Shown: positions 1 to 64,000 of the stretch, piece after piece
Numbering within the stretch: position 1 is the stretch's first letter
Layout: every line of letters starts with the position of its first letter
NCBI RefSeq assembly: GCF_006345805.1
Contig: NC_043002.1
Coordinates: 96,286,001-96,350,000, forward strand
Length of the DNA: 64,000 nucleotides
Reading direction: 5' to 3'
DNA from: Octopus sinensis
Taxonomy: Eukaryota
Made by a program: the position numbers and the translations under genes
The notes under the pieces: generated by a model
Databases searched by the model: none
What the model saw: the letters and a program-made list of their open reading frames with translations, nothing else
What the model was told of the DNA's origin: nothing

Positions 1-9
1 ATATATATA

Positions 10-268
10 TTGCAGCGTGGAAGGTGTTTGTAAGCCATTTAAGAAACACACAAAAACCGTTACATTCACTTCAACATTTAAATTTAATTTGCCAAAATAT
101 TTTCGTCGCTTTGAGACCGCGACCTGTTCACTGACAAAAATATCGTGCTAACAGGTCGCGGTCTCAAAGCGATGAAAATATTTTGACAAATTAAATTTAA
201 ATGTTGAAGTGAATCTAATGGTTTTTGTGTGTTTCTTAAATGGCTTATAAACACCTTCAACGCTGCAA
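10..268. repeat. Long near-perfect palindrome (119-bp arms 10..128 and 150..268, 21-nt loop) at the end of a dispersed repeat
   Basis: TTGCAGCGTGGAAGGTG...GACCTGTT pairs with AACAGGTC...CACCTTCAACGCTGCAA, about 6 mismatches; a related copy lies at ~27910-28028. Confidence 0.9.
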
Positions 269-431
269 CTGTTTTCGTTCCAGCACACGATCTCAGATCA
301 AGTCACTTGCTATGCAAGTACATCTCTGTAACTATATATATATTTATATATATATATATATATGTATATTGGTAAAAACAGTAAGATAACAAAAGAAAGA
401 AAGAGACCTCAATATTATGTAAATAGAGGAA

Positions 432-827
432 ATCTTTATATATAAAAGTGAGGTTGTGTGTCTGTCTCCTACGATTTAGATTCCTAACTACTCCCACATT
501 TTGCGGTGCAGTTTAACCAAAACCGGGTATCTTATAGTCATGATTCATATCGAGACCGTCTGGGTATTAGCGCGCGTCTACGATGAGTCTACGATTTAAA
601 AAAAATTTAACATCAATTTTTCCCATTTTTAATCCATTTTTGACATATATAAGGGAAGTAACTCTCTAAAATTTATTATTAAATCTCAGAACGTAAAAAG
701 CTACAGTAACACCCCTCCCTCTTTGTGGTTAGCCATATTGAGATGGCTATTATACTTTACATCTCTAAAAATGCTTATATAATTATTTCCCTTACAAACC
801 CGAGCAACGCCGGGCGATACTGCTAGT
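432..827 (-). mobile_element. Non-autonomous Helentron/DINE-1-like element
   Basis: Reverse strand begins ACTAGCAGTATCGCCCGGCGTTGCTCGGG and ends TTTTATATATAAAGAT; same ends as 58731..59115 and 22428..23618. Confidence 0.6.
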
Positions 828-1034
828 TTATTGATAAAAAATCCAAATATCATGACAAATTTGCACAATGACACATGAAGGAGTTTTTTTACAAGTACTA
901 CTGGATTACTTAAATCCATATATTGTGACTTCACCATGACATATCTTTATTATTGTCACACTGCCTTCTGTGCATGCATTCTTATAGTTGGTAGTGGTCA
1001 TGTGATTGAAGTTTAAGCCTGATAGCACCATTTT

Positions 1035-2570
1035 TCTTTCTGGCTTTACAGTGTGAGCATGACACCAAAGATGAACAAGAGCAGTGATCTGATTTCTCTG
1101 GTTTGAAGGTGTGTCAGGTGCTGAAATTCATCAGAGGCTTTGTTGTGTGGACACTCCCAGATGATAAATAGGCTAGTCCAATACGTATGAATAGTGGATA
1201 TGATAGCTAGTCGTAGAAGTGACACGTAGAGTGAGCCGGTGCCATTGGTAGACTAGATGTTGAGTTCTGTTGAGTCAAGTCATTGAAAGAGCATTTGGTA
1301 GTTGATTAGAGATACGTCATTGGTGAAAGTACACCATCCAAACATGCGATATAACAGTGGCGACAAGGTTTCAAATAGTACCGAAATGGAAGAGTTACTG
1401 AAAGCAGTTGTCAAACTAGAAGAGCAGTAAGAGCAGCAACAACAGAAGTTAACAGAATTGTTACTGCAGTCAAGAAATATAACAGAATCATTTTCAGCGG
1501 ACGGTGTTGCAAATTCCATCGAAGAATTTCACTAAAAACCGGATGAAGGAACTACTTATACTGCATATTACAGACGATACGAAGACATATTCCGAGAGGA
1601 ATGCAAGGGATGGTCTAGTGAAAGGAAGGTAAGACTTTTGCGAAAGCTTGCCCTTCCAGAACATGAAAGTTTTTGTAACTTTATTTTGTCAAGAAAGCCC
1701 ACGGAATTGTGTTTTGATGAAACAATGAATATTTTGACTAATATTTTTAGCGAGAAAAGTTTGCAGTTTAACATTTGGTGGGAATGTTTAAATTTAAAGA
1801 AAAACAAGTCCGACGATTTTGTAACATATGCCGGTATAGTTAATAAGGCTTGCGAAAGGTTTAAGCTGGAAAAATTAATGCCAGATATGTTCAAGTGCCT
1901 AATATTCGTTAAAGGGCTGGTGGCAATGGAAATTAGAAAAAGAATATTATCAAAGCTGAATGAAGATGTGAAACTAACCTTGCAGAAAGTGGCTGAGGAA
2001 TGCCAACAAATAATAAACCTTTGAGATGATACAAAGAAAATAGAATACAATGATAAGAATGTACAAATGTGTAAAGGAAGTACAGATAGAAGAAAATATA
2101 TAAATTCAAAACGGTGCTTATAAACCTATTAAAAAAAGATATACCAAAAATCAAGAGAGGCGAGAGGAACCAGTGGATATATGGTATGATTTGTTTGAGG
2201 TACCAGAACCACAAGCAGAAGTAAGCTAGTCCAATATGTATAAATAGTAGACGTGATAGCTAGTCATAAAAGCGTCGCGTAAAGCTAGCTGGAGCTATTG
2301 GTAGACAAGATGTTGAGTTGAGTCGTCGGAAGTGAGAGTTTGGTAGTTGAGTAGAGGTATGACATTGGCGAAGGTACGCCATCTGAACGTCCGATATAAC
2401 AGGTTTTTAGCACAATACAGGGACAGTGCACTACTGTGTAGAAGTGTGTATGAGTGGACTGAAAACTTTAAAAGTGACCAGACAACCGTGATGCACGAAG
2501 AGGGAGCAGGGCGCCTGTCAACCTTCACCACTGACGAGAAGATTCAGCAAGCTCGAGAGATGGTAAAGGT
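1035..2570 (+). mobile_element. Mariner transposase N-terminal remnant (1035..1140 and 2402..2570), split by an LTR element
   Basis: Left part reads approximately KDEQ..V..F....GVSGAEIHQRL; right part continues LAQYRDSALLCRSVYEWTENFKS...GRLST, a mariner HTH-like sequence. Confidence 0.7.
1141..2401 (+). mobile_element. Ty3/Gypsy (Mag-like) LTR retrotransposon deletion derivative: 5'LTR 1141..1356, PBS, gag remnant, partial 3'LTR ~2222..2401
   Basis: Direct repeats with TGTT...AACA termini; PBS TGGCGACAAGG at 1358 (near-complement of the tRNA-Ser(GCU) 3' end); 5-bp TSD GGCTT/GGTTT; gag-like ORF 1638..2024 (RKLALPEHE...FKCLIFVKGL). Confidence 0.85.
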
Positions 2571-4515
2571 AAGCTGGTACACCATTACCATTTCTCGAAT
2601 CACTGCTTTTTATTCTTTTTTGGTGCACATTGCTAGAGGAGTTGCCATGCTTACACTAAAACCAGAAAGAAAAATGGCATGATCAGGCTCAAACTTCAAT
2701 CAGGTAACCATAATAATAATTATAAGCACGCATGCGCAGAGGGTAGTGTGACAATAATAAAGATATGTTATGGTGAAGGTGCAGATAATTTTTGACTTCC
2801 TCTTGCATATACATACATACATACATACACACACACATACATATGTATGTGTGAGTGCATGCATGTTTGAGTCTCCTTGTTTTTACAGTGTAATAGTTGT
2901 ACAATGATTGTCATTGTCATACAAGCAGTGTCATTTATTTCTAATATTCTGTGAAAATATGTTTGACCATGAGGAAATATTACTTTGCTTGGAAACACAT
3001 GAGAAAATTTGCAGAAAATGAAGATGATGATGATGGTGATGGTGAAGATAATTTAATTTGGAAGACTAATATGTAGTCTCGCAAATTATATTTAAGTAGG
3101 TGTTAATATACTCTATGTAGCAAATGAGTCAAAAACAAATATTTTAGTTGAATAGAATTACTTGGAGTGAGGAGAAAAAAACCCCAGCTTAGATTTAATC
3201 TTCTATCTTTTACTTGTTTCTGTCAGTGGAATTTGGCCATACAGGGGCACCACCTTGAAGAGTTTAGTTAAACATATTGACTCCAGTAGTTACTTTTTAA
3301 GCCTGGTATTTACTCTATCAGCCCCTTTTGCAGAATTGCCAAGTTAAGGATGTAAACAAGCCAACAGCAGTTGTGAAGCAGTGGTAGGGTACAAACACAC
3401 ACACACACTCACACACACACACACACACACATGTGCTCATGCACACACATGCACGACAAGCTTCTTTCAGTTTCTGTCTTCCAAATTCACTCACAAAGCT
3501 CTGGTTTACTTGAGGCTATAGTAGAAGAAAGACATTTACCCAGGGTGCCACGCAGTGGAACTGAACCAGGAACTGTGGTTTGGAAGCAAATTTCTTACCA
3601 CACCCATACCTGCATATAACAATTAACTCTTAAGAAAAAGAAGAGAGACAATTCTAAAATCTAAATTAATTAAAATTTGAATAGGGGTGTGTAGTGAAAA
3701 TCGAATTTGATATTTAGCAAGTAAAGTGAAAACTCCAAGCATGTTTGTGTTGTTAAACCTCCTTTGCAGTACAAAATCTCATCTGTTCTTATCAGACCTT
3801 AAGCTAACTGATGACTGCATAATATAAAGATTCACTGACTTCACAATTTTAGTGACTGGAGAAATCTATTTAGAGTTGCCTTCTGCATGAAGAATATATA
3901 GTTAAGTGGAGGCTAACATGCAGTGAAGCAAAAAAAAAAAGGATGTTTAATTAATCAAATTTATACTCATTTATATTAATGATTGATTTTTATTGAAAAA
4001 GGTAAGAGAAGTATTAAAATCTTACCAAAACACCACCTCAAATATTTCTTCTTCTTTGCCCTTCACCTCCTCCTTCTTGTTATTGTGTTTGTTGTTGTTG
4101 ATCCATGCTTAGGACCTTCAACCATTCTTGTTTCCCATACAGCATGCAATTGGTCCAGTCTTTCTGAAGCCAGCTGGTAAGGCCATCTGCTTATCTGTCT
4201 GTCTGTTTGTGTCTCTGTCTGTCTGTCTTCCTCTCTCTTTCCCGGTTTCTTCTTCCTTTTGGTTCTAATTAAGTATACAACCACTTTGAAACATTTCAAA
4301 AATGGCTTTAAAATCCTTTATATGTATATATATATATATATAATATATATATATATATATAATGAAATGTCTTATTTGAATTTATAATCTAAATTTTATT
4401 TTAACAACAACATTAATGACTTTGTACTCCTTGACTAGTCTGGAAGACAACAAAAAAGATAAGTTATAGAAAATTAATCCATTTATATGTCCATTGCTGT
4501 TACTTTAAACTATAG

Positions 4516-4598
4516 GTGATCTTGCACATTATGATGAGGATGGACATTTTTACATCACAGATCGGTTGAAGGAGCTCATCAAATATAAAGGCTTTCAG
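4516..4598 (+). CDS. Upstream paralog (copy A), exon equivalent to exon 9
   Basis: 83 nt identical to 59396..59478 with the same splice sites. Confidence 0.9.
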
Positions 4599-4987
4599 GT
4601 AACTGCATTATTCTTGTTATTAAAGACATGGACATAGTTATGTGGTTAAGAAGTGTTTCTTCAGAACAGTGTGTTTTAGCATGTGTTTCCGCTGAGTGGC
4701 ATTATCAATAGATGTTTGTTACTATGGTCTTTGGCTGATAAATACTGTGTGCAAAGAATTGGCAAGCAGAAACTGTAAGAAACCTGTTGCATGTGCACAC
4801 GCACGTGTGTATGTGTGACTGTCTAATTGAGACACATTTGTTCTCTTCTGTAGTTTTTTTTGTTTTTGTGTATCTTCATCTGTCCTATCTGTAGAGAGCA
4901 TAGGCTCAAAATGTTAAAGGATTCTAATTTTCCTGATTGCCAACCTCATATACCCTGTTTGTTTTCTCACTTTTTGTCTTTTTGTAC

Positions 4988-5031
<44 letters not shown>

Positions 5032-5050
5032 TGAATAGATGGACATACAT

Positions 5051-5102
<52 letters not shown>

Positions 5103-5273
5103 CAAATAAGAAAATGGAGAAACAAATTCAGTTTGTTTATCAACTTACGGATATTACAATGTTACATTATTTATTCATTTTGCAAACAAAATATTATATA
5201 AATCAATAGGTAATATAACAATACAAATACAGATTTTAAAAGTCATATTATAAATCATTGAAATTCATAAACT

Positions 5274-5411
5274 ATTTCTTACAGCTGTTTCAGCCTATGG
5301 TCAAAAGTTAATCCAACTTACATTGCCTATAGATGTCAACATATTAGGGTTGTAGGCATTTAAAAAATATAATACTTATATGTTAAAAGAACCATAGGTC
5401 TCGTCAGAGGA
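5274..5411 (-). ncRNA. Type I hammerhead-ribozyme-like motif (Penelope type)
   Basis: Minus strand: CUGACGA, stem II CCUAUGGU/ACCAUAGG, GAAA, palindromic ACAGCUGU, triplet GUA. Stem I is weak and imperfect. Confidence 0.55.
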
Positions 5412-5520
5412 TATAATTAACTTGAAAAATATAATAATAATATTAATATACTATACATGCTGCACTTATTATCTAATATATACAAATAAATAATAAACAA
5501 ATACTCAAAAATACATACAT

Positions 5521-6660
5521 ATACATAAGAGAAATAACCTCTATTAAGTAATTCAATTGAGAGTGAAAGATATCTATATCAAATCATATAGAAAAAATTT
5601 AAATATATTTTAATAAATATTATTTTAAAAATCACTAAATTAAATAAACATTAAATTGGCTACGTGGTTTTGGGACTATATCTTTAAATCAATGATAATA
5701 ATATCGATACTATTAAAATTAATTTGATTTAAAAATATAGCCACTCTTCAGGTCTAAAATAATAAAATAATTGCATGTATCTTAACATATAATAATTAAC
5801 AAATAAATATAGAAACATGTATCGTAACAATGAATATTCGAATAAAATGTAACAATATTAATGAAAAATAATATCAGTATGTTTTAACATGTGTTTCCAC
5901 TGAGTGACATTATCAATAGATGTTAACTGGTATTCTTCAATAAGATAAGTTATGATTTTATTTTTCATTAATTTTGTTACATTTTATTCAATTATTTATT
6001 GTTACAATACATATATTTCTATATTAATTTTTAATTCTTATACATCAGCGTTGCTTGGGTTTGTTTTGACCCTTTAGAATTGGAATTTTTGAAAAGTAAA
6101 AATTTTGCATTATGTAGCTTGTTATTCTCTTTAAGTGAACATTTTACTGGTTGAAATACACTGACAAATGGCAACACAGCAGTCAAAAAATTGTAAAAAA
6201 TAGGGATTTCCATAGAAAAAAAGCACCTTTTTGATGTGGATAATTTTTGGTCCTAACATGCTCTGATTTGAATTTTTTTCTTCTACGGAATGAAGAGCAA
6301 GCCTTCTTCTATCATACTCTCAATTTAGGTCAACTAATGGTCTTGGAGGAGATAGTGTTAGTTAAAGGCTACCAAACCTGCCACACACAGACGACTTCAG
6401 CTTTATATATATGTATATATTTTAGACCTAAAGAGTGGCTATATTTTTCAATCGAATTAATTTTAATAGTATCGATTTTATTATTACCGATTTCAAGATA
6501 TAGTCACGATACGTTCATAGTCAATTTAATGTTTATTAAGTTTAGTGATTTTTAGAATAATATTTATTATAATATATTAAAATTTTTTCTACATGATTTA
6601 ATATAAATAATATCTTTCACTCTCAATTGAATTACTTAAAAGAGGTTATTTCACTTAATT
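5521..6660. repeat. Imperfect inverted repeat, arms ~5521..5760 and ~6419..6660
   Basis: GAAATAACCTCTATTAAGTAATTCAATTGAGAGTGAAAGATA vs TATCTTTCACTCTCAATTGAATTACTTAAAAGAGGTTATTTC; CCACTCTTCAGGTCTAAAAT vs ATTTTAGACCTAAAGAGTGG. Confidence 0.85.
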
Positions 6661-6759
6661 ATATACATATATTATATATTGTGAAATTTGATTTAGAATT
6701 GCTAAATTGAATGTTTCACTGTACGTTTGGAATTTTATATTCCCTACTATTATTAATTA

Positions 6760-6791
6760 TATATATATATATATAGAGACATGCATACTTG

Positions 6792-6826
<35 letters not shown>

Positions 6827-6844
6827 AGACATGCATACATGTAT

Positions 6845-6875
<31 letters not shown>

Positions 6876-7124
6876 GACATGCATACATGTGTATATATAT
6901 ATATATAATATATATATATATAAACATGCATACATACATGTATGTATATATATATTATATATATATATATATATATAAACATAAATACATGTGTGTATAT
7001 ATATATATATATAATATATATATATATTATATATATATATAAACATAAATACATGTGTGTATATATATATATATATATATAAACATAAATACATGTGTGT
7101 ATATATATATATATATATAGACAT

Positions 7125-7158
<34 letters not shown>

Positions 7159-7235
7159 AGACATACATACATGTTATATATATATATATATATATAGACA
7201 TACATACATGTATATATATATATATATATAGACAT

Positions 7236-7286
<51 letters not shown>

Positions 7287-7330
7287 TATATATCTAATTA
7301 CATGCATGCACATACGCACACTATATATAT
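6760..7330. repeat. Compound (TA)n-based minisatellite with recurring ACATACATACATGT-like spacers
   Basis: Repeated units of ~25-35 bp: (TA)n + GACATACATACATGT or AACATAAATACATGTG. Confidence 0.9.
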
Positions 7331-7836
7331 ATATTTACATGTTGTGTATTGCATTTGAATGCTCATCAAAAATAAACTCACAATCTATACAAATGATATC
7401 TTTGATTACAATCTACTTTGAAAATATGTCCAGCCATTGAGCTGTTTGTTTCTCAAAGGGACCAGAGGAAATATTACTTTGCTTGAAGACAGGTGAGGGC
7501 TGATGACCGAAAGAGCATCAAGCCACAGAATGTCTACCTTAACAAAGTTTCATCTGACTGATGAAAGTATAGGACAGTGGATATTATGAGGTTGTCGAAG
7601 GTGGCTGCATCAGTAATGGCAAGGAGGAGGAGGAGGCAGATATTTCAAGAATTACTTTCCAAGTTTTCTTCAAGTTTAACCATTAATTCTAAAATTGCAA
7701 TTATGATTAATGGATTTTGTTCTAATTTATTCTCATGTTCTTTTTAGATTTGCATGCATTCTTGAGATAAGTTAGGCTTCTTTTTTTAAATAAACATAAA
7801 TTTAAATACTCTTATTTAATTTCTTTATTCCGCTAG

Positions 7837-8002
7837 GTGGCTCCAGCTGAATTAGAAGCTCTACTAATTACACATCCTGATATTAAAGACTGTGCTGTGA
7901 TAGGTATCCCAGATGAGAAAGCTGGAGAATTACCTCGAGCTTATGTTGTCAGTAACGATAAAAGCACCATACGTGAGGAAGATGTTTTGAATTTCACTAA
8001 AG
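7837..8002 (+). CDS. Copy A exon equivalent to exon 10 ([10 protein letters not shown]...LNFTK)
   Basis: 166 nt, four nucleotide differences from 60420..60585; splice sites intact. Confidence 0.9.
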
Positions 8003-8524
8003 GTTTACATTTTGCTTACATTTTATAATTTATATTTGGTTTCATTAAACAAATGGAAAATAAGGAGTTAAAATTAGAGGAGATACTTAATGATTTAGAA
8101 AATACTGAAATCATTATAAGAATCTACTCCACTTCATCTTCAAGGCATGCATAAGTTTCTCCACTCTACTCTTTCACATACAAAAACTGGATGCAGGCAG
8201 AACTGTGTAGTTTACAGTTATATGGCTTGTTAGGCTAATCCCATTGTGCAGCGTCTTGAATAATTGTTATCTATAATCTGTCTGTTAAAAGAACCATTTC
8301 ATTTATGGTACTAGTTTTAATAATTGACTTATTTAATATCACCTGACCTTTCAAAGCTTTAATGAAGTGTATAGTATTGCAAGATTTTGAACATTTTCTC
8401 CTTCTAAGATTATCTTCTTCCTTTCCATCAATCTCAGAGATCTTTAAAAACGTCATAAATGTTGGTTGCTCTTCTTTTGATTAAGTGATAAAATGAATGA
8501 AAGTTTTTTTTAAATATGCACAAT

Positions 8525-8792
8525 TGTGAGTGGATTTGGTAGACGGAAACTGAAAGAAGCCTGTTGTATATATGTATGTGTGTGTATATGTTTGTGTGTC
8601 TGTGTTTGTCCCCCCAACATCGCTTGACAACCGATGGTGGTGTGTTTACGTCCCCATAAATTAGTAGTTTGACAAAAAAGACCGATAGAATAAGTACTAG
8701 GCTTACAAAGAATAAGTCCTGGGGTCAGTTTGCTCATCTAAAGGTGGTGCTCCGGCATGGCCACAGTCTAATGACTGAAACAAGTAAAAGAG
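8525..8792 (+). mobile_element. 5'-truncated tRNA-derived SINE (Octopus OK/OR-like family); duplicated at ~61125..61410
   Basis: Reverse complement of the 3' part of the copies at 24376 and 25415. Confidence 0.7.
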
Positions 8793-10912
8793 AGTAAATT
8801 TTTGTGTGCAAGTTTTCACTCATTTATGCTGCTCTATTCTCAGTGGCTCACTATTCATGTCTCTTCTACCACTACTATTTGAACAGTGGAACCTGGTGCT
8901 GCTTCTCAATTTGGCACGTAAAAAGCACTCACTACACTCTTGGAGTGGTTGGTGTTAGGAAGGGCATCCAGCCTTTGAAGCCATACCAAATTAGATCGGA
9001 ACCTGGTGCAGATCCCCAGCTCATCAGTTATCAATCAAACCATCCAACCCATGCCAGCGACAATGATGATGATGTTTGCTGAACATTACTCTCCCTAGCT
9101 CACTCAAACTATGTGTCTTCCTTTGCTCCCACCTTTAAGCAATTTTAAATAATTTAATGTCTTTTCCCTTCCACAACTACAACTACTGGAATTTCTTAAG
9201 GCAGTGAGCTGGCAGAATCATCGGTATATTAGATAATAATGCTAAGCAAGATTTCTTCTGGCTCTTTATGTTCTGAGTTGAAATGCTGCTGTCAGCTTTG
9301 CCTTTCATTCTTTCAGGGTTGATGTAATAAACTTACCCCTTTGCCCCAAAATTGCTGGCATATGCCAAAATTAGACTTCATTGTAAGAAAGTCAAAATCT
9401 TCTATAGACAAGGTCCCTCTTTCTCAAATGAAGCTTCTTCATAAATTTAAACACTAAAATTGTTTCTAAACATACATACGCCATTAGTTTATGGCTAATT
9501 TCATAATAAACGGAGCATGTGAAATGTGAAAAATAACAATACAAAATTCACCATTCAGTTCTGTCCATGTAAACCATTGATTTAATAGTTGTGCACTTGA
9601 TTCAATTCCAGTAAAGTTTATTTTTGTGTTTTGTCAGACTCTACTAAGAATTTTGGATTTTCATTTTAGTAGATAAAATTTGAATTAGTAATACAGGTAT
9701 ATTCATTTAATCTTTGACCTGGTTTCTGTATCTTAGACAAGGCAAGAAAGTGAGAATTGTTTGTTGCTATTTTACCCCAGTTCATAAGTGATTAAGTAGA
9801 CTTATAGTCTATTACCATCCTATGTTTATTTCAGGCATCATGTATTTCACACTGTGACCCAATGTGGTATCAGTTATCAGTTTCTGTAACATAGTAGTAT
9901 GAGATTTAAGGAAAATTTAGTTGCTATTTCTAACAGTTGAGCACCCATATAAAGACTCTTTTATTGATTTGAGATAGATTTAGAAATGTATTATGGTAAA
10001 AATGATGCTCATAGCCATGTACAGAAGAATTAAATTTTTAAGAATCAACATTAAACGCCTGAACATATTGTGTCAGTTTGCTAAGTTGTGTCACACAAAA
10101 GTAGTCATCTGCTACATGGTAGACATCCATTGAATAAATGCATAAATTGATTACACAATTTGACACAATGCCATAGATTAGTAAAGGAGATATATGTAGG
10201 TAATTAGGTCACCCACAGTTAATGCCTGCTACCGTGCCTTCTTGAAGGATAGGGAGACTGGGCAGTTGCTCACAGTGAGAGATAGTCCAGAGCCTCTGTC
10301 TGTCATGGTTGACTATTTATCTGCATCTCTATGTGCAGGCCTTTACAAGGTTGTTTCTTTCTTTCTAGTGGGAGACTAGCAGGTGTCTGTGTATGCAAGT
10401 CACTTTTCTTTGCCCTCATGTTGTTCAAGGGAAAGGCATTTTTTTAAAAACGAATGCAGCTTGGCATTAGAATCATCAAACATATTGCTATCAGAACACA
10501 AGAAACCAGTACAAAGACTGCAAAGCAGTTCATCTGACACTCAAACAGTTCTACCAATTCATTTTATTGGACTGACAAAATGATATTTTTTGTGATGCTG
10601 AATGGATGAAAAGCAAAGCTGACCATGGATTTTAATTCAGAGCACAAAGAGAGTTGAAACAAATACCATAAGGCATTCTATCTTTAAACCTCAAAAGACT
10701 TTGTCGGTTTGTGGCCTTGAGAGGTACTCCATTTATTAATTGGGCACCATTATATTAGTTTTCAAAGATGACTTTAAATTGTCCCATGGTATCGAAAAAC
10801 AAAAGGAAACCAATCTAGATTTCTTATTTTTAATAAAATTTAGACAAAAATGTCAGTAGTATCTTAATAATGTTCCTTTCTGTTTTCTCTCTTCTTTTTT
10901 CTTTATATTCAG

Positions 10913-11040
10913 CTAATGTTGCTCCATACAAGCAGCTCCGAGGAGGTGTGGAATTTGTACCTGAAATTCCAAAATCAGCAGCTGGGAAAATACTACGTAG
11001 AATTTTGCGAGATTCTTATAAAAATAAGCTTAATGACTGA
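10913..11040 (+). CDS. Copy A terminal exon ([30 protein letters not shown]...NKLND*)
   Basis: Two nucleotide differences from 63533..63660; TGA at 11038-11040. Confidence 0.9.
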
Positions 11041-13964
11041 TGGTAAACCTTATATTTTTCTTGATTAATTACAATGAGATGCCTTCAAAAATCATCTCTA
11101 TCTTATTCAAATTATAATTCAGTTACATATTTCAGAAGACCGAAACAAAAACAAGAAATATATATATATATGTGGGCTAAAACACACACAAAAGAATTTC
11201 ATTCACTAAATTCTTTTTACTATTTCTACTATTTCTTAGGTTTTAATCATTGAACTCTTTTTTTTTTTTTTAAATATCTTTCAACATATTTTTTGATGTA
11301 GTTATAATCAACTTGATTTCAATTTTTTTTATATAACAAAAAATTGTGTACATTTGATTATAATTTTAGAATGATAGCTACATGTTTAGTATTAAGCCAC
11401 AATGTCAAGTTAAATATTAAGCATTCCAGTGACTCCATCAGAATTCTCGCAAACATTCGTTTCTGAATTAAGGTTGAGAAATGTCTGCATGTTGTCACTT
11501 TATATTTTATTACATTTTATTATACAGACAGTACAGTAACATTATTAAAAATATTTATGTCATACCCATTTCCTTACAGTGGCCAATTCATATGAACATC
11601 ATTCCAACGTATTTTTAAAATATGTTTTATTTGTTTACACAAAGCTCAAGAATTGCTTGACCACATTTCATAAGTAATTATTATTCACTGATAACAATCC
11701 TCAGCAGTATTCACTTCAATGTTTTTGTAGTGGGGATTATTTTCAATGAAACAGTGCTTTCTGATAAGTCACTTTCACTAAGGACCATTTAAAACACTGC
11801 ATATAGCTAGATTTGATTTATAAACTGGTAGATTTCAAATTTCTCTTGAATAAAAATGATACAGCAAATTATTACTAAAAAAGGTAGTATAATTGTAGTC
11901 TTAAAATACCAAATTATTTGAAGTGAAGAAAGCTGTTTAAATTCAAGATAATATTCTGCTTTTCTACATTGAAACAATTATTTTATTATAAATCTTATTC
12001 TATCAATAGTTGTGAATCATTTACGGTGTTTTGTTTGCTCAAAGCAAATTAAATTTTTTCTATATAATTTATACTCAGTTGCTTTTTAAAATATTGCTGA
12101 AAAAGTTTGCTAATGAAATACATTTTAATTTTTACTAACAAATTACATAATTAGAAAACTTTTACATGTGTTATTAGTAATCGATTTTTTAAGGTGGCGA
12201 ACTGGTAGGATTGTTCGCACACCAGATGCAATGCTTAGTGATATTTCATCCGTCTCTACATTCTGAGTTCAAATTCTGCCGAGTTGAACTTTACATCCTT
12301 TCAGGATCGATAAAATAAGTACCAGTTTATCACTGTAGTTGATGTAATTGACTAGCTCCAACCCCTCAAAATTGCTTATAGGTCTTATATCTTTAGTAGA
12401 AAGGATTATTGACTTTGCCTTTCATCCTTTTAAGGCCAATAAAATAATGTATGTGTCAAATGCTGGGTTGATGAAATCAACTTACCCACTCCCCTAAAAT
12501 TCCTGGCTTTGTGTCAAAATTTGAAAGATTTAGGGGCAGGGGAGATGGTGTTTTCAGGATTATAAAAACATTTCTATATTTCATTTTGCTAAATTATTCA
12601 ACAGTAGAATTGCAAAACTGGCAAAATAACAACCAATATGCCTTACTGTATTTAGGTTCTTACCTTTAAAATCTATGGTCAAATCCCTCCAATGTCAACT
12701 TTGTCTTTCATTCTTCTAAGGTCAATAGAATAAGTATCAGTCAAGTATCTAATCTATTATATACATCCCACAAATTTGAGGCCTTGGGTGTATGCTGGAA
12801 ATCCATAATATTCCCATTCAAGATTTTTTATTGCTTTTGTATTGCAATAAATATAGTCTCTCAAGCCTCAGAAAGACAGTTCTGCAACTTTTTGCTGAAC
12901 AATCTGCACGGATGATTTGTTGATAGTGACTAAATATTTGTGCTGTACTCACTCTATCAAGTCAACATTGCTTGTACAGGTTCACAGTGTACTACATATC
13001 AGATATCAAGATGATTGCTTTTGTATTATAACTGCCTTAATGTGTGTTAGAATTGGGGCTTAAATAGACTGGACTAACTTTTAGTCATACATTTTTATAT
13101 AGATGCAATATTTTTACCAACTATTTATAATGGGTTTAAATAACAGTCCGATTTTCATAATTCATTACATCCACGATTCTGCATACAGGAAACCTCATAC
13201 AGAGATAATTTACAAGAATGTAGTTCAGTAATATAACACTTTGAATTGTTTACATATCTGAAGATAAGTGTTCTTTTGAAACGAGATCTGTATTACATAC
13301 TCTTGTAGCCTGTAGGCATGCCTAGAACTCAGTATTTTTGTGTTCATAATTGTAAAGAAAGAATAAATGGGTTTATACAAAAAAGAAAAACGTCTCTAAT
13401 TTTCTTTCTTAATCTATTTTGCTGTTTCCTTCTGATGTATAATAGTTTAATTTTAGCACTTTAGAACACCAAACTGCCTGAGTCGATATGGGAAACTCCA
13501 CATGGTGGGCCAACCTGCAAGAAATAGCAGGCAATTCTTTCTCAAATCACACCTGATCAATGACACTGAGTAGGGTCATAGGTACACAATGATTCATGAT
13601 GTTCACAAAAGTCATTGCTTATAGGTCTAATCTGGGGTTAAACTATAACAATAACCAGACTGTCATTTTCCTTGGTATTTTGATACTCCATTACTAAGTA
13701 TTTCTATTATACATTCTACTGTAACTTCAAGATCTTTACTAATATCATCCAGATGAGCTGAGAATTCATAATTCTTCATTCAAGAAACTGATGACTTTAT
13801 CTAGACAATCAGTGCAATGCATCTTTATTTGGTGTGTTATTTTTCTGGGTTTTGATTACTAATATTTTGTTACAGTATTATTAAGCTGATAGTTTGAACA
13901 AGACCTATTGAGTCAAGTACGTCAACACCAACATCAAAATAATAATCAAATGGAAATTGTAGTC

Positions 13965-14160
13965 AAGATACCCGTGCTGGTGGCACATAAAAAGCACCCA
14001 CTACACTCAAGGAGTGGTTGCCGTTAGGAAGGGCATCCAGCTGTAGAAACACTGCCAGATCAGACTAGAGCCTGGCACAGCTTCCTGGCTTCCTAGACCC
14101 CGGTCAAACTGTCCAACCCATGCTAGCATGGAAAATGGACGTTAAACGATGTTGATGATA
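13965..14160 (+). mobile_element. LINE (RTE-like) 3'-end/SINE repeat with (GAT)n tail; other copies at ~8880-9075, 21200-21420 (-), 55960-56120
   Basis: Shared core GTTAGGAAGGGCATCCAGC...CCAACCCATGCTAGCATGGAAAATGGACGTTAAACGATG. Confidence 0.6.
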
Positions 14161-14725
14161 TGTTATATTTTAGATCACTTTTCAAGAAATTTGTATCATT
14201 GGACCAAAGGCAGGTTAGTATGAAAAACATGTCAGCTAACAGATAAAACCTCTAGTCATCAGAGTGGTAGACTATTGTTGGTTTGTATTAGCATGAAGCC
14301 CTATGAAAATATAAACTGAAGATATTTATGTTGTAACATCTGATGGAACAGAATGTAACATTTCATGCAAGACACTTTATTTCTGAAAAAGAATATATAA
14401 TTCTTATGGATTACAAAGTGTTGTACTTGTTTTTTCCAGAGAAAGCAAACATACATGTAAGTGTGTAGTACAGTCTCATTCCAGCTTAAAGACTCACCAT
14501 TTCATTGTGTTAACCCTTTTTTCTTAGGGGCAAACAACTACCTACATACCTGAGGACTACCTCAGCTAACATGACTTAGGATAATTTCATATTTATTCTA
14601 CTTGTGAAGAATTATGTGAATGCACATAGCCTAGTGTCTGATTTATGATCATAAGGTCATAGGTTCAATTCCTGAACAGGGCAACATGTTGCATCCTTGA
14701 ATAAGGCCCTTTATTATGTATTATA

Positions 14726-16025
14726 TTGGATCATCTCATAAATAATGTAGTTTTACAATTGCATGAACTAAAAGTCGAAGGGGGATGGGATAAACTACCT
14801 GCATCAACTTGCTATAAAAGCAGGTAATAATTTTACCTTGTACTTATTCTTAGTGAAAGTTTTGAAGAGTGCAGGCTGATTTTAAGTTATTTTTTCAATG
14901 CTATATTGGAAGTGACAAAGGATCATATTCGACATATTTTGCTGTATGAGTTCAATAAAGGCAACAATGCAATGGAAAGTGCGAGGAATATTAATGCAGT
15001 GTATGGAGATTGGACAATAAGTGTAAGCCAGCATCACTGGTGGTTCCAGAAATTCCAAGCCAGAAACTACAGCCTAGAAAACAAGCCTCGTCCTGGAAGA
15101 TCTGTAGAGTTCAACAAGGACATCCTGCTAACACTGGTGGAAGAAAATCCCATCATAACTGTTGGGGAACTAGCAGAGAAGCTTGGATTTGGTCATTGAC
15201 ACCTGCAAGACATCAGAAAAATCAGCAAATTGGGTCAGTGTGCTCCTCACAAACTTTCTGAATCTAATCATGCGCCGAGAGTGAATGTGGACTATTCTTT
15301 GCTGTCATGTATCAGGAATGAACCGTTTTGTGACCGAATAGTGACTGGTGACAAGAAATGGGTTCTCTATAAAAATGTCAAGTGTCAAAGGTGGTGGGTA
15401 GGGAAAGGAGAAACACTGGTACCCCAGGCTCAAGAAGGTCTTCACCCACATAAGGTATTGTTGTTTGTTTGGTGGATATGAAAGGTTTAGTCCACTTTGA
15501 ACTGTTAAACCTAAATCAAATAATAACAAAGGAGATCTGCGAACAGCTTGAGAGACTTAAGTCAGTACTAGAACAATGATGAGCATCATCGGTTTCAAGA
15601 CAAAATAACGATCTCAAAAACTGCAACTTTTTCAAATATAAAATATCCATCAGGATAATACTTGACGACATTCAGCAAGGATGACATTCCAAAGGCTGCA
15701 GCAGTTTGAATGGGAAACGATGCCCCACCCTCTATATCCACCGGTCATTGCCCCATCTGATTATCATTTAGTCTGCAGTCTTCAAAATCATTTGGACCGA
15801 AAAATATCAATTCTGTAGACAAGGTCAGAACAGTACTGGAGGAATATTTTTCATCAGAGACAAGTGAATTTTGGAGAGGGGCCTTGCAAGTCTATCAGAT
15901 ATATGCAAGAGCATTGTAGAAAATGAAGGAGAGTATATTTTAGATTAAAAAAGAACTTTGTTTATCTTAGTTTTGAAAAATGAAAGAAGTATAAAAAAAA
16001 ACGCATTATTTATGGGATGACCCAA
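14726..16025 (+). mobile_element. Full-length (1.3 kb) decayed mariner transposon
   Basis: TIRs TTGGATCATCTCATAAATAATG / CATTATTTATGGGATGACCCAA, each flanked by TA. Frameshifted transposase: MEVTKDHIRHILLYEF...GR, DRIVTGDKKWVLY, APSDYHL. Confidence 0.9.
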
Positions 16026-16449
16026 TACATATAAGCCCTTGCTCCAGCTGAAATTGAACACAACTTTGGTTTCCAGCTGGGTTAATGAGGAGGAGGGCCA
16101 AAAAGATGTCTATGTCTGCTCATGGCCATACAAACACCTAAAACAATAAAAGTTTGTTATATGTTACCAAATCAAGACACATTTCCAAGTGATGGCTACA
16201 GTTTGTGAAGAAATATAAAAGTTGCTACAAAAACAAGGCTTCACTGATAAACTCTCATGGTGATGCCACATCCATAACACAGCCAAAAAATGTGTCCCAA
16301 AGAATATCTTTGCTTTTCTGAGCCTGAAAATAAGTGTCCCAAACTACAATGCAAAGGTAATATCTAGAATGGTATACTACTTTGACTTCTGTCACTTACA
16401 CAAACATCCCAGACCTCATCTAAAAGAAAGTACTTACTCAACACCACTT

Positions 16450-18350
16450 GAATAAGGTCACTCAATAGCATAATTCAGGTCAACTTCATGTATTTACAAT
16501 CATGTGAATTCTAAAATTGACTTTAGCATGATAGAGTGGCATATCACATTGTGAACAATGATATCAAGTTTCCTTACATTTCTCTTTTGCTTTCCATACT
16601 GTGCATCTTTTTGAAGCATTTGTCTTCTTGGCATTGGGGGGAAACAGTCGTGGAAAATGTCCACATCCCGTCACCATGCAGTGAAGTGAGAGTCTGGCGT
16701 GGGAATGTCCACACATTCTATACTTTGACAGGTCTGATGCTTCTATCATTTCACAGAACAATAGATTCTTGAATGTCAATCTGTTCCCCACACTACCAAG
16801 AATCTACCTAATAAAATGTGAGTTCACGACACACATGTCAACTATATACAAGAAAAATGTTTTGTACCATTTCACAAATATTTTCATCAATTTGTGTGTC
16901 ATGACCACTGATCTGAGTGATCAACCTTGTCTTCATTGCATGGAACAACTACACTCAGTTTCATTATTGCATTACCATCCACATATTGTCTCCTAGTGTC
17001 CTTCATGCTAGCAGAATACATTGTGGATAACATGCAGACGTTTTTCTTGTCACACCACACTAGAGTGAGAATGCTGCAGTCAGTGCATTGGTATGTTGTT
17101 TCCCCTTTCAAAGTTTTATCTTGTAAAGATCAGGCGGCATGTTTTTCCTGTGTGTCCTCACAGTCCTACAGGTATTAGTCCTCCTCACCTGCAGCTGCAG
17201 GAAGAGGTATAGACTGCAAAACCAGTTGTCCATATATATATATTGCAGCCTTTGTCAAACAAGATTTCATTCAGTGACAACACAACATCAGTTGATGATA
17301 GAGTAGACACTGACCAGTGTAGATTTTGTCATTCTGGCCTGACTAGTGTAGATTTTGTCATTCCATGTGTACCCACAGGCTCTGCAAGTTGACTGGCATA
17401 TTTTATAAACCTTGACTCCAAAGCAGTCACATTTGGTCAGAGCCTTCTCTTGAATTTCCACAAACTCTCATCTTTGCAAATGTCTTGTGCGAGGAGATAC
17501 ACTGTTCTGAAATTGTCAGTCATTTCTTTGATGATAGGACATATTTTGTGCAGCCTGTCATCCTGGTTCTCACCTGAGTTGAAATGTAGATTTTGAAGAA
17601 GCTTCAAAAATCGATCATGTGGCATCATTTCTGGAAAGAAAGGTGTTGACTTGGCTGGATCCTGATTGTAATATAATGTCAGGGTCAGTTTCTTCATGAT
17701 GCCCATCATTATCAGCAGGGCAAGTAGAACTTTGATTTTGTCTCTTGTGGTTGGAAACCAATCACCACCATACCCAGGTCTAACATGCTAAGAATGGTTT
17801 ACAGCATAATCATTAATTTTGTCCACTATATATGGGAACATTTCATCCATCAAAAACTCATGGAAGATTTCCAATGGCAAACTTCCATATTCAGGGTTTG
17901 CCTTTATGCCAGGCATACCAGTAAACCGATGCCATTTTATAAAATTGTCTCTCACTCACCATACGACATTCTGTTGTCCAGGACTATTCACTGCTACCTA
18001 CCTGTACCTTTGTTTCACCAGAATATCATCATCACTATCAGAATCATCTGATTCTAAACTAGGAAAACACTCACTCTCCAAGTCAGTGTCCAAACCAGAA
18101 GAAACAAGTGGTGAGGTGGTGGAGCCTGGTGTAGCTTAGCATGACGAACATAAATTCATCAAAACAGGACACAATGACAATGTTGATTGAGCCTGAGTAG
18201 TAGGATATGAGAACCATAAATTCAATGAAACAGGAGCTTGGTGTAGCTTAGAATGACGACCATAAATTCGTCAAAACAGGAAACAACGACAATGTTGATT
18301 GAGCCTGAGTGGTAGGATATGACAGCCATAAATTCACTGAATCAATGATG
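16450..18350 (-). mobile_element. piggyBac-like transposase remnant with subterminal tandem repeats
   Basis: Minus-strand fragments MPHDRFLKLLQNLHF...DRLHKICPII...DESLWKFKRRL and WCDKKNVCMLST...VDHSDQ match piggyBac DDD transposases; acidic Ser-rich N-terminus at ~18040-18130. Confidence 0.8.
18121..18345. repeat. ~112-bp tandem duplication with internal GACNACCATAAATTC sub-repeats
   Basis: Units 18121..18232 and 18233..18345 align. Confidence 0.85.
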
Positions 18351-18559
18351 GAGCTGACAAAGCCAGAGAGGCAGAATCTGCCTCTTGGGTTGTGAATATT
18401 TACATGAAACATCTAGTTGGCCTATCAGTTGGCAGGTGGACCGGTACTAACTCAAGCAACAGGTTCTAAGTCAGGCAGCATATAATTATGTCGACTGATT
18501 TAAAGCATATACATTGCTTGCGTAAATTTGTCAACTATTTTAAAAGGGTTAATGAACCA

Positions 18560-19290
18560 GAACAACAAAGAAAACTGCGGGAAAATGTCTCTTAACAAAA
18601 TAAACATAGAAATAAAAATCCTAAAACTAAGAGCTGGCCCAAATTAACAAAAATTCAAAATTGGTAAATGAATTCACAACTTTCGTTGCCTTTGATGTTA
18701 TCAATTTATATACTAATATACCCTATGACTATGGAATAACTGCAATCAAATACTGTCTAGACACACACTAATCTAAACTGTTGACATGCATTGAAAAAGA
18801 TCTCATCACTGATGCACTAAAATTCATCCTTCAAAACACCTACTTTGTTCAGCATACCAATTCATCCTTCAAAACAACTACTTTAGTTCAGCATACCAAC
18901 AAATTTCAAGACTGCAATGGTAATGAAGGTAGCCCCTACATATATCAATTTAGTCATAGGATTCCATGAACTAAAAATTTACAGCCAATCCATTCTTCTC
19001 TTCGGAGACACCTTCTAAACACAACTCTAAAATAATTGGGAAAGCTACCTGGGTGATTGTTTTATCCAGGAAAACCTGGATGCACATGCACTCACAAGAT
19101 TCAAAAATATGCTGAAGAACCTAAACAAAATCATCCATTCTTCAATGGAGTTGAACAACAAGGAACCTGCCTTCCTGGATACTGTAATCACCAACAAGGA
19201 TGGGAAAATAGAAACAGACATATTCTATAAATACACAGGCTCCAAACAGTACCTTCTATTCACCACACACAAAAACTATCTTCCCAGTTA
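18560..19290 (+). mobile_element. Penelope-like element reverse transcriptase fragment
   Basis: FVAFDVINLYTNIP, TAMVMKVAPTYINL (GTAMG.K.APTYANL-like), WESYLGDCF (YIDD-like), PAFLDTVI...IETDIFYK.TGSKQYLLF. Confidence 0.8.
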
Positions 19291-20470
19291 ACTTTCCTTT
19301 CATATTGCTGCAGCTCTTATGTGTCCATAGCTTGCACCAGGTACATCTTATGGAGTTTTTATCTATGCCTTTTCCACATATTGAGCAGGCCCATCTACCA
19401 GAAGGGATTTGTAATTTATCTGCCTTCCTACTTACCAAGAATTTGGCTTTTGCTAGATTGACTCTAGGCCCTTCGATTCTAGACCTTGCTTCCACACCTG
19501 AAACTTCTCCTTTAGTTCTGGTAGTGACTCAGATATTAGAGCAAGGTTATCAGCATAGAAGAGCTCCGAGGGGCATCCTGTCTTGAATTCCTCTGTTATT
19601 GCCTGGAGGATTATGATGAATAGGGAGGGGCTGAAGACTGATCCTTGATGGACCCCCACTTCTACCCGGAATTCTTGCTTATACTCATTGCCAACCTTCA
19701 TCTTAATGAGAGCATCCGTGTACATGTCTTGTATAGCTCTCAATAACCACTCATCTATTCCTAGTTTCCACATTGACCACCAGATAAGGGATCGGTAGAC
19801 CTTGTCAAAGGCTTTCTCCACATCAACGAAAGCCACGTACAGAGGTTTATCTTTGGCTAGGAATTTCTCCTGCAGCTAACTTACCAGAAATATAGCGTCA
19901 GTGGTGCTTCTCCCTGGCATAAAACCAAACAGCATCTCATCTAAACTAACTCTCTCCTTAATTAGTTTCATCACCTGATCTAACAATTTGATACCTCGGT
20001 AATTATTCCTATCTAATGCATCACCTTTACTTTGTAGCAGTTGACTATGGTGCTGCTACACCAGTCATCGGGTATAACTCCTTCAGGTATTACCTGGTTG
20101 ACTATACAGGTGACTAGACTATAGCCTACACTGCCAGATATCTTAAGCATCTCTGCAATGATTCCTGATGGGCCAGGGGCTTTCCCTGTCAACATACCCT
20201 TCATTGCTTTATCTACCAAGGTACTGCCAATTCGGATAGCTGGTCCCTCTGTTGGGTTGACATTTGGCAGACTCTCTTTCTCCCATTCATTCTCTTCATT
20301 TAGCAACCTTTCATAGTGGTATCTCCAAGTCTCTCTCTTTGCAGCATCATTAAATGCAGGCAAACCATCATCAATGTGGACACATTTCTCTCCCATGACA
20401 ACATGATTCTCTCTCACACACTGTCTTGCAACATGAAACACTTCAAGTTTTTGGTCCACACGACACAGAA
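19290..20470 (-). mobile_element. Non-LTR retrotransposon (RTE-like LINE) ORF2 fragment: RT plus Cys/His finger
   Basis: AFVDVEKAFDKV, GVHQGSVFSPSLF, FYADNL, WACSICGKG...CTWCKLWTHKSCS. Confidence 0.85.
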
Positions 20471-21479
20471 CATTAGTAAATTTAATATATATATATATAT
20501 ATTAATTATAATAAGGGGTAAAAATCATTAATGATTTATGGAGAATCTATGGTGGTAATAGTGTCATTTGGCATCTATTTTTCAGCGCATGGTGAGGCAC
20601 ATAGCCAATCCCTTGTTATAATTATGTATTTAATTATAAAATATTTATATATATATATATATGTATGTAAATACATACACATGTGCGTGTGTATGTGTGT
20701 GGTGTATAACAAAAAGATGTTGACACTCCCTCATCACTATCACCATCATAAATACACTAAACTAGAAGCTAGGGATTGGCTTGTTTGAAACCTGTAACCA
20801 AGCTACAATAAAGATAAAAAAAGAATTAATAAAAATAAATAAACCACTTAAGAAGCCACAGCTTATCAATTGAATTTATCTCAATTTGAGATCTTTTCTG
20901 TTTGATACACATGCTCCAATTTTATTTTAAATTTTTTCACAGATTAGTTTTATGAGCCAATCACAGTATTTGAAAATGTTGATTTCTATTGATTTTATCA
21001 CTGAGATTAATAAAATTAAATTTTTAAAGGAATGCAACATTTTTTACTATCAACTTTTTCTGAAAATTGTTGTGGTGTTCATAATCACCATGCAGAAATT
21101 TAAAATAAACTCTGTCCATTTGTGTCAAACTGAAAGGATCTTCAATGAATGCTAGTAAAGATAACATATGATCACAAGTGTTCTTACCGAGACAATCACA
21201 TCTTTTTGTCATCATCATCATTATCATAATCATCATTATTTAACATCTGGTTTCCATGCTGGCATGGGTTAGGTGATTTGACTAGAGATGGTAAGTGCAA
21301 GGACCACACCAGGCTCAGTTGTCTGTTCCAGCATAGTTTCTATGGCTGGATGTCCTTCCTAATGCCAGCCACTCCTCAGAGTGTACTGAGTGCTTTTTAT
21401 GTGATACTAGCACCAGTATCAATTCTGCTGTGGGAGATGGGTTTTCTTGAGTAATGAAATGCACCAGATATCTCAGTCC

Positions 21480-22170
21480 TTAGTCATCTCTTTTGTAATG
21501 CTCAGTGTCTTGAGATCAGCCTTCAATATTTCATCCCATGTCTTCCTGGGTCTCTCTATCTTCCATAAGTTCCATCCACTTTAAGTGTTTGGCACTTCTG
21601 TATGCAGCTGTCTACCTCCATTTGCATCACATGACCAAATCAGTACAATCTTCTCTCTTGCACACTACTTTTAGTTCCTCTAGTGCCCAACTTTTTCCTC
21701 AAAACATTAGCACTCTTTTGCACTTGTACACTGACATTGTATATCCAGCAGAGCATACTAGCTTCATTTCCCTCTATCCTTCACGTGTCTTCTCCATTCA
21801 GAGCCCAAATCTCACTACCATGTAGCATTACTGTTTGTATACATGTATCTTGTAATCTTCCTTTCTCAGAGAGAGAGAGAGAGAGAGAGAGACATTTGGT
21901 TGCCAACAGAGGTGAATTTTTTCCATCCTATTCTTATTTTAGTAATTACCTTTTCTGAGCATCCTCCCCCACAGCTAATTAGGTCCTCTAGGTAGCAGAA
22001 ATTACCCACTACTTCTAAAGAGTCTCTGGAGCATTTAAGAAAATTGACTTCCTGAGTATCTGTAGCTTTATGGCTCCTATGCATCTTTCACATATGAACA
22101 CTACCTTCTCTGATAACCTTCCTATTATGCCATTGCACCTCTATTGTGTCCATAACTTGCACTGAGTACA
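21480..22170 (-). mobile_element. 3' fragment of the same LINE family
   Basis: LEVVGNFCYLEDLISCGGGCSEKVITKIRIGWKKF; similar fragments at ~34930-35640 and ~46860-47230. Confidence 0.7.
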
Positions 22171-22427
22171 CCAAATGAAATTTGTATGTATATATATATA
22201 TAGTGCAGGATTTTGCACCATATTATTATTCTTCCTTTACCAAGGTTTATTAAACATGACAATCTGTTCACCTTCTTTACATTCTTCACTGCTCCCTTCA
22301 CCATTCTCATGAGGAATACAGCTTTAAATAATGCAGTAGATATGTAGGGAAAGTAAGTTGATGCTTATGAGTGAAAGTATTTAAGATTCTATTAGTTCAG
22401 ATTTGTTCTAACATACTTTTATCTGTA

Positions 22428-22547
22428 ACTAGCAGTATAACCCGGCCTTGCCCGTGATTAAGTTACGATTATTAAGCTAATCAAGTTCTTTATTTCAAAC
22501 TAAACTAATATAGACGTCAAATTTGGGCGAAATCCATTGAAATTAGT

Positions 22548-22603
<56 letters not shown>

Positions 22604-23618
22604 AATATGATATAATATAAATATATATGGGCAACAGACACGAACACACATACACACACGTACGTACGTACACCTATTGCATGTTTTGTGCACGCATACA
22701 TGTTCATAAACAGAAATGAATGGAAAAAATATTCTTAAATTTGTAGATTAACACTCGCACGATTTTCACTAAGAAAAAAATCGTTTTTTTTTGCGTGGAA
22801 TAAACTACTCTGGCCACAAAACCCTTTTTGTAATCCGTGAAACGGAGTGAGGTGTGGTGGAAGCCTCGCAAATTGTACCCATTTATATTGTGTAATTCAC
22901 TGACAAATTGTTACTCACCTCTTTGTTTCTTTGTTGTTAAATAAATGGATTGTCAACAAAACACTTTTTTACTCGGCGTAAAATAAAAACAAAACTCTTT
23001 CGCACCCAAAGTAATGTGTGTGTGAGAGAGAGAGAGGGGGAGAAAGATGAATGATTTAAAATAAATATATTGTAATTGTTGTGTGAGAAAGTATATATAC
23101 TATGATTATAAAATATAGTGTCTTTCAAAAACAAAAAAACAAAAACATTTTACATTTTATTTTTTATGAACGTCATCACTTACTCTCTCTCCCTCTCTCA
23201 CTTTGTCTTTCCTGTGAAACTCTCTGCCTCCTTCTTCCACTTTTTTTTTGTTAGACGTCATCAAAAAAGCTAAGGCTGTTTATGAACGTTGTCATTTACT
23301 CTCTGTCTCTCTCCCTTTGTCTTTCCCGTGAAACTCTCTGCCTCCTTCTTCCACTTTTCTTTATCTTATTTTTTTTGTTAGATGCTGTCAAAAAAGCAAT
23401 GGCTGGTATTTTTTGTGACTAAAAGCTATGTCTGAAAATAGATATTTACGCTATCCATGGGTGCCTCAGAGAAAAAAATAAGTTGACAAAACCAAAATAG
23501 GGTATTGACAAATGTCCTCCTAAAATTGGAGCGACATGTGTGCTAATTTGTGGACATGCATAAATTACAATCATGTACACACACACACACACACACACAC
23601 ATCCTCCCTTATATAGAT
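22428..23618 (+). mobile_element. Helentron/DINE-1-like non-autonomous element with internal microsatellites and a ~115-bp tandem duplication (23165..23405)
   Basis: Starts ACTAGCAGTATAACCCGGCCTTGCCCG and ends (AC)n ATCCTCCCTTATATAGAT. Confidence 0.6.
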
Positions 23619-24375
23619 ATGATGATTAAATAGCTTCTGTAATTCATCATCATTATTTTAAATCTGTTTGCATGGGTTAGATGTTTTAATATAGAAGATT
23701 TCAGGAGTAAATACCCTTTGAATTTCATTAAATTTCATTTGAAATTAATGAACATGTCAATCATTTTAACTTTCTTTTACCAGAAGAAAAAAAAACCACT
23801 TTAAAATAGTGTTAATCTCTAAAGAAGATGAATGAAATTCGTATCATAATTAATGGTGATTTAAGAATGGGCAGAAACTTATGCTAATCAAATTGTTCAG
23901 GAATAAGAAATCATTAGCACCATTAATTGGCAGGTCAGCTCCATTATTAATTGTTGCAGAGGTCTAAGGCAATAATATAGAAAGGGAAAATTTCAGGGAT
24001 TTTGGGCTAAATGATCAAGTAATTAAGGTGATAGAGCTTTAAGACACAATATACAAGTGATGTAAAGTACCTAAGACGCAGTTGAAGGTAGAACAAGTAT
24101 TAACAATAGAAACAAGTGGGCACTAAATTTTACTGTTGCTCATATCTGTTCATTTAATTATCATAAAGCCGTTCAGAAGGTGAAGTTCACAATAGACAGT
24201 ATGTCTACTTGTTGCAGCTCATTTAAGAATTAATTGATAATAGGAGAAATAAAACTGAAGTGAATCAAGTGAGAGTGGGATAGCTGGAGTTTCAGAGGAT
24301 TGGAAGACGTTTAAGAGACTACTGTCTCTGTACAAAGAGCAGACTAGATGTGACATTTTATGGCAATCCTTTGTA

Positions 24376-24740
24376 TACTCTTTTACTTGTTTCAGTTATT
24401 TGACTGTGGCCATGCTGGAGCACCGCCTTTAGTCGAGTACATCGACCCCAGGACTTATTCTTTGTAAGCCTAGTACTTACTCTATCGGTCACTTTTGCCG
24501 AACCACTAAGTTACGGGGACGTAAACACACCAGCATCGGTTATCAAGCGATGTTGGGGAGACAAAGACAGATACACAAACATATACGACAGGCTCCTTTC
24601 AGTTTCCATCTGCCAAATCCACTCACAAGGCTTTGGTTGGCTCGAGGCTATAGTAGAAGACACTTGCCCAAGGTGCCACTCTGTGGGACTGAACCTGGAA
24701 TCATGTGGTTCGTAAGCAAGCTACTTACCACACAGCCACT
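24376..24740 (-). mobile_element. tRNA-derived SINE (Octopus OK/OR-like), near full length
   Basis: Minus-strand head AGTGGCTGTGTGGTAAGTAGCTTGCTTAC...GGTTCAGTCCC (A/B-box-like); many copies in the window. Confidence 0.75.
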
Positions 24741-25414
24741 CCTATGCCTATATGAAACCTAGAACTATTTTTTCTTTTTAATTGTAGGGTTTTTGAAATA
24801 AGTGGGTAAGGGAAGAAGAAACTGGAGACACTTTTCAAAGATTTTCAACAGAGTGGTCTCTGTTAAAAGGCATTCAAAAGACAGACAGTTGTGTGGTGAT
24901 GGTATTCGACTGGGGAATGGATTAAATCTACTATGTAAGAATAAGTTCAGCTTATCTAACACGTTTCTTTCTACTTAATTTCACTCAAAAGCCATAGGTC
25001 AAACTAAAGGTAATTTCAAAGCTAATTTCTTAAACTGTACTTGAATCTAAAACTAAACTATGTTCCAAATTAAGCTTTCATACAAAATGGTTTATATTAT
25101 TAAAGCAATACTACTCAGACTGTAGATTGCAATTTATAAGACTAGCTAAAATCACTGCTACTTTCACGGTTTCAATGATTAGATAGTGGTCAAGCTGATG
25201 TGCTATCATCAAGGGTTTTAGTGATCATATTGATCTCTGTACATTGTCTGGGGTTGATTTTCATCAGTTTTAGTTTCCGAGTCACTGGTCAGTCTGAGGC
25301 TACAGTTGCTCAAAGTGTCGTGCAGGGGGATCAAACGCAGGTCCACATGGTTGCCAAACGAATTTTTTTTTAACTAAATGGCCATGCCTGTAACTATTAC
25401 CTTTAATCAATTAT

Positions 25415-25606
25415 TACTCTTTTACTTGTTTCAGTCATTTGACTGTGGCCATGCTGGAGCACTGCCTTTAGTCGAACAAATCGACACCAGGACTAGCACT
25501 TATTCTATCAGTCTCTTTTGCCAAACCGCTAAGTTACGGGGCGTAAACATACCGGCATCGGTTGTCAAGCGATGTTGGAGGGACAAACATAAAAACACAA
25601 ACATAT

Positions 25607-25650
<44 letters not shown>

Positions 25651-25797
25651 CGGGCTTCCTTCAGTTTCCGCCTACCAAATCCACTCACTTTGGTCAGCCC
25701 GAGGCTATAGTAGAAGACACTTACCCAGGGTACCATGCAGTGTGACTGAACCTGGAACCATGTGGTTCGTAAGTAAGCTACTTACCACACAGCCACT
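25415..25797 (-). mobile_element. tRNA-derived SINE, same family
   Basis: Aligns to 24376..24740; internal (TA)n expansion. Confidence 0.75.
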
Positions 25798-27909
25798 CCT
25801 AGTTTTTTTTTTTGTTTTTTTATTGGAAGTTACTTATACATATATATATACATATATATACATATATATATATATATATCATAGTGCATTGTTGTACCAT
25901 TCAAAACTTTTTATTCTTTATAAACAATACACAATGCTTCAAGCGAACTAACTCTCCTGATAGTATTATCGTTGGGATTTAATATTGCTTTAGGTTACAT
26001 CCAGTCAGTCAGATACGGTAGCTACTATCTTGGCTGTAAAGTGAAGTATTCCAGCTTCTGTTATCAAGTGAAGACAAAATTGTTTACAGTGAAGAGAGAT
26101 AACTCTCATCTATTTACATTGCACTTTTGTTATTGAAAATACAGCTGACCGACAGGATCTTGACTTAACAAAGCGCTTCACTTTGAAGCCAGATCGTAAT
26201 GTTTTTCTTCCAGTCACTTTCATAAAACGTAACCAGTCATTGGGTAGCTTAACACTACAGGTATTACTGCAACAAGTATTGACTAATCTTTGAATTCAGC
26301 TTTATAATTTAGTTCTGCAGAGCTCACAGCACACATATATCTCCCATATATATAATTATATACATATATGTATAGAGTCACAGATATATCTTGTATCATT
26401 GAAAGTAAGTATACATATCTTCCTAGTATCTATAAAATTTCAGTTTTAATTCTTTTAGATTTGTTACCGCTGTCACTTTCGGTTCAATGTTTGCGGTTTA
26501 GTGCAATCGTCAAACTAGAAATATACATGCGCGTGCGCGTGAAAAAGAGAGAGAGAGAGTGTGTGTGTGTAGCAGGATTACTTGAAATATTGTATATCCT
26601 CATTGAAATCCTCCAATTAATAACCGATTTCGTTAATCCGATGGATACTAATGTTTTTAAAATGCAATAATAACCCTAAGGCAAAAATATAAAGAATTTA
26701 TTTTAATTGAGAGTCCTGTTAACTGCAGGTTTTGCTGGAGCAATCGATTCGCAATGCCTTTTAAAAAGTCGTCTTTTAATTGTAGAAAAAATGTTTATTC
26801 ATAACTATATTAATAGAGTACTCGTTCACCTTCTATAATGAAAGAAAAAGTATTTTGAGTGAATACTGCAAGTTTCTCACGATGTTTTCAGTTCAACCAG
26901 GTACATAAATAAAAATATACAGGCCTATATAAAATGTTTGCATGTAGAATGACATTTTCACAAGACAAACTTTCGGATTAACTGTTACGCACAGGTCGGA
27001 ATTTCTTCAAGTTTTTTTTTTTTTTAATTCTGGGATTTTTATAAATTTTATAATATCCCACATTCCAAAACACTTAGTAGGAGGGCGAACTTTAAAAGAT
27101 ATTTTTTTAATCCACGTTTTTCAAACGTCCCCTTCCAACTCATAAGTGCCTTCATGATTTTGTTTTCTTTTTCTTTATTTTTCTTCTACACTTTGAAACG
27201 CATGTAATCCGTACGTTTGGAAGTGATTTTTGAAGCAGCAAAGACAAATAATTAACTGGATTTATCAATCTTATAGCTGTAGACTACCGACATATATGAT
27301 CAAATAATAACTCCCACCAAGGGACAGAAGAAAGGTTTTAGATCCTCATTATAGATTTAAACACTGTGTGTGTGTGTGCGTGCGTGCGTGTGTATCTATA
27401 TGAATATCACCGAAGGAGAAACTAGATGAATGTACAGTGTAGCCCAAAATAGGTTTACAGTAATTCAACTATCTCTTTCGCATTCATATATCAACAGTTT
27501 AGATCTTAATTATAAACAAACATGAAACCATTATTCTATGCTAATTTAGTTAATTTTGTCAGACTCCATTTTCAGTTTGTAAGATAGAAATTTAAATGTA
27601 ATAAAATGTTTTAAAAGAAATTTGAAGTGCCTCCGTGATAACTAAACCTACTTTTGGGCCACCCTGTATATCATTGCTATTATGTTAAACTGTCGTATGT
27701 CCAAATTTGGCCAAATGCGTTTTTTTTTGTTTTGTTTTTTTTTGCAATATTTATTTTAGCTCGTAATAGCCGGTTCCTTTGATCAAACTATCGTCGTATC
27801 TCCAGCTGATTCAAATTCCAAGATATGAAAAAATGTTATGTAGTACAACGGTTTTACTATGGAATGGTAAAACTATTTTTTCGCTTTCTGAAAAAGCAAT
27901 GATTTAGAC

Positions 27910-28028
27910 TTACGGAGATGTACTTGCATAGCAAGTGACCTGATCTGAGGTCGTGTGCTGGAAAGAAAACAATTGCAGCGTGGAAGGTATTTATAAGCTA
28001 TTTAAGAAAAACACCTTCCACGCTGCAA
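27910..28028. repeat. Second copy of the palindrome-ended repeat seen at 10..330, with the hairpin collapsed
   Basis: GAGATGTACTTGCATAGCAAGTGAC...TTGCAGCGTGGAAGG...CACCTTCCACGCTGCAA followed by (TA)n. Confidence 0.8.
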
Positions 28029-29556
28029 TATATATATATATATTATTATTATTATTATTAACTTTTTTATCTCCATTTTCTTTTCTTCTTTTAAATGGAT
28101 ATAAGCTGTATGCTTAATATAAACCTATTGTTTTAAGTGAATTTCATTCCCCCCAAATACTAAGTATTGAACCAGTATTTCCTTGAATGTAAACATATGA
28201 AACGAGAAGATCACTACTGGAAGAGTTTGTAAGATTCTAGTTAGGCAAACGGGACAGGATTTTCATCGCGAAAAGTACTAAGAGTGCTGGAGGGTACGAA
28301 ATTTTTTCTCCGAAAATGAGCGGATTACTATAACATAACTAAAAATAGGGAAAAGCAAAAAAAAAAAATCATGTACGCGGTGGTTATTGATCCGAAAGCA
28401 TGATAGAGCCGAAAGCGAGACGTGTGAAAAACAGGTTAATAAAAAGTCCGCCCCAAAGTGTTTTAAAATGTGCGAAAAAACTCGAAGAAATTCTGATTTA
28501 TGCGTGACAGCGATTCTTTTCACTCCCTGAAAATTACATTTCAAATTTTATAGAAACTTTCTGAATCATTTGTCGAAGAACGTTTTCTCATGTTTTCAAT
28601 TAAAAAAAAATTACGAGGTTTATAAATGTGTATGTAGCTGTCGATAAAGTATACACTCACGTACCAATAGTCGTGGAGTAGGAACAAATATACATACACA
28701 TATATTGTTTTCGTTTATAATTATATTTTCATCCTTAAAAAATTTGAAGCAACAATGCTTCAAATTTCTGAAAGTGTAACACCAATGCGTTCAGTGATTT
28801 TATTCTATTATTTATTCTTTTACTTGTTTCACTCATTTGACTGTGGCCACGCTGGAGCACCGCCTTGACTGGTTTGGTCGAGCAAATCGTCCCCAAGCCT
28901 TATTTAAGCCTAGTACTTATTTTATCGGTCTATTTTGCCGAATCGCTAAGTTACGGGGACCTAAACTACCAACACGAGTTGTCAAGCGGTGATGTGGGGA
29001 CAAACACAGATAAAACGTAACGCACACGTAAATATATACACGTCTTCTACTATAGTCTGACCAAACCTCGTGAGTGAATATAGTAGGCGGAAACTGAAAG
29101 AAGCTGGTCGTACACACATTTATATATATATAGATAGATAGAGAGAGAGAGAGGATATGTTCCCCTCCTTTCGGTTTTTTTTTTCGACTGCGGAAATTCC
29201 GAATCAGCAAAAAGAAAATCAGTATTTCAAAATTTTTATTTCACCCAGACTCCAATTGTTGTGGCATGGTTTCTACAGCTGGATGCCCTTCCTAATGCCA
29301 GCCACTTTATACAGTGTGCTGAGTGCCTTTTACGTGTCACAGGCACGGGTGCATTTATGCAGCACTGGCATGGGTACATTTTATGTGACACCGGCGCCGG
29401 GGCATTTTACATGGTACTGGCACCTGCAAAGGACAAGCCTGTGTGTAATGAAAGACAGCAATTTTACTTAGCTTGACGCATTTTTGTGTGTATATGTGGA
29501 CGTATGTATATATATATATATATATCTTGGGTTATCGAATAAATAATGCAGTTTTT

Positions 29557-29954
29557 GGATCTTTTCGGTTTGAACGGCAGTTTTTTCTAGAGGTGTCATA
29601 TAAAATTGTCACCCATAATTATGACCCTAGTATCGATCTATTTTATGGTTAGGGGTAGGGGGAATGGTATCTTTTTTTCTTCAGAAATGTAAATAAACCC
29701 AATCTGTTTCTTAAACGAGGGACATATTCATACGGCACAGAATGTTTTCACCTCAATAGACGTCATTGATTGGTTGAAATTGCAGAAATTGAAGAAAAAA
29801 ACAACAACAAATATCTTACAAACTGTAGAATTTTCTCAATAAAGCCAAGAGAAAAAGATGTTTTATAAACACATTCTACCAATATACGAAGTTTAAAAGT
29901 GTTTAGTTACGTGGAAATTATTTTTAAAAACTGGCGTTCAAACCGAAAAGATCC
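29557..29954. mobile_element. MITE-like element, 398 bp, ~29-bp TIRs, superfamily unassigned
   Basis: GGATCTTTTCGGTTTGAACGGCAGTTTTT ... AAAAACTGGCGTTCAAACCGAAAAGATCC; no TSD seen. Confidence 0.75.
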
Positions 29955-29974
29955 GCCCCTTTTTCCAAAATTTA

Positions 29975-30200
29975 CTTGTCTGTGATAAAAAAATACTCTT
30001 TCAGTAAGACACTGGCTTACGCTTATTGTCTGATCCCCATATACTGCATTAACATTCCTCACACTTTCTGTTGTGTTGTTGCCTTTATTGAATTCATAAT
30101 GCAGAATATGCCGAGTATGCTCCTTTGTCACTTCCATTATAGCCTTGAAAAAATAACTGTTAAAATTCAACTACACACTTCAAAACGTGCACTAAGAATA
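29975..30200 (-). mobile_element. 5' fragment of the mariner family seen at 14726
   Basis: MEVTKEHTRHILHYEFNKGNNTTESVRNVNAVYGDQTISVSQ. Confidence 0.8.
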
Positions 30201-30273
30201 AGGTGATTTTTTTTTTTATTGACCACAAGAGGCAGACATAGAGGGGACAATACAAGGACATGTGGGGACATTA

Positions 30274-30710
30274 CTCTATTACTTGTTTCAGTCAGTTGAC
30301 TGCGGCCATGCTGGAGCACCGCCTTTAGTCGAGCAACTCGACCCCGGGACTTATTCTTTGTAAGCCCAGTACTTATTCTATCGGTCTCTTTTTGCCGAAC
30401 CGCTAAGTGACGGGGACATAAACACGCCAGCATCGGTTGTCAAGCAATGCTAGGGGGACAAACACAGACACACAAACACACACACATACATATATATATA
30501 TCGCCATGTTGATTCGTTAGCTACTGCACGCATTTTTTTTCTCTCCTTCTTTCTGTGTTTTTCTCTCTCTGTGTATCTTTCTGTTGAAGAGCGTAGGCTC
30601 GAAACGTTAAAGACTTGTTTTATTTATATTTCCTGAGCGCCATACTAATACAATTGTTCGTTTGTTTTCCACCTGCCTTCGTCTTTTGTTTATTTTCATA
30701 AAGCTTCCCG

Positions 30711-30781
<71 letters not shown>

Positions 30782-30890
30782 TACATATATACGACAGGCT
30801 TCTTTCAGTTTCCGTCTACCAATCCACTCACAAGGCTTTGGTCGGCCCGAGGCTATAGTAGAAAACACTTGCCCAAGTGGAACTACATAT
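30274..30890 (-). mobile_element. OK/OR-like SINE interrupted in its microsatellite by a Penelope-like end (~30500..30710)
   Basis: SINE halves flank a T-rich insert that carries the hammerhead-like motif. Confidence 0.65.
30576..30613 (+). ncRNA. Minimal hammerhead-ribozyme-like motif with palindromic ACGU stem III and a variant core
   Basis: UCUUU-CUGUUGAA-GAGC(GUAG)GCUC-GAA-ACGU-U-AAAGA; stems I and II pair perfectly; core deviates from CUGANGA. Confidence 0.5.
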
Positions 30891-31219
30891 AACAAATTTT
30901 AAAAAAACAAAACAATGTAATAAGAAAAAGAACAAAAAACGTATGTTACAATGAATGACAAAATAAAAATTAGAGATGAAATGAAGTTTTCTCAGCCCCA
31001 CCTCTGAGTTACTTCATTTATACCTTTGTTCATTTTCTTTAGTAGTTGCATGAAATCCATGTTCCATGGTAACTTTTCAATATCTAGTTCCACTTCCCAC
31101 ATTTTAAATCCGCTTTGAATTTTTTTGGTTTTTTCCTACTGATCTTCGTCTAACAACAGGCAGCAATGCTACCCTTGCACATTGTCGAATTTGCGAGTGT
31201 CATTTTTCCATCTTATTAT

Positions 31220-32050
31220 TTCCTCACACTGACCCTTATTGGTACTGTTATACATAATCGCATAGTTACCTTTTTTGGGGGAAGGTGGGGAGGTTGAACG
31301 GCTTGTCTCTGAATGTATTTGTTTGTGTGTTGGAGAGGGACGGGTAGATTCAATGCCTGTAGGGAGCGGGTGGAGGAAGAGGGTGTGAGTGGGTGTTGGG
31401 TGTGGTGTGGTTCTGTGGTTTCTTCCTTTTTCTTTTCTTGCCTGGTGTCTCCCATTCGCCTTCTGTCCGCCTGGAGAACCGCTATTTCTTCCTCATTACC
31501 GAGCAAGACAGCGGCTGCCATCCAGGCTACGTCGACTTCTGGAGGGACTCCCTCCACGCTGACCCCCACGGAACACCTTCCATGATACATCGGCAACATC
31601 GCCACCTTGTCGGTTTATTCCTCCTGCGGCCACCGAGCGTGTTCCACATGTTACCGTGCACTCCATCCCGCCAATAACCGCCTCCATTGGAGCGCTCACT
31701 TCCATCCCAGTTCCCTCCCGTCTCATCACCCTTGAACAGCCCCTCCACTCGCTCCATTTCACATGGCACTTTGACTTGCCCACCACCTCCGCGAAGCCTC
31801 TATCCTGCCCTGCCCTGTCCTCCTGCTCATAGTGGTCCATGAAATGTCTGACTGTTCGGAATCGGACAGCTCAGTGCAGCTGCCACCTGACGTCCTCCAT
31901 TTCTACACCCGGCCCACCCCTCTCTATGAGGAGGGAAAGCACAACCAGACCGCCACAAGGCAGCAAAAACCAAACTTCAGCGAACACAACAATAACTCAA
32001 ACAACAGCAACACGAACTACACATCTCAAAAATGCTCTAAGAATAAGGAC
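31220..32050 (-). mobile_element. GC-rich island, probably the 5' UTR and ORF1 remnant of a non-LTR retrotransposon
   Basis: Abrupt rise in GC content; overlapping frameshifted minus-strand ORFs (MDHYEQED...; VSVEGVPPEVDVAWMAAAVL); no splice-linked host-gene structure. Confidence 0.4.
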
Positions 32051-33648
32051 AAGGTAGAATTACTACCTGTTTTTATAGCAAGATGATGCAGGTAGTTTAT
32101 CCTGTCCCCCTGCGACTTTTAGTTCATCCAATTGAAAAAATCACATGTAGTAGATTCTATAAGGATCGTTTGCTTCCGCCCCAAAATGAAACCACTTTAA
32201 CCTAAAATGCATATCCATGCTTTCTTCATTGTTAAAACGATCCCTACTTGACTGTTTAACAATATATTTTACATTATATGTTCATTTTTCTAAGTTCACC
32301 ACGGAAGTTTTCATTGAATTTTTTTATAGAAATGCTTATTATATAGAAGTTTTCTACAGAAATTAAAATTTTTTTTGTTTTATACATTGGTACATGCCTG
32401 TATGCAGACCGTATAATTTTCCCCTAAGTCCTCAATGGAATTCAAGTGAGGGCTAGGAACGAAAAACTCTGGGTAGCAACGCTTTAAATAGCTTCGAATT
32501 TGTATTTCGCGTGTCACCATAAATCAATAAAACTATGTAGGAGGAGTTAACAACGTCACAAACAAACACACACCGATTCCCCACATATGTAGTAGATATA
32601 TAACAATTTGTTTCAAAATTTCAAGTTTCGTTTGCGTGTCAGTATGTATGTGTGTGCGCCCACAAATATTTTTTACACGTTAAATTCCGATATAATTGCA
32701 ATCTACATCATCTGAAATGTAAATGTAGGAAGTTTCATTAAAAAGTACCCATTTTTCTGCATCTTAAGGAGAAATAAAGTCTACTCGTGTAAATTTTAAG
32801 TAACTCCTTTCCTCACAACAAATTTTATTATAAACGGAATCTATACCAATTGAGGCGTATATTTAAAAATATCCATTTTTCTGAAAGTTATGAGGAAACA
32901 AATTCGGTGAGAGAGCACACTTCTGTGGGTATGTCAAGTGCTTAAATACAGTTTTGAAGTTTTAGACAACAGATTAAAGTCTACCACAAAACCAAAGAAA
33001 CAGTCACTCTAAAGGGTTCCCACATAGTTTCAGTCTACCAAATTTCGCTCAACAAAGTTTTTGTTGATCTGAGGGTATGTATGGTGGAAGACCTCCCCCA
33101 CAAAGTGCCGTGCATCGAAACTGAACCAGAAACCGCATAGTTGCGAAATAAACTTCTTCGTCACACAGCACCTAGTTGCAAACATAATGGTCTCTATTGA
33201 TAGGCGTGCTCGTGACTAAAACACTTAACTATCAGATATTCCAATCCTTCTCAGAGGAAACCAATTCATTTCACGTTGCTGTTAATATCTTTCGTTAACA
33301 GCGTAAGTGACCTAAGTGGTTTGGCTGAAATTGGAATCCTTCTTTGTATACTCAACTTACTTTATCCTCCACGCCTGTACCACCAGAAGCGAGCTAGTAA
33401 GCTAAGTATGCAGAAAAAAAGGATCTTTTAATTATTTTAAAAATCTGCCGGTCAAAGTGAAAAGATCCCTAACCTTGTTTTCACAAGGGCTGGGAGGCTC
33501 TGTAATAAGCAATATTCTTTTATTATTATATTCTTTTATTGTCACTTTTTAAAATCTTTTTGTCATTTCATCTGTGAGATTCAACCTCACTTGTTCCCAT
33601 ATTTCCAAGTCTATTTTCCCTTTCCCTGTTGGTTATATCCCTCCAGTA

Positions 33649-34022
33649 GTGGAGGCGCAATGGCCCAGTGGTTAGGTCATAGGATCGCGGTTTCGATTCC
33701 CAGGCCGGGCGTTGTGAGTGTTTATTGAGCGAATACACCTAAAAGCTCCACGAGGCTCCGGCAGGGGATGGTGGTGATCCCTGCTGTACTCTTTCACCAC
33801 AACTTTCTCTCACTCTTACTTCCTGTTTCTGTTGTACCTGTATTTCAAAGGGCCGGCCTTGTCACTGTATCACGCTGAATATCCCCGAGAACTACGTTAA
33901 GGGTGCACGTGTCTGTGGAGTGCTCAGCCACTTACACGTTAATTTCACGAGCAGGCTGTTCCGTTGATTCGGATCAACCGGAACCCTCATCGTCGTAACC
34001 GACGGAGTGCTTCCATCCATCC
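33649..34022 (+). mobile_element. Young full-length tRNA-derived SINE with a 14-bp TSD
   Basis: A-box TGGCCCAGTGG, B-box GGTTTCGATTCC, (CCAT)n tail; TSD ATATCCCTCCAGTA at 33635..33648 and 34023..34036. Confidence 0.88.
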
Positions 34023-34715
34023 ATATCCCTCCAGTACTTTTTCATCTGGACACCGATTGTATAAAAGCTTGCCACAGGGACCGTTCATATTCTTGGGCAG
34101 TGGACTTAATAGTTTACCCGGTTTACCCAACCCTGTCTTCCCATGGGGACTGTTAGCCGAGTTCCCGCTGTTGCAAGTTTTTTTTTTTTTTTTTGTAATG
34201 TTAAAAATAGTTCAGCAATGTGAACCACCTTTATCAAATAGGTCGTTGATATTTCACTGATAATTCTAAATATAAATGAATAAAGAATTATCTTTATTAT
34301 CTAAGTTTATTTGTTTTTGCTTTTATTTAGACGGTAGGTTTACTTCTGATTGAAAAACAACCGTATTACATCAGTAATGAAACCCTGCTATACAAAACAA
34401 GTTTCAACAATTTCTGTTCTGATTTTTGACCTTTCGGTAAACAACAACTTAAGAATGTATACGCATAATCCTAGTTATAATCACGTCAACATAAATACAC
34501 TTCCTTCTCCACCACCACTACTGCTAAACTGCTTGCTGCATCATTACTGTTGTTTTTATTTCGCTGCTTTTAGTATTTTGTGAGCGGGTACTATCTGATA
34601 CATTACATAGTACATAATATTTACTAGTTTGTATCGTAACATGGAAGGATTGTTTTTTTTTTATTTTTATAATGAATGAAAAACACCAAGTTTTTTGCTT
34701 TTAGAATTTTGCTAC

Positions 34716-34723
34716 TGACGTCA
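34716..34723. promoter_or_regulatory. Perfect CRE palindrome TGACGTCA in a candidate promoter region upstream of copy B
   Basis: Motif is present; CCAAT and GCGGAAG occur within ~170 bp downstream. Function is unsupported. Confidence 0.2.
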
Positions 34724-35713
34724 TATATTCAATATTAAATACAAAAAAAATATATATTATAAGCAGCCCTTTTCTAGCTTCAATAGCTATTTTCTAACCA
34801 CGAATTTTTTTTTTTTTTTTTTGTCGCTTAGCCAGAAAGCAAAGCTGTGCCAATAACCCTGTACAGAGCTTCTGAGTAGAAAGGAGGAGCGGAAGAAATA
34901 TTCTCAAACTGGAAACCTGGCTTAAATGCTTGGATCAGATAGTGTTGCTAGACTAGGCAATAGATTAAGTAGTCTACCACTCAAATAGATGATGACAAAA
35001 TATGATTCAAAACACATCTCTTCTGTGAGGCTCAACATCTTGAGATTGGTTTTCATCACTTTGTCTGGGGTCTTTCTAGCTCTTTCACTATCACAGGCTC
35101 TATTCACTTAAAGTACTTCGCACTTTTTATGTAGCTGTTGATTTTCGTACACATCACATGCTCATATCTCTTATATATGACATCTGATTCCCCTTGCAGC
35201 TTTTCCCTCAGGTCATTTGTACCCCATTATTCATGTACACTAACATTAAACATCAAGCAAAGCATGCTAGCTTCAATTCTTTGTACTCTTAGCAGAACTT
35301 CTGCATTTAAGGCCCATGTCTCACTACCATGTATCATCACACTTCAAACTCAAGCATCATTCAATCTGCCTTTGACTCTAAGGGAGAGGGGATTTTGTTT
35401 ACCAGCTGTGGTAGTAGCTGTTTGAACTTTTTCTAACCTGTTCTTATTCTGGCTACTATGCTCTCAAAGCACCCACTTTCATGAGTTATCACCTAGATAA
35501 CAGAAATTACTAGGGAACTATTTGGGCAGATGAGAGTGTCTATTTCCTGGATACCCTTCACTCTTCATGCTTAATCCATGTGCACCTGCCATATATGAAG
35601 GCAACCTTTGTTGTTAGCTTGCTTGTGATCCCACTACACTTCCAACTCTCTCAAAATGTATGTGCATATGTATGGATATATATATATATGTGTGTGTGTG
35701 TGTAGAGAGAGAG

Positions 35714-35869
35714 AGATATGGCTGGTCTATGGTGTTACCCTGGGTTTCACATCCATAAAGTACTTAGCACTTTTTCAGACCCTAGGGTTTTAGGGTCTGG
35801 AGAAACACTGTAAAGCTAAGCGCTTTATGGATGTGAAGCCTTGGGTGAGCCCATAGACCAGCCATATCT
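35714..35869. mobile_element. 156-bp hairpin MITE-like palindrome
   Basis: AGATATGGCTGGTCTATGG...TTCACATCCATAAAG / CTTTATGGATGTGAA...CCATAGACCAGCCATATCT; related half-copy at ~37560-37640. Confidence 0.75.
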
Positions 35870-37659
35870 ATCTTTATGTATTCTACTGCTCTATAACTTA
35901 GAATGAGCTTCTCTTTCAGATTTATGTTTTATTGAAGATAAATATATATAACTGTGTGTGTATATCATTAAGAAGAAAGAATGTGGGTTAATAACTGAAC
36001 TGTGTGGTACATCACAGCTGACTGAAATTGAGATTGAGTCCAAGAAAGTCCTGTCAACACACTAGGCAAAAACATTCATCTTGGAAACAGATGGAGCCCA
36101 TATTTTTTAGTAATGTCAGTCAGCTCAGCTGGTTAAACAGATCAACCCACAAACCTGCTATAAACATGCTTTATTTGACTACTTGTCTCAGTATATGCTT
36201 TCAGTTGTCTCTTTTATTGTACTTACTCTATAATTTTTCAAAAGAGAGATACTTTTTAATTTGAAAACGAGAGAACTCAGAGAGTGCAAAGCTCCTCTAA
36301 GGCAACACCTCTCAATGATTAGCTGGAGATGATTTTTAAAATGAGAATATCTGAAATAAACTTGACTGCTCCCACAAACGAGAATACTAAAAATGAACCC
36401 CGACCACTTTCAAAACTTAAGTAAATAAACCGGAAAAATAATCCAGAATCCTTGTCCGGTACCTGATTAACCCCAATGGTAGTCATGGAATGTGAAGGTG
36501 GCTGTAGAAAATTTAGTAACAGTAATAAATAGTTTATCCTTATCTTATGCAAGCCAAAGTTAACAAATTCACCATTCAAAATAGTTACAGCCTTGAAAGG
36601 TAACGTAAGACTGTAATCATGTAAAGTAAATATAACAAATAATCCAGAATCCTTGTCCAGTAGCACATTGATCCCAAAATCTAATCAGCATTGAGATTTT
36701 AATGATGCAACTGTATATTTTTACAATGACATTGTAGAATAAGTGTGAGAAGTTGGATCTGGCCAGTTTGAAGATAAAACAGGTAGAATATTTGGGTCGG
36801 ATATGGCTGGTTTAAATGCTGAAGGGTTAAAGCTCTCCTATTAACATGTGTGGTTAAGAATTTCACTTTGCAACAATGTCATTTTCAATTTACAGCAAAA
36901 ATCTTCTATAGTCGCCTTGTAAGTGGATCTTTTTTTTATGGAAGCTGAAAGAAACCTGCCACATGTTAGAGCCCAACACTTTAACCACTAGATCATGCAA
37001 ATGTTACTTTTGGTTATAATATCCAACAAGATTCTTTATACTTTCTTATCAACCAATGTCCACCTATCTCCCTGCTCCATCCAGCAAAAGAAAAAGACAA
37101 GCAAGTGCTTTCTGATATATGTTATGCACATATAACAGTCACTGCCTTGTCAATGATATCATATGAAATATAGTGAACCAGTGATTGGCCCCTGTTTTCC
37201 TTTCTTTTTTTGTTGTTTTTTTAAAAATTTCTTTTTAAATCTATAACCAAGATTGATGCTGTTGTTTTCTAAGTGTGATATAAAGTTAAGTTTTAAAATA
37301 TGAATCCAGAATTTTTTTTTTTTTTTACTTATTTCATGCTGCAAGTGGATAAAGCTCTAAGGTGGTAGTGGGGTTGATGGTAGATCCTGAAAACACCAGA
37401 TGGGGTCACAGGAATACTGTTGTGACATTGTATTGTGTTTTGAGCATTTTAAACTTCTTGGAGCCTATCTCTCTCTAGATCTGAACACAGCTGATTTTTG
37501 TCACCCCCCCACCACCATCAACATCATCAATATCATCAGACTCTAATGGCCACCGGCCATTAGGGTTTGATGACGTGTTGAAAGCTAAGCACTTTATGGA
37601 CACAAAAACCTGGGTAACGCTATAAACCAGCAATAACTAGCATTCTCTAAATAAGTATT

Positions 37660-37702
<43 letters not shown>

Positions 37703-37779
37703 TCACCATTGTTTAAATATATATATATGTGTGTGTGTGTGTGTGTATATGCACATACATACATACATACGTATATGTA

Positions 37780-37821
<42 letters not shown>

Positions 37822-37822
<1 letters not shown>

Positions 37823-38240
37823 GTGTTCAGAAAGTTTTATCTGAATAGATATAAAAACAAATGTAAATTACATTTATCTTTATAGTTTTAATCAAGAATG
37901 TAACCCCCGTCGTTTTCAGTGCCTGCAGCCCAATCGAAAAGTAACTTTTTTTTATGTCATGTTCAAAGAAACCTATTTCTTGCCCTCTCTTTCTAATGTT
38001 TTGCCTATTACAAGATGTTCTAATGATTGGAACAGACAGAAATCTGTTGGTGTTAAGTCAAGTGAGCATGGAGGATGTGGAAGAATTTCCCATCTTTACA
38101 ATCTTATTTTTTTCTTAGTTTGTTTTGAAGAGTGTGGCCATGCATTGTCATGCTGGAGAATAACATCATTTCTGTTTACCAAAGTTGGCTACTTCCAACT
38201 TCATTGGTGTTGGACGATTGGTGCTTGATATTGCAGACAT
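37822..38240 (-). mobile_element. Mariner transposase C-terminal remnant immediately upstream of copy B exon 1
   Basis: Minus strand encodes VILQHDNAWPHS (HDNARPH-like) and a decayed mariner C-terminus. Confidence 0.65.
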
Positions 38241-38484
38241 CTAATTATATCTCGATTATATCTTGAAAGTTGTAGAAGCAGTAAGACTCATCATAGGAGA
38301 GAGCTCAGTGATTGTTATCTTTTGATACATAGTTACATCTTAACTTTTTCTTTTTTATATTAATTTATTTTTATATTCATTATTCATTATTTATTGATTA
38401 CAAAAATATGAAATATTAAATATGAAGTATGCAATATGGAATATTTGATTGTAATTCCTTTATATTCTTTATATTCTATTGCAG

Positions 38485-38791
38485 ATCAGCAAATATGTTA
38501 CAAAATTCTTTAAGACCAAATTTATACAGCTTAACTTCAAAGATTATTTCGAAATCTGGGACTACACAAAAATGTCAAAAGAATGTCTCATGGTTGTTAA
38601 ATCATGGCAAATATAAAAGTTGTTCATCTATTCCCATTTCATGTTACCCATTTAGTACAACATGCTGTCTACAGCAGACTAAAGCGGGTATTATTGAAAG
38701 TGCATACAAACCACTAACTATACCTGACAATGTGGACTTTGGTTCTTTTATACTCTCTCAATTAGAACAATACAAAGACAGGCCACTCATT
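38485..38791 (+). CDS. Copy B coding exon 1 (ATG at 38495; aa 1-99, MLQNSLRP...KDRPLI)
   Basis: Pyrimidine-rich tract plus CAG acceptor ending at 38484, ATG 10 nt later, donor ATT|gtaagt. The 3' part ([22 protein letters not shown]) resembles the usual N-terminus of 4CL/luciferase-like enzymes. Confidence 0.8.
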
Positions 38792-41700
38792 GTAAGTATG
38801 AATATATATATTTTTACCTTTTTCCTTTTACTTGTTTCTATCTGTTTCTTTTTGCCAAACTGCTAGGTTGCAGGGATGGAAATGAATCAGGACCAGCTGT
38901 TAAATGGTGGTGGAGGACAAACACACACACTCGTGTATGTATGTATGTATGTATGGACGGACAGCCGTATAAATGAATGAAGCATCTAAGTAAGTGTTGA
39001 ATCTCTACCTTCCTCCTCACCCACACCTACATACTGCAGTGTAAGTCGTCGGTGGAGGTTTGGTGTAGCACTGGAAGGGGTTTTCTGTTTGTTTATTATC
39101 CTTGTTGTATTACCACTGCAGGCTATAGACTCTGTGTGTGTGTGTGTGTGTGTGTTGTCCTCATTGCCATCTTCATCCTCATTATTCTTATATAGTATTT
39201 TATTATACAGTGTTGCTACCATCACTTGACTTTAAGCTAATTATGAAGTAAATGTATGTAATTAAAACTGATAATTTGCATCTCAAGTCCAAGCACTGAT
39301 CACCACTGATAGAAGATTTAATATCTTACTTATAAAGTCTGTATGGAGTGAAGGTGGTGGTTGTGGTGACAACAGTGGCTGATTGCGATGATGGTGATGA
39401 TGGTGGTGGTATATGAGTAGAGGTAATGGTTGAAGGTATTGGTGGTTCGGCAGTAGTGTTTGGCAGTGGTGGTAGGAAAGTAATCTTTTTAGCAAAATTT
39501 ATGGTTGAGAATCAAAGTAGGAGTCTTTTTTTTTTAAGTACAACAAATAAAATGTTTGAATGTCACTCAAAAGAACTGCACCAGCAACAACATTTCATTA
39601 TGACCACCACCACCACCATTACCACTACCACCGCTGCTACCAGCACCACTGTCACCACCACCACCACTACCACCAGAGTGAGAGTAAGAGAGAGAGAGAG
39701 AGAGAGTGAGTGAAAGAAAGTGAGAGAAAGTGAGAAAAGAAAAAGAAAGAGTTGCCAAAGTGAGACAGAGCTACTAGATTTAGGTTTTATGATACTTTAA
39801 CTAAGCATATTTACAAAACTAGGCATGAATCTCCGAGCAATTTTTCAGCTTCTGTTTAAGCATTATATATATTTTAAAAACAAGGATGCTGGACAGTCAG
39901 AAAATAGGAAAGAAACATGAAAAAAATACAAAAAATTGAATGAGAAGAAAGAAAAAACTTTGACATATTTTCTGTTATTTTGTTCTATAAAGCTGTATTA
40001 ATTGTGGTTTTGGAAATCAGGGAGGATAGGATCCTAGTTTTCTTCATTTCATTTCCTTCTTCTCCTTCCATTTTTGGCAAAAACCTTCTTCATCTTGTTG
40101 TTCACATTTTTTTTTATTTTCTCACTGTCCAACATCTTTGTTTTTAATATATATATATATATCACGTGATCACGTGACCGACCAAACCATCAGATGTTGC
40201 TACACATCGCTGGTCACAATGCGTTCGCATTGTTTTAGCCTTCGAATGACGCCACCTCACTAGCTAGGCGAGCAGGCTAATATATATATATATAATGCAT
40301 ACACAGTGCCTTAAAGATTGCTTGGAAATACAGGGCATATTTTATAAATATGCCTTGTTGAAGTGTCATAAAAGCATGAAACTATTAGTAGCTTTTTTGG
40401 GTTGTGTATTAAATTGATATTCATCTCTCACTGGATGGAGTACTTTTTTTGTTGATTCTACCTTTACATTGGCTCTATAAACTATACATATATATATATA
40501 TACAGGATGTGGTGAACAAATTGTCTAAATTACACAAAAATGAAAAAAAAATTAAAATCTCATTTTAATTGATATGTTTATCAAAATTACATAAAAATAT
40601 TTTGAAATACTAAAGAGTAAATTTATTCAATAGCATCGCCATTGGTTTCAACCATGGTCTCCCAACGACTTCGAAATTTCCTGCAACTCTTCTGGACAGT
40701 CTAACACTGTTTTTATCATTTTTACATGTATGGAAGACAACTTCAGATATATTTTGGTTTTATTATGGCCTCATCAGTGAAGTTATAGACATTATTGCAT
40801 TTGCTGAAATAGCAATGGGAGATCTGGTAGTACATTAAACAGACCACCAAATGATTATTTAGAATTGCTCTCCCAAATCCAAAATGATCAATTCTTGTAC
40901 TTTTGTTGTGTGTTTCATAAAATTTACATAATTTAATTTAAAAATTAAATCATAAAATGCATTTTAAAATTATTTGTAAATTTAGTGAAGTGTTAATAAC
41001 AAAGTTATTTAGAGAGACACCACCCCAAACACATATATGATGGGCTTCTTTCAATTTCCATCTACCAATTCCACTCAGAAGACATTGGTTGGCTCAGGGT
41101 TATAATATAAGCTACTTTCTCAAAATACCAGGCAATGGGACTGAATCTAAAACTTTATGGTTGAGAACTAGACTTAATTAATTAAAAGATATAAAACAAC
41201 ATTACTCAAAAGTTATATTTCTTCTATCAAAACAAGTTAACAGGAAGGGCATCCAGCCATGAAAACCATGTCAAGACTGTGACATACTCAGTAAAGATGG
41301 TCATTTTCCTCTTTCTTTGTGTCCCACATGGTGGAGGTCTATGGCAAATGTTGAGACACTAACAGATCAGTTCAACCTATTCCAGAAGCGAAAAGTGGAC
41401 ATACATAAAATGATGATGATGATGATGATTGGGTGGGGTTCATTGCTGCTGATGATAATGATGATAATGATGGTCATGGTGGTGGTGCTGGTGATGGTGA
41501 TGAAGGTAATGACGACGACAATGACAATTATGATTAATTTTACATGTTGCTGTTTAATTAATCAATTTCTTTTTCTTTTCTAATTCAACAGGAAAATGGT
41601 TTGACTGGAGTTAAATATTCATATTCAGATGTAATTTCTAAGTCTTTAAAAGTAGCAAGTGCTTTTAAGAAATCTGGATATAAACCTGGAGATGTCATGG

Positions 41701-44700
41701 CAGTATTTTCTACAAATAATCCCGAATACTTGCTTGTATATATTGCAGCAGCTGCAGCTGGATTGACAACTACGACGATGAACTCAGCCTATTCAGCAAG
41801 TATGGTCATTATTTTATATTTCACAGTTGCACTCTTATAGGCAGCAAGTTGGCAGAGTCATTAGAGCATTAGGTAGAATGCATTACAGTATTCATTCCAG
41901 CTATTTGCATCCTGAATTTAAGTCACACTGATGACGACTTTAATCTTTATCCTTTCAAGGTTGATAGACATAATGTCAGTCTGGGGAAGTGAGGGTAGAG
42001 AGGGAAGTGCTGTCTCGCAGCAATTTTGTTAAAAGTTAGGTGAATGTTACAAGAATGGTGGCAAGCTGGCAGAAACATTAACATGCCAGGTGAAATGCTT
42101 AGCAATATTTTGTCTGTCTTTATGTTCTGAGTTCAAATTCTACCAAGTTCAACTTTGCCTTTCATCCTTTTGGGGTTGATAAATTAAATACCAGTTGCAT
42201 ACTGAAGTCAATCTAATCGACTGGACCCCTCCCTAACAATTTTGGGCCTTGTGCCTAGAGTAGAAAAAAATGTTACAAGAATAGTGCAGTTGAACAGGCC
42301 TACTCTAAGTATGTGCTTGTAGGAGAGGGCTCTTGCTCGAGTGGTCAGGGTAGCCATGATTTTGTGGTGTCTCCATGAGCAACCCTAAGAATTCACCCTC
42401 TTTTGGGGAATATTCATTATTATAATTTCATTGTGTTACTGTTTTTGTACTTTTTGCATGCTTTTTGTGTAACCACACATTGTATTGTCCCGTACTGTCC
42501 CCAATGTTTTTTGTGAACGCTTCGCGGTTGATAAGAATACATTATTAGTATTATCCTTATTATTAAGGTGGCAAGCTGGCAGAATCATTAGCACGCTGGG
42601 TGAAATGCTTAGCAGTATTTCATCCGTCTTTACATTCTGAGTTCAAATTGCACTGAGGTCAACTTTGCCTTTCATCCTTTCGGGATTCGTAAATCAAGTA
42701 CCAGTTGTGTACTGGGTCGATCTAATCGAGTGGCCCCTCCCTAAAAGTTTTGGGCCTTATGCCTAGAGTAAAAAAGATTATTATTATTATTAGTTGTAGT
42801 GGTGGTGGTAGTGACAGCAGCAGGAGTGGTAGTAGTAGTAGTTGTTGTAGTAGCAGTAGCAGCAGTAAGGTGGTGAGCAGGCAGAATTGCTTCCATGCCA
42901 GACAAAATGCTTAGTAGCCTTTCTTCCAACTTCAGGTTCTGAGGCCAAATTCCATTGCAGTTAATTTTGCCTTTCATCCTTTCAGGTTTGGTAAAATAAG
43001 CTGAGCACTAGAATCCAGTCCTCTTACATTAACCACTATACTCAGTCTTTTCTTTCCGGAATATGTGTATAAGCAGACAAGGAATAAAACCTTTGGATAA
43101 ATGTTAGAGTTTTTGAATTGTTTCATGGGGGCACCAGCACACATGTGTGAAAGCCAGGACAGATTTTCTCTCTGAATGTGTTTTTCTTGCGAGCATAGAC
43201 TTGCAATAATTTAATGCTTTTGTTACCAACCTACTTAAAACTGGATATTGTGCAAAGATAAGCCTTCTTGTTTTTAAGTGATCTAAATTAAGACCTTCCT
43301 TTAAAATTCTATGTTAATTTATGTCCCAAACATCAGCTTAATACTCATCATCATTGTTGTTTAACATCTGCTCTCCATGCTGGCATGTGTTGGGCAGTTT
43401 GACATGGACCTGACTATTAAGGAGCTGTCCAGACTCCAAGTGTCTGTTGTGGATACCCTCCCTAATACCAAAGTTATGTTACTAAATTCTTCATGATTTT
43501 CAGAATTAATTAAAATAGGCAGTGTATTTCAGCATAAATATGGTAACAAATGGCTTAAGCAGAATGTTCACTGCATCAATTCTATCCATTTCAGAGAGCC
43601 TGTGAAAGCGTTCCTGAAACCCAAATTAGAATTAGTGAAGAAAAAACAATAAAAAAGGGTGTTAATAATTATTATTATTTGTTGGATTTGATTGGATTTT
43701 ATGGTAGAACATGGGTGCATGCATATGTTTATGATTAAGATGTTTGTTGCATAACTATAGATTCAAGCTTAATTCCCCCAAACAGCAACATTGAGTAAGA
43801 GTTTTGCACTTATAACCTTGAATAGAATGATACTTTGTGAGTGAAATTTGGGATATGAAAGCTGTGTGGAGATCCATCAAAAAAAACCATTCTTGTTTGG
43901 GTAGCAGACATAATCTGCTGTCAATTTTAACACCACTCTCTAGTCTTTTAGATTTCAATCTATTTCCAGCATTTGAGCTTGGACATCTGTTTCGGAGATA
44001 ACATCTTTCCTTCTCCCACTTGTCTTTGAGGTCTGTTATTCATCTGAACAAGAAGTTTGTTGAAAACAAAAAGCAAACCACTGGCAAAATGAACATAACC
44101 AAGAAGTTTATTTTAAAAAAGAAGTAAAGAAGCCATATTTTTCTGTAGCAAAGAAATGTTGGTTAAGTTATATATTATCATTAATCAGGAAGGAAGGACA
44201 GGGCCATGGTTCTTTACAATATCATTAAGACGTATGGGAGGGAGAGAAAAAGATGTGCTCACACTGGAGACCTGATCTGAATGCTTGTAGCACTATGGTC
44301 TCTGCTAAAGATACCCAAAAGCCAGGTAATGGTGTTAAACTGGGTGACAGATTAAGTTTACCACCCAATTAGGTGCGATCAGAATGCAAAGGGCCGGAAC
44401 AACTACCACAAGGTATCTCTGATACTCTAATGTTTCTGCCAGTCCACCACTTTATACTGGGACTTTGATTGATTAGTTTACTTAATGACTAAGAGATTGC
44501 CATGACAGCTTTGTTACTTAGTAGAAATGGGACACTGAGACACCATGGTAAACAACCTATTTATACAATTTAAAGAAGGGGCCTTGACATCATTGTCGAA
44601 TGTGCTGGAGAAAGCAGCCAAATCTACCTCATTTCACACCATACATATATGTATGAACCTCTTCATGGTCACTCAATTTGCTAAAAATAGCAGCCACATC

Positions 44701-47568
44701 TCCCTTAAACCACATATTCCTACAATATTGGGATGGGACACCTTTGATTACAGGCCTGTTGGATTGACGTTGACCTGAGGCTAAGCAATAATATCACCAA
44801 CAATACCATATTTATACTTATGGAACTTTGTTCTTTTATTGTTTATATAGAATAATATTTTCAAGCTAGTATGGTGTTAAATTCTGTATATATTGGATAT
44901 TGACTGGAATGTCCAATGACTAGGAAAGGTAGAGAATATATTGTTGAAATAGAGTTTGAGTTGCTCAAAAGAAATTCTCTAATTTTCTACCTATTCACAC
45001 CTGTTACAGGTTTCCAATTGAATGTTGTTTTATTCATATAGAATCAAATACCAAAATTTTAAGACCAAAATGTTGTTTGCAGAAATTATTTAGAAACTTG
45101 TCTTTGTTTTGTAGAGGAGTTGAAATTTCATTTGGAGAATTCTGAGTGCTGTGCAATAATAACTACAGAAGAGTTGGTATCAACGGTTAAGGAGGCTGTG
45201 GGTACCAGTGAAACTGTTAAACTGAAGGTCTGTGTATCATTTAAGCTTACTTGATAACATCATATCATTTTCATAATTGTAAAGAGAAAGGAAGAAAATA
45301 TCAAAACAGTATTATGAATCTGTAAGGTAGACCACAGGAAATTAAATTACTGTGACTGATAGAAATAAAGGACTTAACATTCCTGAAAGAAGACCCATTT
45401 TTGTTATATGATGGAAAAAGATATATACAACTGAAAAGCTGGAAGGAAATGAATTGCGAACTCTTAGCAAATAGGTGCTGGCATAGATGTATTGTTAAAA
45501 CATATTCCAACCTCTGGTCCTCAACTATACTGTCTCCTGTTTCTATTCACTCACAGACACACTCCAGCTTCTCACCCGCAGGCATGCTATCTCCTCTCTA
45601 TTGCTACAATACTGACCTCTGTTCCTCGGAGTTAGCTGCTCTTGTACTTCCTCAACTCAGGTACTCCTGACACATTCATCTCTCTGCCCCTCATCTCTTT
45701 GTTGTACCCACTCCCCCAGGCCCTGCACTAGCCACTATACTTAGTCTTTTCTCTCTAGTCAATCTGACTGTGCAGACTAAACTTTGGACAAGTATCTAAT
45801 GCCATAGCTTTGGGTTGATCAATGCTTTGTGAATAGTATTTGCTAGACAGAAACTGTATGGAAGACTGTTGTATATAATGTGTGTGTACCTTTCACTGAT
45901 GTATATCAGTGTAAGATAAAGACATTGTTGAGAAAACAAAAGAAATGAACAGTGCTTTACAGACAAAGTCTGTGAAGGTAATATTTGTATCAAGTTCTAT
46001 ACACCATTATCATTCTTGCTTTTTGTTAAGAGAAATATAGTGAACCAGTGATTAGCTAATTGGAAAGCTGTAACACATAATAACACCATGTTCACAAATT
46101 ATAATATAAAATAAATGAAAACTAAAATAAATAAATTTCACTATGTAACAAAATTTTAATTGATTTTATTTTTGTCTTTGGTCAGTAAGTGTTATTTCCT
46201 ATTTGCTTCTATCTAGAAATAAAAGGAAATGACTACTGTTCCCTTCAAACTTGACCTGGACATCAATGTTTCAAAACTGACCTATTTTCCATTAGATTTC
46301 AGACAGATTCAGGGCTGAGTTGCTGAAATAGAAATATCGTTATAGCAAATATTCTGCTCAACACCACAGATTTGCTTGTCAGTTGTTTGACCTTAACCAC
46401 TTGAGCATGTCCCTTAGTGGTTGATAATATGTACATCTCTGATCATGAGCAGGAGTAGTGGTGGGAGCATCATAGCCAAGTGTTGAGAGGGATTCTTTGG
46501 GGTTTGAATAAATGTAACAAAAGCAAAGTTTGGGGGAAATATTAGCCGTTTTTCATGCTTTGTAGGGGTAAGCAAATAGAAAATAGCAGTCGTTACCCAA
46601 GGACAAAAATCATGTTACACAGTGTTATTACCTTAATAAATCAACTGACCTAAATAAGTTTGTATTATCACAAATGCTCACCTCTAGGAAAAGGCATTTT
46701 GAAGACTTTTTCAGCTCATATAAACCTCATCATTTTCACATCAACTTTTCCATGCTTGCTTGAATTGAATGGGTCCTATCTTACCATTTACTGTATTCCT
46801 TGTCATTGCCTTTGTGAAGTTCAACGTTTTGAGATCAGCTACCGCTACCTCTGCCCATATGTTCCTGGGGATTTTTCTTCTATAATTACCTTCCACTTGG
46901 AGTACTTTTCTACCCATTTATGATCATCCATATACATTACATGTCCGCACCAGCACAATGATATCTCTTGTTCATTATATCTGATTCATTTTATTCATCT
47001 TATGTTCAATTTATTTCTCAGCTTATCTGTGCCATATCACTTGTGCACCCTAACATTACACATCTAGCAAAGCATACTTACTTCATTTCTCTCCAGCCTT
47101 TACACATCCTCTGCATTCATTGCCAATATGCAACATCAGTCTCTGTATGCAAACAACATTCAATCGACGCTTCAGTCAAAAAGAAATTTTTCATACCCTG
47201 CTCTTATATTGGTTACTATGCTTTTAGAGCAACATACCCCACAACTGGTTAGGTCATCTTAGTAATATATTATTTACTACTTCTTGCAAGTATTGTAAAC
47301 AATTTATTTTTGTACTGGAATAGTTAACTCTGTTAATTGTTTCTGTACATATCAACATAAATAATATCAGCTGTTACAATATATATTGCTGTAACTAATG
47401 TTATTGCTTCTGCTACCACAGTTGATACTACCTGCTGTTCTTTAATCCAGAACATATGTTTGAAACTACAAAGTACTAGGACTAAATAATCAGAAGCAAA
47501 ATATGTTAAATTGATGTACTTAATCTTTAACATACCAAAGAAAGAGATGAATAAAATCTTCCCTCCAT

Positions 47569-47632
<64 letters not shown>

Positions 47633-49023
47633 ATTCGCTTGATTTCTCATCTTTAATCTCCACTTTGCCTCACTCTGTTCTCTTTATTACTTTCTCCAAT
47701 ATTTCGTACTCACAACTGCACCCACTGGGACACTCTCTCTGTTCATTTTTGCAGCAGACATCAACCTAATGCATTGACCTTTGTGAGGGCCTTCACTGAT
47801 CATAAATGCCAACTCTCCTACTCCAATTTATTAATTTGAAAAGTATAACACTATATATATATTTATTAATCGAAGTGTACATTGTTATATATTCATTACA
47901 GCCAATCTTACCAATAAGTTTCTCACTTAGGGGTTCACTGGGGTGTTAGGTAACAGCCCATTTATGTAACCCTGCCATCTTCATGGGTAGCGATTATGGA
48001 ATGAAATATTGTGACTGCTCTCTGTTGTTAGAAGTGAACAGACACATCCAATTTGTGGTTGCTGTGGAAAGACAGTGAACCAAATCAAGCAGGGGATTAA
48101 ATTAAAAGTTATGTCCCTTAGTATCAAAACGTCATTTGGGGTCGGGGTTTGTTGCAAGTCAGCAAGAGTTTTCTGGAAATGAGTTCATGGGAAATGTTTA
48201 TCTTTAAATCTGGTGTTCATGTGGAAATGGAACATGTGGTACTTTGCTTATTGCAGCAGTCCTTCAGTTTTCTAAGGCTTGGAAGGTTGGACCTCCAATT
48301 AGGCCTTTTGCAATCCCTTCAAAGCTAAGAACTGTTCAGCACACCCTTGTATGTGTGTGTGTGTGTGTGTGTGTGCGTACGTATGTATGTCTGTCTGTCT
48401 GTCTGTCGTAGAAGTCAACTCATGATTAAGTAGGTTCACTTGTACATGCAAATATTCCAAGAATCCAAAAAGTTCTTGTGTGTGAATTTGTTTTGTGTGG
48501 ATAAAATGTTGCACAGCACTGAACCTACTTTGTGGCACAACAGAGATTAAGATGACCAGAAACCAACTGCATTTCAAGTATATGAGTTTATCTTCTAGAA
48601 ATAAGCAGAGAGATATATTCTTTCTACATGTAAATACTGAACAATATATTTAAAGGACAAAATCCTTTATATATACTGTTCAGTATTTACATGTTGAAAA
48701 AATTATATCTTTCTTCTTATTCTGCAATACATTTCAACACTTCAAAAACAAACTTATGTTTGTTTACTTATGATGTATTTTAGAAATAAGTTCTAACAAG
48801 AGGTAATGATCCTTCACTCCCAGTGGTTCATATGCTAGTTAACTCAAGGACAGGGCCCTAACAAATGCTATTATTCTGGATCAAAGTAGACCCTGGAACA
48901 ATAATGGATAAGAAGTGGTTTCACATTCCTCAAAACACTAGAAATGGCCATACCAGAGTTCCATTACTAGATGCATGCATACATATGTACGTATGTACAT
49001 ACATGCATACATACATACATACA

Positions 49024-49054
<31 letters not shown>

Positions 49055-52000
49055 TGTTGTGTACAGTTTAGTTAGATGCAGTTTTTTCTATGTAGAACAC
49101 CAAAGCTTCCTATATGTACTCACAGAGAATACCTGTAGTGTGTAGTAAATATACAAATATATATATATAACTGCCAGGAGTTTAGATACAACAAAAGGTA
49201 GTAGACTTTCTTTGTTGCTGTTATTGATTCAAAAGACTGGAGTAATGTGAAATGAAGTGTTTTGTTTAAAAACATTATACATTGCCTGGTCTGAGAATTG
49301 GAACTTCACTCTTACAATTGTGTGTCTAATACTCTAACTCAGTGGTTCTCAACTAGGGTCCATATGGCCCTTGGGGTTCCATATAAGATTTCATTGTTAA
49401 AATTTATGTGTAATGAATTGGTTATACTTCTGCAGTACACAAAATATTTTAAAGGGGTCCATAGGTGAAAAATGGTTGAGAAGCAATTGTTAGGGTCTAA
49501 CCATTAAGCTACACACATGTACATCAATTTATGACTTATGCCATATGGTGACCATTTAACTTTGTGTTGTTGGAAACGACTGTCATGTCTTCATTGATCG
49601 ACAGTGTTGATGTTTCTGTTGATGGAGTCAATGTGTGGATGACACCTGGGTTTACTTTGTGTACAGATGACACCTGGATGAATGGAAGGTTAAGAGAGAG
49701 TGAAGAGTAGTATCATATGCTTAAGATTGTTATTAAAAGTGACAGCAAGAGAGTTATTGATGTACTGAAGGAACAGTGTGGTATATGTAATTAATCAAAA
49801 TAGGTAGTCAATCCATAGGTAAACGAAACAGGGGTCAAGTGCAACGATATTGTTTTTGTCAAATTTCTCCAGTGTGAAGGACCTCATGGAAATGAAAGTA
49901 TTTGGTAAACTTAGTTCTGCTGAAGACATACTATTGGTCATGAAGAGGTAGAGAAAACAAAGTTTTGAAAGAGATGATAGTTAACAAATGTTTCTGATTT
50001 CTTTGAGATATTAGAAAATAGAAAGGGTAAGTTAATACGCTGTCAGGATCAGTGAAGTCACTCATCATCTTTGAAATGTTCACAGTGAAGGCAACAAGTT
50101 GGTAGTTAGCAAGGTCAGAGGTGTTGCTTTTTTTCTGAATAGGATATGCTGTAGTGTATCTTCAAAGAAAGAGAGAGAGAGATTTAAAAGTTTGGTGCGG
50201 GTAGGAGTACACAGTTTGATGGTGATGGAAGGAATGCTTTAAAACCAATCACCTTGTTGTAGTGAAAAGATCTAGTTTTTTCACTTGTGGAAAGATTTGG
50301 GGTAGGAAGAAAGAATTTGAGTGAAATTTTGATGAGTGCATGCAGTGTGGTATTAGAAAACAACTTTGGATCGAAAAGTGATGGAGAAGAAAATTCTGCA
50401 CAGAATTCTTTTGATATAGATCTACTGAACAACTTTGCATGGCCTTTCAGTCTTATTTCATGAGCCTATTCTTCTTCCAGGAAATTATTGTGTTTGGGAA
50501 TTCACATGGTTGTCGTCCATTCTCAACTCTTGTAGAAGATGACGGAACTGCCTTAACAGAAGTTTACTCTGGCAACGCTAAAGAAGATGTTCTTGTATTA
50601 CCTTATTCAAGTGGAACAACTGGATTACCTAAAGGTGTCATGCTAACACATCATAATATCGTTTCAAACCTTCTACAACTTACGTGAGTTTATTCTTTTA
50701 CATGTTTCAGTCATTGGACTGTGGCCATCATGGGGACACCATATTTACAAGTTTAGTTGATCAGATCGATCCCAGCACTTATTTTTGCTAAGTCTAGTAT
50801 TTATTCTATCAATTTCTTTTTGCTGAACTGTTTGTTGTTTATAGATTTTTCTTTTTAAACAGCAACAAGAAAAAGTTATTGTCTGCTCAGATAAGCTCAT
50901 TTGAACTAAGTTTTTTCAATTATATTACATATGTGAAACCCCAACATATTTGTATTCCTTGCACCTGTTTAATTATAATAGTTCTGTTTAATTATAATTG
51001 CCACTTATCTATTACTGCAGGGAAGGAACAAAATATAGGGAAAATAATTGTGGGTTCAATAAGAAACATTCATTGTTTGATGCTTTCTGTCATTGTTTCA
51101 AAAAACAGTAAATATTTCTCATTGTTAATTGATGAATTTTAATGACTGTATTAATGTTAACAGAAGGTGCCTGAAAATGTTATTACCTTATCAGTATGGA
51201 GAGTAATTCCCACGCTTGCCAAAGATGATACTCATTCCTCACTGCAAATTCTTATTTTAAATCAATTTGGATTTAGAGTAGTTTCTCTTACCTTCTTAAC
51301 AATAATTATCATTAATGTTAACAAGAGTCATTAGAGCTTAAGATAGAATTTTACAGTATTTTTCTGACTTTCTCTGCTCTGAGTCTAAATCGTACTAAGG
51401 TCAACTTTGACATTCATCTTTTGAGTAATTGTTATTGTTAGACCAATTGCCATGCAGTATCTGTTCTGGCCACTTGCTTCCTTGTGCGGAACTGTATTGG
51501 ATTTTCCCTGTCTCTTGCATAACATCAGTAGCATAGAGTGGGAAGATTGGTATGCAAGGGCAACTTCTAGTCTTCCACAAAGGAAAAAAAGTTGTTGCTC
51601 AGGCCTGCACTTAGGAGAGGAGCTATAGATCTTCAGATTGTCTATAACGAATGACAAAGGATAAAACTTCATTTATAAAAAGTTTCAGGCATGATTTCTA
51701 CATTAATAGGCTAAACCCACCTCCACTACTACATCCAATTTAACTATATAATATCTACAGTGCTTGATGCCTTCCACATCTCTGTCTCTCTCTCTCCTTC
51801 ACTACTTAATATTCTTAGAAACCATCCTCAAAACTACTTGTTTTGATTTTTTTTCTTCTCTCTTCAATGTTATTAATGATGACACAAAAATTTCTTTTAT
51901 GATATGTTTATAAACTGCTTAAAATTTGCTATTAATTGCAGTATTCTTGATTTTGATACTTCTGATCGAATCCTTGGAATTCTTCCTTTTTACCACATCT

Positions 52001-55000
52001 ACGGAATGGTCTGCATACTGTTTAGTATTATTACAAGTGGGTGTTCAATATACACTTTACCAAAATTTGAACCAGAAATTTTCTTATCTACGTTAAGCAA
52101 AAATAGGGTAAGGAAATTTGCATAATCATTTTTAATGATTTTTTTTTATTCAAAATAATTTCATGACATTATTAAACATTTCATAAAATGATATTCAAAT
52201 GGAATAAAAATATAGGATTAAAGGAATGCCCTAACTTAATTTATTTCTAAATAGAGGTTGTGAGATGGCAAGCCTGTTAGGGTTCAGACAAAATAACAAT
52301 CCAGCCACATGAATTGACAGAATCATTAGAGTATCAGACAAAATGCTTTGTGGTATTTGTGCCAGCTATTTGTATTCTGAGTTCAAATCTTACATGTATG
52401 GTAGATTTAATCTGGTTTTCAGTTTAACACCATCATCAGGTTCTTGCAAGCAATCAGAGCAGGTCTCCTGTTTGAAGTGTCCATTTTTTATTCCACCCTC
52501 TCATCAATCTCAGTGGCCTTATAAAAAAGTCATAGAGACTCTATCCCTCTTGACTAAGCTTTAAAAATAGTATAAATCAATTTAACAGTAAACGTATGAA
52601 TTAACTCATAACCCCTAAATATTCTATATGTAGTTACACTTTGACCACATAACTTGTAGGGTAGATGAAAGAATGAAAGGGCCTATACACAATTACTTAT
52701 CTTAACAGAAGTAGCAGCTGAATCTCCCTCAAGTCATAGCTATTTGAAAAATAAACAAAAAGGCAAAATAAGAATCACATAGTGGACAATAGAGATGTTA
52801 TGTATGTAAAGATGGAATGGTACAGTTGGAATGTCTGTGATCATAAGTTTACTCAAGCAGAGCTGACCACATCATTTTTAGATAAAAAAAAAAGTGCTGA
52901 TGTGTTGAACAATATTTCTTTTTAACTGTTATTAATCCACTGCTGAATGAAGGCCCCAACATGCTTTTGCTAACTTGTCTTTACTGGTTGTGAGCTTTAA
53001 AAAAAACAAACTATATAATAAATGATTGCAAGAACCACAGAAGTTCTTAAAGCTGGTGTTTGGGTCTAAATTCTATAACTCTAAACCAATGAATGCTTGA
53101 TTATAGGGGTGTTAATCTGTCAAAAGTAACAGTAAAATTTCTACAGATAAATGAACTGAGGCATATAAAACTAACTTGCTCAGGATATAGTGAAATGTTT
53201 GCTTGGACAGTAACTCTAACTTGTCACACAGTTTAACACATCGACCTCCATTTTGGGAGGTTCACTGTGTAACAAACAAGACTCTGGTGTAAGAATGACT
53301 TAATACCATTATGTGCTGCCTCCCCACTGCATATTATTTTGTGTAGAGTCACTTTTTGTTAGAGTACCAGTGTCAGTAATCTTCAGAATGTTACTCATGG
53401 GGTTAGGTTCTTGTGTATCTGGCTTGCTGCTGAAGAGCCTCACCTCATGAGTAACACTTCAAGAAATTGCCTTTTTTGCTGACAGACTCACTTGCACCTA
53501 TGTCTTCTTACAGGGATAGAAATAATGATCGGCAGCAATCCATGAATTATAGTAGTTTCCCCCTTTTTTCTTCAACAGTTTTGAAGATCCTGCAGCTGTT
53601 TTGATTTTTTGCGCCCTTTTTCCTTTAACTTACCCATAAAAAATAATATAAATTATGAACAAGAATCAGTAATTCAATACTTTATCTACTTTGCCATTCC
53701 AAGACTTTTGCAGTGTTTTGACAATCCAATAAGTTTTTTTACAAAATTTTAAATTCATAAGTTTTCTGTCATAAAAATTCTGTATAAATAATGTCTCTAT
53801 CAATTAATTTATTTTGTTTCTATGTTACAGATAACCTGTGCACACTTGGTTCCTCCATTGATCTTGTTTTTGGCTAAACACCCTCTTGTAGAAGATCACG
53901 ATCTCTCTGCAATCAGAAGAATATTTTCAGGAGCTGCTCCACTTGGTAAAGAACTTCTGTTAGAATGTAAGGAAAGACTTGGTGTTCAAGAAATGATCCA
54001 AGGTAAATGATTTATTATAATTAATCTTTTTTTTTGTGGCAGAAAGGATGTAAATGCAGTAGCAGTGAATTTAAGGTGTTATCCTACTGACCATGTGGCT
54101 CTAAATTTGAGTTTTGCTGTTATGCTCATTATAGTTTGTCTTTCTAACAAAGATCTTGTTTCTGCATTCTATGTCTGTCTGTCAACTAATACTGTGCAAT
54201 TAACAACTGAGAGACAGTGAAAGACATATATGCTACCATGGCTTGAACTGGAATTGATTTTGAGGCATGGTTTTACAGTTGGATACTCTACATGTCACTA
54301 ATTTCACCTATTTCTCAGAATATATTGATACAAATTTACTGAAAAGCATCACACTACAATTTGATTCCCCCCCCCCATCACCTCAAAATGGCAATCGCAT
54401 ATCGATATATATATATATTTTATGATATATAAATAAAATCAGCAAAAAGTGACTTTACCATGAGGAGTGAAAGACCCAACATTTCTGACAGAATCCTTCT
54501 TCAGGAGAGAAATTAATAAGACACAGCAGAGTTTTACTTCTTCTAAGTTAGAAAACCCTCCCCCTCCTCCCCACTGCTGTTTACTTTTCTCTGAAGATGG
54601 ACTCTCAAGTCCACTGCACCCTTTTTGTTGAATTCTCTAAATAATACAGACAAACACCAATCTCTTTTGATTGTATATTTTTTATGTAATTATGTCTGAA
54701 ATAATGCTACAATTATCTAATGTTCAAGTTATACATCTTAACTCAGTGTGTCAGTTTTGGTGTGAATTCTGTTGCAGGATTCCCTTCATTACATCAACCA
54801 GAGTGGGCCAGGTGCATTTCTTTTCATTGCACTAGAACTGTAGAGATTATCTTGTACTTGGCGAAACTAAATAATCCTCTCAACCCTGTTTTGTTACTGT
54901 TTGATTTGTTAATAACTTCATAAAGTTTACTGAGTGCTTTTCTTGTGGCACCAGTACTAGAGAGGTTGCTGTGTAACTCACAAGGCCATATCTAAATGAG

Positions 55001-55757
55001 TATAGATTAAAGGATAGTAAAAGAAACGGATTTGTTGTTGTGAGAGGATAGTATTGGAGAGAAAAAAACTGTTGGAAGGATAAATAATTGAGGAGACAGA
55101 GTGGAGTCTGGAGTTACTATGAAAGAAAGGGAGAGAGTGGTAAGGTTGATAGAGAGTGTTGGTTAGGAAGCACCCAGTGCTCTTTCATATTATATGTATC
55201 ATATCATTGTCATCATCATTATCATTGTCATCATCATCATTTTATGTCCACTTTTATGTGTAGATAATTGTTTGCTCCATATTTATTGTTCTGCAATAGG
55301 CTATGGTCTGACTGAAACAAGCCCTGTTGTTCATTTGAGTGTACCACCAATTCGTCACGAAGGTTCTGTTGGAACTTTGATACCTAATACTGCTGCAAAG
55401 GTAAATATCTCTTTCTCTTTAGAATTACAACTGCTTTAAAATATAACAAACCAAATTTATAAATGTTTTAGTTATTAAACATTTCCATCTAAATATTGTG
55501 TATTAGATTTTGTTAGCTAGCCGTCTGTCCATCCATCCATACATATGTACATACATACATGCATACATACACACATACATACTTACAGACAGACAGGCAT
55601 GCATGTATATAATGTTTTTTTCCTTACTCCTCTACCATCACATCTATGCTCTGATCCTTGTTATCTGTGAGAATACCCTGAAGAAGTCAGAAAGACCATG
55701 GTGGTGCTCCAGCATGACCACAGCTGCATGACTGAAACAAGTAAAAGAGAAAAAGAG

Positions 55758-55848
<91 letters not shown>

Positions 55849-56119
55849 CAGGCAGGCAGGCAGACAAACAGGCCTGGGAGAGGGAGGTGGGTATGGCCAC
55901 ACAGGTATACTCTTCATGACCATTCCTTCACTCCCTCTCCCAGCTGAGAGATCTTTGTCTTACAGGTGCTGTTGCCATGTAAAATGCACCCACCACACTC
56001 TGTAAAGTTGTTGGCATTAGGAAGAGCATCCAGTTGTAGAAACCATGCCAAAACAGACAATTGGAGTCTCACCAGCTCTTGTCAGCATGAAAAATGGACA
56101 TTAAATGATGATGATGATG

Positions 56120-56152
<33 letters not shown>

Positions 56153-59100
56153 CTTTTTTGTGGTTTAACATGGCAACCATTGGCTTCATGTGGAAGAGAT
56201 CTCCACAATTGTTTAAGCAAACCACTTGGAAATGTTGATACTTGTCTCCAAAATAGAAAGAGAGTGAGTGTGAGACACACACACACACACACACACACGC
56301 AGAGTTAATTTTGTATAAATGATGTTGAATGTCTTTGTATCTTTGCTAGATAATTGATCCTGAAACAAACGAAATCTTAGGCCCAATGCAAACGGGGGAG
56401 ATATGTATCAAAGGTCCACAAGTAATGAAAGGCTATTTACACCGACCAGAAGCTACTGCTGATATGATCAGAGATGGCTGGTTGTATTCAGGTAGGGTTT
56501 TAATAAATGTTGATAAATATTCCTATCTCCACAGCTTTTCAATCATCTCACCTCCCACCCTCTCATTTTCCCCCATCTCCTCTTTACAGATCCATAACTC
56601 CCCTCACTTATTTCTCTTGCTGCTGCTTCCTCTCACATCTTCCACCTGTACCCACCTTTATAATGTGCGCTGTCACTGGATCCCTACTTACATAACCCCC
56701 TTCTTGCCAACACCTGATACTAATCCTTTTCTCCTGTGCCTCATCTAGTCCTCCCTGCTATCATGTCCACCCTCTTACTTTCTCCATCACTACACTGGTG
56801 GTGGTTTGTGTAATATGACTTAATAAAAATTTTTGTATATGTACAGGTATGGCTGTATGATAAGAAGTTTTTTTCCCAACCACATGATCCCAAGTTCAGT
56901 TCAACTGTGTGGTGCCTTGGGCAAGTGTCTTCTATTATAGCTCCAGGCCAGCCAAAGCCCTTTGAATGGAGTTGTGAGACAGAAACTGAAAGAAACGTGC
57001 TGTGTGTGTGTACATACACACACCATATATATATATATATATATATATCAAAGTATCAATTAGAGACAGAACCTCCCCTTATATACAACCCCAATCTTCA
57101 GGTCCACCTATCCACCGTTTATAACTTTATCTATCATTATATATTCCAACTTAAAAGTATGTCAAACTAAACCGATGTATAAATAAATTCCTAGTATGTC
57201 AAAACATATAGATGTGTAAATAATTTCATTGAACCCAGCAGTTTAAGACATAATTAATTAACAATTAAGAATTAAATGTAAGTTACGCCTAAAAGAATAT
57301 ATATAAATGAAAGATATATATGAATGCAGAAAAAAATATACTAATGAGAAGAAAATATAACATTATAAGAGATATATATATCAAAATGAAGAGGACGATT
57401 AAGAGACGAATGGAAACTAATACGAATAACAAAAATTCAGGTGAATATTACACGTAAAATACGAATGAAGATATGGAAAAAAAATATATATGGAAAAACA
57501 TTTAAAAATGAAAAAATTATATATATGGGAATTAATTTATAAATTAATATAATTAGAATTAATATAGTAAACTTATTTTAAAATGTAAAAGTTAAAATGT
57601 AAAAGAATATTTTCCTTCTACCCCTGGATATCATGGCGCTAAATTGAACTAGTTCCAATTTACACTGCAAGGTTCTGTAAAAGTATTTATACTCATACAC
57701 ACCATCAGTTTCTTTTAAACTATTATGTTATTAGTATATTACTGACAGTGGGACAGGAAATAAATGCATTATGGGAACAATTCATCCTTTCTTTCATTTT
57801 TATTCACCCACCCTCCAACCACCAAACAACCATTATTCCCCAACTCAAATGGTAAGTTAAATTTAAATAATAGTATCTAATAATAATTTCTAACAATTAA
57901 TTTATGTTTATTTGCTTGAGGGTTAGATTTTATTAATTAACCACTTCAGTTTGTGTTTACATTTAATCTTTCTTTCATCCTGTGCATTAAGTAGTTTACT
58001 TTTTGCCCATAATATCTCCATGAATTCATGGGTACACAACAAACAAAGTCTATTCCCAATTCTATACGATTTGGTTTTACTTATTATTTCCCACTTAATT
58101 TTATATTTAATTCCTTTCAATTTTAAACTTCAGATGTATTTACTCAAACCTGTCGAGTTCATTAATTTCTTATTTTTCAATGAATTCATATGCTGTGCTA
58201 TTCATTGTTTAATATTATTCGATGTTGAACCAATATATGTTCTCTCTGAAATTCTTTCAATATTTATATTATTATTATTTATTTCTCTCTTATCATTCTT
58301 ATTTTCGTTTACAGAAACCACACATTTATATACTACATCAGTTAAATTACATCTACCTTTAAATTTTACAGTGATTTTTATCCCTACAATTGCAATTTTT
58401 AAGTCTCTAGCCTTATTATTAGGATACCTATTTAATTTATCATGGTAATATTTATTCAACTTATGTTTATTAAGTGATGAAATAATGTTCTCTACGTTGT
58501 TGGTAGTAGAATATCCCACTTCTATATTATTTTTAGAGAATAAGTCCATATATTTTTTGTTTTCTATAATAAAGGATTCTATAGTTTTAGTTATTACTGT
58601 TATAATATTACTTTTAACTTGAATCCCATAAGAGACTATCAATCATATTGATTTATTTTTAATTGTGTTTATATTATTATTCTTTGTATCTTTATTTACG
58701 CAATTTTTGTTATTATCATCTTTATTATTTACTAGCAGTATCGCCCGGCGTTGCTCAGGTTTGTAAGGGAAATAACTATAAAGCATTTTGAGAGAGTTAT
58801 AGCCAAAAAATAGCAAAAAAATGGAAAAAAAATGATGGTAAATTTTTTTGAGAGTAAAAAAGGTGGAGTTGCGTCCCCTAGACAGTTTGCGGTTTGTGTT
58901 TCTGATTCTCGACCCCATGACGAATTTATCGATTTTTTTCAGAACTGGGGGAACTTTTCAAAATTTTCGCTGCGTTAGTTTTGAATTATGACATTGGGCT
59001 ATGTGTGTGTCAAGTTTCATCAGAATCGGTTGAAAGCCGTGGTCAGGGTGAGGGTACAAGCAAACAGACACACAGAAACATGCACAGACAAACTGCCGTT

Positions 59101-62100
59101 TATATAGAGAGAGATAATTGGGTCTAAATTATACTTTTCGTTTAATCTTAAATATTTCTCCATTATTCCTATTCTTCTTCCCTTCGATTTTAATTCAATG
59201 TACACTTAGATATTTTTCAAAAATAGCTTTAAAATCCTATATATATATATATATATATATATAATGAAATGTCATTTGAATTTATAATCTAAATTTTATT
59301 TTAACAACAACATAAATGTCTGGAAGACAACAAAAAAGATAAGTTATACAAAATTAATCCATTTATATGTCCATTGCTGTTACTTTAAACTATAGGTGAT
59401 CTTGCACATTATGATGAGGATGGACATTTTTACATCACAGATCGGTTGAAGGAGCTCATCAAATATAAAGGCTTTCAGGTAACTGCATTATTCTTGTTAT
59501 TAAAGACATGGACATAGTTATGTGGTTAAGAAGTGTTTCTTCAGAACGGTGTGTTTTAGTATGTGTTTCCACTGAGTGGCATTATCAATAGATGTTTGCT
59601 ACTATGGTCTTGGGCTGATAAATACTGTGTGAAAAGAATTGGCAAACAGAAACTGTAAGAAACCTGTTGCATGTGCACATGCACGTGTGTAAGTGTGACT
59701 GTCTAATTGAGACACATTTGTTCTCTTCTGTAGTTTTTTTTTGTTTTTGTGTATCTTCATCTGTCCTATCTGTAGAGAGCATAGGCTCAAAATGTTAAAG
59801 GCTTCTAATTTTCCTGACTGCCAACCTCATATACTCTGTTTGATTTCTCACTTTTTTGTCTTTTTGTACGTTATATATCTATCTATCTATATATACATGC
59901 GAGCACACACACTATATATACATGTGTGTGTGTGTGTATTGCATTTGAATGCTCATCAAAAATAATCTCACAATCTATACAAATGATATCTTTGATTACA
60001 ATCTACTTTGAAAATATGTCCAGCCATTGACCTGTTTGTTTCTCAAAGGGACCAGAGGAAATATTACTTTGCTTGAAGACAGGTGAGGGCTGATGACCGA
60101 AAGAGCATCAAGCCACAGAATGTCTACCTTAACAAAGTTTCATCTGACTGATGAAAGTATAGGACAGTGGATATTATGAGGTTGTCGAAGGTGGCTGCAT
60201 CAGCAGTGGCAAAGAGGAGGAGGAAGAGGATATTTCAAGAATTACTTTCCAAGTTTTCTTCAAGTTTTACTATTTATTAAAATTTACAATTATAATTAAT
60301 GGATTTTGTTCTAATTTATTCTCATGTTCTTTTTAGATTTGCATGCATTCTTGAGATAAGTTAGGCTTCTTTTTTTAAATAAACATAAATACTCTTATTT
60401 AATTTCTTTATTCCGCTAGGTGCCTCCAGCTGAATTAGAAGCTCTACTAATTACACATCCTGATATTAAAGACTGTGCTGTGATAGGTATCCCAGATGAG
60501 AAAGCTGGAGAATTACCTCGAGCTTATGTTGTCTGTAACGATAAAAGCACCATACGTGAGGAAGATGTTTTGAATTTCGTTAAAGGTATACATTTTACTT
60601 AAATTTTATAATTTATGTTTGCTTTCATTAAACAAATGGAAAATAAGGAGTTAAAATTAGAGGAGATACTTAATGATTTAGAAAATACTGAAATCATTAT
60701 AAGAATCTACTCCACTTCATCTTCAAGGCATGCATAAGTTTCTCCACTCTACTCTTTCACATACAAAAACTGGATGCAGGCAGAACTGTGTAGTTTACAA
60801 TTATATGGCTTGTTAGGCTAATCCCATTGTGCAGCGTCTTGAATAATTGTTATCTATAATAGCTTCAAGATTACAAAATCTGTCTGTTAAAAGAACCATT
60901 TCATTTATGGTACTAGTTTTAATAATTGACTTATTTAATATCACCTGACCTTTCAAAGCTTTAATGAAGTGTATAGTATTGCAAGATTTTGAACATTTTC
61001 TCCTTCTAAGATTATCTTCTTCCTTTCCATCAATCTCAGAGATCTTTAAAAACGTCATAAATGTTGGTTGCTCTTCTTTTGATTAAGTGATAAAATGAAT
61101 GAAAGTTTTTTTTAAATATGCACAATTGTGAGTGGATTTGGTAGACAGAAACTGAAAGAAGCCTGTCGTATATATGTATTTGTATATATGTATGTGTGTG
61201 TATATGTTTGTGTGTCTGTGTTTGTCCCCCCCAACATTGCTTGACAACCGATGGTGGTGTGTTTACGTCCCCATAAATTAGTAGTTTGACAAAAAAGACC
61301 GATAGAATAAGTACTAGGCTTACAAAGAATAAGTCCTGGGGTCAGTTTGCTCATCTAAAGGTGGTGCTCCGGCATGGCCACAGTCTAATGACTGAAACAA
61401 GTAAAAGAGAGTAAATTTTTGTGTGCAAGTTTTCACTCATTTATGCTGCTCTATTCTCAGTGGCTCACTATTCATGTCTCTTCTACCACTACTATTTGAA
61501 CAGTGGAACCTGGTGCTGCTTCTCAATTTGGCACGTAAAAAGCACTCACTACACTCTTGGAGTGGTTGGTGTTAGGAAGGGCATCCAGCCTTTGAAGCCA
61601 TACCAAATTAGATCGGAACCTGGTGCAGATCCCCAGCTCATCAGTTATCAATCAAACCATCCAACCCATGCCAGCGACAATGATGATGATGTTTGCTGAA
61701 CATTACTCTCCCTAGCTCACTCAAACTATGTGTCTTCCTTTGCTCCCACCTTTAAGCAATTTTAAATAATTTAATGTCTTTTCCCTTCCACAACTACAAC
61801 TACTGGAATTTCTTAAGGCAGTGAGCTGGCAGAATCATCGGTATATTAGATAATAATGCTAAGCAAGATTTCTTCTGGCTCTTTATGTTCTGAGTTGAAA
61901 TGCTGCTGTCAGCTTTGCCTTTCATTCTTTCAGGGTTGATGTAATAAACTTACCCCTTTGCCCCAAAATTGCTGGCATATGCCAAAATTAGACTTCATTG
62001 TAAGAAAGTCAAAATCTTCTATAGACAAGGTCCCTCTTTCTCAAATGAAGCTTCTTCATAAATTTAAACACTAAAATTGTTTCTAAACATACATACGCCA

Positions 62101-63660
62101 TTAGTTTATGGCTAATTTCATAATAAACGGAGCATGTGAAATGTGAAAAATAACAATACAAAATTCACCATTCAGTTCTGTCCATGTAAACCATTGATTT
62201 AATAGTTGTGCACTTGATTCAATTCCAGTAAAGTTTATTTTTGTGTTTTGTCAGACTCTACTAAGAATTTTGGATTTTCATTTTAGTAGATAAAATTTGA
62301 ATTAGTAATACAGGTATATTCATTTAATCTTTGACCTGGTTTCTGTATCTTAGACAAGGCAAGAAAGTGAGAATTGTTTGTTGCTATTTTACCCCAGTTC
62401 ATAAGTGATTAAGTAGACTTATAGTCTATTACCATCCTATGTTTATTTCAGGCATCATGTATTTCACACTGTGACCCAATGTGGTATCAGTTATCAGTTT
62501 CTGTAACATAGTAGTATGAGATTTAAGGAAAATTTAGTTGCTATTTCTAACAGTTGAGCACCCATATAAAGACTCTTTTATTGATTTGAGATAGATTTAG
62601 AAATGTATTATGGTAAAAATGATGCTCATAGCCATGTACAGAAGAATTAAGTTTTTAAGAATCAACATTAAACGCCTGAACATATTGTGTCAGTTTACTA
62701 AGTTGTGTCACACAAAAGTAGTCATCTGCTACATGGTAGACATCCATTGAATAAATGCATAAATTGATTACACAATTTGACACAATGCCATAGATTAGTA
62801 AAGGAGATATATGTAGGTAATTAGGTCACCCACAGTTAATGCCTGCTACCGTGCCTTCTTGAAGCATAGGGAGACTGGGCAGTTGCTCACAGTGAGAGAT
62901 AGTCCAGAGCCTCTGTCTGTCATGGTTGACTATTTATCTGCATCTCTATGTGCAGGCCTTTACAAGGTTGTTTCTTTCTTTCTAGTGGGAGACTAGCAGG
63001 TGTCTGTGTATGCAAGTCACTTTTCTTTGCCCTCATGTTGTTCAAGGGAAAGGCATTTTTTTAAAAACGAATGCAGCTTGGCATTAGAATCATCAAACAT
63101 ATTGCTATCAGAACACAAGAAACCAGTACAAAGACTGCAAAGCAGTTCATCTGACACTCAAACAGTTCTACCAATTCATTTTATTGGACTGACAAAATGA
63201 TATTTTTTGTGATGCTGAATGGATGAAAAGCAAAGCTGACCATGGATTTTAATTCAGAGCACAAAGAGAGTTGAAACAAATACCATAAGGCATTCTATCT
63301 TTAAACCTCAAAAGACTTTGTCGGTTTGTGGCCTTGAGAGGTACTCCATTTATTAATTGGGCACCGTTATATTAGTTTTCAAAGATGACTTTAAATTGTC
63401 CCATGGTATTGAAAAACAAAAGGAAACCAATCTAGATTTCTTATTTTTAATGATAAAATTTAGACAAAAATGTCAGTAGTATCTTAATAATGTTCCTTTC
63501 TGATTTCTCTCTTTTTTTTTCTTTATATTCAGCTAATGTTGCTCCATACAAGCAGCTCCGAGGAGGTGTGGAATTAGTATCTGAAATTCCAAAATCAGCA
63601 GCTGGGAAAATACTACGTAGAATTTTGCGAGATTCTTATAAAAATAAGCTTAATGACTGA
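38495..63660 (+). CDS. Luciferase-like / 4-coumarate:CoA ligase-like acyl-CoA synthetase, complete spliced CDS (copy B), 11 coding exons, 592 aa. join(38495..38791,41592..41799,45115..45227,50481..50683,51942..52107,53831..54002,55300..55400,56350..56491,59396..59478,60420..60585,63533..63660)
   Basis: Manual exon assembly gives 1779 nt with an open frame, all introns GT-AG and matching phases. ANL-family motifs occur in order: [13 protein letters not shown] (AMP-binding loop), [68 protein letters not shown] (catalytic Lys). Confidence 0.93.
40502..40700 (-). mobile_element. 3' end of a Tc1/mariner (DD37D/maT-like) transposon
   Basis: Minus strand reads [19 protein letters not shown], then an AT-rich UTR and TA-CAGG terminus. 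Confidence 0.5.
41592..41799 (+). CDS. Copy B coding exon 2 ([14 protein letters not shown]...MNSAYSA)
   Basis: cag|GAA acceptor, A|gtatgg donor; contains the family-typical [18 protein letters not shown]. Confidence 0.9.
42055..42270 (+). mobile_element. Second tRNA-derived SINE family; copies also at ~9197-9380, 12190-12410, 41835-41970, 42565-42775, 42865-43000, 52250-52400
   Basis: Shared GGTGGCAAGCTGGCAGAA...TTCTGAGTTCAAAT...CAACTTTGCCTTTCATCCTTT...AGTACCAG. Confidence 0.75.
45115..45227 (+). CDS. Copy B coding exon 3 ([18 protein letters not shown]...VKLK)
   Basis: gtag|AG acceptor and AAG|gtctgt donor; phase 1 in and phase 0 out match the neighbouring exons. This exon is not in the ORF track. 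Confidence 0.85.
49500..50420 (-). mobile_element. Highly decayed CR1/Jockey-like LINE RT fragment
   Basis: Minus strand [19 protein letters not shown] resembles the PxPK...NYRPI RT-start motif. Confidence 0.4.
50481..50683 (+). CDS. Copy B coding exon 4 (AMP-binding motif [17 protein letters not shown])
   Basis: ccag|GAA acceptor, AC|gtgagt donor; signature motif present. Confidence 0.95.
51942..52107 (+). CDS. Copy B coding exon 5 (LPFYHIYG...LPKFEPE)
   Basis: gcag|T acceptor, AGG|gtaagg donor; substrate-pocket motif. Confidence 0.93.
53831..54002 (+). CDS. Copy B coding exon 6 ([12 protein letters not shown]...SGAAPLG)
   Basis: acag|ATA acceptor, G|gtaaat donor. Confidence 0.93.
55300..55400 (+). 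CDS. Copy B coding exon 7 (GYGLTETS...PNTAAK)
   Basis: atag|GC acceptor, AAG|gtaaat donor; YGLTE motif. Confidence 0.93.
56350..56491 (+). CDS. Copy B coding exon 8 (IIDPET...[14 protein letters not shown]...GWLYS)
   Basis: ctag|ATA acceptor, G|gtaggg donor; box II-like GEICIKG. Confidence 0.93.
57900..59210 (-). mobile_element. Penelope-like element GIY-YIG endonuclease/C-terminal remnant, interrupted by a Helentron-like element
   Basis: [17 protein letters not shown], frameshifted NCNCR...[29 protein letters not shown]...CLLC...KCKHK, typical of PLE C-termini. Confidence 0.75.
58731..59115 (+). mobile_element. Helentron/DINE-1-like non-autonomous element
   Basis: ACTAGCAGTATCGCCCGGCGTTGCTCAGG...ACAGACAAACTGCCGTTTATATAGAGAGAGAT. 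Confidence 0.6.
59396..59478 (+). CDS. Copy B coding exon 9 ([28 protein letters not shown])
   Basis: atag|GT acceptor, CAG|gtaact donor; hinge motif. Confidence 0.93.
60420..60585 (+). CDS. Copy B coding exon 10 ([10 protein letters not shown]...LNFVK)
   Basis: ctag|GTG acceptor, G|gtatac donor. Confidence 0.93.
63533..63660 (+). CDS. Copy B terminal coding exon 11 ([13 protein letters not shown]...[18 protein letters not shown])
   Basis: Long pyrimidine tract with cag|CT acceptor; TGA at 63658-63660. Confidence 0.92.
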
Positions 63661-64000
63661 TGGTAAACCTTATATTTGTCTTGATTAATTACAATGAGAT
63701 GCCTTCAAAAATCATCTCTATCTTATTCAAATTATAATTCAGTTACATATTTCAGAAGACCGAAACAAAAACAAGAAATATATATATATATATGTGGGCT
63801 AAAACACACACAAAAGAATTTCATTCACTAAATTCTTTTTACTATTTCTACTATTTCTTAGGTTTTAATCATTGAACTCTTTTTTTTTTTAAAAATATCT
63901 TTCAACAGTTTTTTGATGTAGTTTTAATCAACTTGATTTCATTTTTTTTATACAACAAAAAATTGTGTATATTTGATTATACTTTTAGAATGATAGCTAC

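Follow-up and report, generated by a model that had tools for sequence, protein, structure and literature searches.

The window, a 64,000-nucleotide stretch of Octopus sinensis DNA analysed over its whole length (chromosome CM016864.1:96286001-96350000), very probably covers a head-to-tail segmental duplication of two genes, a reading to which a probability of about 85% is assigned. Under this reading, the genes (A, upstream, and B, downstream) encode intact 592-aa ANL enzymes of the 4CL/luciferase-like type, which would be acyl-CoA synthetases and not luciferases, and the duplication occurred after the split of Octopus and Argonauta. Both genes are already annotated in RefSeq, and they are best seen as an ordinary acyl-CoA synthetase pair. 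A reading made earlier from the sequence alone had taken the genome to be cephalopod-like, as is the case for O. sinensis, and had described the locus as a tandem array of luciferase-like enzymes from whose lineage cephalopod luciferases might have been recruited.

Structure of genes A and B

Gene B lies on the + strand at 38495-63660 and has 11 exons with GT-AG introns throughout. Its spliced exon model gives an ORF of 1779 nt (592 codons plus stop), the translation of which is identical to RefSeq XP_029637772.1 (P0124), named '4-coumarate--CoA ligase 2'. The one intact 592-aa ANL enzyme of the sequence-only reading was thus reproduced exactly as a gene model, with PF00501 and PF13193 both present.

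The same reading had placed the 3' exons of a second copy 53-55 kb upstream in the same orientation. A tblastn search with the exon peptides of gene B recovered exons 9-11 a second time on the + strand, at 4512-4598, 7837-8004 and 10915-11037 (100%, 94.6% and 95.1% amino-acid identity, respectively), and refinement of the edges to splice sites gave 4516-4598, 7837-8002 and 10913-11040. The offsets between the gene A exons and their gene B counterparts are 54.9 kb and 52.6 kb, in agreement with that placement. These exons belong to a full-length upstream paralog, XP_036360069.1 (P0001, '4-coumarate--CoA ligase 2-like'), of which the window holds exons 9-11, carrying exactly the five C-terminal substitutions of that protein. 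Exons 1-8 precede the window, from -22573 to -1820 in its numbering, and lie in an overlapping locus (L001) that matches the window base for base where the two coincide. Gene A there has 11 exons with the same lengths as those of gene B and with GT-AG introns throughout, and the translation of its assembled CDS equals P0001 exactly. The ends of the stretch singled out by the earlier reading, 4516 and 63660, coincide with the opening base of gene A exon 9 and the final base of the gene B stop codon. The '4-coumarate--CoA ligase 2' and '2-like' names on the two RefSeq proteins are automatic.

Features of the window, numbered from its first base, are as follows:

4516-4598, + strand: gene A exon 9; 100% identical in nucleotides to its gene B counterpart, AG/GT boundaries
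5016-7287, no strand: insertion of 2.3 kb that sets intron 9 of gene A apart from that of gene B, seen as a break in the A/B alignment
7837-8002, + strand: gene A exon 10; 97.6% identical in nucleotides to its gene B counterpart, AG/GT boundaries, A-specific A497, S534 and T549 as in P0001
10913-11040, + strand: gene A exon 11 and stop codon; 98.4% nucleotide identity to gene B exon 11
11041-16447, + strand: 3' flank of gene A, part of the duplication; its colinear partner runs from 63661 to past the window end
16448-37786, no strand: spacer of ~21 kb not common to the two units, no colinear A/B match
37787-38494, + strand: duplicated 5' flank of gene B, putative promoter region, 95-98% identical to the sequence that precedes gene A exon 1
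38495-38791, + strand: gene B exon 1; holds the start codon and encodes the N-terminal extension (65 residues) and the beginning of the ANL domain
41592-41799, + strand: gene B exon 2
45115-45227, + strand: gene B exon 3
50481-50683, + strand: gene B exon 4; P-loop motif (10 residues)
51942-52107, + strand: gene B exon 5
53831-54002, + strand: gene B exon 6
55300-55400, + strand: gene B exon 7; QGYGLTE motif crosses the exon 6/7 junction
56350-56491, + strand: gene B exon 8; GEICIKG, which corresponds to 'box II' of 4CL
59396-59478, + strand: gene B exon 9; SGD and hinge (11 residues) motifs
60420-60585, + strand: gene B exon 10
63533-63660, + strand: gene B exon 11; PKSAAGK with the catalytic lysine, C-terminus ...KLND, stop

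Extent and age of the duplication

The similarity of the two copies is far beyond chance. An alignment of the two that takes in introns runs for 4.1 kb with 97.4% of nucleotides identical, and across 106 kb of contiguous sequence the duplicated blocks are colinear at 86-98% identity, with indels. By blastn, blocks at 7287-14812, 14933-15968 and 15975-16447 match 59880-71621 at 94-97%. There are 34 differences in the 1779 nt of coding sequence and 19 in the 592 aa of protein (dS 0.033, dN 0.0155, dN/dS 0.47). The insertion in gene A intron 9 contains (TA)n arrays at 4992-5099 and 6758-7270, as detected with Tandem Repeats Finder. In the spacer, a reverse-transcriptase fragment was found at 19453-19836 on the minus strand (RVT_1, 1.8e-14) together with interspersed repeats; this fragment was the sole Pfam match among the longer spacer and intron ORFs, and ORFs 1568-2050, 1638-2024, 20013-20459, 25562-25951 and 31216-31605 matched no Pfam family. 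No Rfam family passed its gathering threshold anywhere in the window.

Near-identity that extends into introns, together with an identical exon structure in A and B, might also be produced by an uncollapsed haplotype assembled in tandem, and the sequence-only reading had itself flagged the second copy as a possible assembly artefact. However, the two copies and their spacer lie in 106 kb without one N, their intron lengths are unequal (gene A spans 33.6 kb and gene B 25.2 kb) and several indels separate them. Furthermore, an independent assembly of O. vulgaris (locus L005) holds the same two copies, with intact ORFs, conserved splice sites and a 27.5-kb spacer. O. vulgaris B differs from O. 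sinensis B by 5 aa and from O. sinensis A by 19 aa, and 21 informative sites support the grouping (A,A)(B,B) as opposed to 1 and 0 for the alternative groupings; such grouping by copy over species is not expected of alleles. On these grounds, a haplotig artefact was rejected as extremely improbable.

The two genes are thus colinear, in the same orientation, contiguous and present in an independent assembly and species, as expected of a tandem (segmental) duplication. Each duplicated unit measures ~34-41 kb, in which ~0.7-1.9 kb of 5' flank precedes the 11-exon gene and 5 kb or more of 3' flank follows it; ~21 kb of unshared, transposon-rich spacer lies between the units. No further copies were found within 10 kb upstream of gene A or 10 kb downstream of gene B. 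The count of copies in flanking sequence, which the earlier reading had proposed, therefore stands at two in 106 kb; its same-orientation tandem duplicate is real, although the term 'array' is overstated because only two copies are present. Likewise, of the proposed 'locally expanding cluster', one duplication older than the split of O. sinensis and O. vulgaris can be recognized, and nothing beyond it. The duplication would date from after the Octopus/Argonauta split and before that of the two Octopus species.

Fate of the two copies

In O. sinensis, derived substitutions are about evenly divided between A and B. In O. vulgaris, copy A has 27 private nucleotide changes compared with 4-7 in each of the other three sequences, which may mean that this species is in the course of losing it. 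Comparisons overall gave dN/dS values of ~0.4-0.57, whereas a housekeeping enzyme would normally show a ratio lower than 0.4-0.6. These values, the private changes in O. vulgaris A and the lack of a protein for copy A in the O. vulgaris annotation would fit a decaying, non-functional gene A, an incipient pseudogene that leaves gene B as the sole working gene. Against this, the 592-codon ORF, 20 of 20 splice sites and all catalytic motifs of copy A are kept in both species, dN/dS is below 1, the orthologous B-B comparison gives a similar ratio (0.44), and the derived changes in O. sinensis do not fall preferentially on A. The pseudogene reading is thus unlikely, and for O. sinensis copy A it was rejected on its intact ORF, splice sites and catalytic motifs. 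Under the preferred reading of two working genes, both copies would have been under moderately relaxed purifying selection since the duplication.

Orthologs of genes A and B are present in two Logan transcriptomes (SRR8281668 and SRR27666073), and an O. bimaculoides ortholog was absent from the homolog search matches. The O. vulgaris annotation fuses both copies into one 92.7-kb gene. A search of the literature on 4-coumarate enzymes in octopus found nothing relevant.

Placement in the ANL superfamily

Gene B contains the N-terminal AMP-binding domain (PF00501, 1.7e-88, residues 89-450) and the small C-terminal domain (PF13193, AMP-binding_C, 6.9e-18, residues 500-576) that together mark ANL enzymes. 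Core motifs were sought as the P-loop (S/T)SG(T/S)TGxPKG, YGxTE, (S/T)GD, the hinge D-R-x-K and the lysine in PKxxxGK; A and B both carry them, in 31 residues of motif sequence plus PKSAAGK. The best PDB matches are CG6178 (6e-119), Nt4CL2 and Pt4CL (~1e-117) and beetle luciferases (1e-91 to 1e-106). A neighbour-joining (NJ) tree with bootstrap, in which Photinus luciferase was the sole insect sequence and CG6178 was left out, united genes A and B with Photinus luciferase at 100% bootstrap as opposed to the wsluc clade and bacterial FACS sequences. The PDB ranking and this clade both place the pair in the 4CL/firefly-luciferase-like subfamily, and the assignment to adenylating enzymes of this kind made from the sequence alone is borne out by domains, structures, tree and motifs.

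Relation to cephalopod and beetle luciferases

Watasenia wsluc1-3 are ANL proteins, and the closest characterised relative of wsluc1-4 is human ACSF2, with firefly luciferases at 19-21% (Gimenez et al. 2016, PMC4899746). The suggestion that the gene pair represents the lineage behind the Watasenia luciferases, or a local expansion of it, and may be luciferase-like or luciferin-activating, draws on this common superfamily membership, on the 35% identity of gene B to Photinus luciferase (E 3e-99) and on the lysines equivalent to K443 and K529 kept in gene B. However, wsluc2 and gene B are only 22% identical over 296 aa by BLASTP (E 6e-11) and 17.7% by global alignment, which is below the ~35% used to delimit the wsluc lineage and no closer than wsluc2 is to bacterial enzymes. 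The octopus homologs of wsluc2 are other genes, P0141-P0146 ('ACSF2-like'/'YngI-like'), which are 36-39% identical to it and lie on a 107-Mb chromosome, whereas that of the window measures 120 Mb. In the NJ phylogeny, which included wsluc and Photinus sequences as the earlier reading had recommended, the wsluc and gene A/B clades are separated with 100% bootstrap on each side. In addition, even the best PDB matches of wsluc2 are weak, reaching no better than 4e-21, and single out neither 4CL nor luciferase, and the altered core motifs YSSNEA and TDD of the wsluc clade are missing from genes A and B. The wsluc-lineage reading was rejected on the low identity, the separate clades and the location of the octopus homologs elsewhere, and is scarcely credible. 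The homology of Watasenia luciferase subunits to this family therefore holds at the level of the ANL superfamily and not closer, and a recruitment of cephalopod luciferases from the lineage of this locus was not upheld.

The link to beetle luciferases likewise holds only at the family level. Neither the clade position of genes A and B (one insect sequence sampled) nor their C-terminus, which lacks SKL, assigns them to the beetle luciferase lineage. As the sequence-only reading had conceded, there is no indication of light emission for genes A and B. O. sinensis is not known to be a luminous species.

Predicted function and localisation

By analogy with other ANL enzymes, genes A and B would catalyse a two-step reaction in which a carboxylic acid and ATP give an acyl-adenylate and pyrophosphate, after which the C-terminal domain would rotate and attack by CoA would yield acyl-CoA and AMP. 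The predicted substrates are most likely fatty or other aliphatic or aromatic carboxylic acids, and the enzymes would therefore be acyl-CoA synthetases, not luciferases.

The N-terminal 65 residues are basic and Ser/Thr-rich (8 K+R, 0 D+E, 17 S+T). Similar extensions occur across animal homologs, and bacterial homologs begin at the conserved I-x-R-S-P motif. A peroxisomal targeting signal (PTS1) is absent from the C-terminus of both proteins. The basic, acid-free composition of the extension and the absence of PTS1 suggest that the enzymes may be imported into mitochondria rather than peroxisomes. The alternative that genes A and B encode long-chain fatty acyl-CoA synthetases of the peroxisome, equivalent in function to CG6178, a non-luminous luciferase homolog, is encouraged by the rank of CG6178 among solved structures, but it is improbable given a C-terminus without a PTS1-like tripeptide where Photinus luciferase ends in SKL, the presequence-like extension conserved in animal members and the position of Photinus luciferase outside the A/B clade (92%) in a tree without CG6178.

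A further proposal is that the paralogs are diverging in function, one perhaps gaining a new small-molecule substrate, with the animal-wide clade representing an acid-activating enzyme of mitochondria that acts on something other than a common fatty acid. Some of the 19 amino-acid changes between A and B cluster at residues 275-278, immediately before the PFYHIYG segment. These changes and a dN/dS of ~0.5 would fit such divergence, and the animal-wide clade has the presequence and is ~48% identical to actinobacterial/chloroflexal enzymes. This proposal is nevertheless quite doubtful, and an ordinary acyl-CoA synthetase pair remains the preferred reading.

Significance

The importance of the locus beyond annotation is small. 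The name 'luciferin 4-monooxygenase / 4CL-like' does not tie octopus genes A and B to cephalopod bioluminescence, and the place to look for the origin of wsluc is among the octopus homologs on the other chromosome. As a point of annotation, the fused O. vulgaris gene model hides an intact upstream copy.

Comparison with known systems

With Watasenia scintillans wsluc1-4, genes A and B share the ANL superfamily and nothing closer. Photinus pyralis luciferase (1LCI/1BA3) belongs to the same broad subfamily, with 33-35% identity to gene B over ~490 residues, and is an outgroup to the animal and bacterial clade in which genes A and B fall (92% bootstrap). It is peroxisomal, ends in KSKL and has no N-terminal extension, whereas genes A and B end in KLND, have the extension and give no sign of oxygenase activity.

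With the plant 4CL enzymes (Nt4CL2, 5BSM; Pt4CL, 3A9U), the comparison concerns boxes I and II as defined in the 4CL literature. The 11 residues of 'box I' are identical in genes A and B, and 'box II' is GEICIRG in the plant enzymes versus GEICIKG in the octopus genes. Animals are not known to have a phenylpropanoid pathway, and the '4CL' name of the octopus genes should not be taken to assign a substrate. The best solved-structure match is Drosophila melanogaster CG6178 (PDB 7KYD, residues 78-588), a long-chain fatty-acyl-CoA synthetase that has the two-domain ANL fold family and the core motifs in common with genes A and B, which differ from it in their 65-residue N-terminal extension and in lacking PTS1.

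Gene structure of the tandem pair

The window is eukaryotic in character, with AT-rich DNA along its length (GC 26-43%) and no long bacterial-type ORFs in an ORF scan. On the forward strand, stop-to-stop ORFs between 38 and 64 kb carry every recognisable piece of an adenylating enzyme of the ANL superfamily (acyl-CoA synthetases, NRPS adenylation domains and luciferases). Refinement of exon limits to AG/GT sites gave the 11 exons of gene B, which spans 25.2 kb. The sequence-only reading had proposed an intact 592-residue ANL enzyme here, and the rebuilt ORF (1779 nt) comprises exactly 592 codons and a stop. Its product contains AMP-binding (Pfam, 1.7e-88) and AMP-binding_C (6.9e-18) domains and is identical to XP_029637772.1 across 592 of 592 residues.

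Exons of genes A and B (window positions, negative values upstream of the window; limits at AG/GT sites)
-22573 to -1820, +, gene A exons 1-8 (upstream of the window)
4516-4598, +, gene A exon 9
7837-8002, +, gene A exon 10
10913-11040, +, gene A exon 11
38495-38791, +, gene B exon 1
41592-41799, +, gene B exon 2
45115-45227, +, gene B exon 3
50481-50683, +, gene B exon 4
51942-52107, +, gene B exon 5
53831-54002, +, gene B exon 6
55300-55400, +, gene B exon 7
56350-56491, +, gene B exon 8
59396-59478, +, gene B exon 9
60420-60585, +, gene B exon 10
63533-63660, +, gene B exon 11

The 3' exons of a second copy in the same orientation, also noted from the sequence alone, were borne out to the base by tblastn of gene B exon peptides against the window and splice-site refinement. 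The last three exons matched on the forward strand at 4512-4598 (100% identity), 7837-8004 (94.6%) and 10915-11037 (95.1%). The top protein-search match to gene B was O. sinensis XP_036360069.1 (P0001; 97% identity, 19 positions differing), and its 90% cluster groups two proteins from O. sinensis with three isoforms from O. vulgaris. The three upstream exons inside the window translate to this protein, carrying its five C-terminal differences exactly (P497A, C534S, V549T, L565F and S567P). Its locus (L001; GCA_006345805.1, CM016864.1:96253427-96307040) matches the window's first 21,040 bases with zero mismatches, which places the window at CM016864.1:96286001-96350000, and holds all 11 exons of gene A, equal in length to those of gene B and all with AG/GT sites; the translation is XP_036360069.1 exactly. 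Since exons 1-8 lie to the left of the window, the upstream copy is not a fragment but a whole 33.6-kb gene that extends past the left boundary of the window. Both genes have RefSeq entries already.

Intron 9 of gene A contains a 2.3-kb insertion, absent from gene B, within which lie two (TA)n arrays at 4992-5099 (54 copies) and 6758-7270 (259 copies). These arrays produce spurious 'YIYIYI' ORFs at 6716-7319.

Extent and origin of the duplication

Joining L001, the window and the locus around gene B (L002) gave 106,234 bp in which no N bases occur. The duplicated unit starts roughly 0.7-1.9 kb before exon 1 and extends 5 kb or more past the stop codon. Blocks shared by the two units are colinear, 86-98.5% identical and broken by indels, and the units are separated by a spacer of about 21 kb not common to A and B.

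Duplicated units (colinear A/B blocks)
-24402 to 16447, +, unit A
37787 to 71621, +, unit B

The coding sequences differ at 34 of 1779 nucleotides (13 synonymous and 21 non-synonymous changes; dS 0.033, dN 0.0155, dN/dS 0.47). An assembly artefact could in principle produce such a second copy; the absence of N bases and the presence of both copies in an independent O. vulgaris assembly (L005; GCA_951406725.2, OX597819.1) speak against it. The O. vulgaris copies occupy L005 positions 18479-50077 (upstream) and 77572-102744, with 27.5 kb between them; in both, the 592-codon ORF is intact and the splice sites are kept. Among the four coding sequences, 21 sites favour (OsinA, OvulA)(OsinB, OvulB), compared with 1 and 0 for the other two arrangements. 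Hence the copies are paralogs predating the O. sinensis/O. vulgaris split rather than alleles or an uncollapsed haplotype. Both O. sinensis proteins and their O. vulgaris counterpart group together with 100% bootstrap support in the protein tree and the Argonauta homolog falls outside both copies, so the duplication happened inside the Octopus lineage. A further copy was found neither within 10 kb upstream of gene A nor within 10 kb downstream of gene B. Thus, the proposed tandem array is confined to two genes. The pair is a plain recent segmental duplication.

A reverse-transcriptase fragment (RVT_1, 1.8e-14), probably a decayed retroelement, lies in the unshared spacer and adjoins an ORF at 20013-20459. 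An interspersed repeat of 230-300 bp, whose copies are 73-88% identical to one another and probably represent a SINE-type element, occurs in introns and spacer. No Rfam matches were found in the window.

Repeats in the window
19453-19836, -, reverse-transcriptase fragment
61126-61417, +, 230-300-bp repeat, forward copy
3197-3496, 24378-24586, 25417-25688, 28816-29040 and 30274-30500, 230-300-bp repeat, inverted copies
56836-57048, second repeat

Evolution of the two copies

When polarised with Argonauta and two cephalopod transcripts, derived amino acid changes in O. sinensis are divided about equally between copy A (L278, V333, K374, V399, A497, T549 and P567) and copy B (M135, H352, I438, H451 and L565). 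Pairwise dN/dS among the four O. sinensis and O. vulgaris coding sequences is 0.41-0.57 (0.44 between the B orthologs, from only 10 changes), which gives no indication of strong positive selection; neither O. sinensis copy shows signs of decay. Copy A of O. vulgaris has 27 private nucleotide changes versus 4-7 in the other three sequences and may be under weaker constraint. The O. vulgaris annotation fuses both copies into one 92.7-kb gene, leaving copy A without a listed protein. A 7.7-kb tract from intron 2 to intron 4 (B 44205-51898) shows 98.45% A/B identity versus 86-96% elsewhere, a pattern compatible with gene conversion between the paralogs.

Protein family and probable targeting

The best solved-structure match in a PDB search was the Drosophila long-chain fatty-acyl-CoA synthetase CG6178 (6e-119), followed by tobacco and poplar 4-coumarate:CoA ligase (4CL; ~1e-117), beetle luciferases, one ancestral and several extant (1e-106 to 1e-91), and then bacterial FadD, oxalyl-CoA and malonyl-CoA synthetases. 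All ANL core motifs are kept in A and B ([24 protein letters not shown] or [21 protein letters not shown], PKSAAGK). From family membership, both enzymes would be expected to carry out the two-step ANL chemistry of adenylation followed by CoA thioesterification.

The family is widespread, with homologs at 45-52% identity in molluscs, annelids, echinoderms, hemichordates, amphioxus, corals and sponges. Orthologs are present in Argonauta and two cephalopod transcriptomes; none from O. bimaculoides was among the protein-search matches or in the 90% cluster, and it may be missing from the annotation or lost. Two proteins from Actinomycetota and Chloroflexota MAGs (P0106 and P0111) share 47-49% identity with the octopus enzyme. 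This puts them level with the homologs of sponges, corals or amphioxus, and they nest among animal sequences in the neighbour-joining tree with low support. Such closeness may reflect unusual conservation or, alternatively, an old transfer.

Almost all animal members have an N-terminal extension of 41-72 residues that is rich in K/R and S/T, with acidic residues scarce or absent; bacterial members begin directly at the conserved I-x-R-S-P motif. In A and B it is 65 residues long, with 8 K+R and 0 D+E; in gene B it is encoded at 38495-38689 (first 65 codons) and includes 17 S+T. An SKL-type C-terminal signal is absent from all animal members compared, A and B ending in KLND. This basic, Ser/Thr-rich, acid-poor composition and the lack of an SKL-type ending suggest a probable mitochondrial presequence.

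Intron 1 of gene B also contains a low-complexity ORF ([20 protein letters not shown]...) at 41263-41580 (+). The unusual N-terminal sequence of isoform CAI9723939 (P0122) from O. vulgaris matches it, probably because the annotation of that species includes a spurious alternative first exon.

Relation to beetle and cephalopod luciferases

It had been suggested that this cluster belongs to the lineage from which cephalopod luciferases were recruited. The query, Watasenia scintillans luciferase protein wsluc2, was taken from Supplementary Fig. S1 of Gimenez and colleagues (2016; PMC4899746) and, as transcribed, is 99% identical to W. scintillans UniRef A0A3S5I9Y4 (P0135). Those authors reported 19-21% identity between wsluc1-3 and firefly luciferases, human ACSF2 as the closest characterised protein, and O. 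bimaculoides proteins as the closest homologs (up to 40%) (PMC4899746). Our wsluc2 search matched O. bimaculoides 'YngI-like' proteins (36-38%), an O. sinensis 'ACSF2, mitochondrial-like' protein on a 107,269,306-bp contig (38%) and three O. vulgaris 'acyl-CoA synthetase' proteins on a 118,905,486-bp contig (38-39%). Genes A and B lie on different chromosomes from these homologs (120,472,873 bp in O. sinensis and 135,589,375 bp in O. vulgaris). The three O. vulgaris homologs share one chromosome (the octopus wsluc homologs P0143-P0146 lie outside the window), and any local expansion of the wsluc lineage is thus to be sought there.

A neighbour-joining tree of 35 sequences, built from 497 trimmed columns with 200 bootstraps, resolved two separate clades, 4CL-like and wsluc, with 100% support each. 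The former comprises A, B, other cephalopods, other animals, the two bacteria and Photinus luciferase; the latter contains the Watasenia proteins, squid-like transcripts and octopus ACSF2-like proteins. For the Watasenia link, the outcome named beforehand as refuting was therefore observed, gene B standing far from the wsluc clade. What had been seen in the sequence is fully upheld, and so is its reading as a cephalopod tandem of luciferase-like ANL genes, but their tie to the origin of cephalopod luciferases is unsupported; A and B belong to an animal-wide 4CL-like clade with a probable presequence.

Photinus luciferase (sequence identical to PDB 1BA3/1LCI) is 35% identical to gene B over 494 residues (E 3e-99) and falls inside the 4CL-like clade as outgroup (92%), without the N-terminal extension. 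The relation of A and B to beetle luciferases is genuine, yet at subfamily level only. Watasenia wsluc2, in contrast, is 22% identical to gene B over 296 residues (E 6e-11) and likewise 22% identical to Photinus luciferase; its PDB matches are weak (best 4e-21) and unspecific for 4CL or luciferase, and the altered core motifs (YSSNEA, TDD and IIKTDCC) are its own, A and B being without them.
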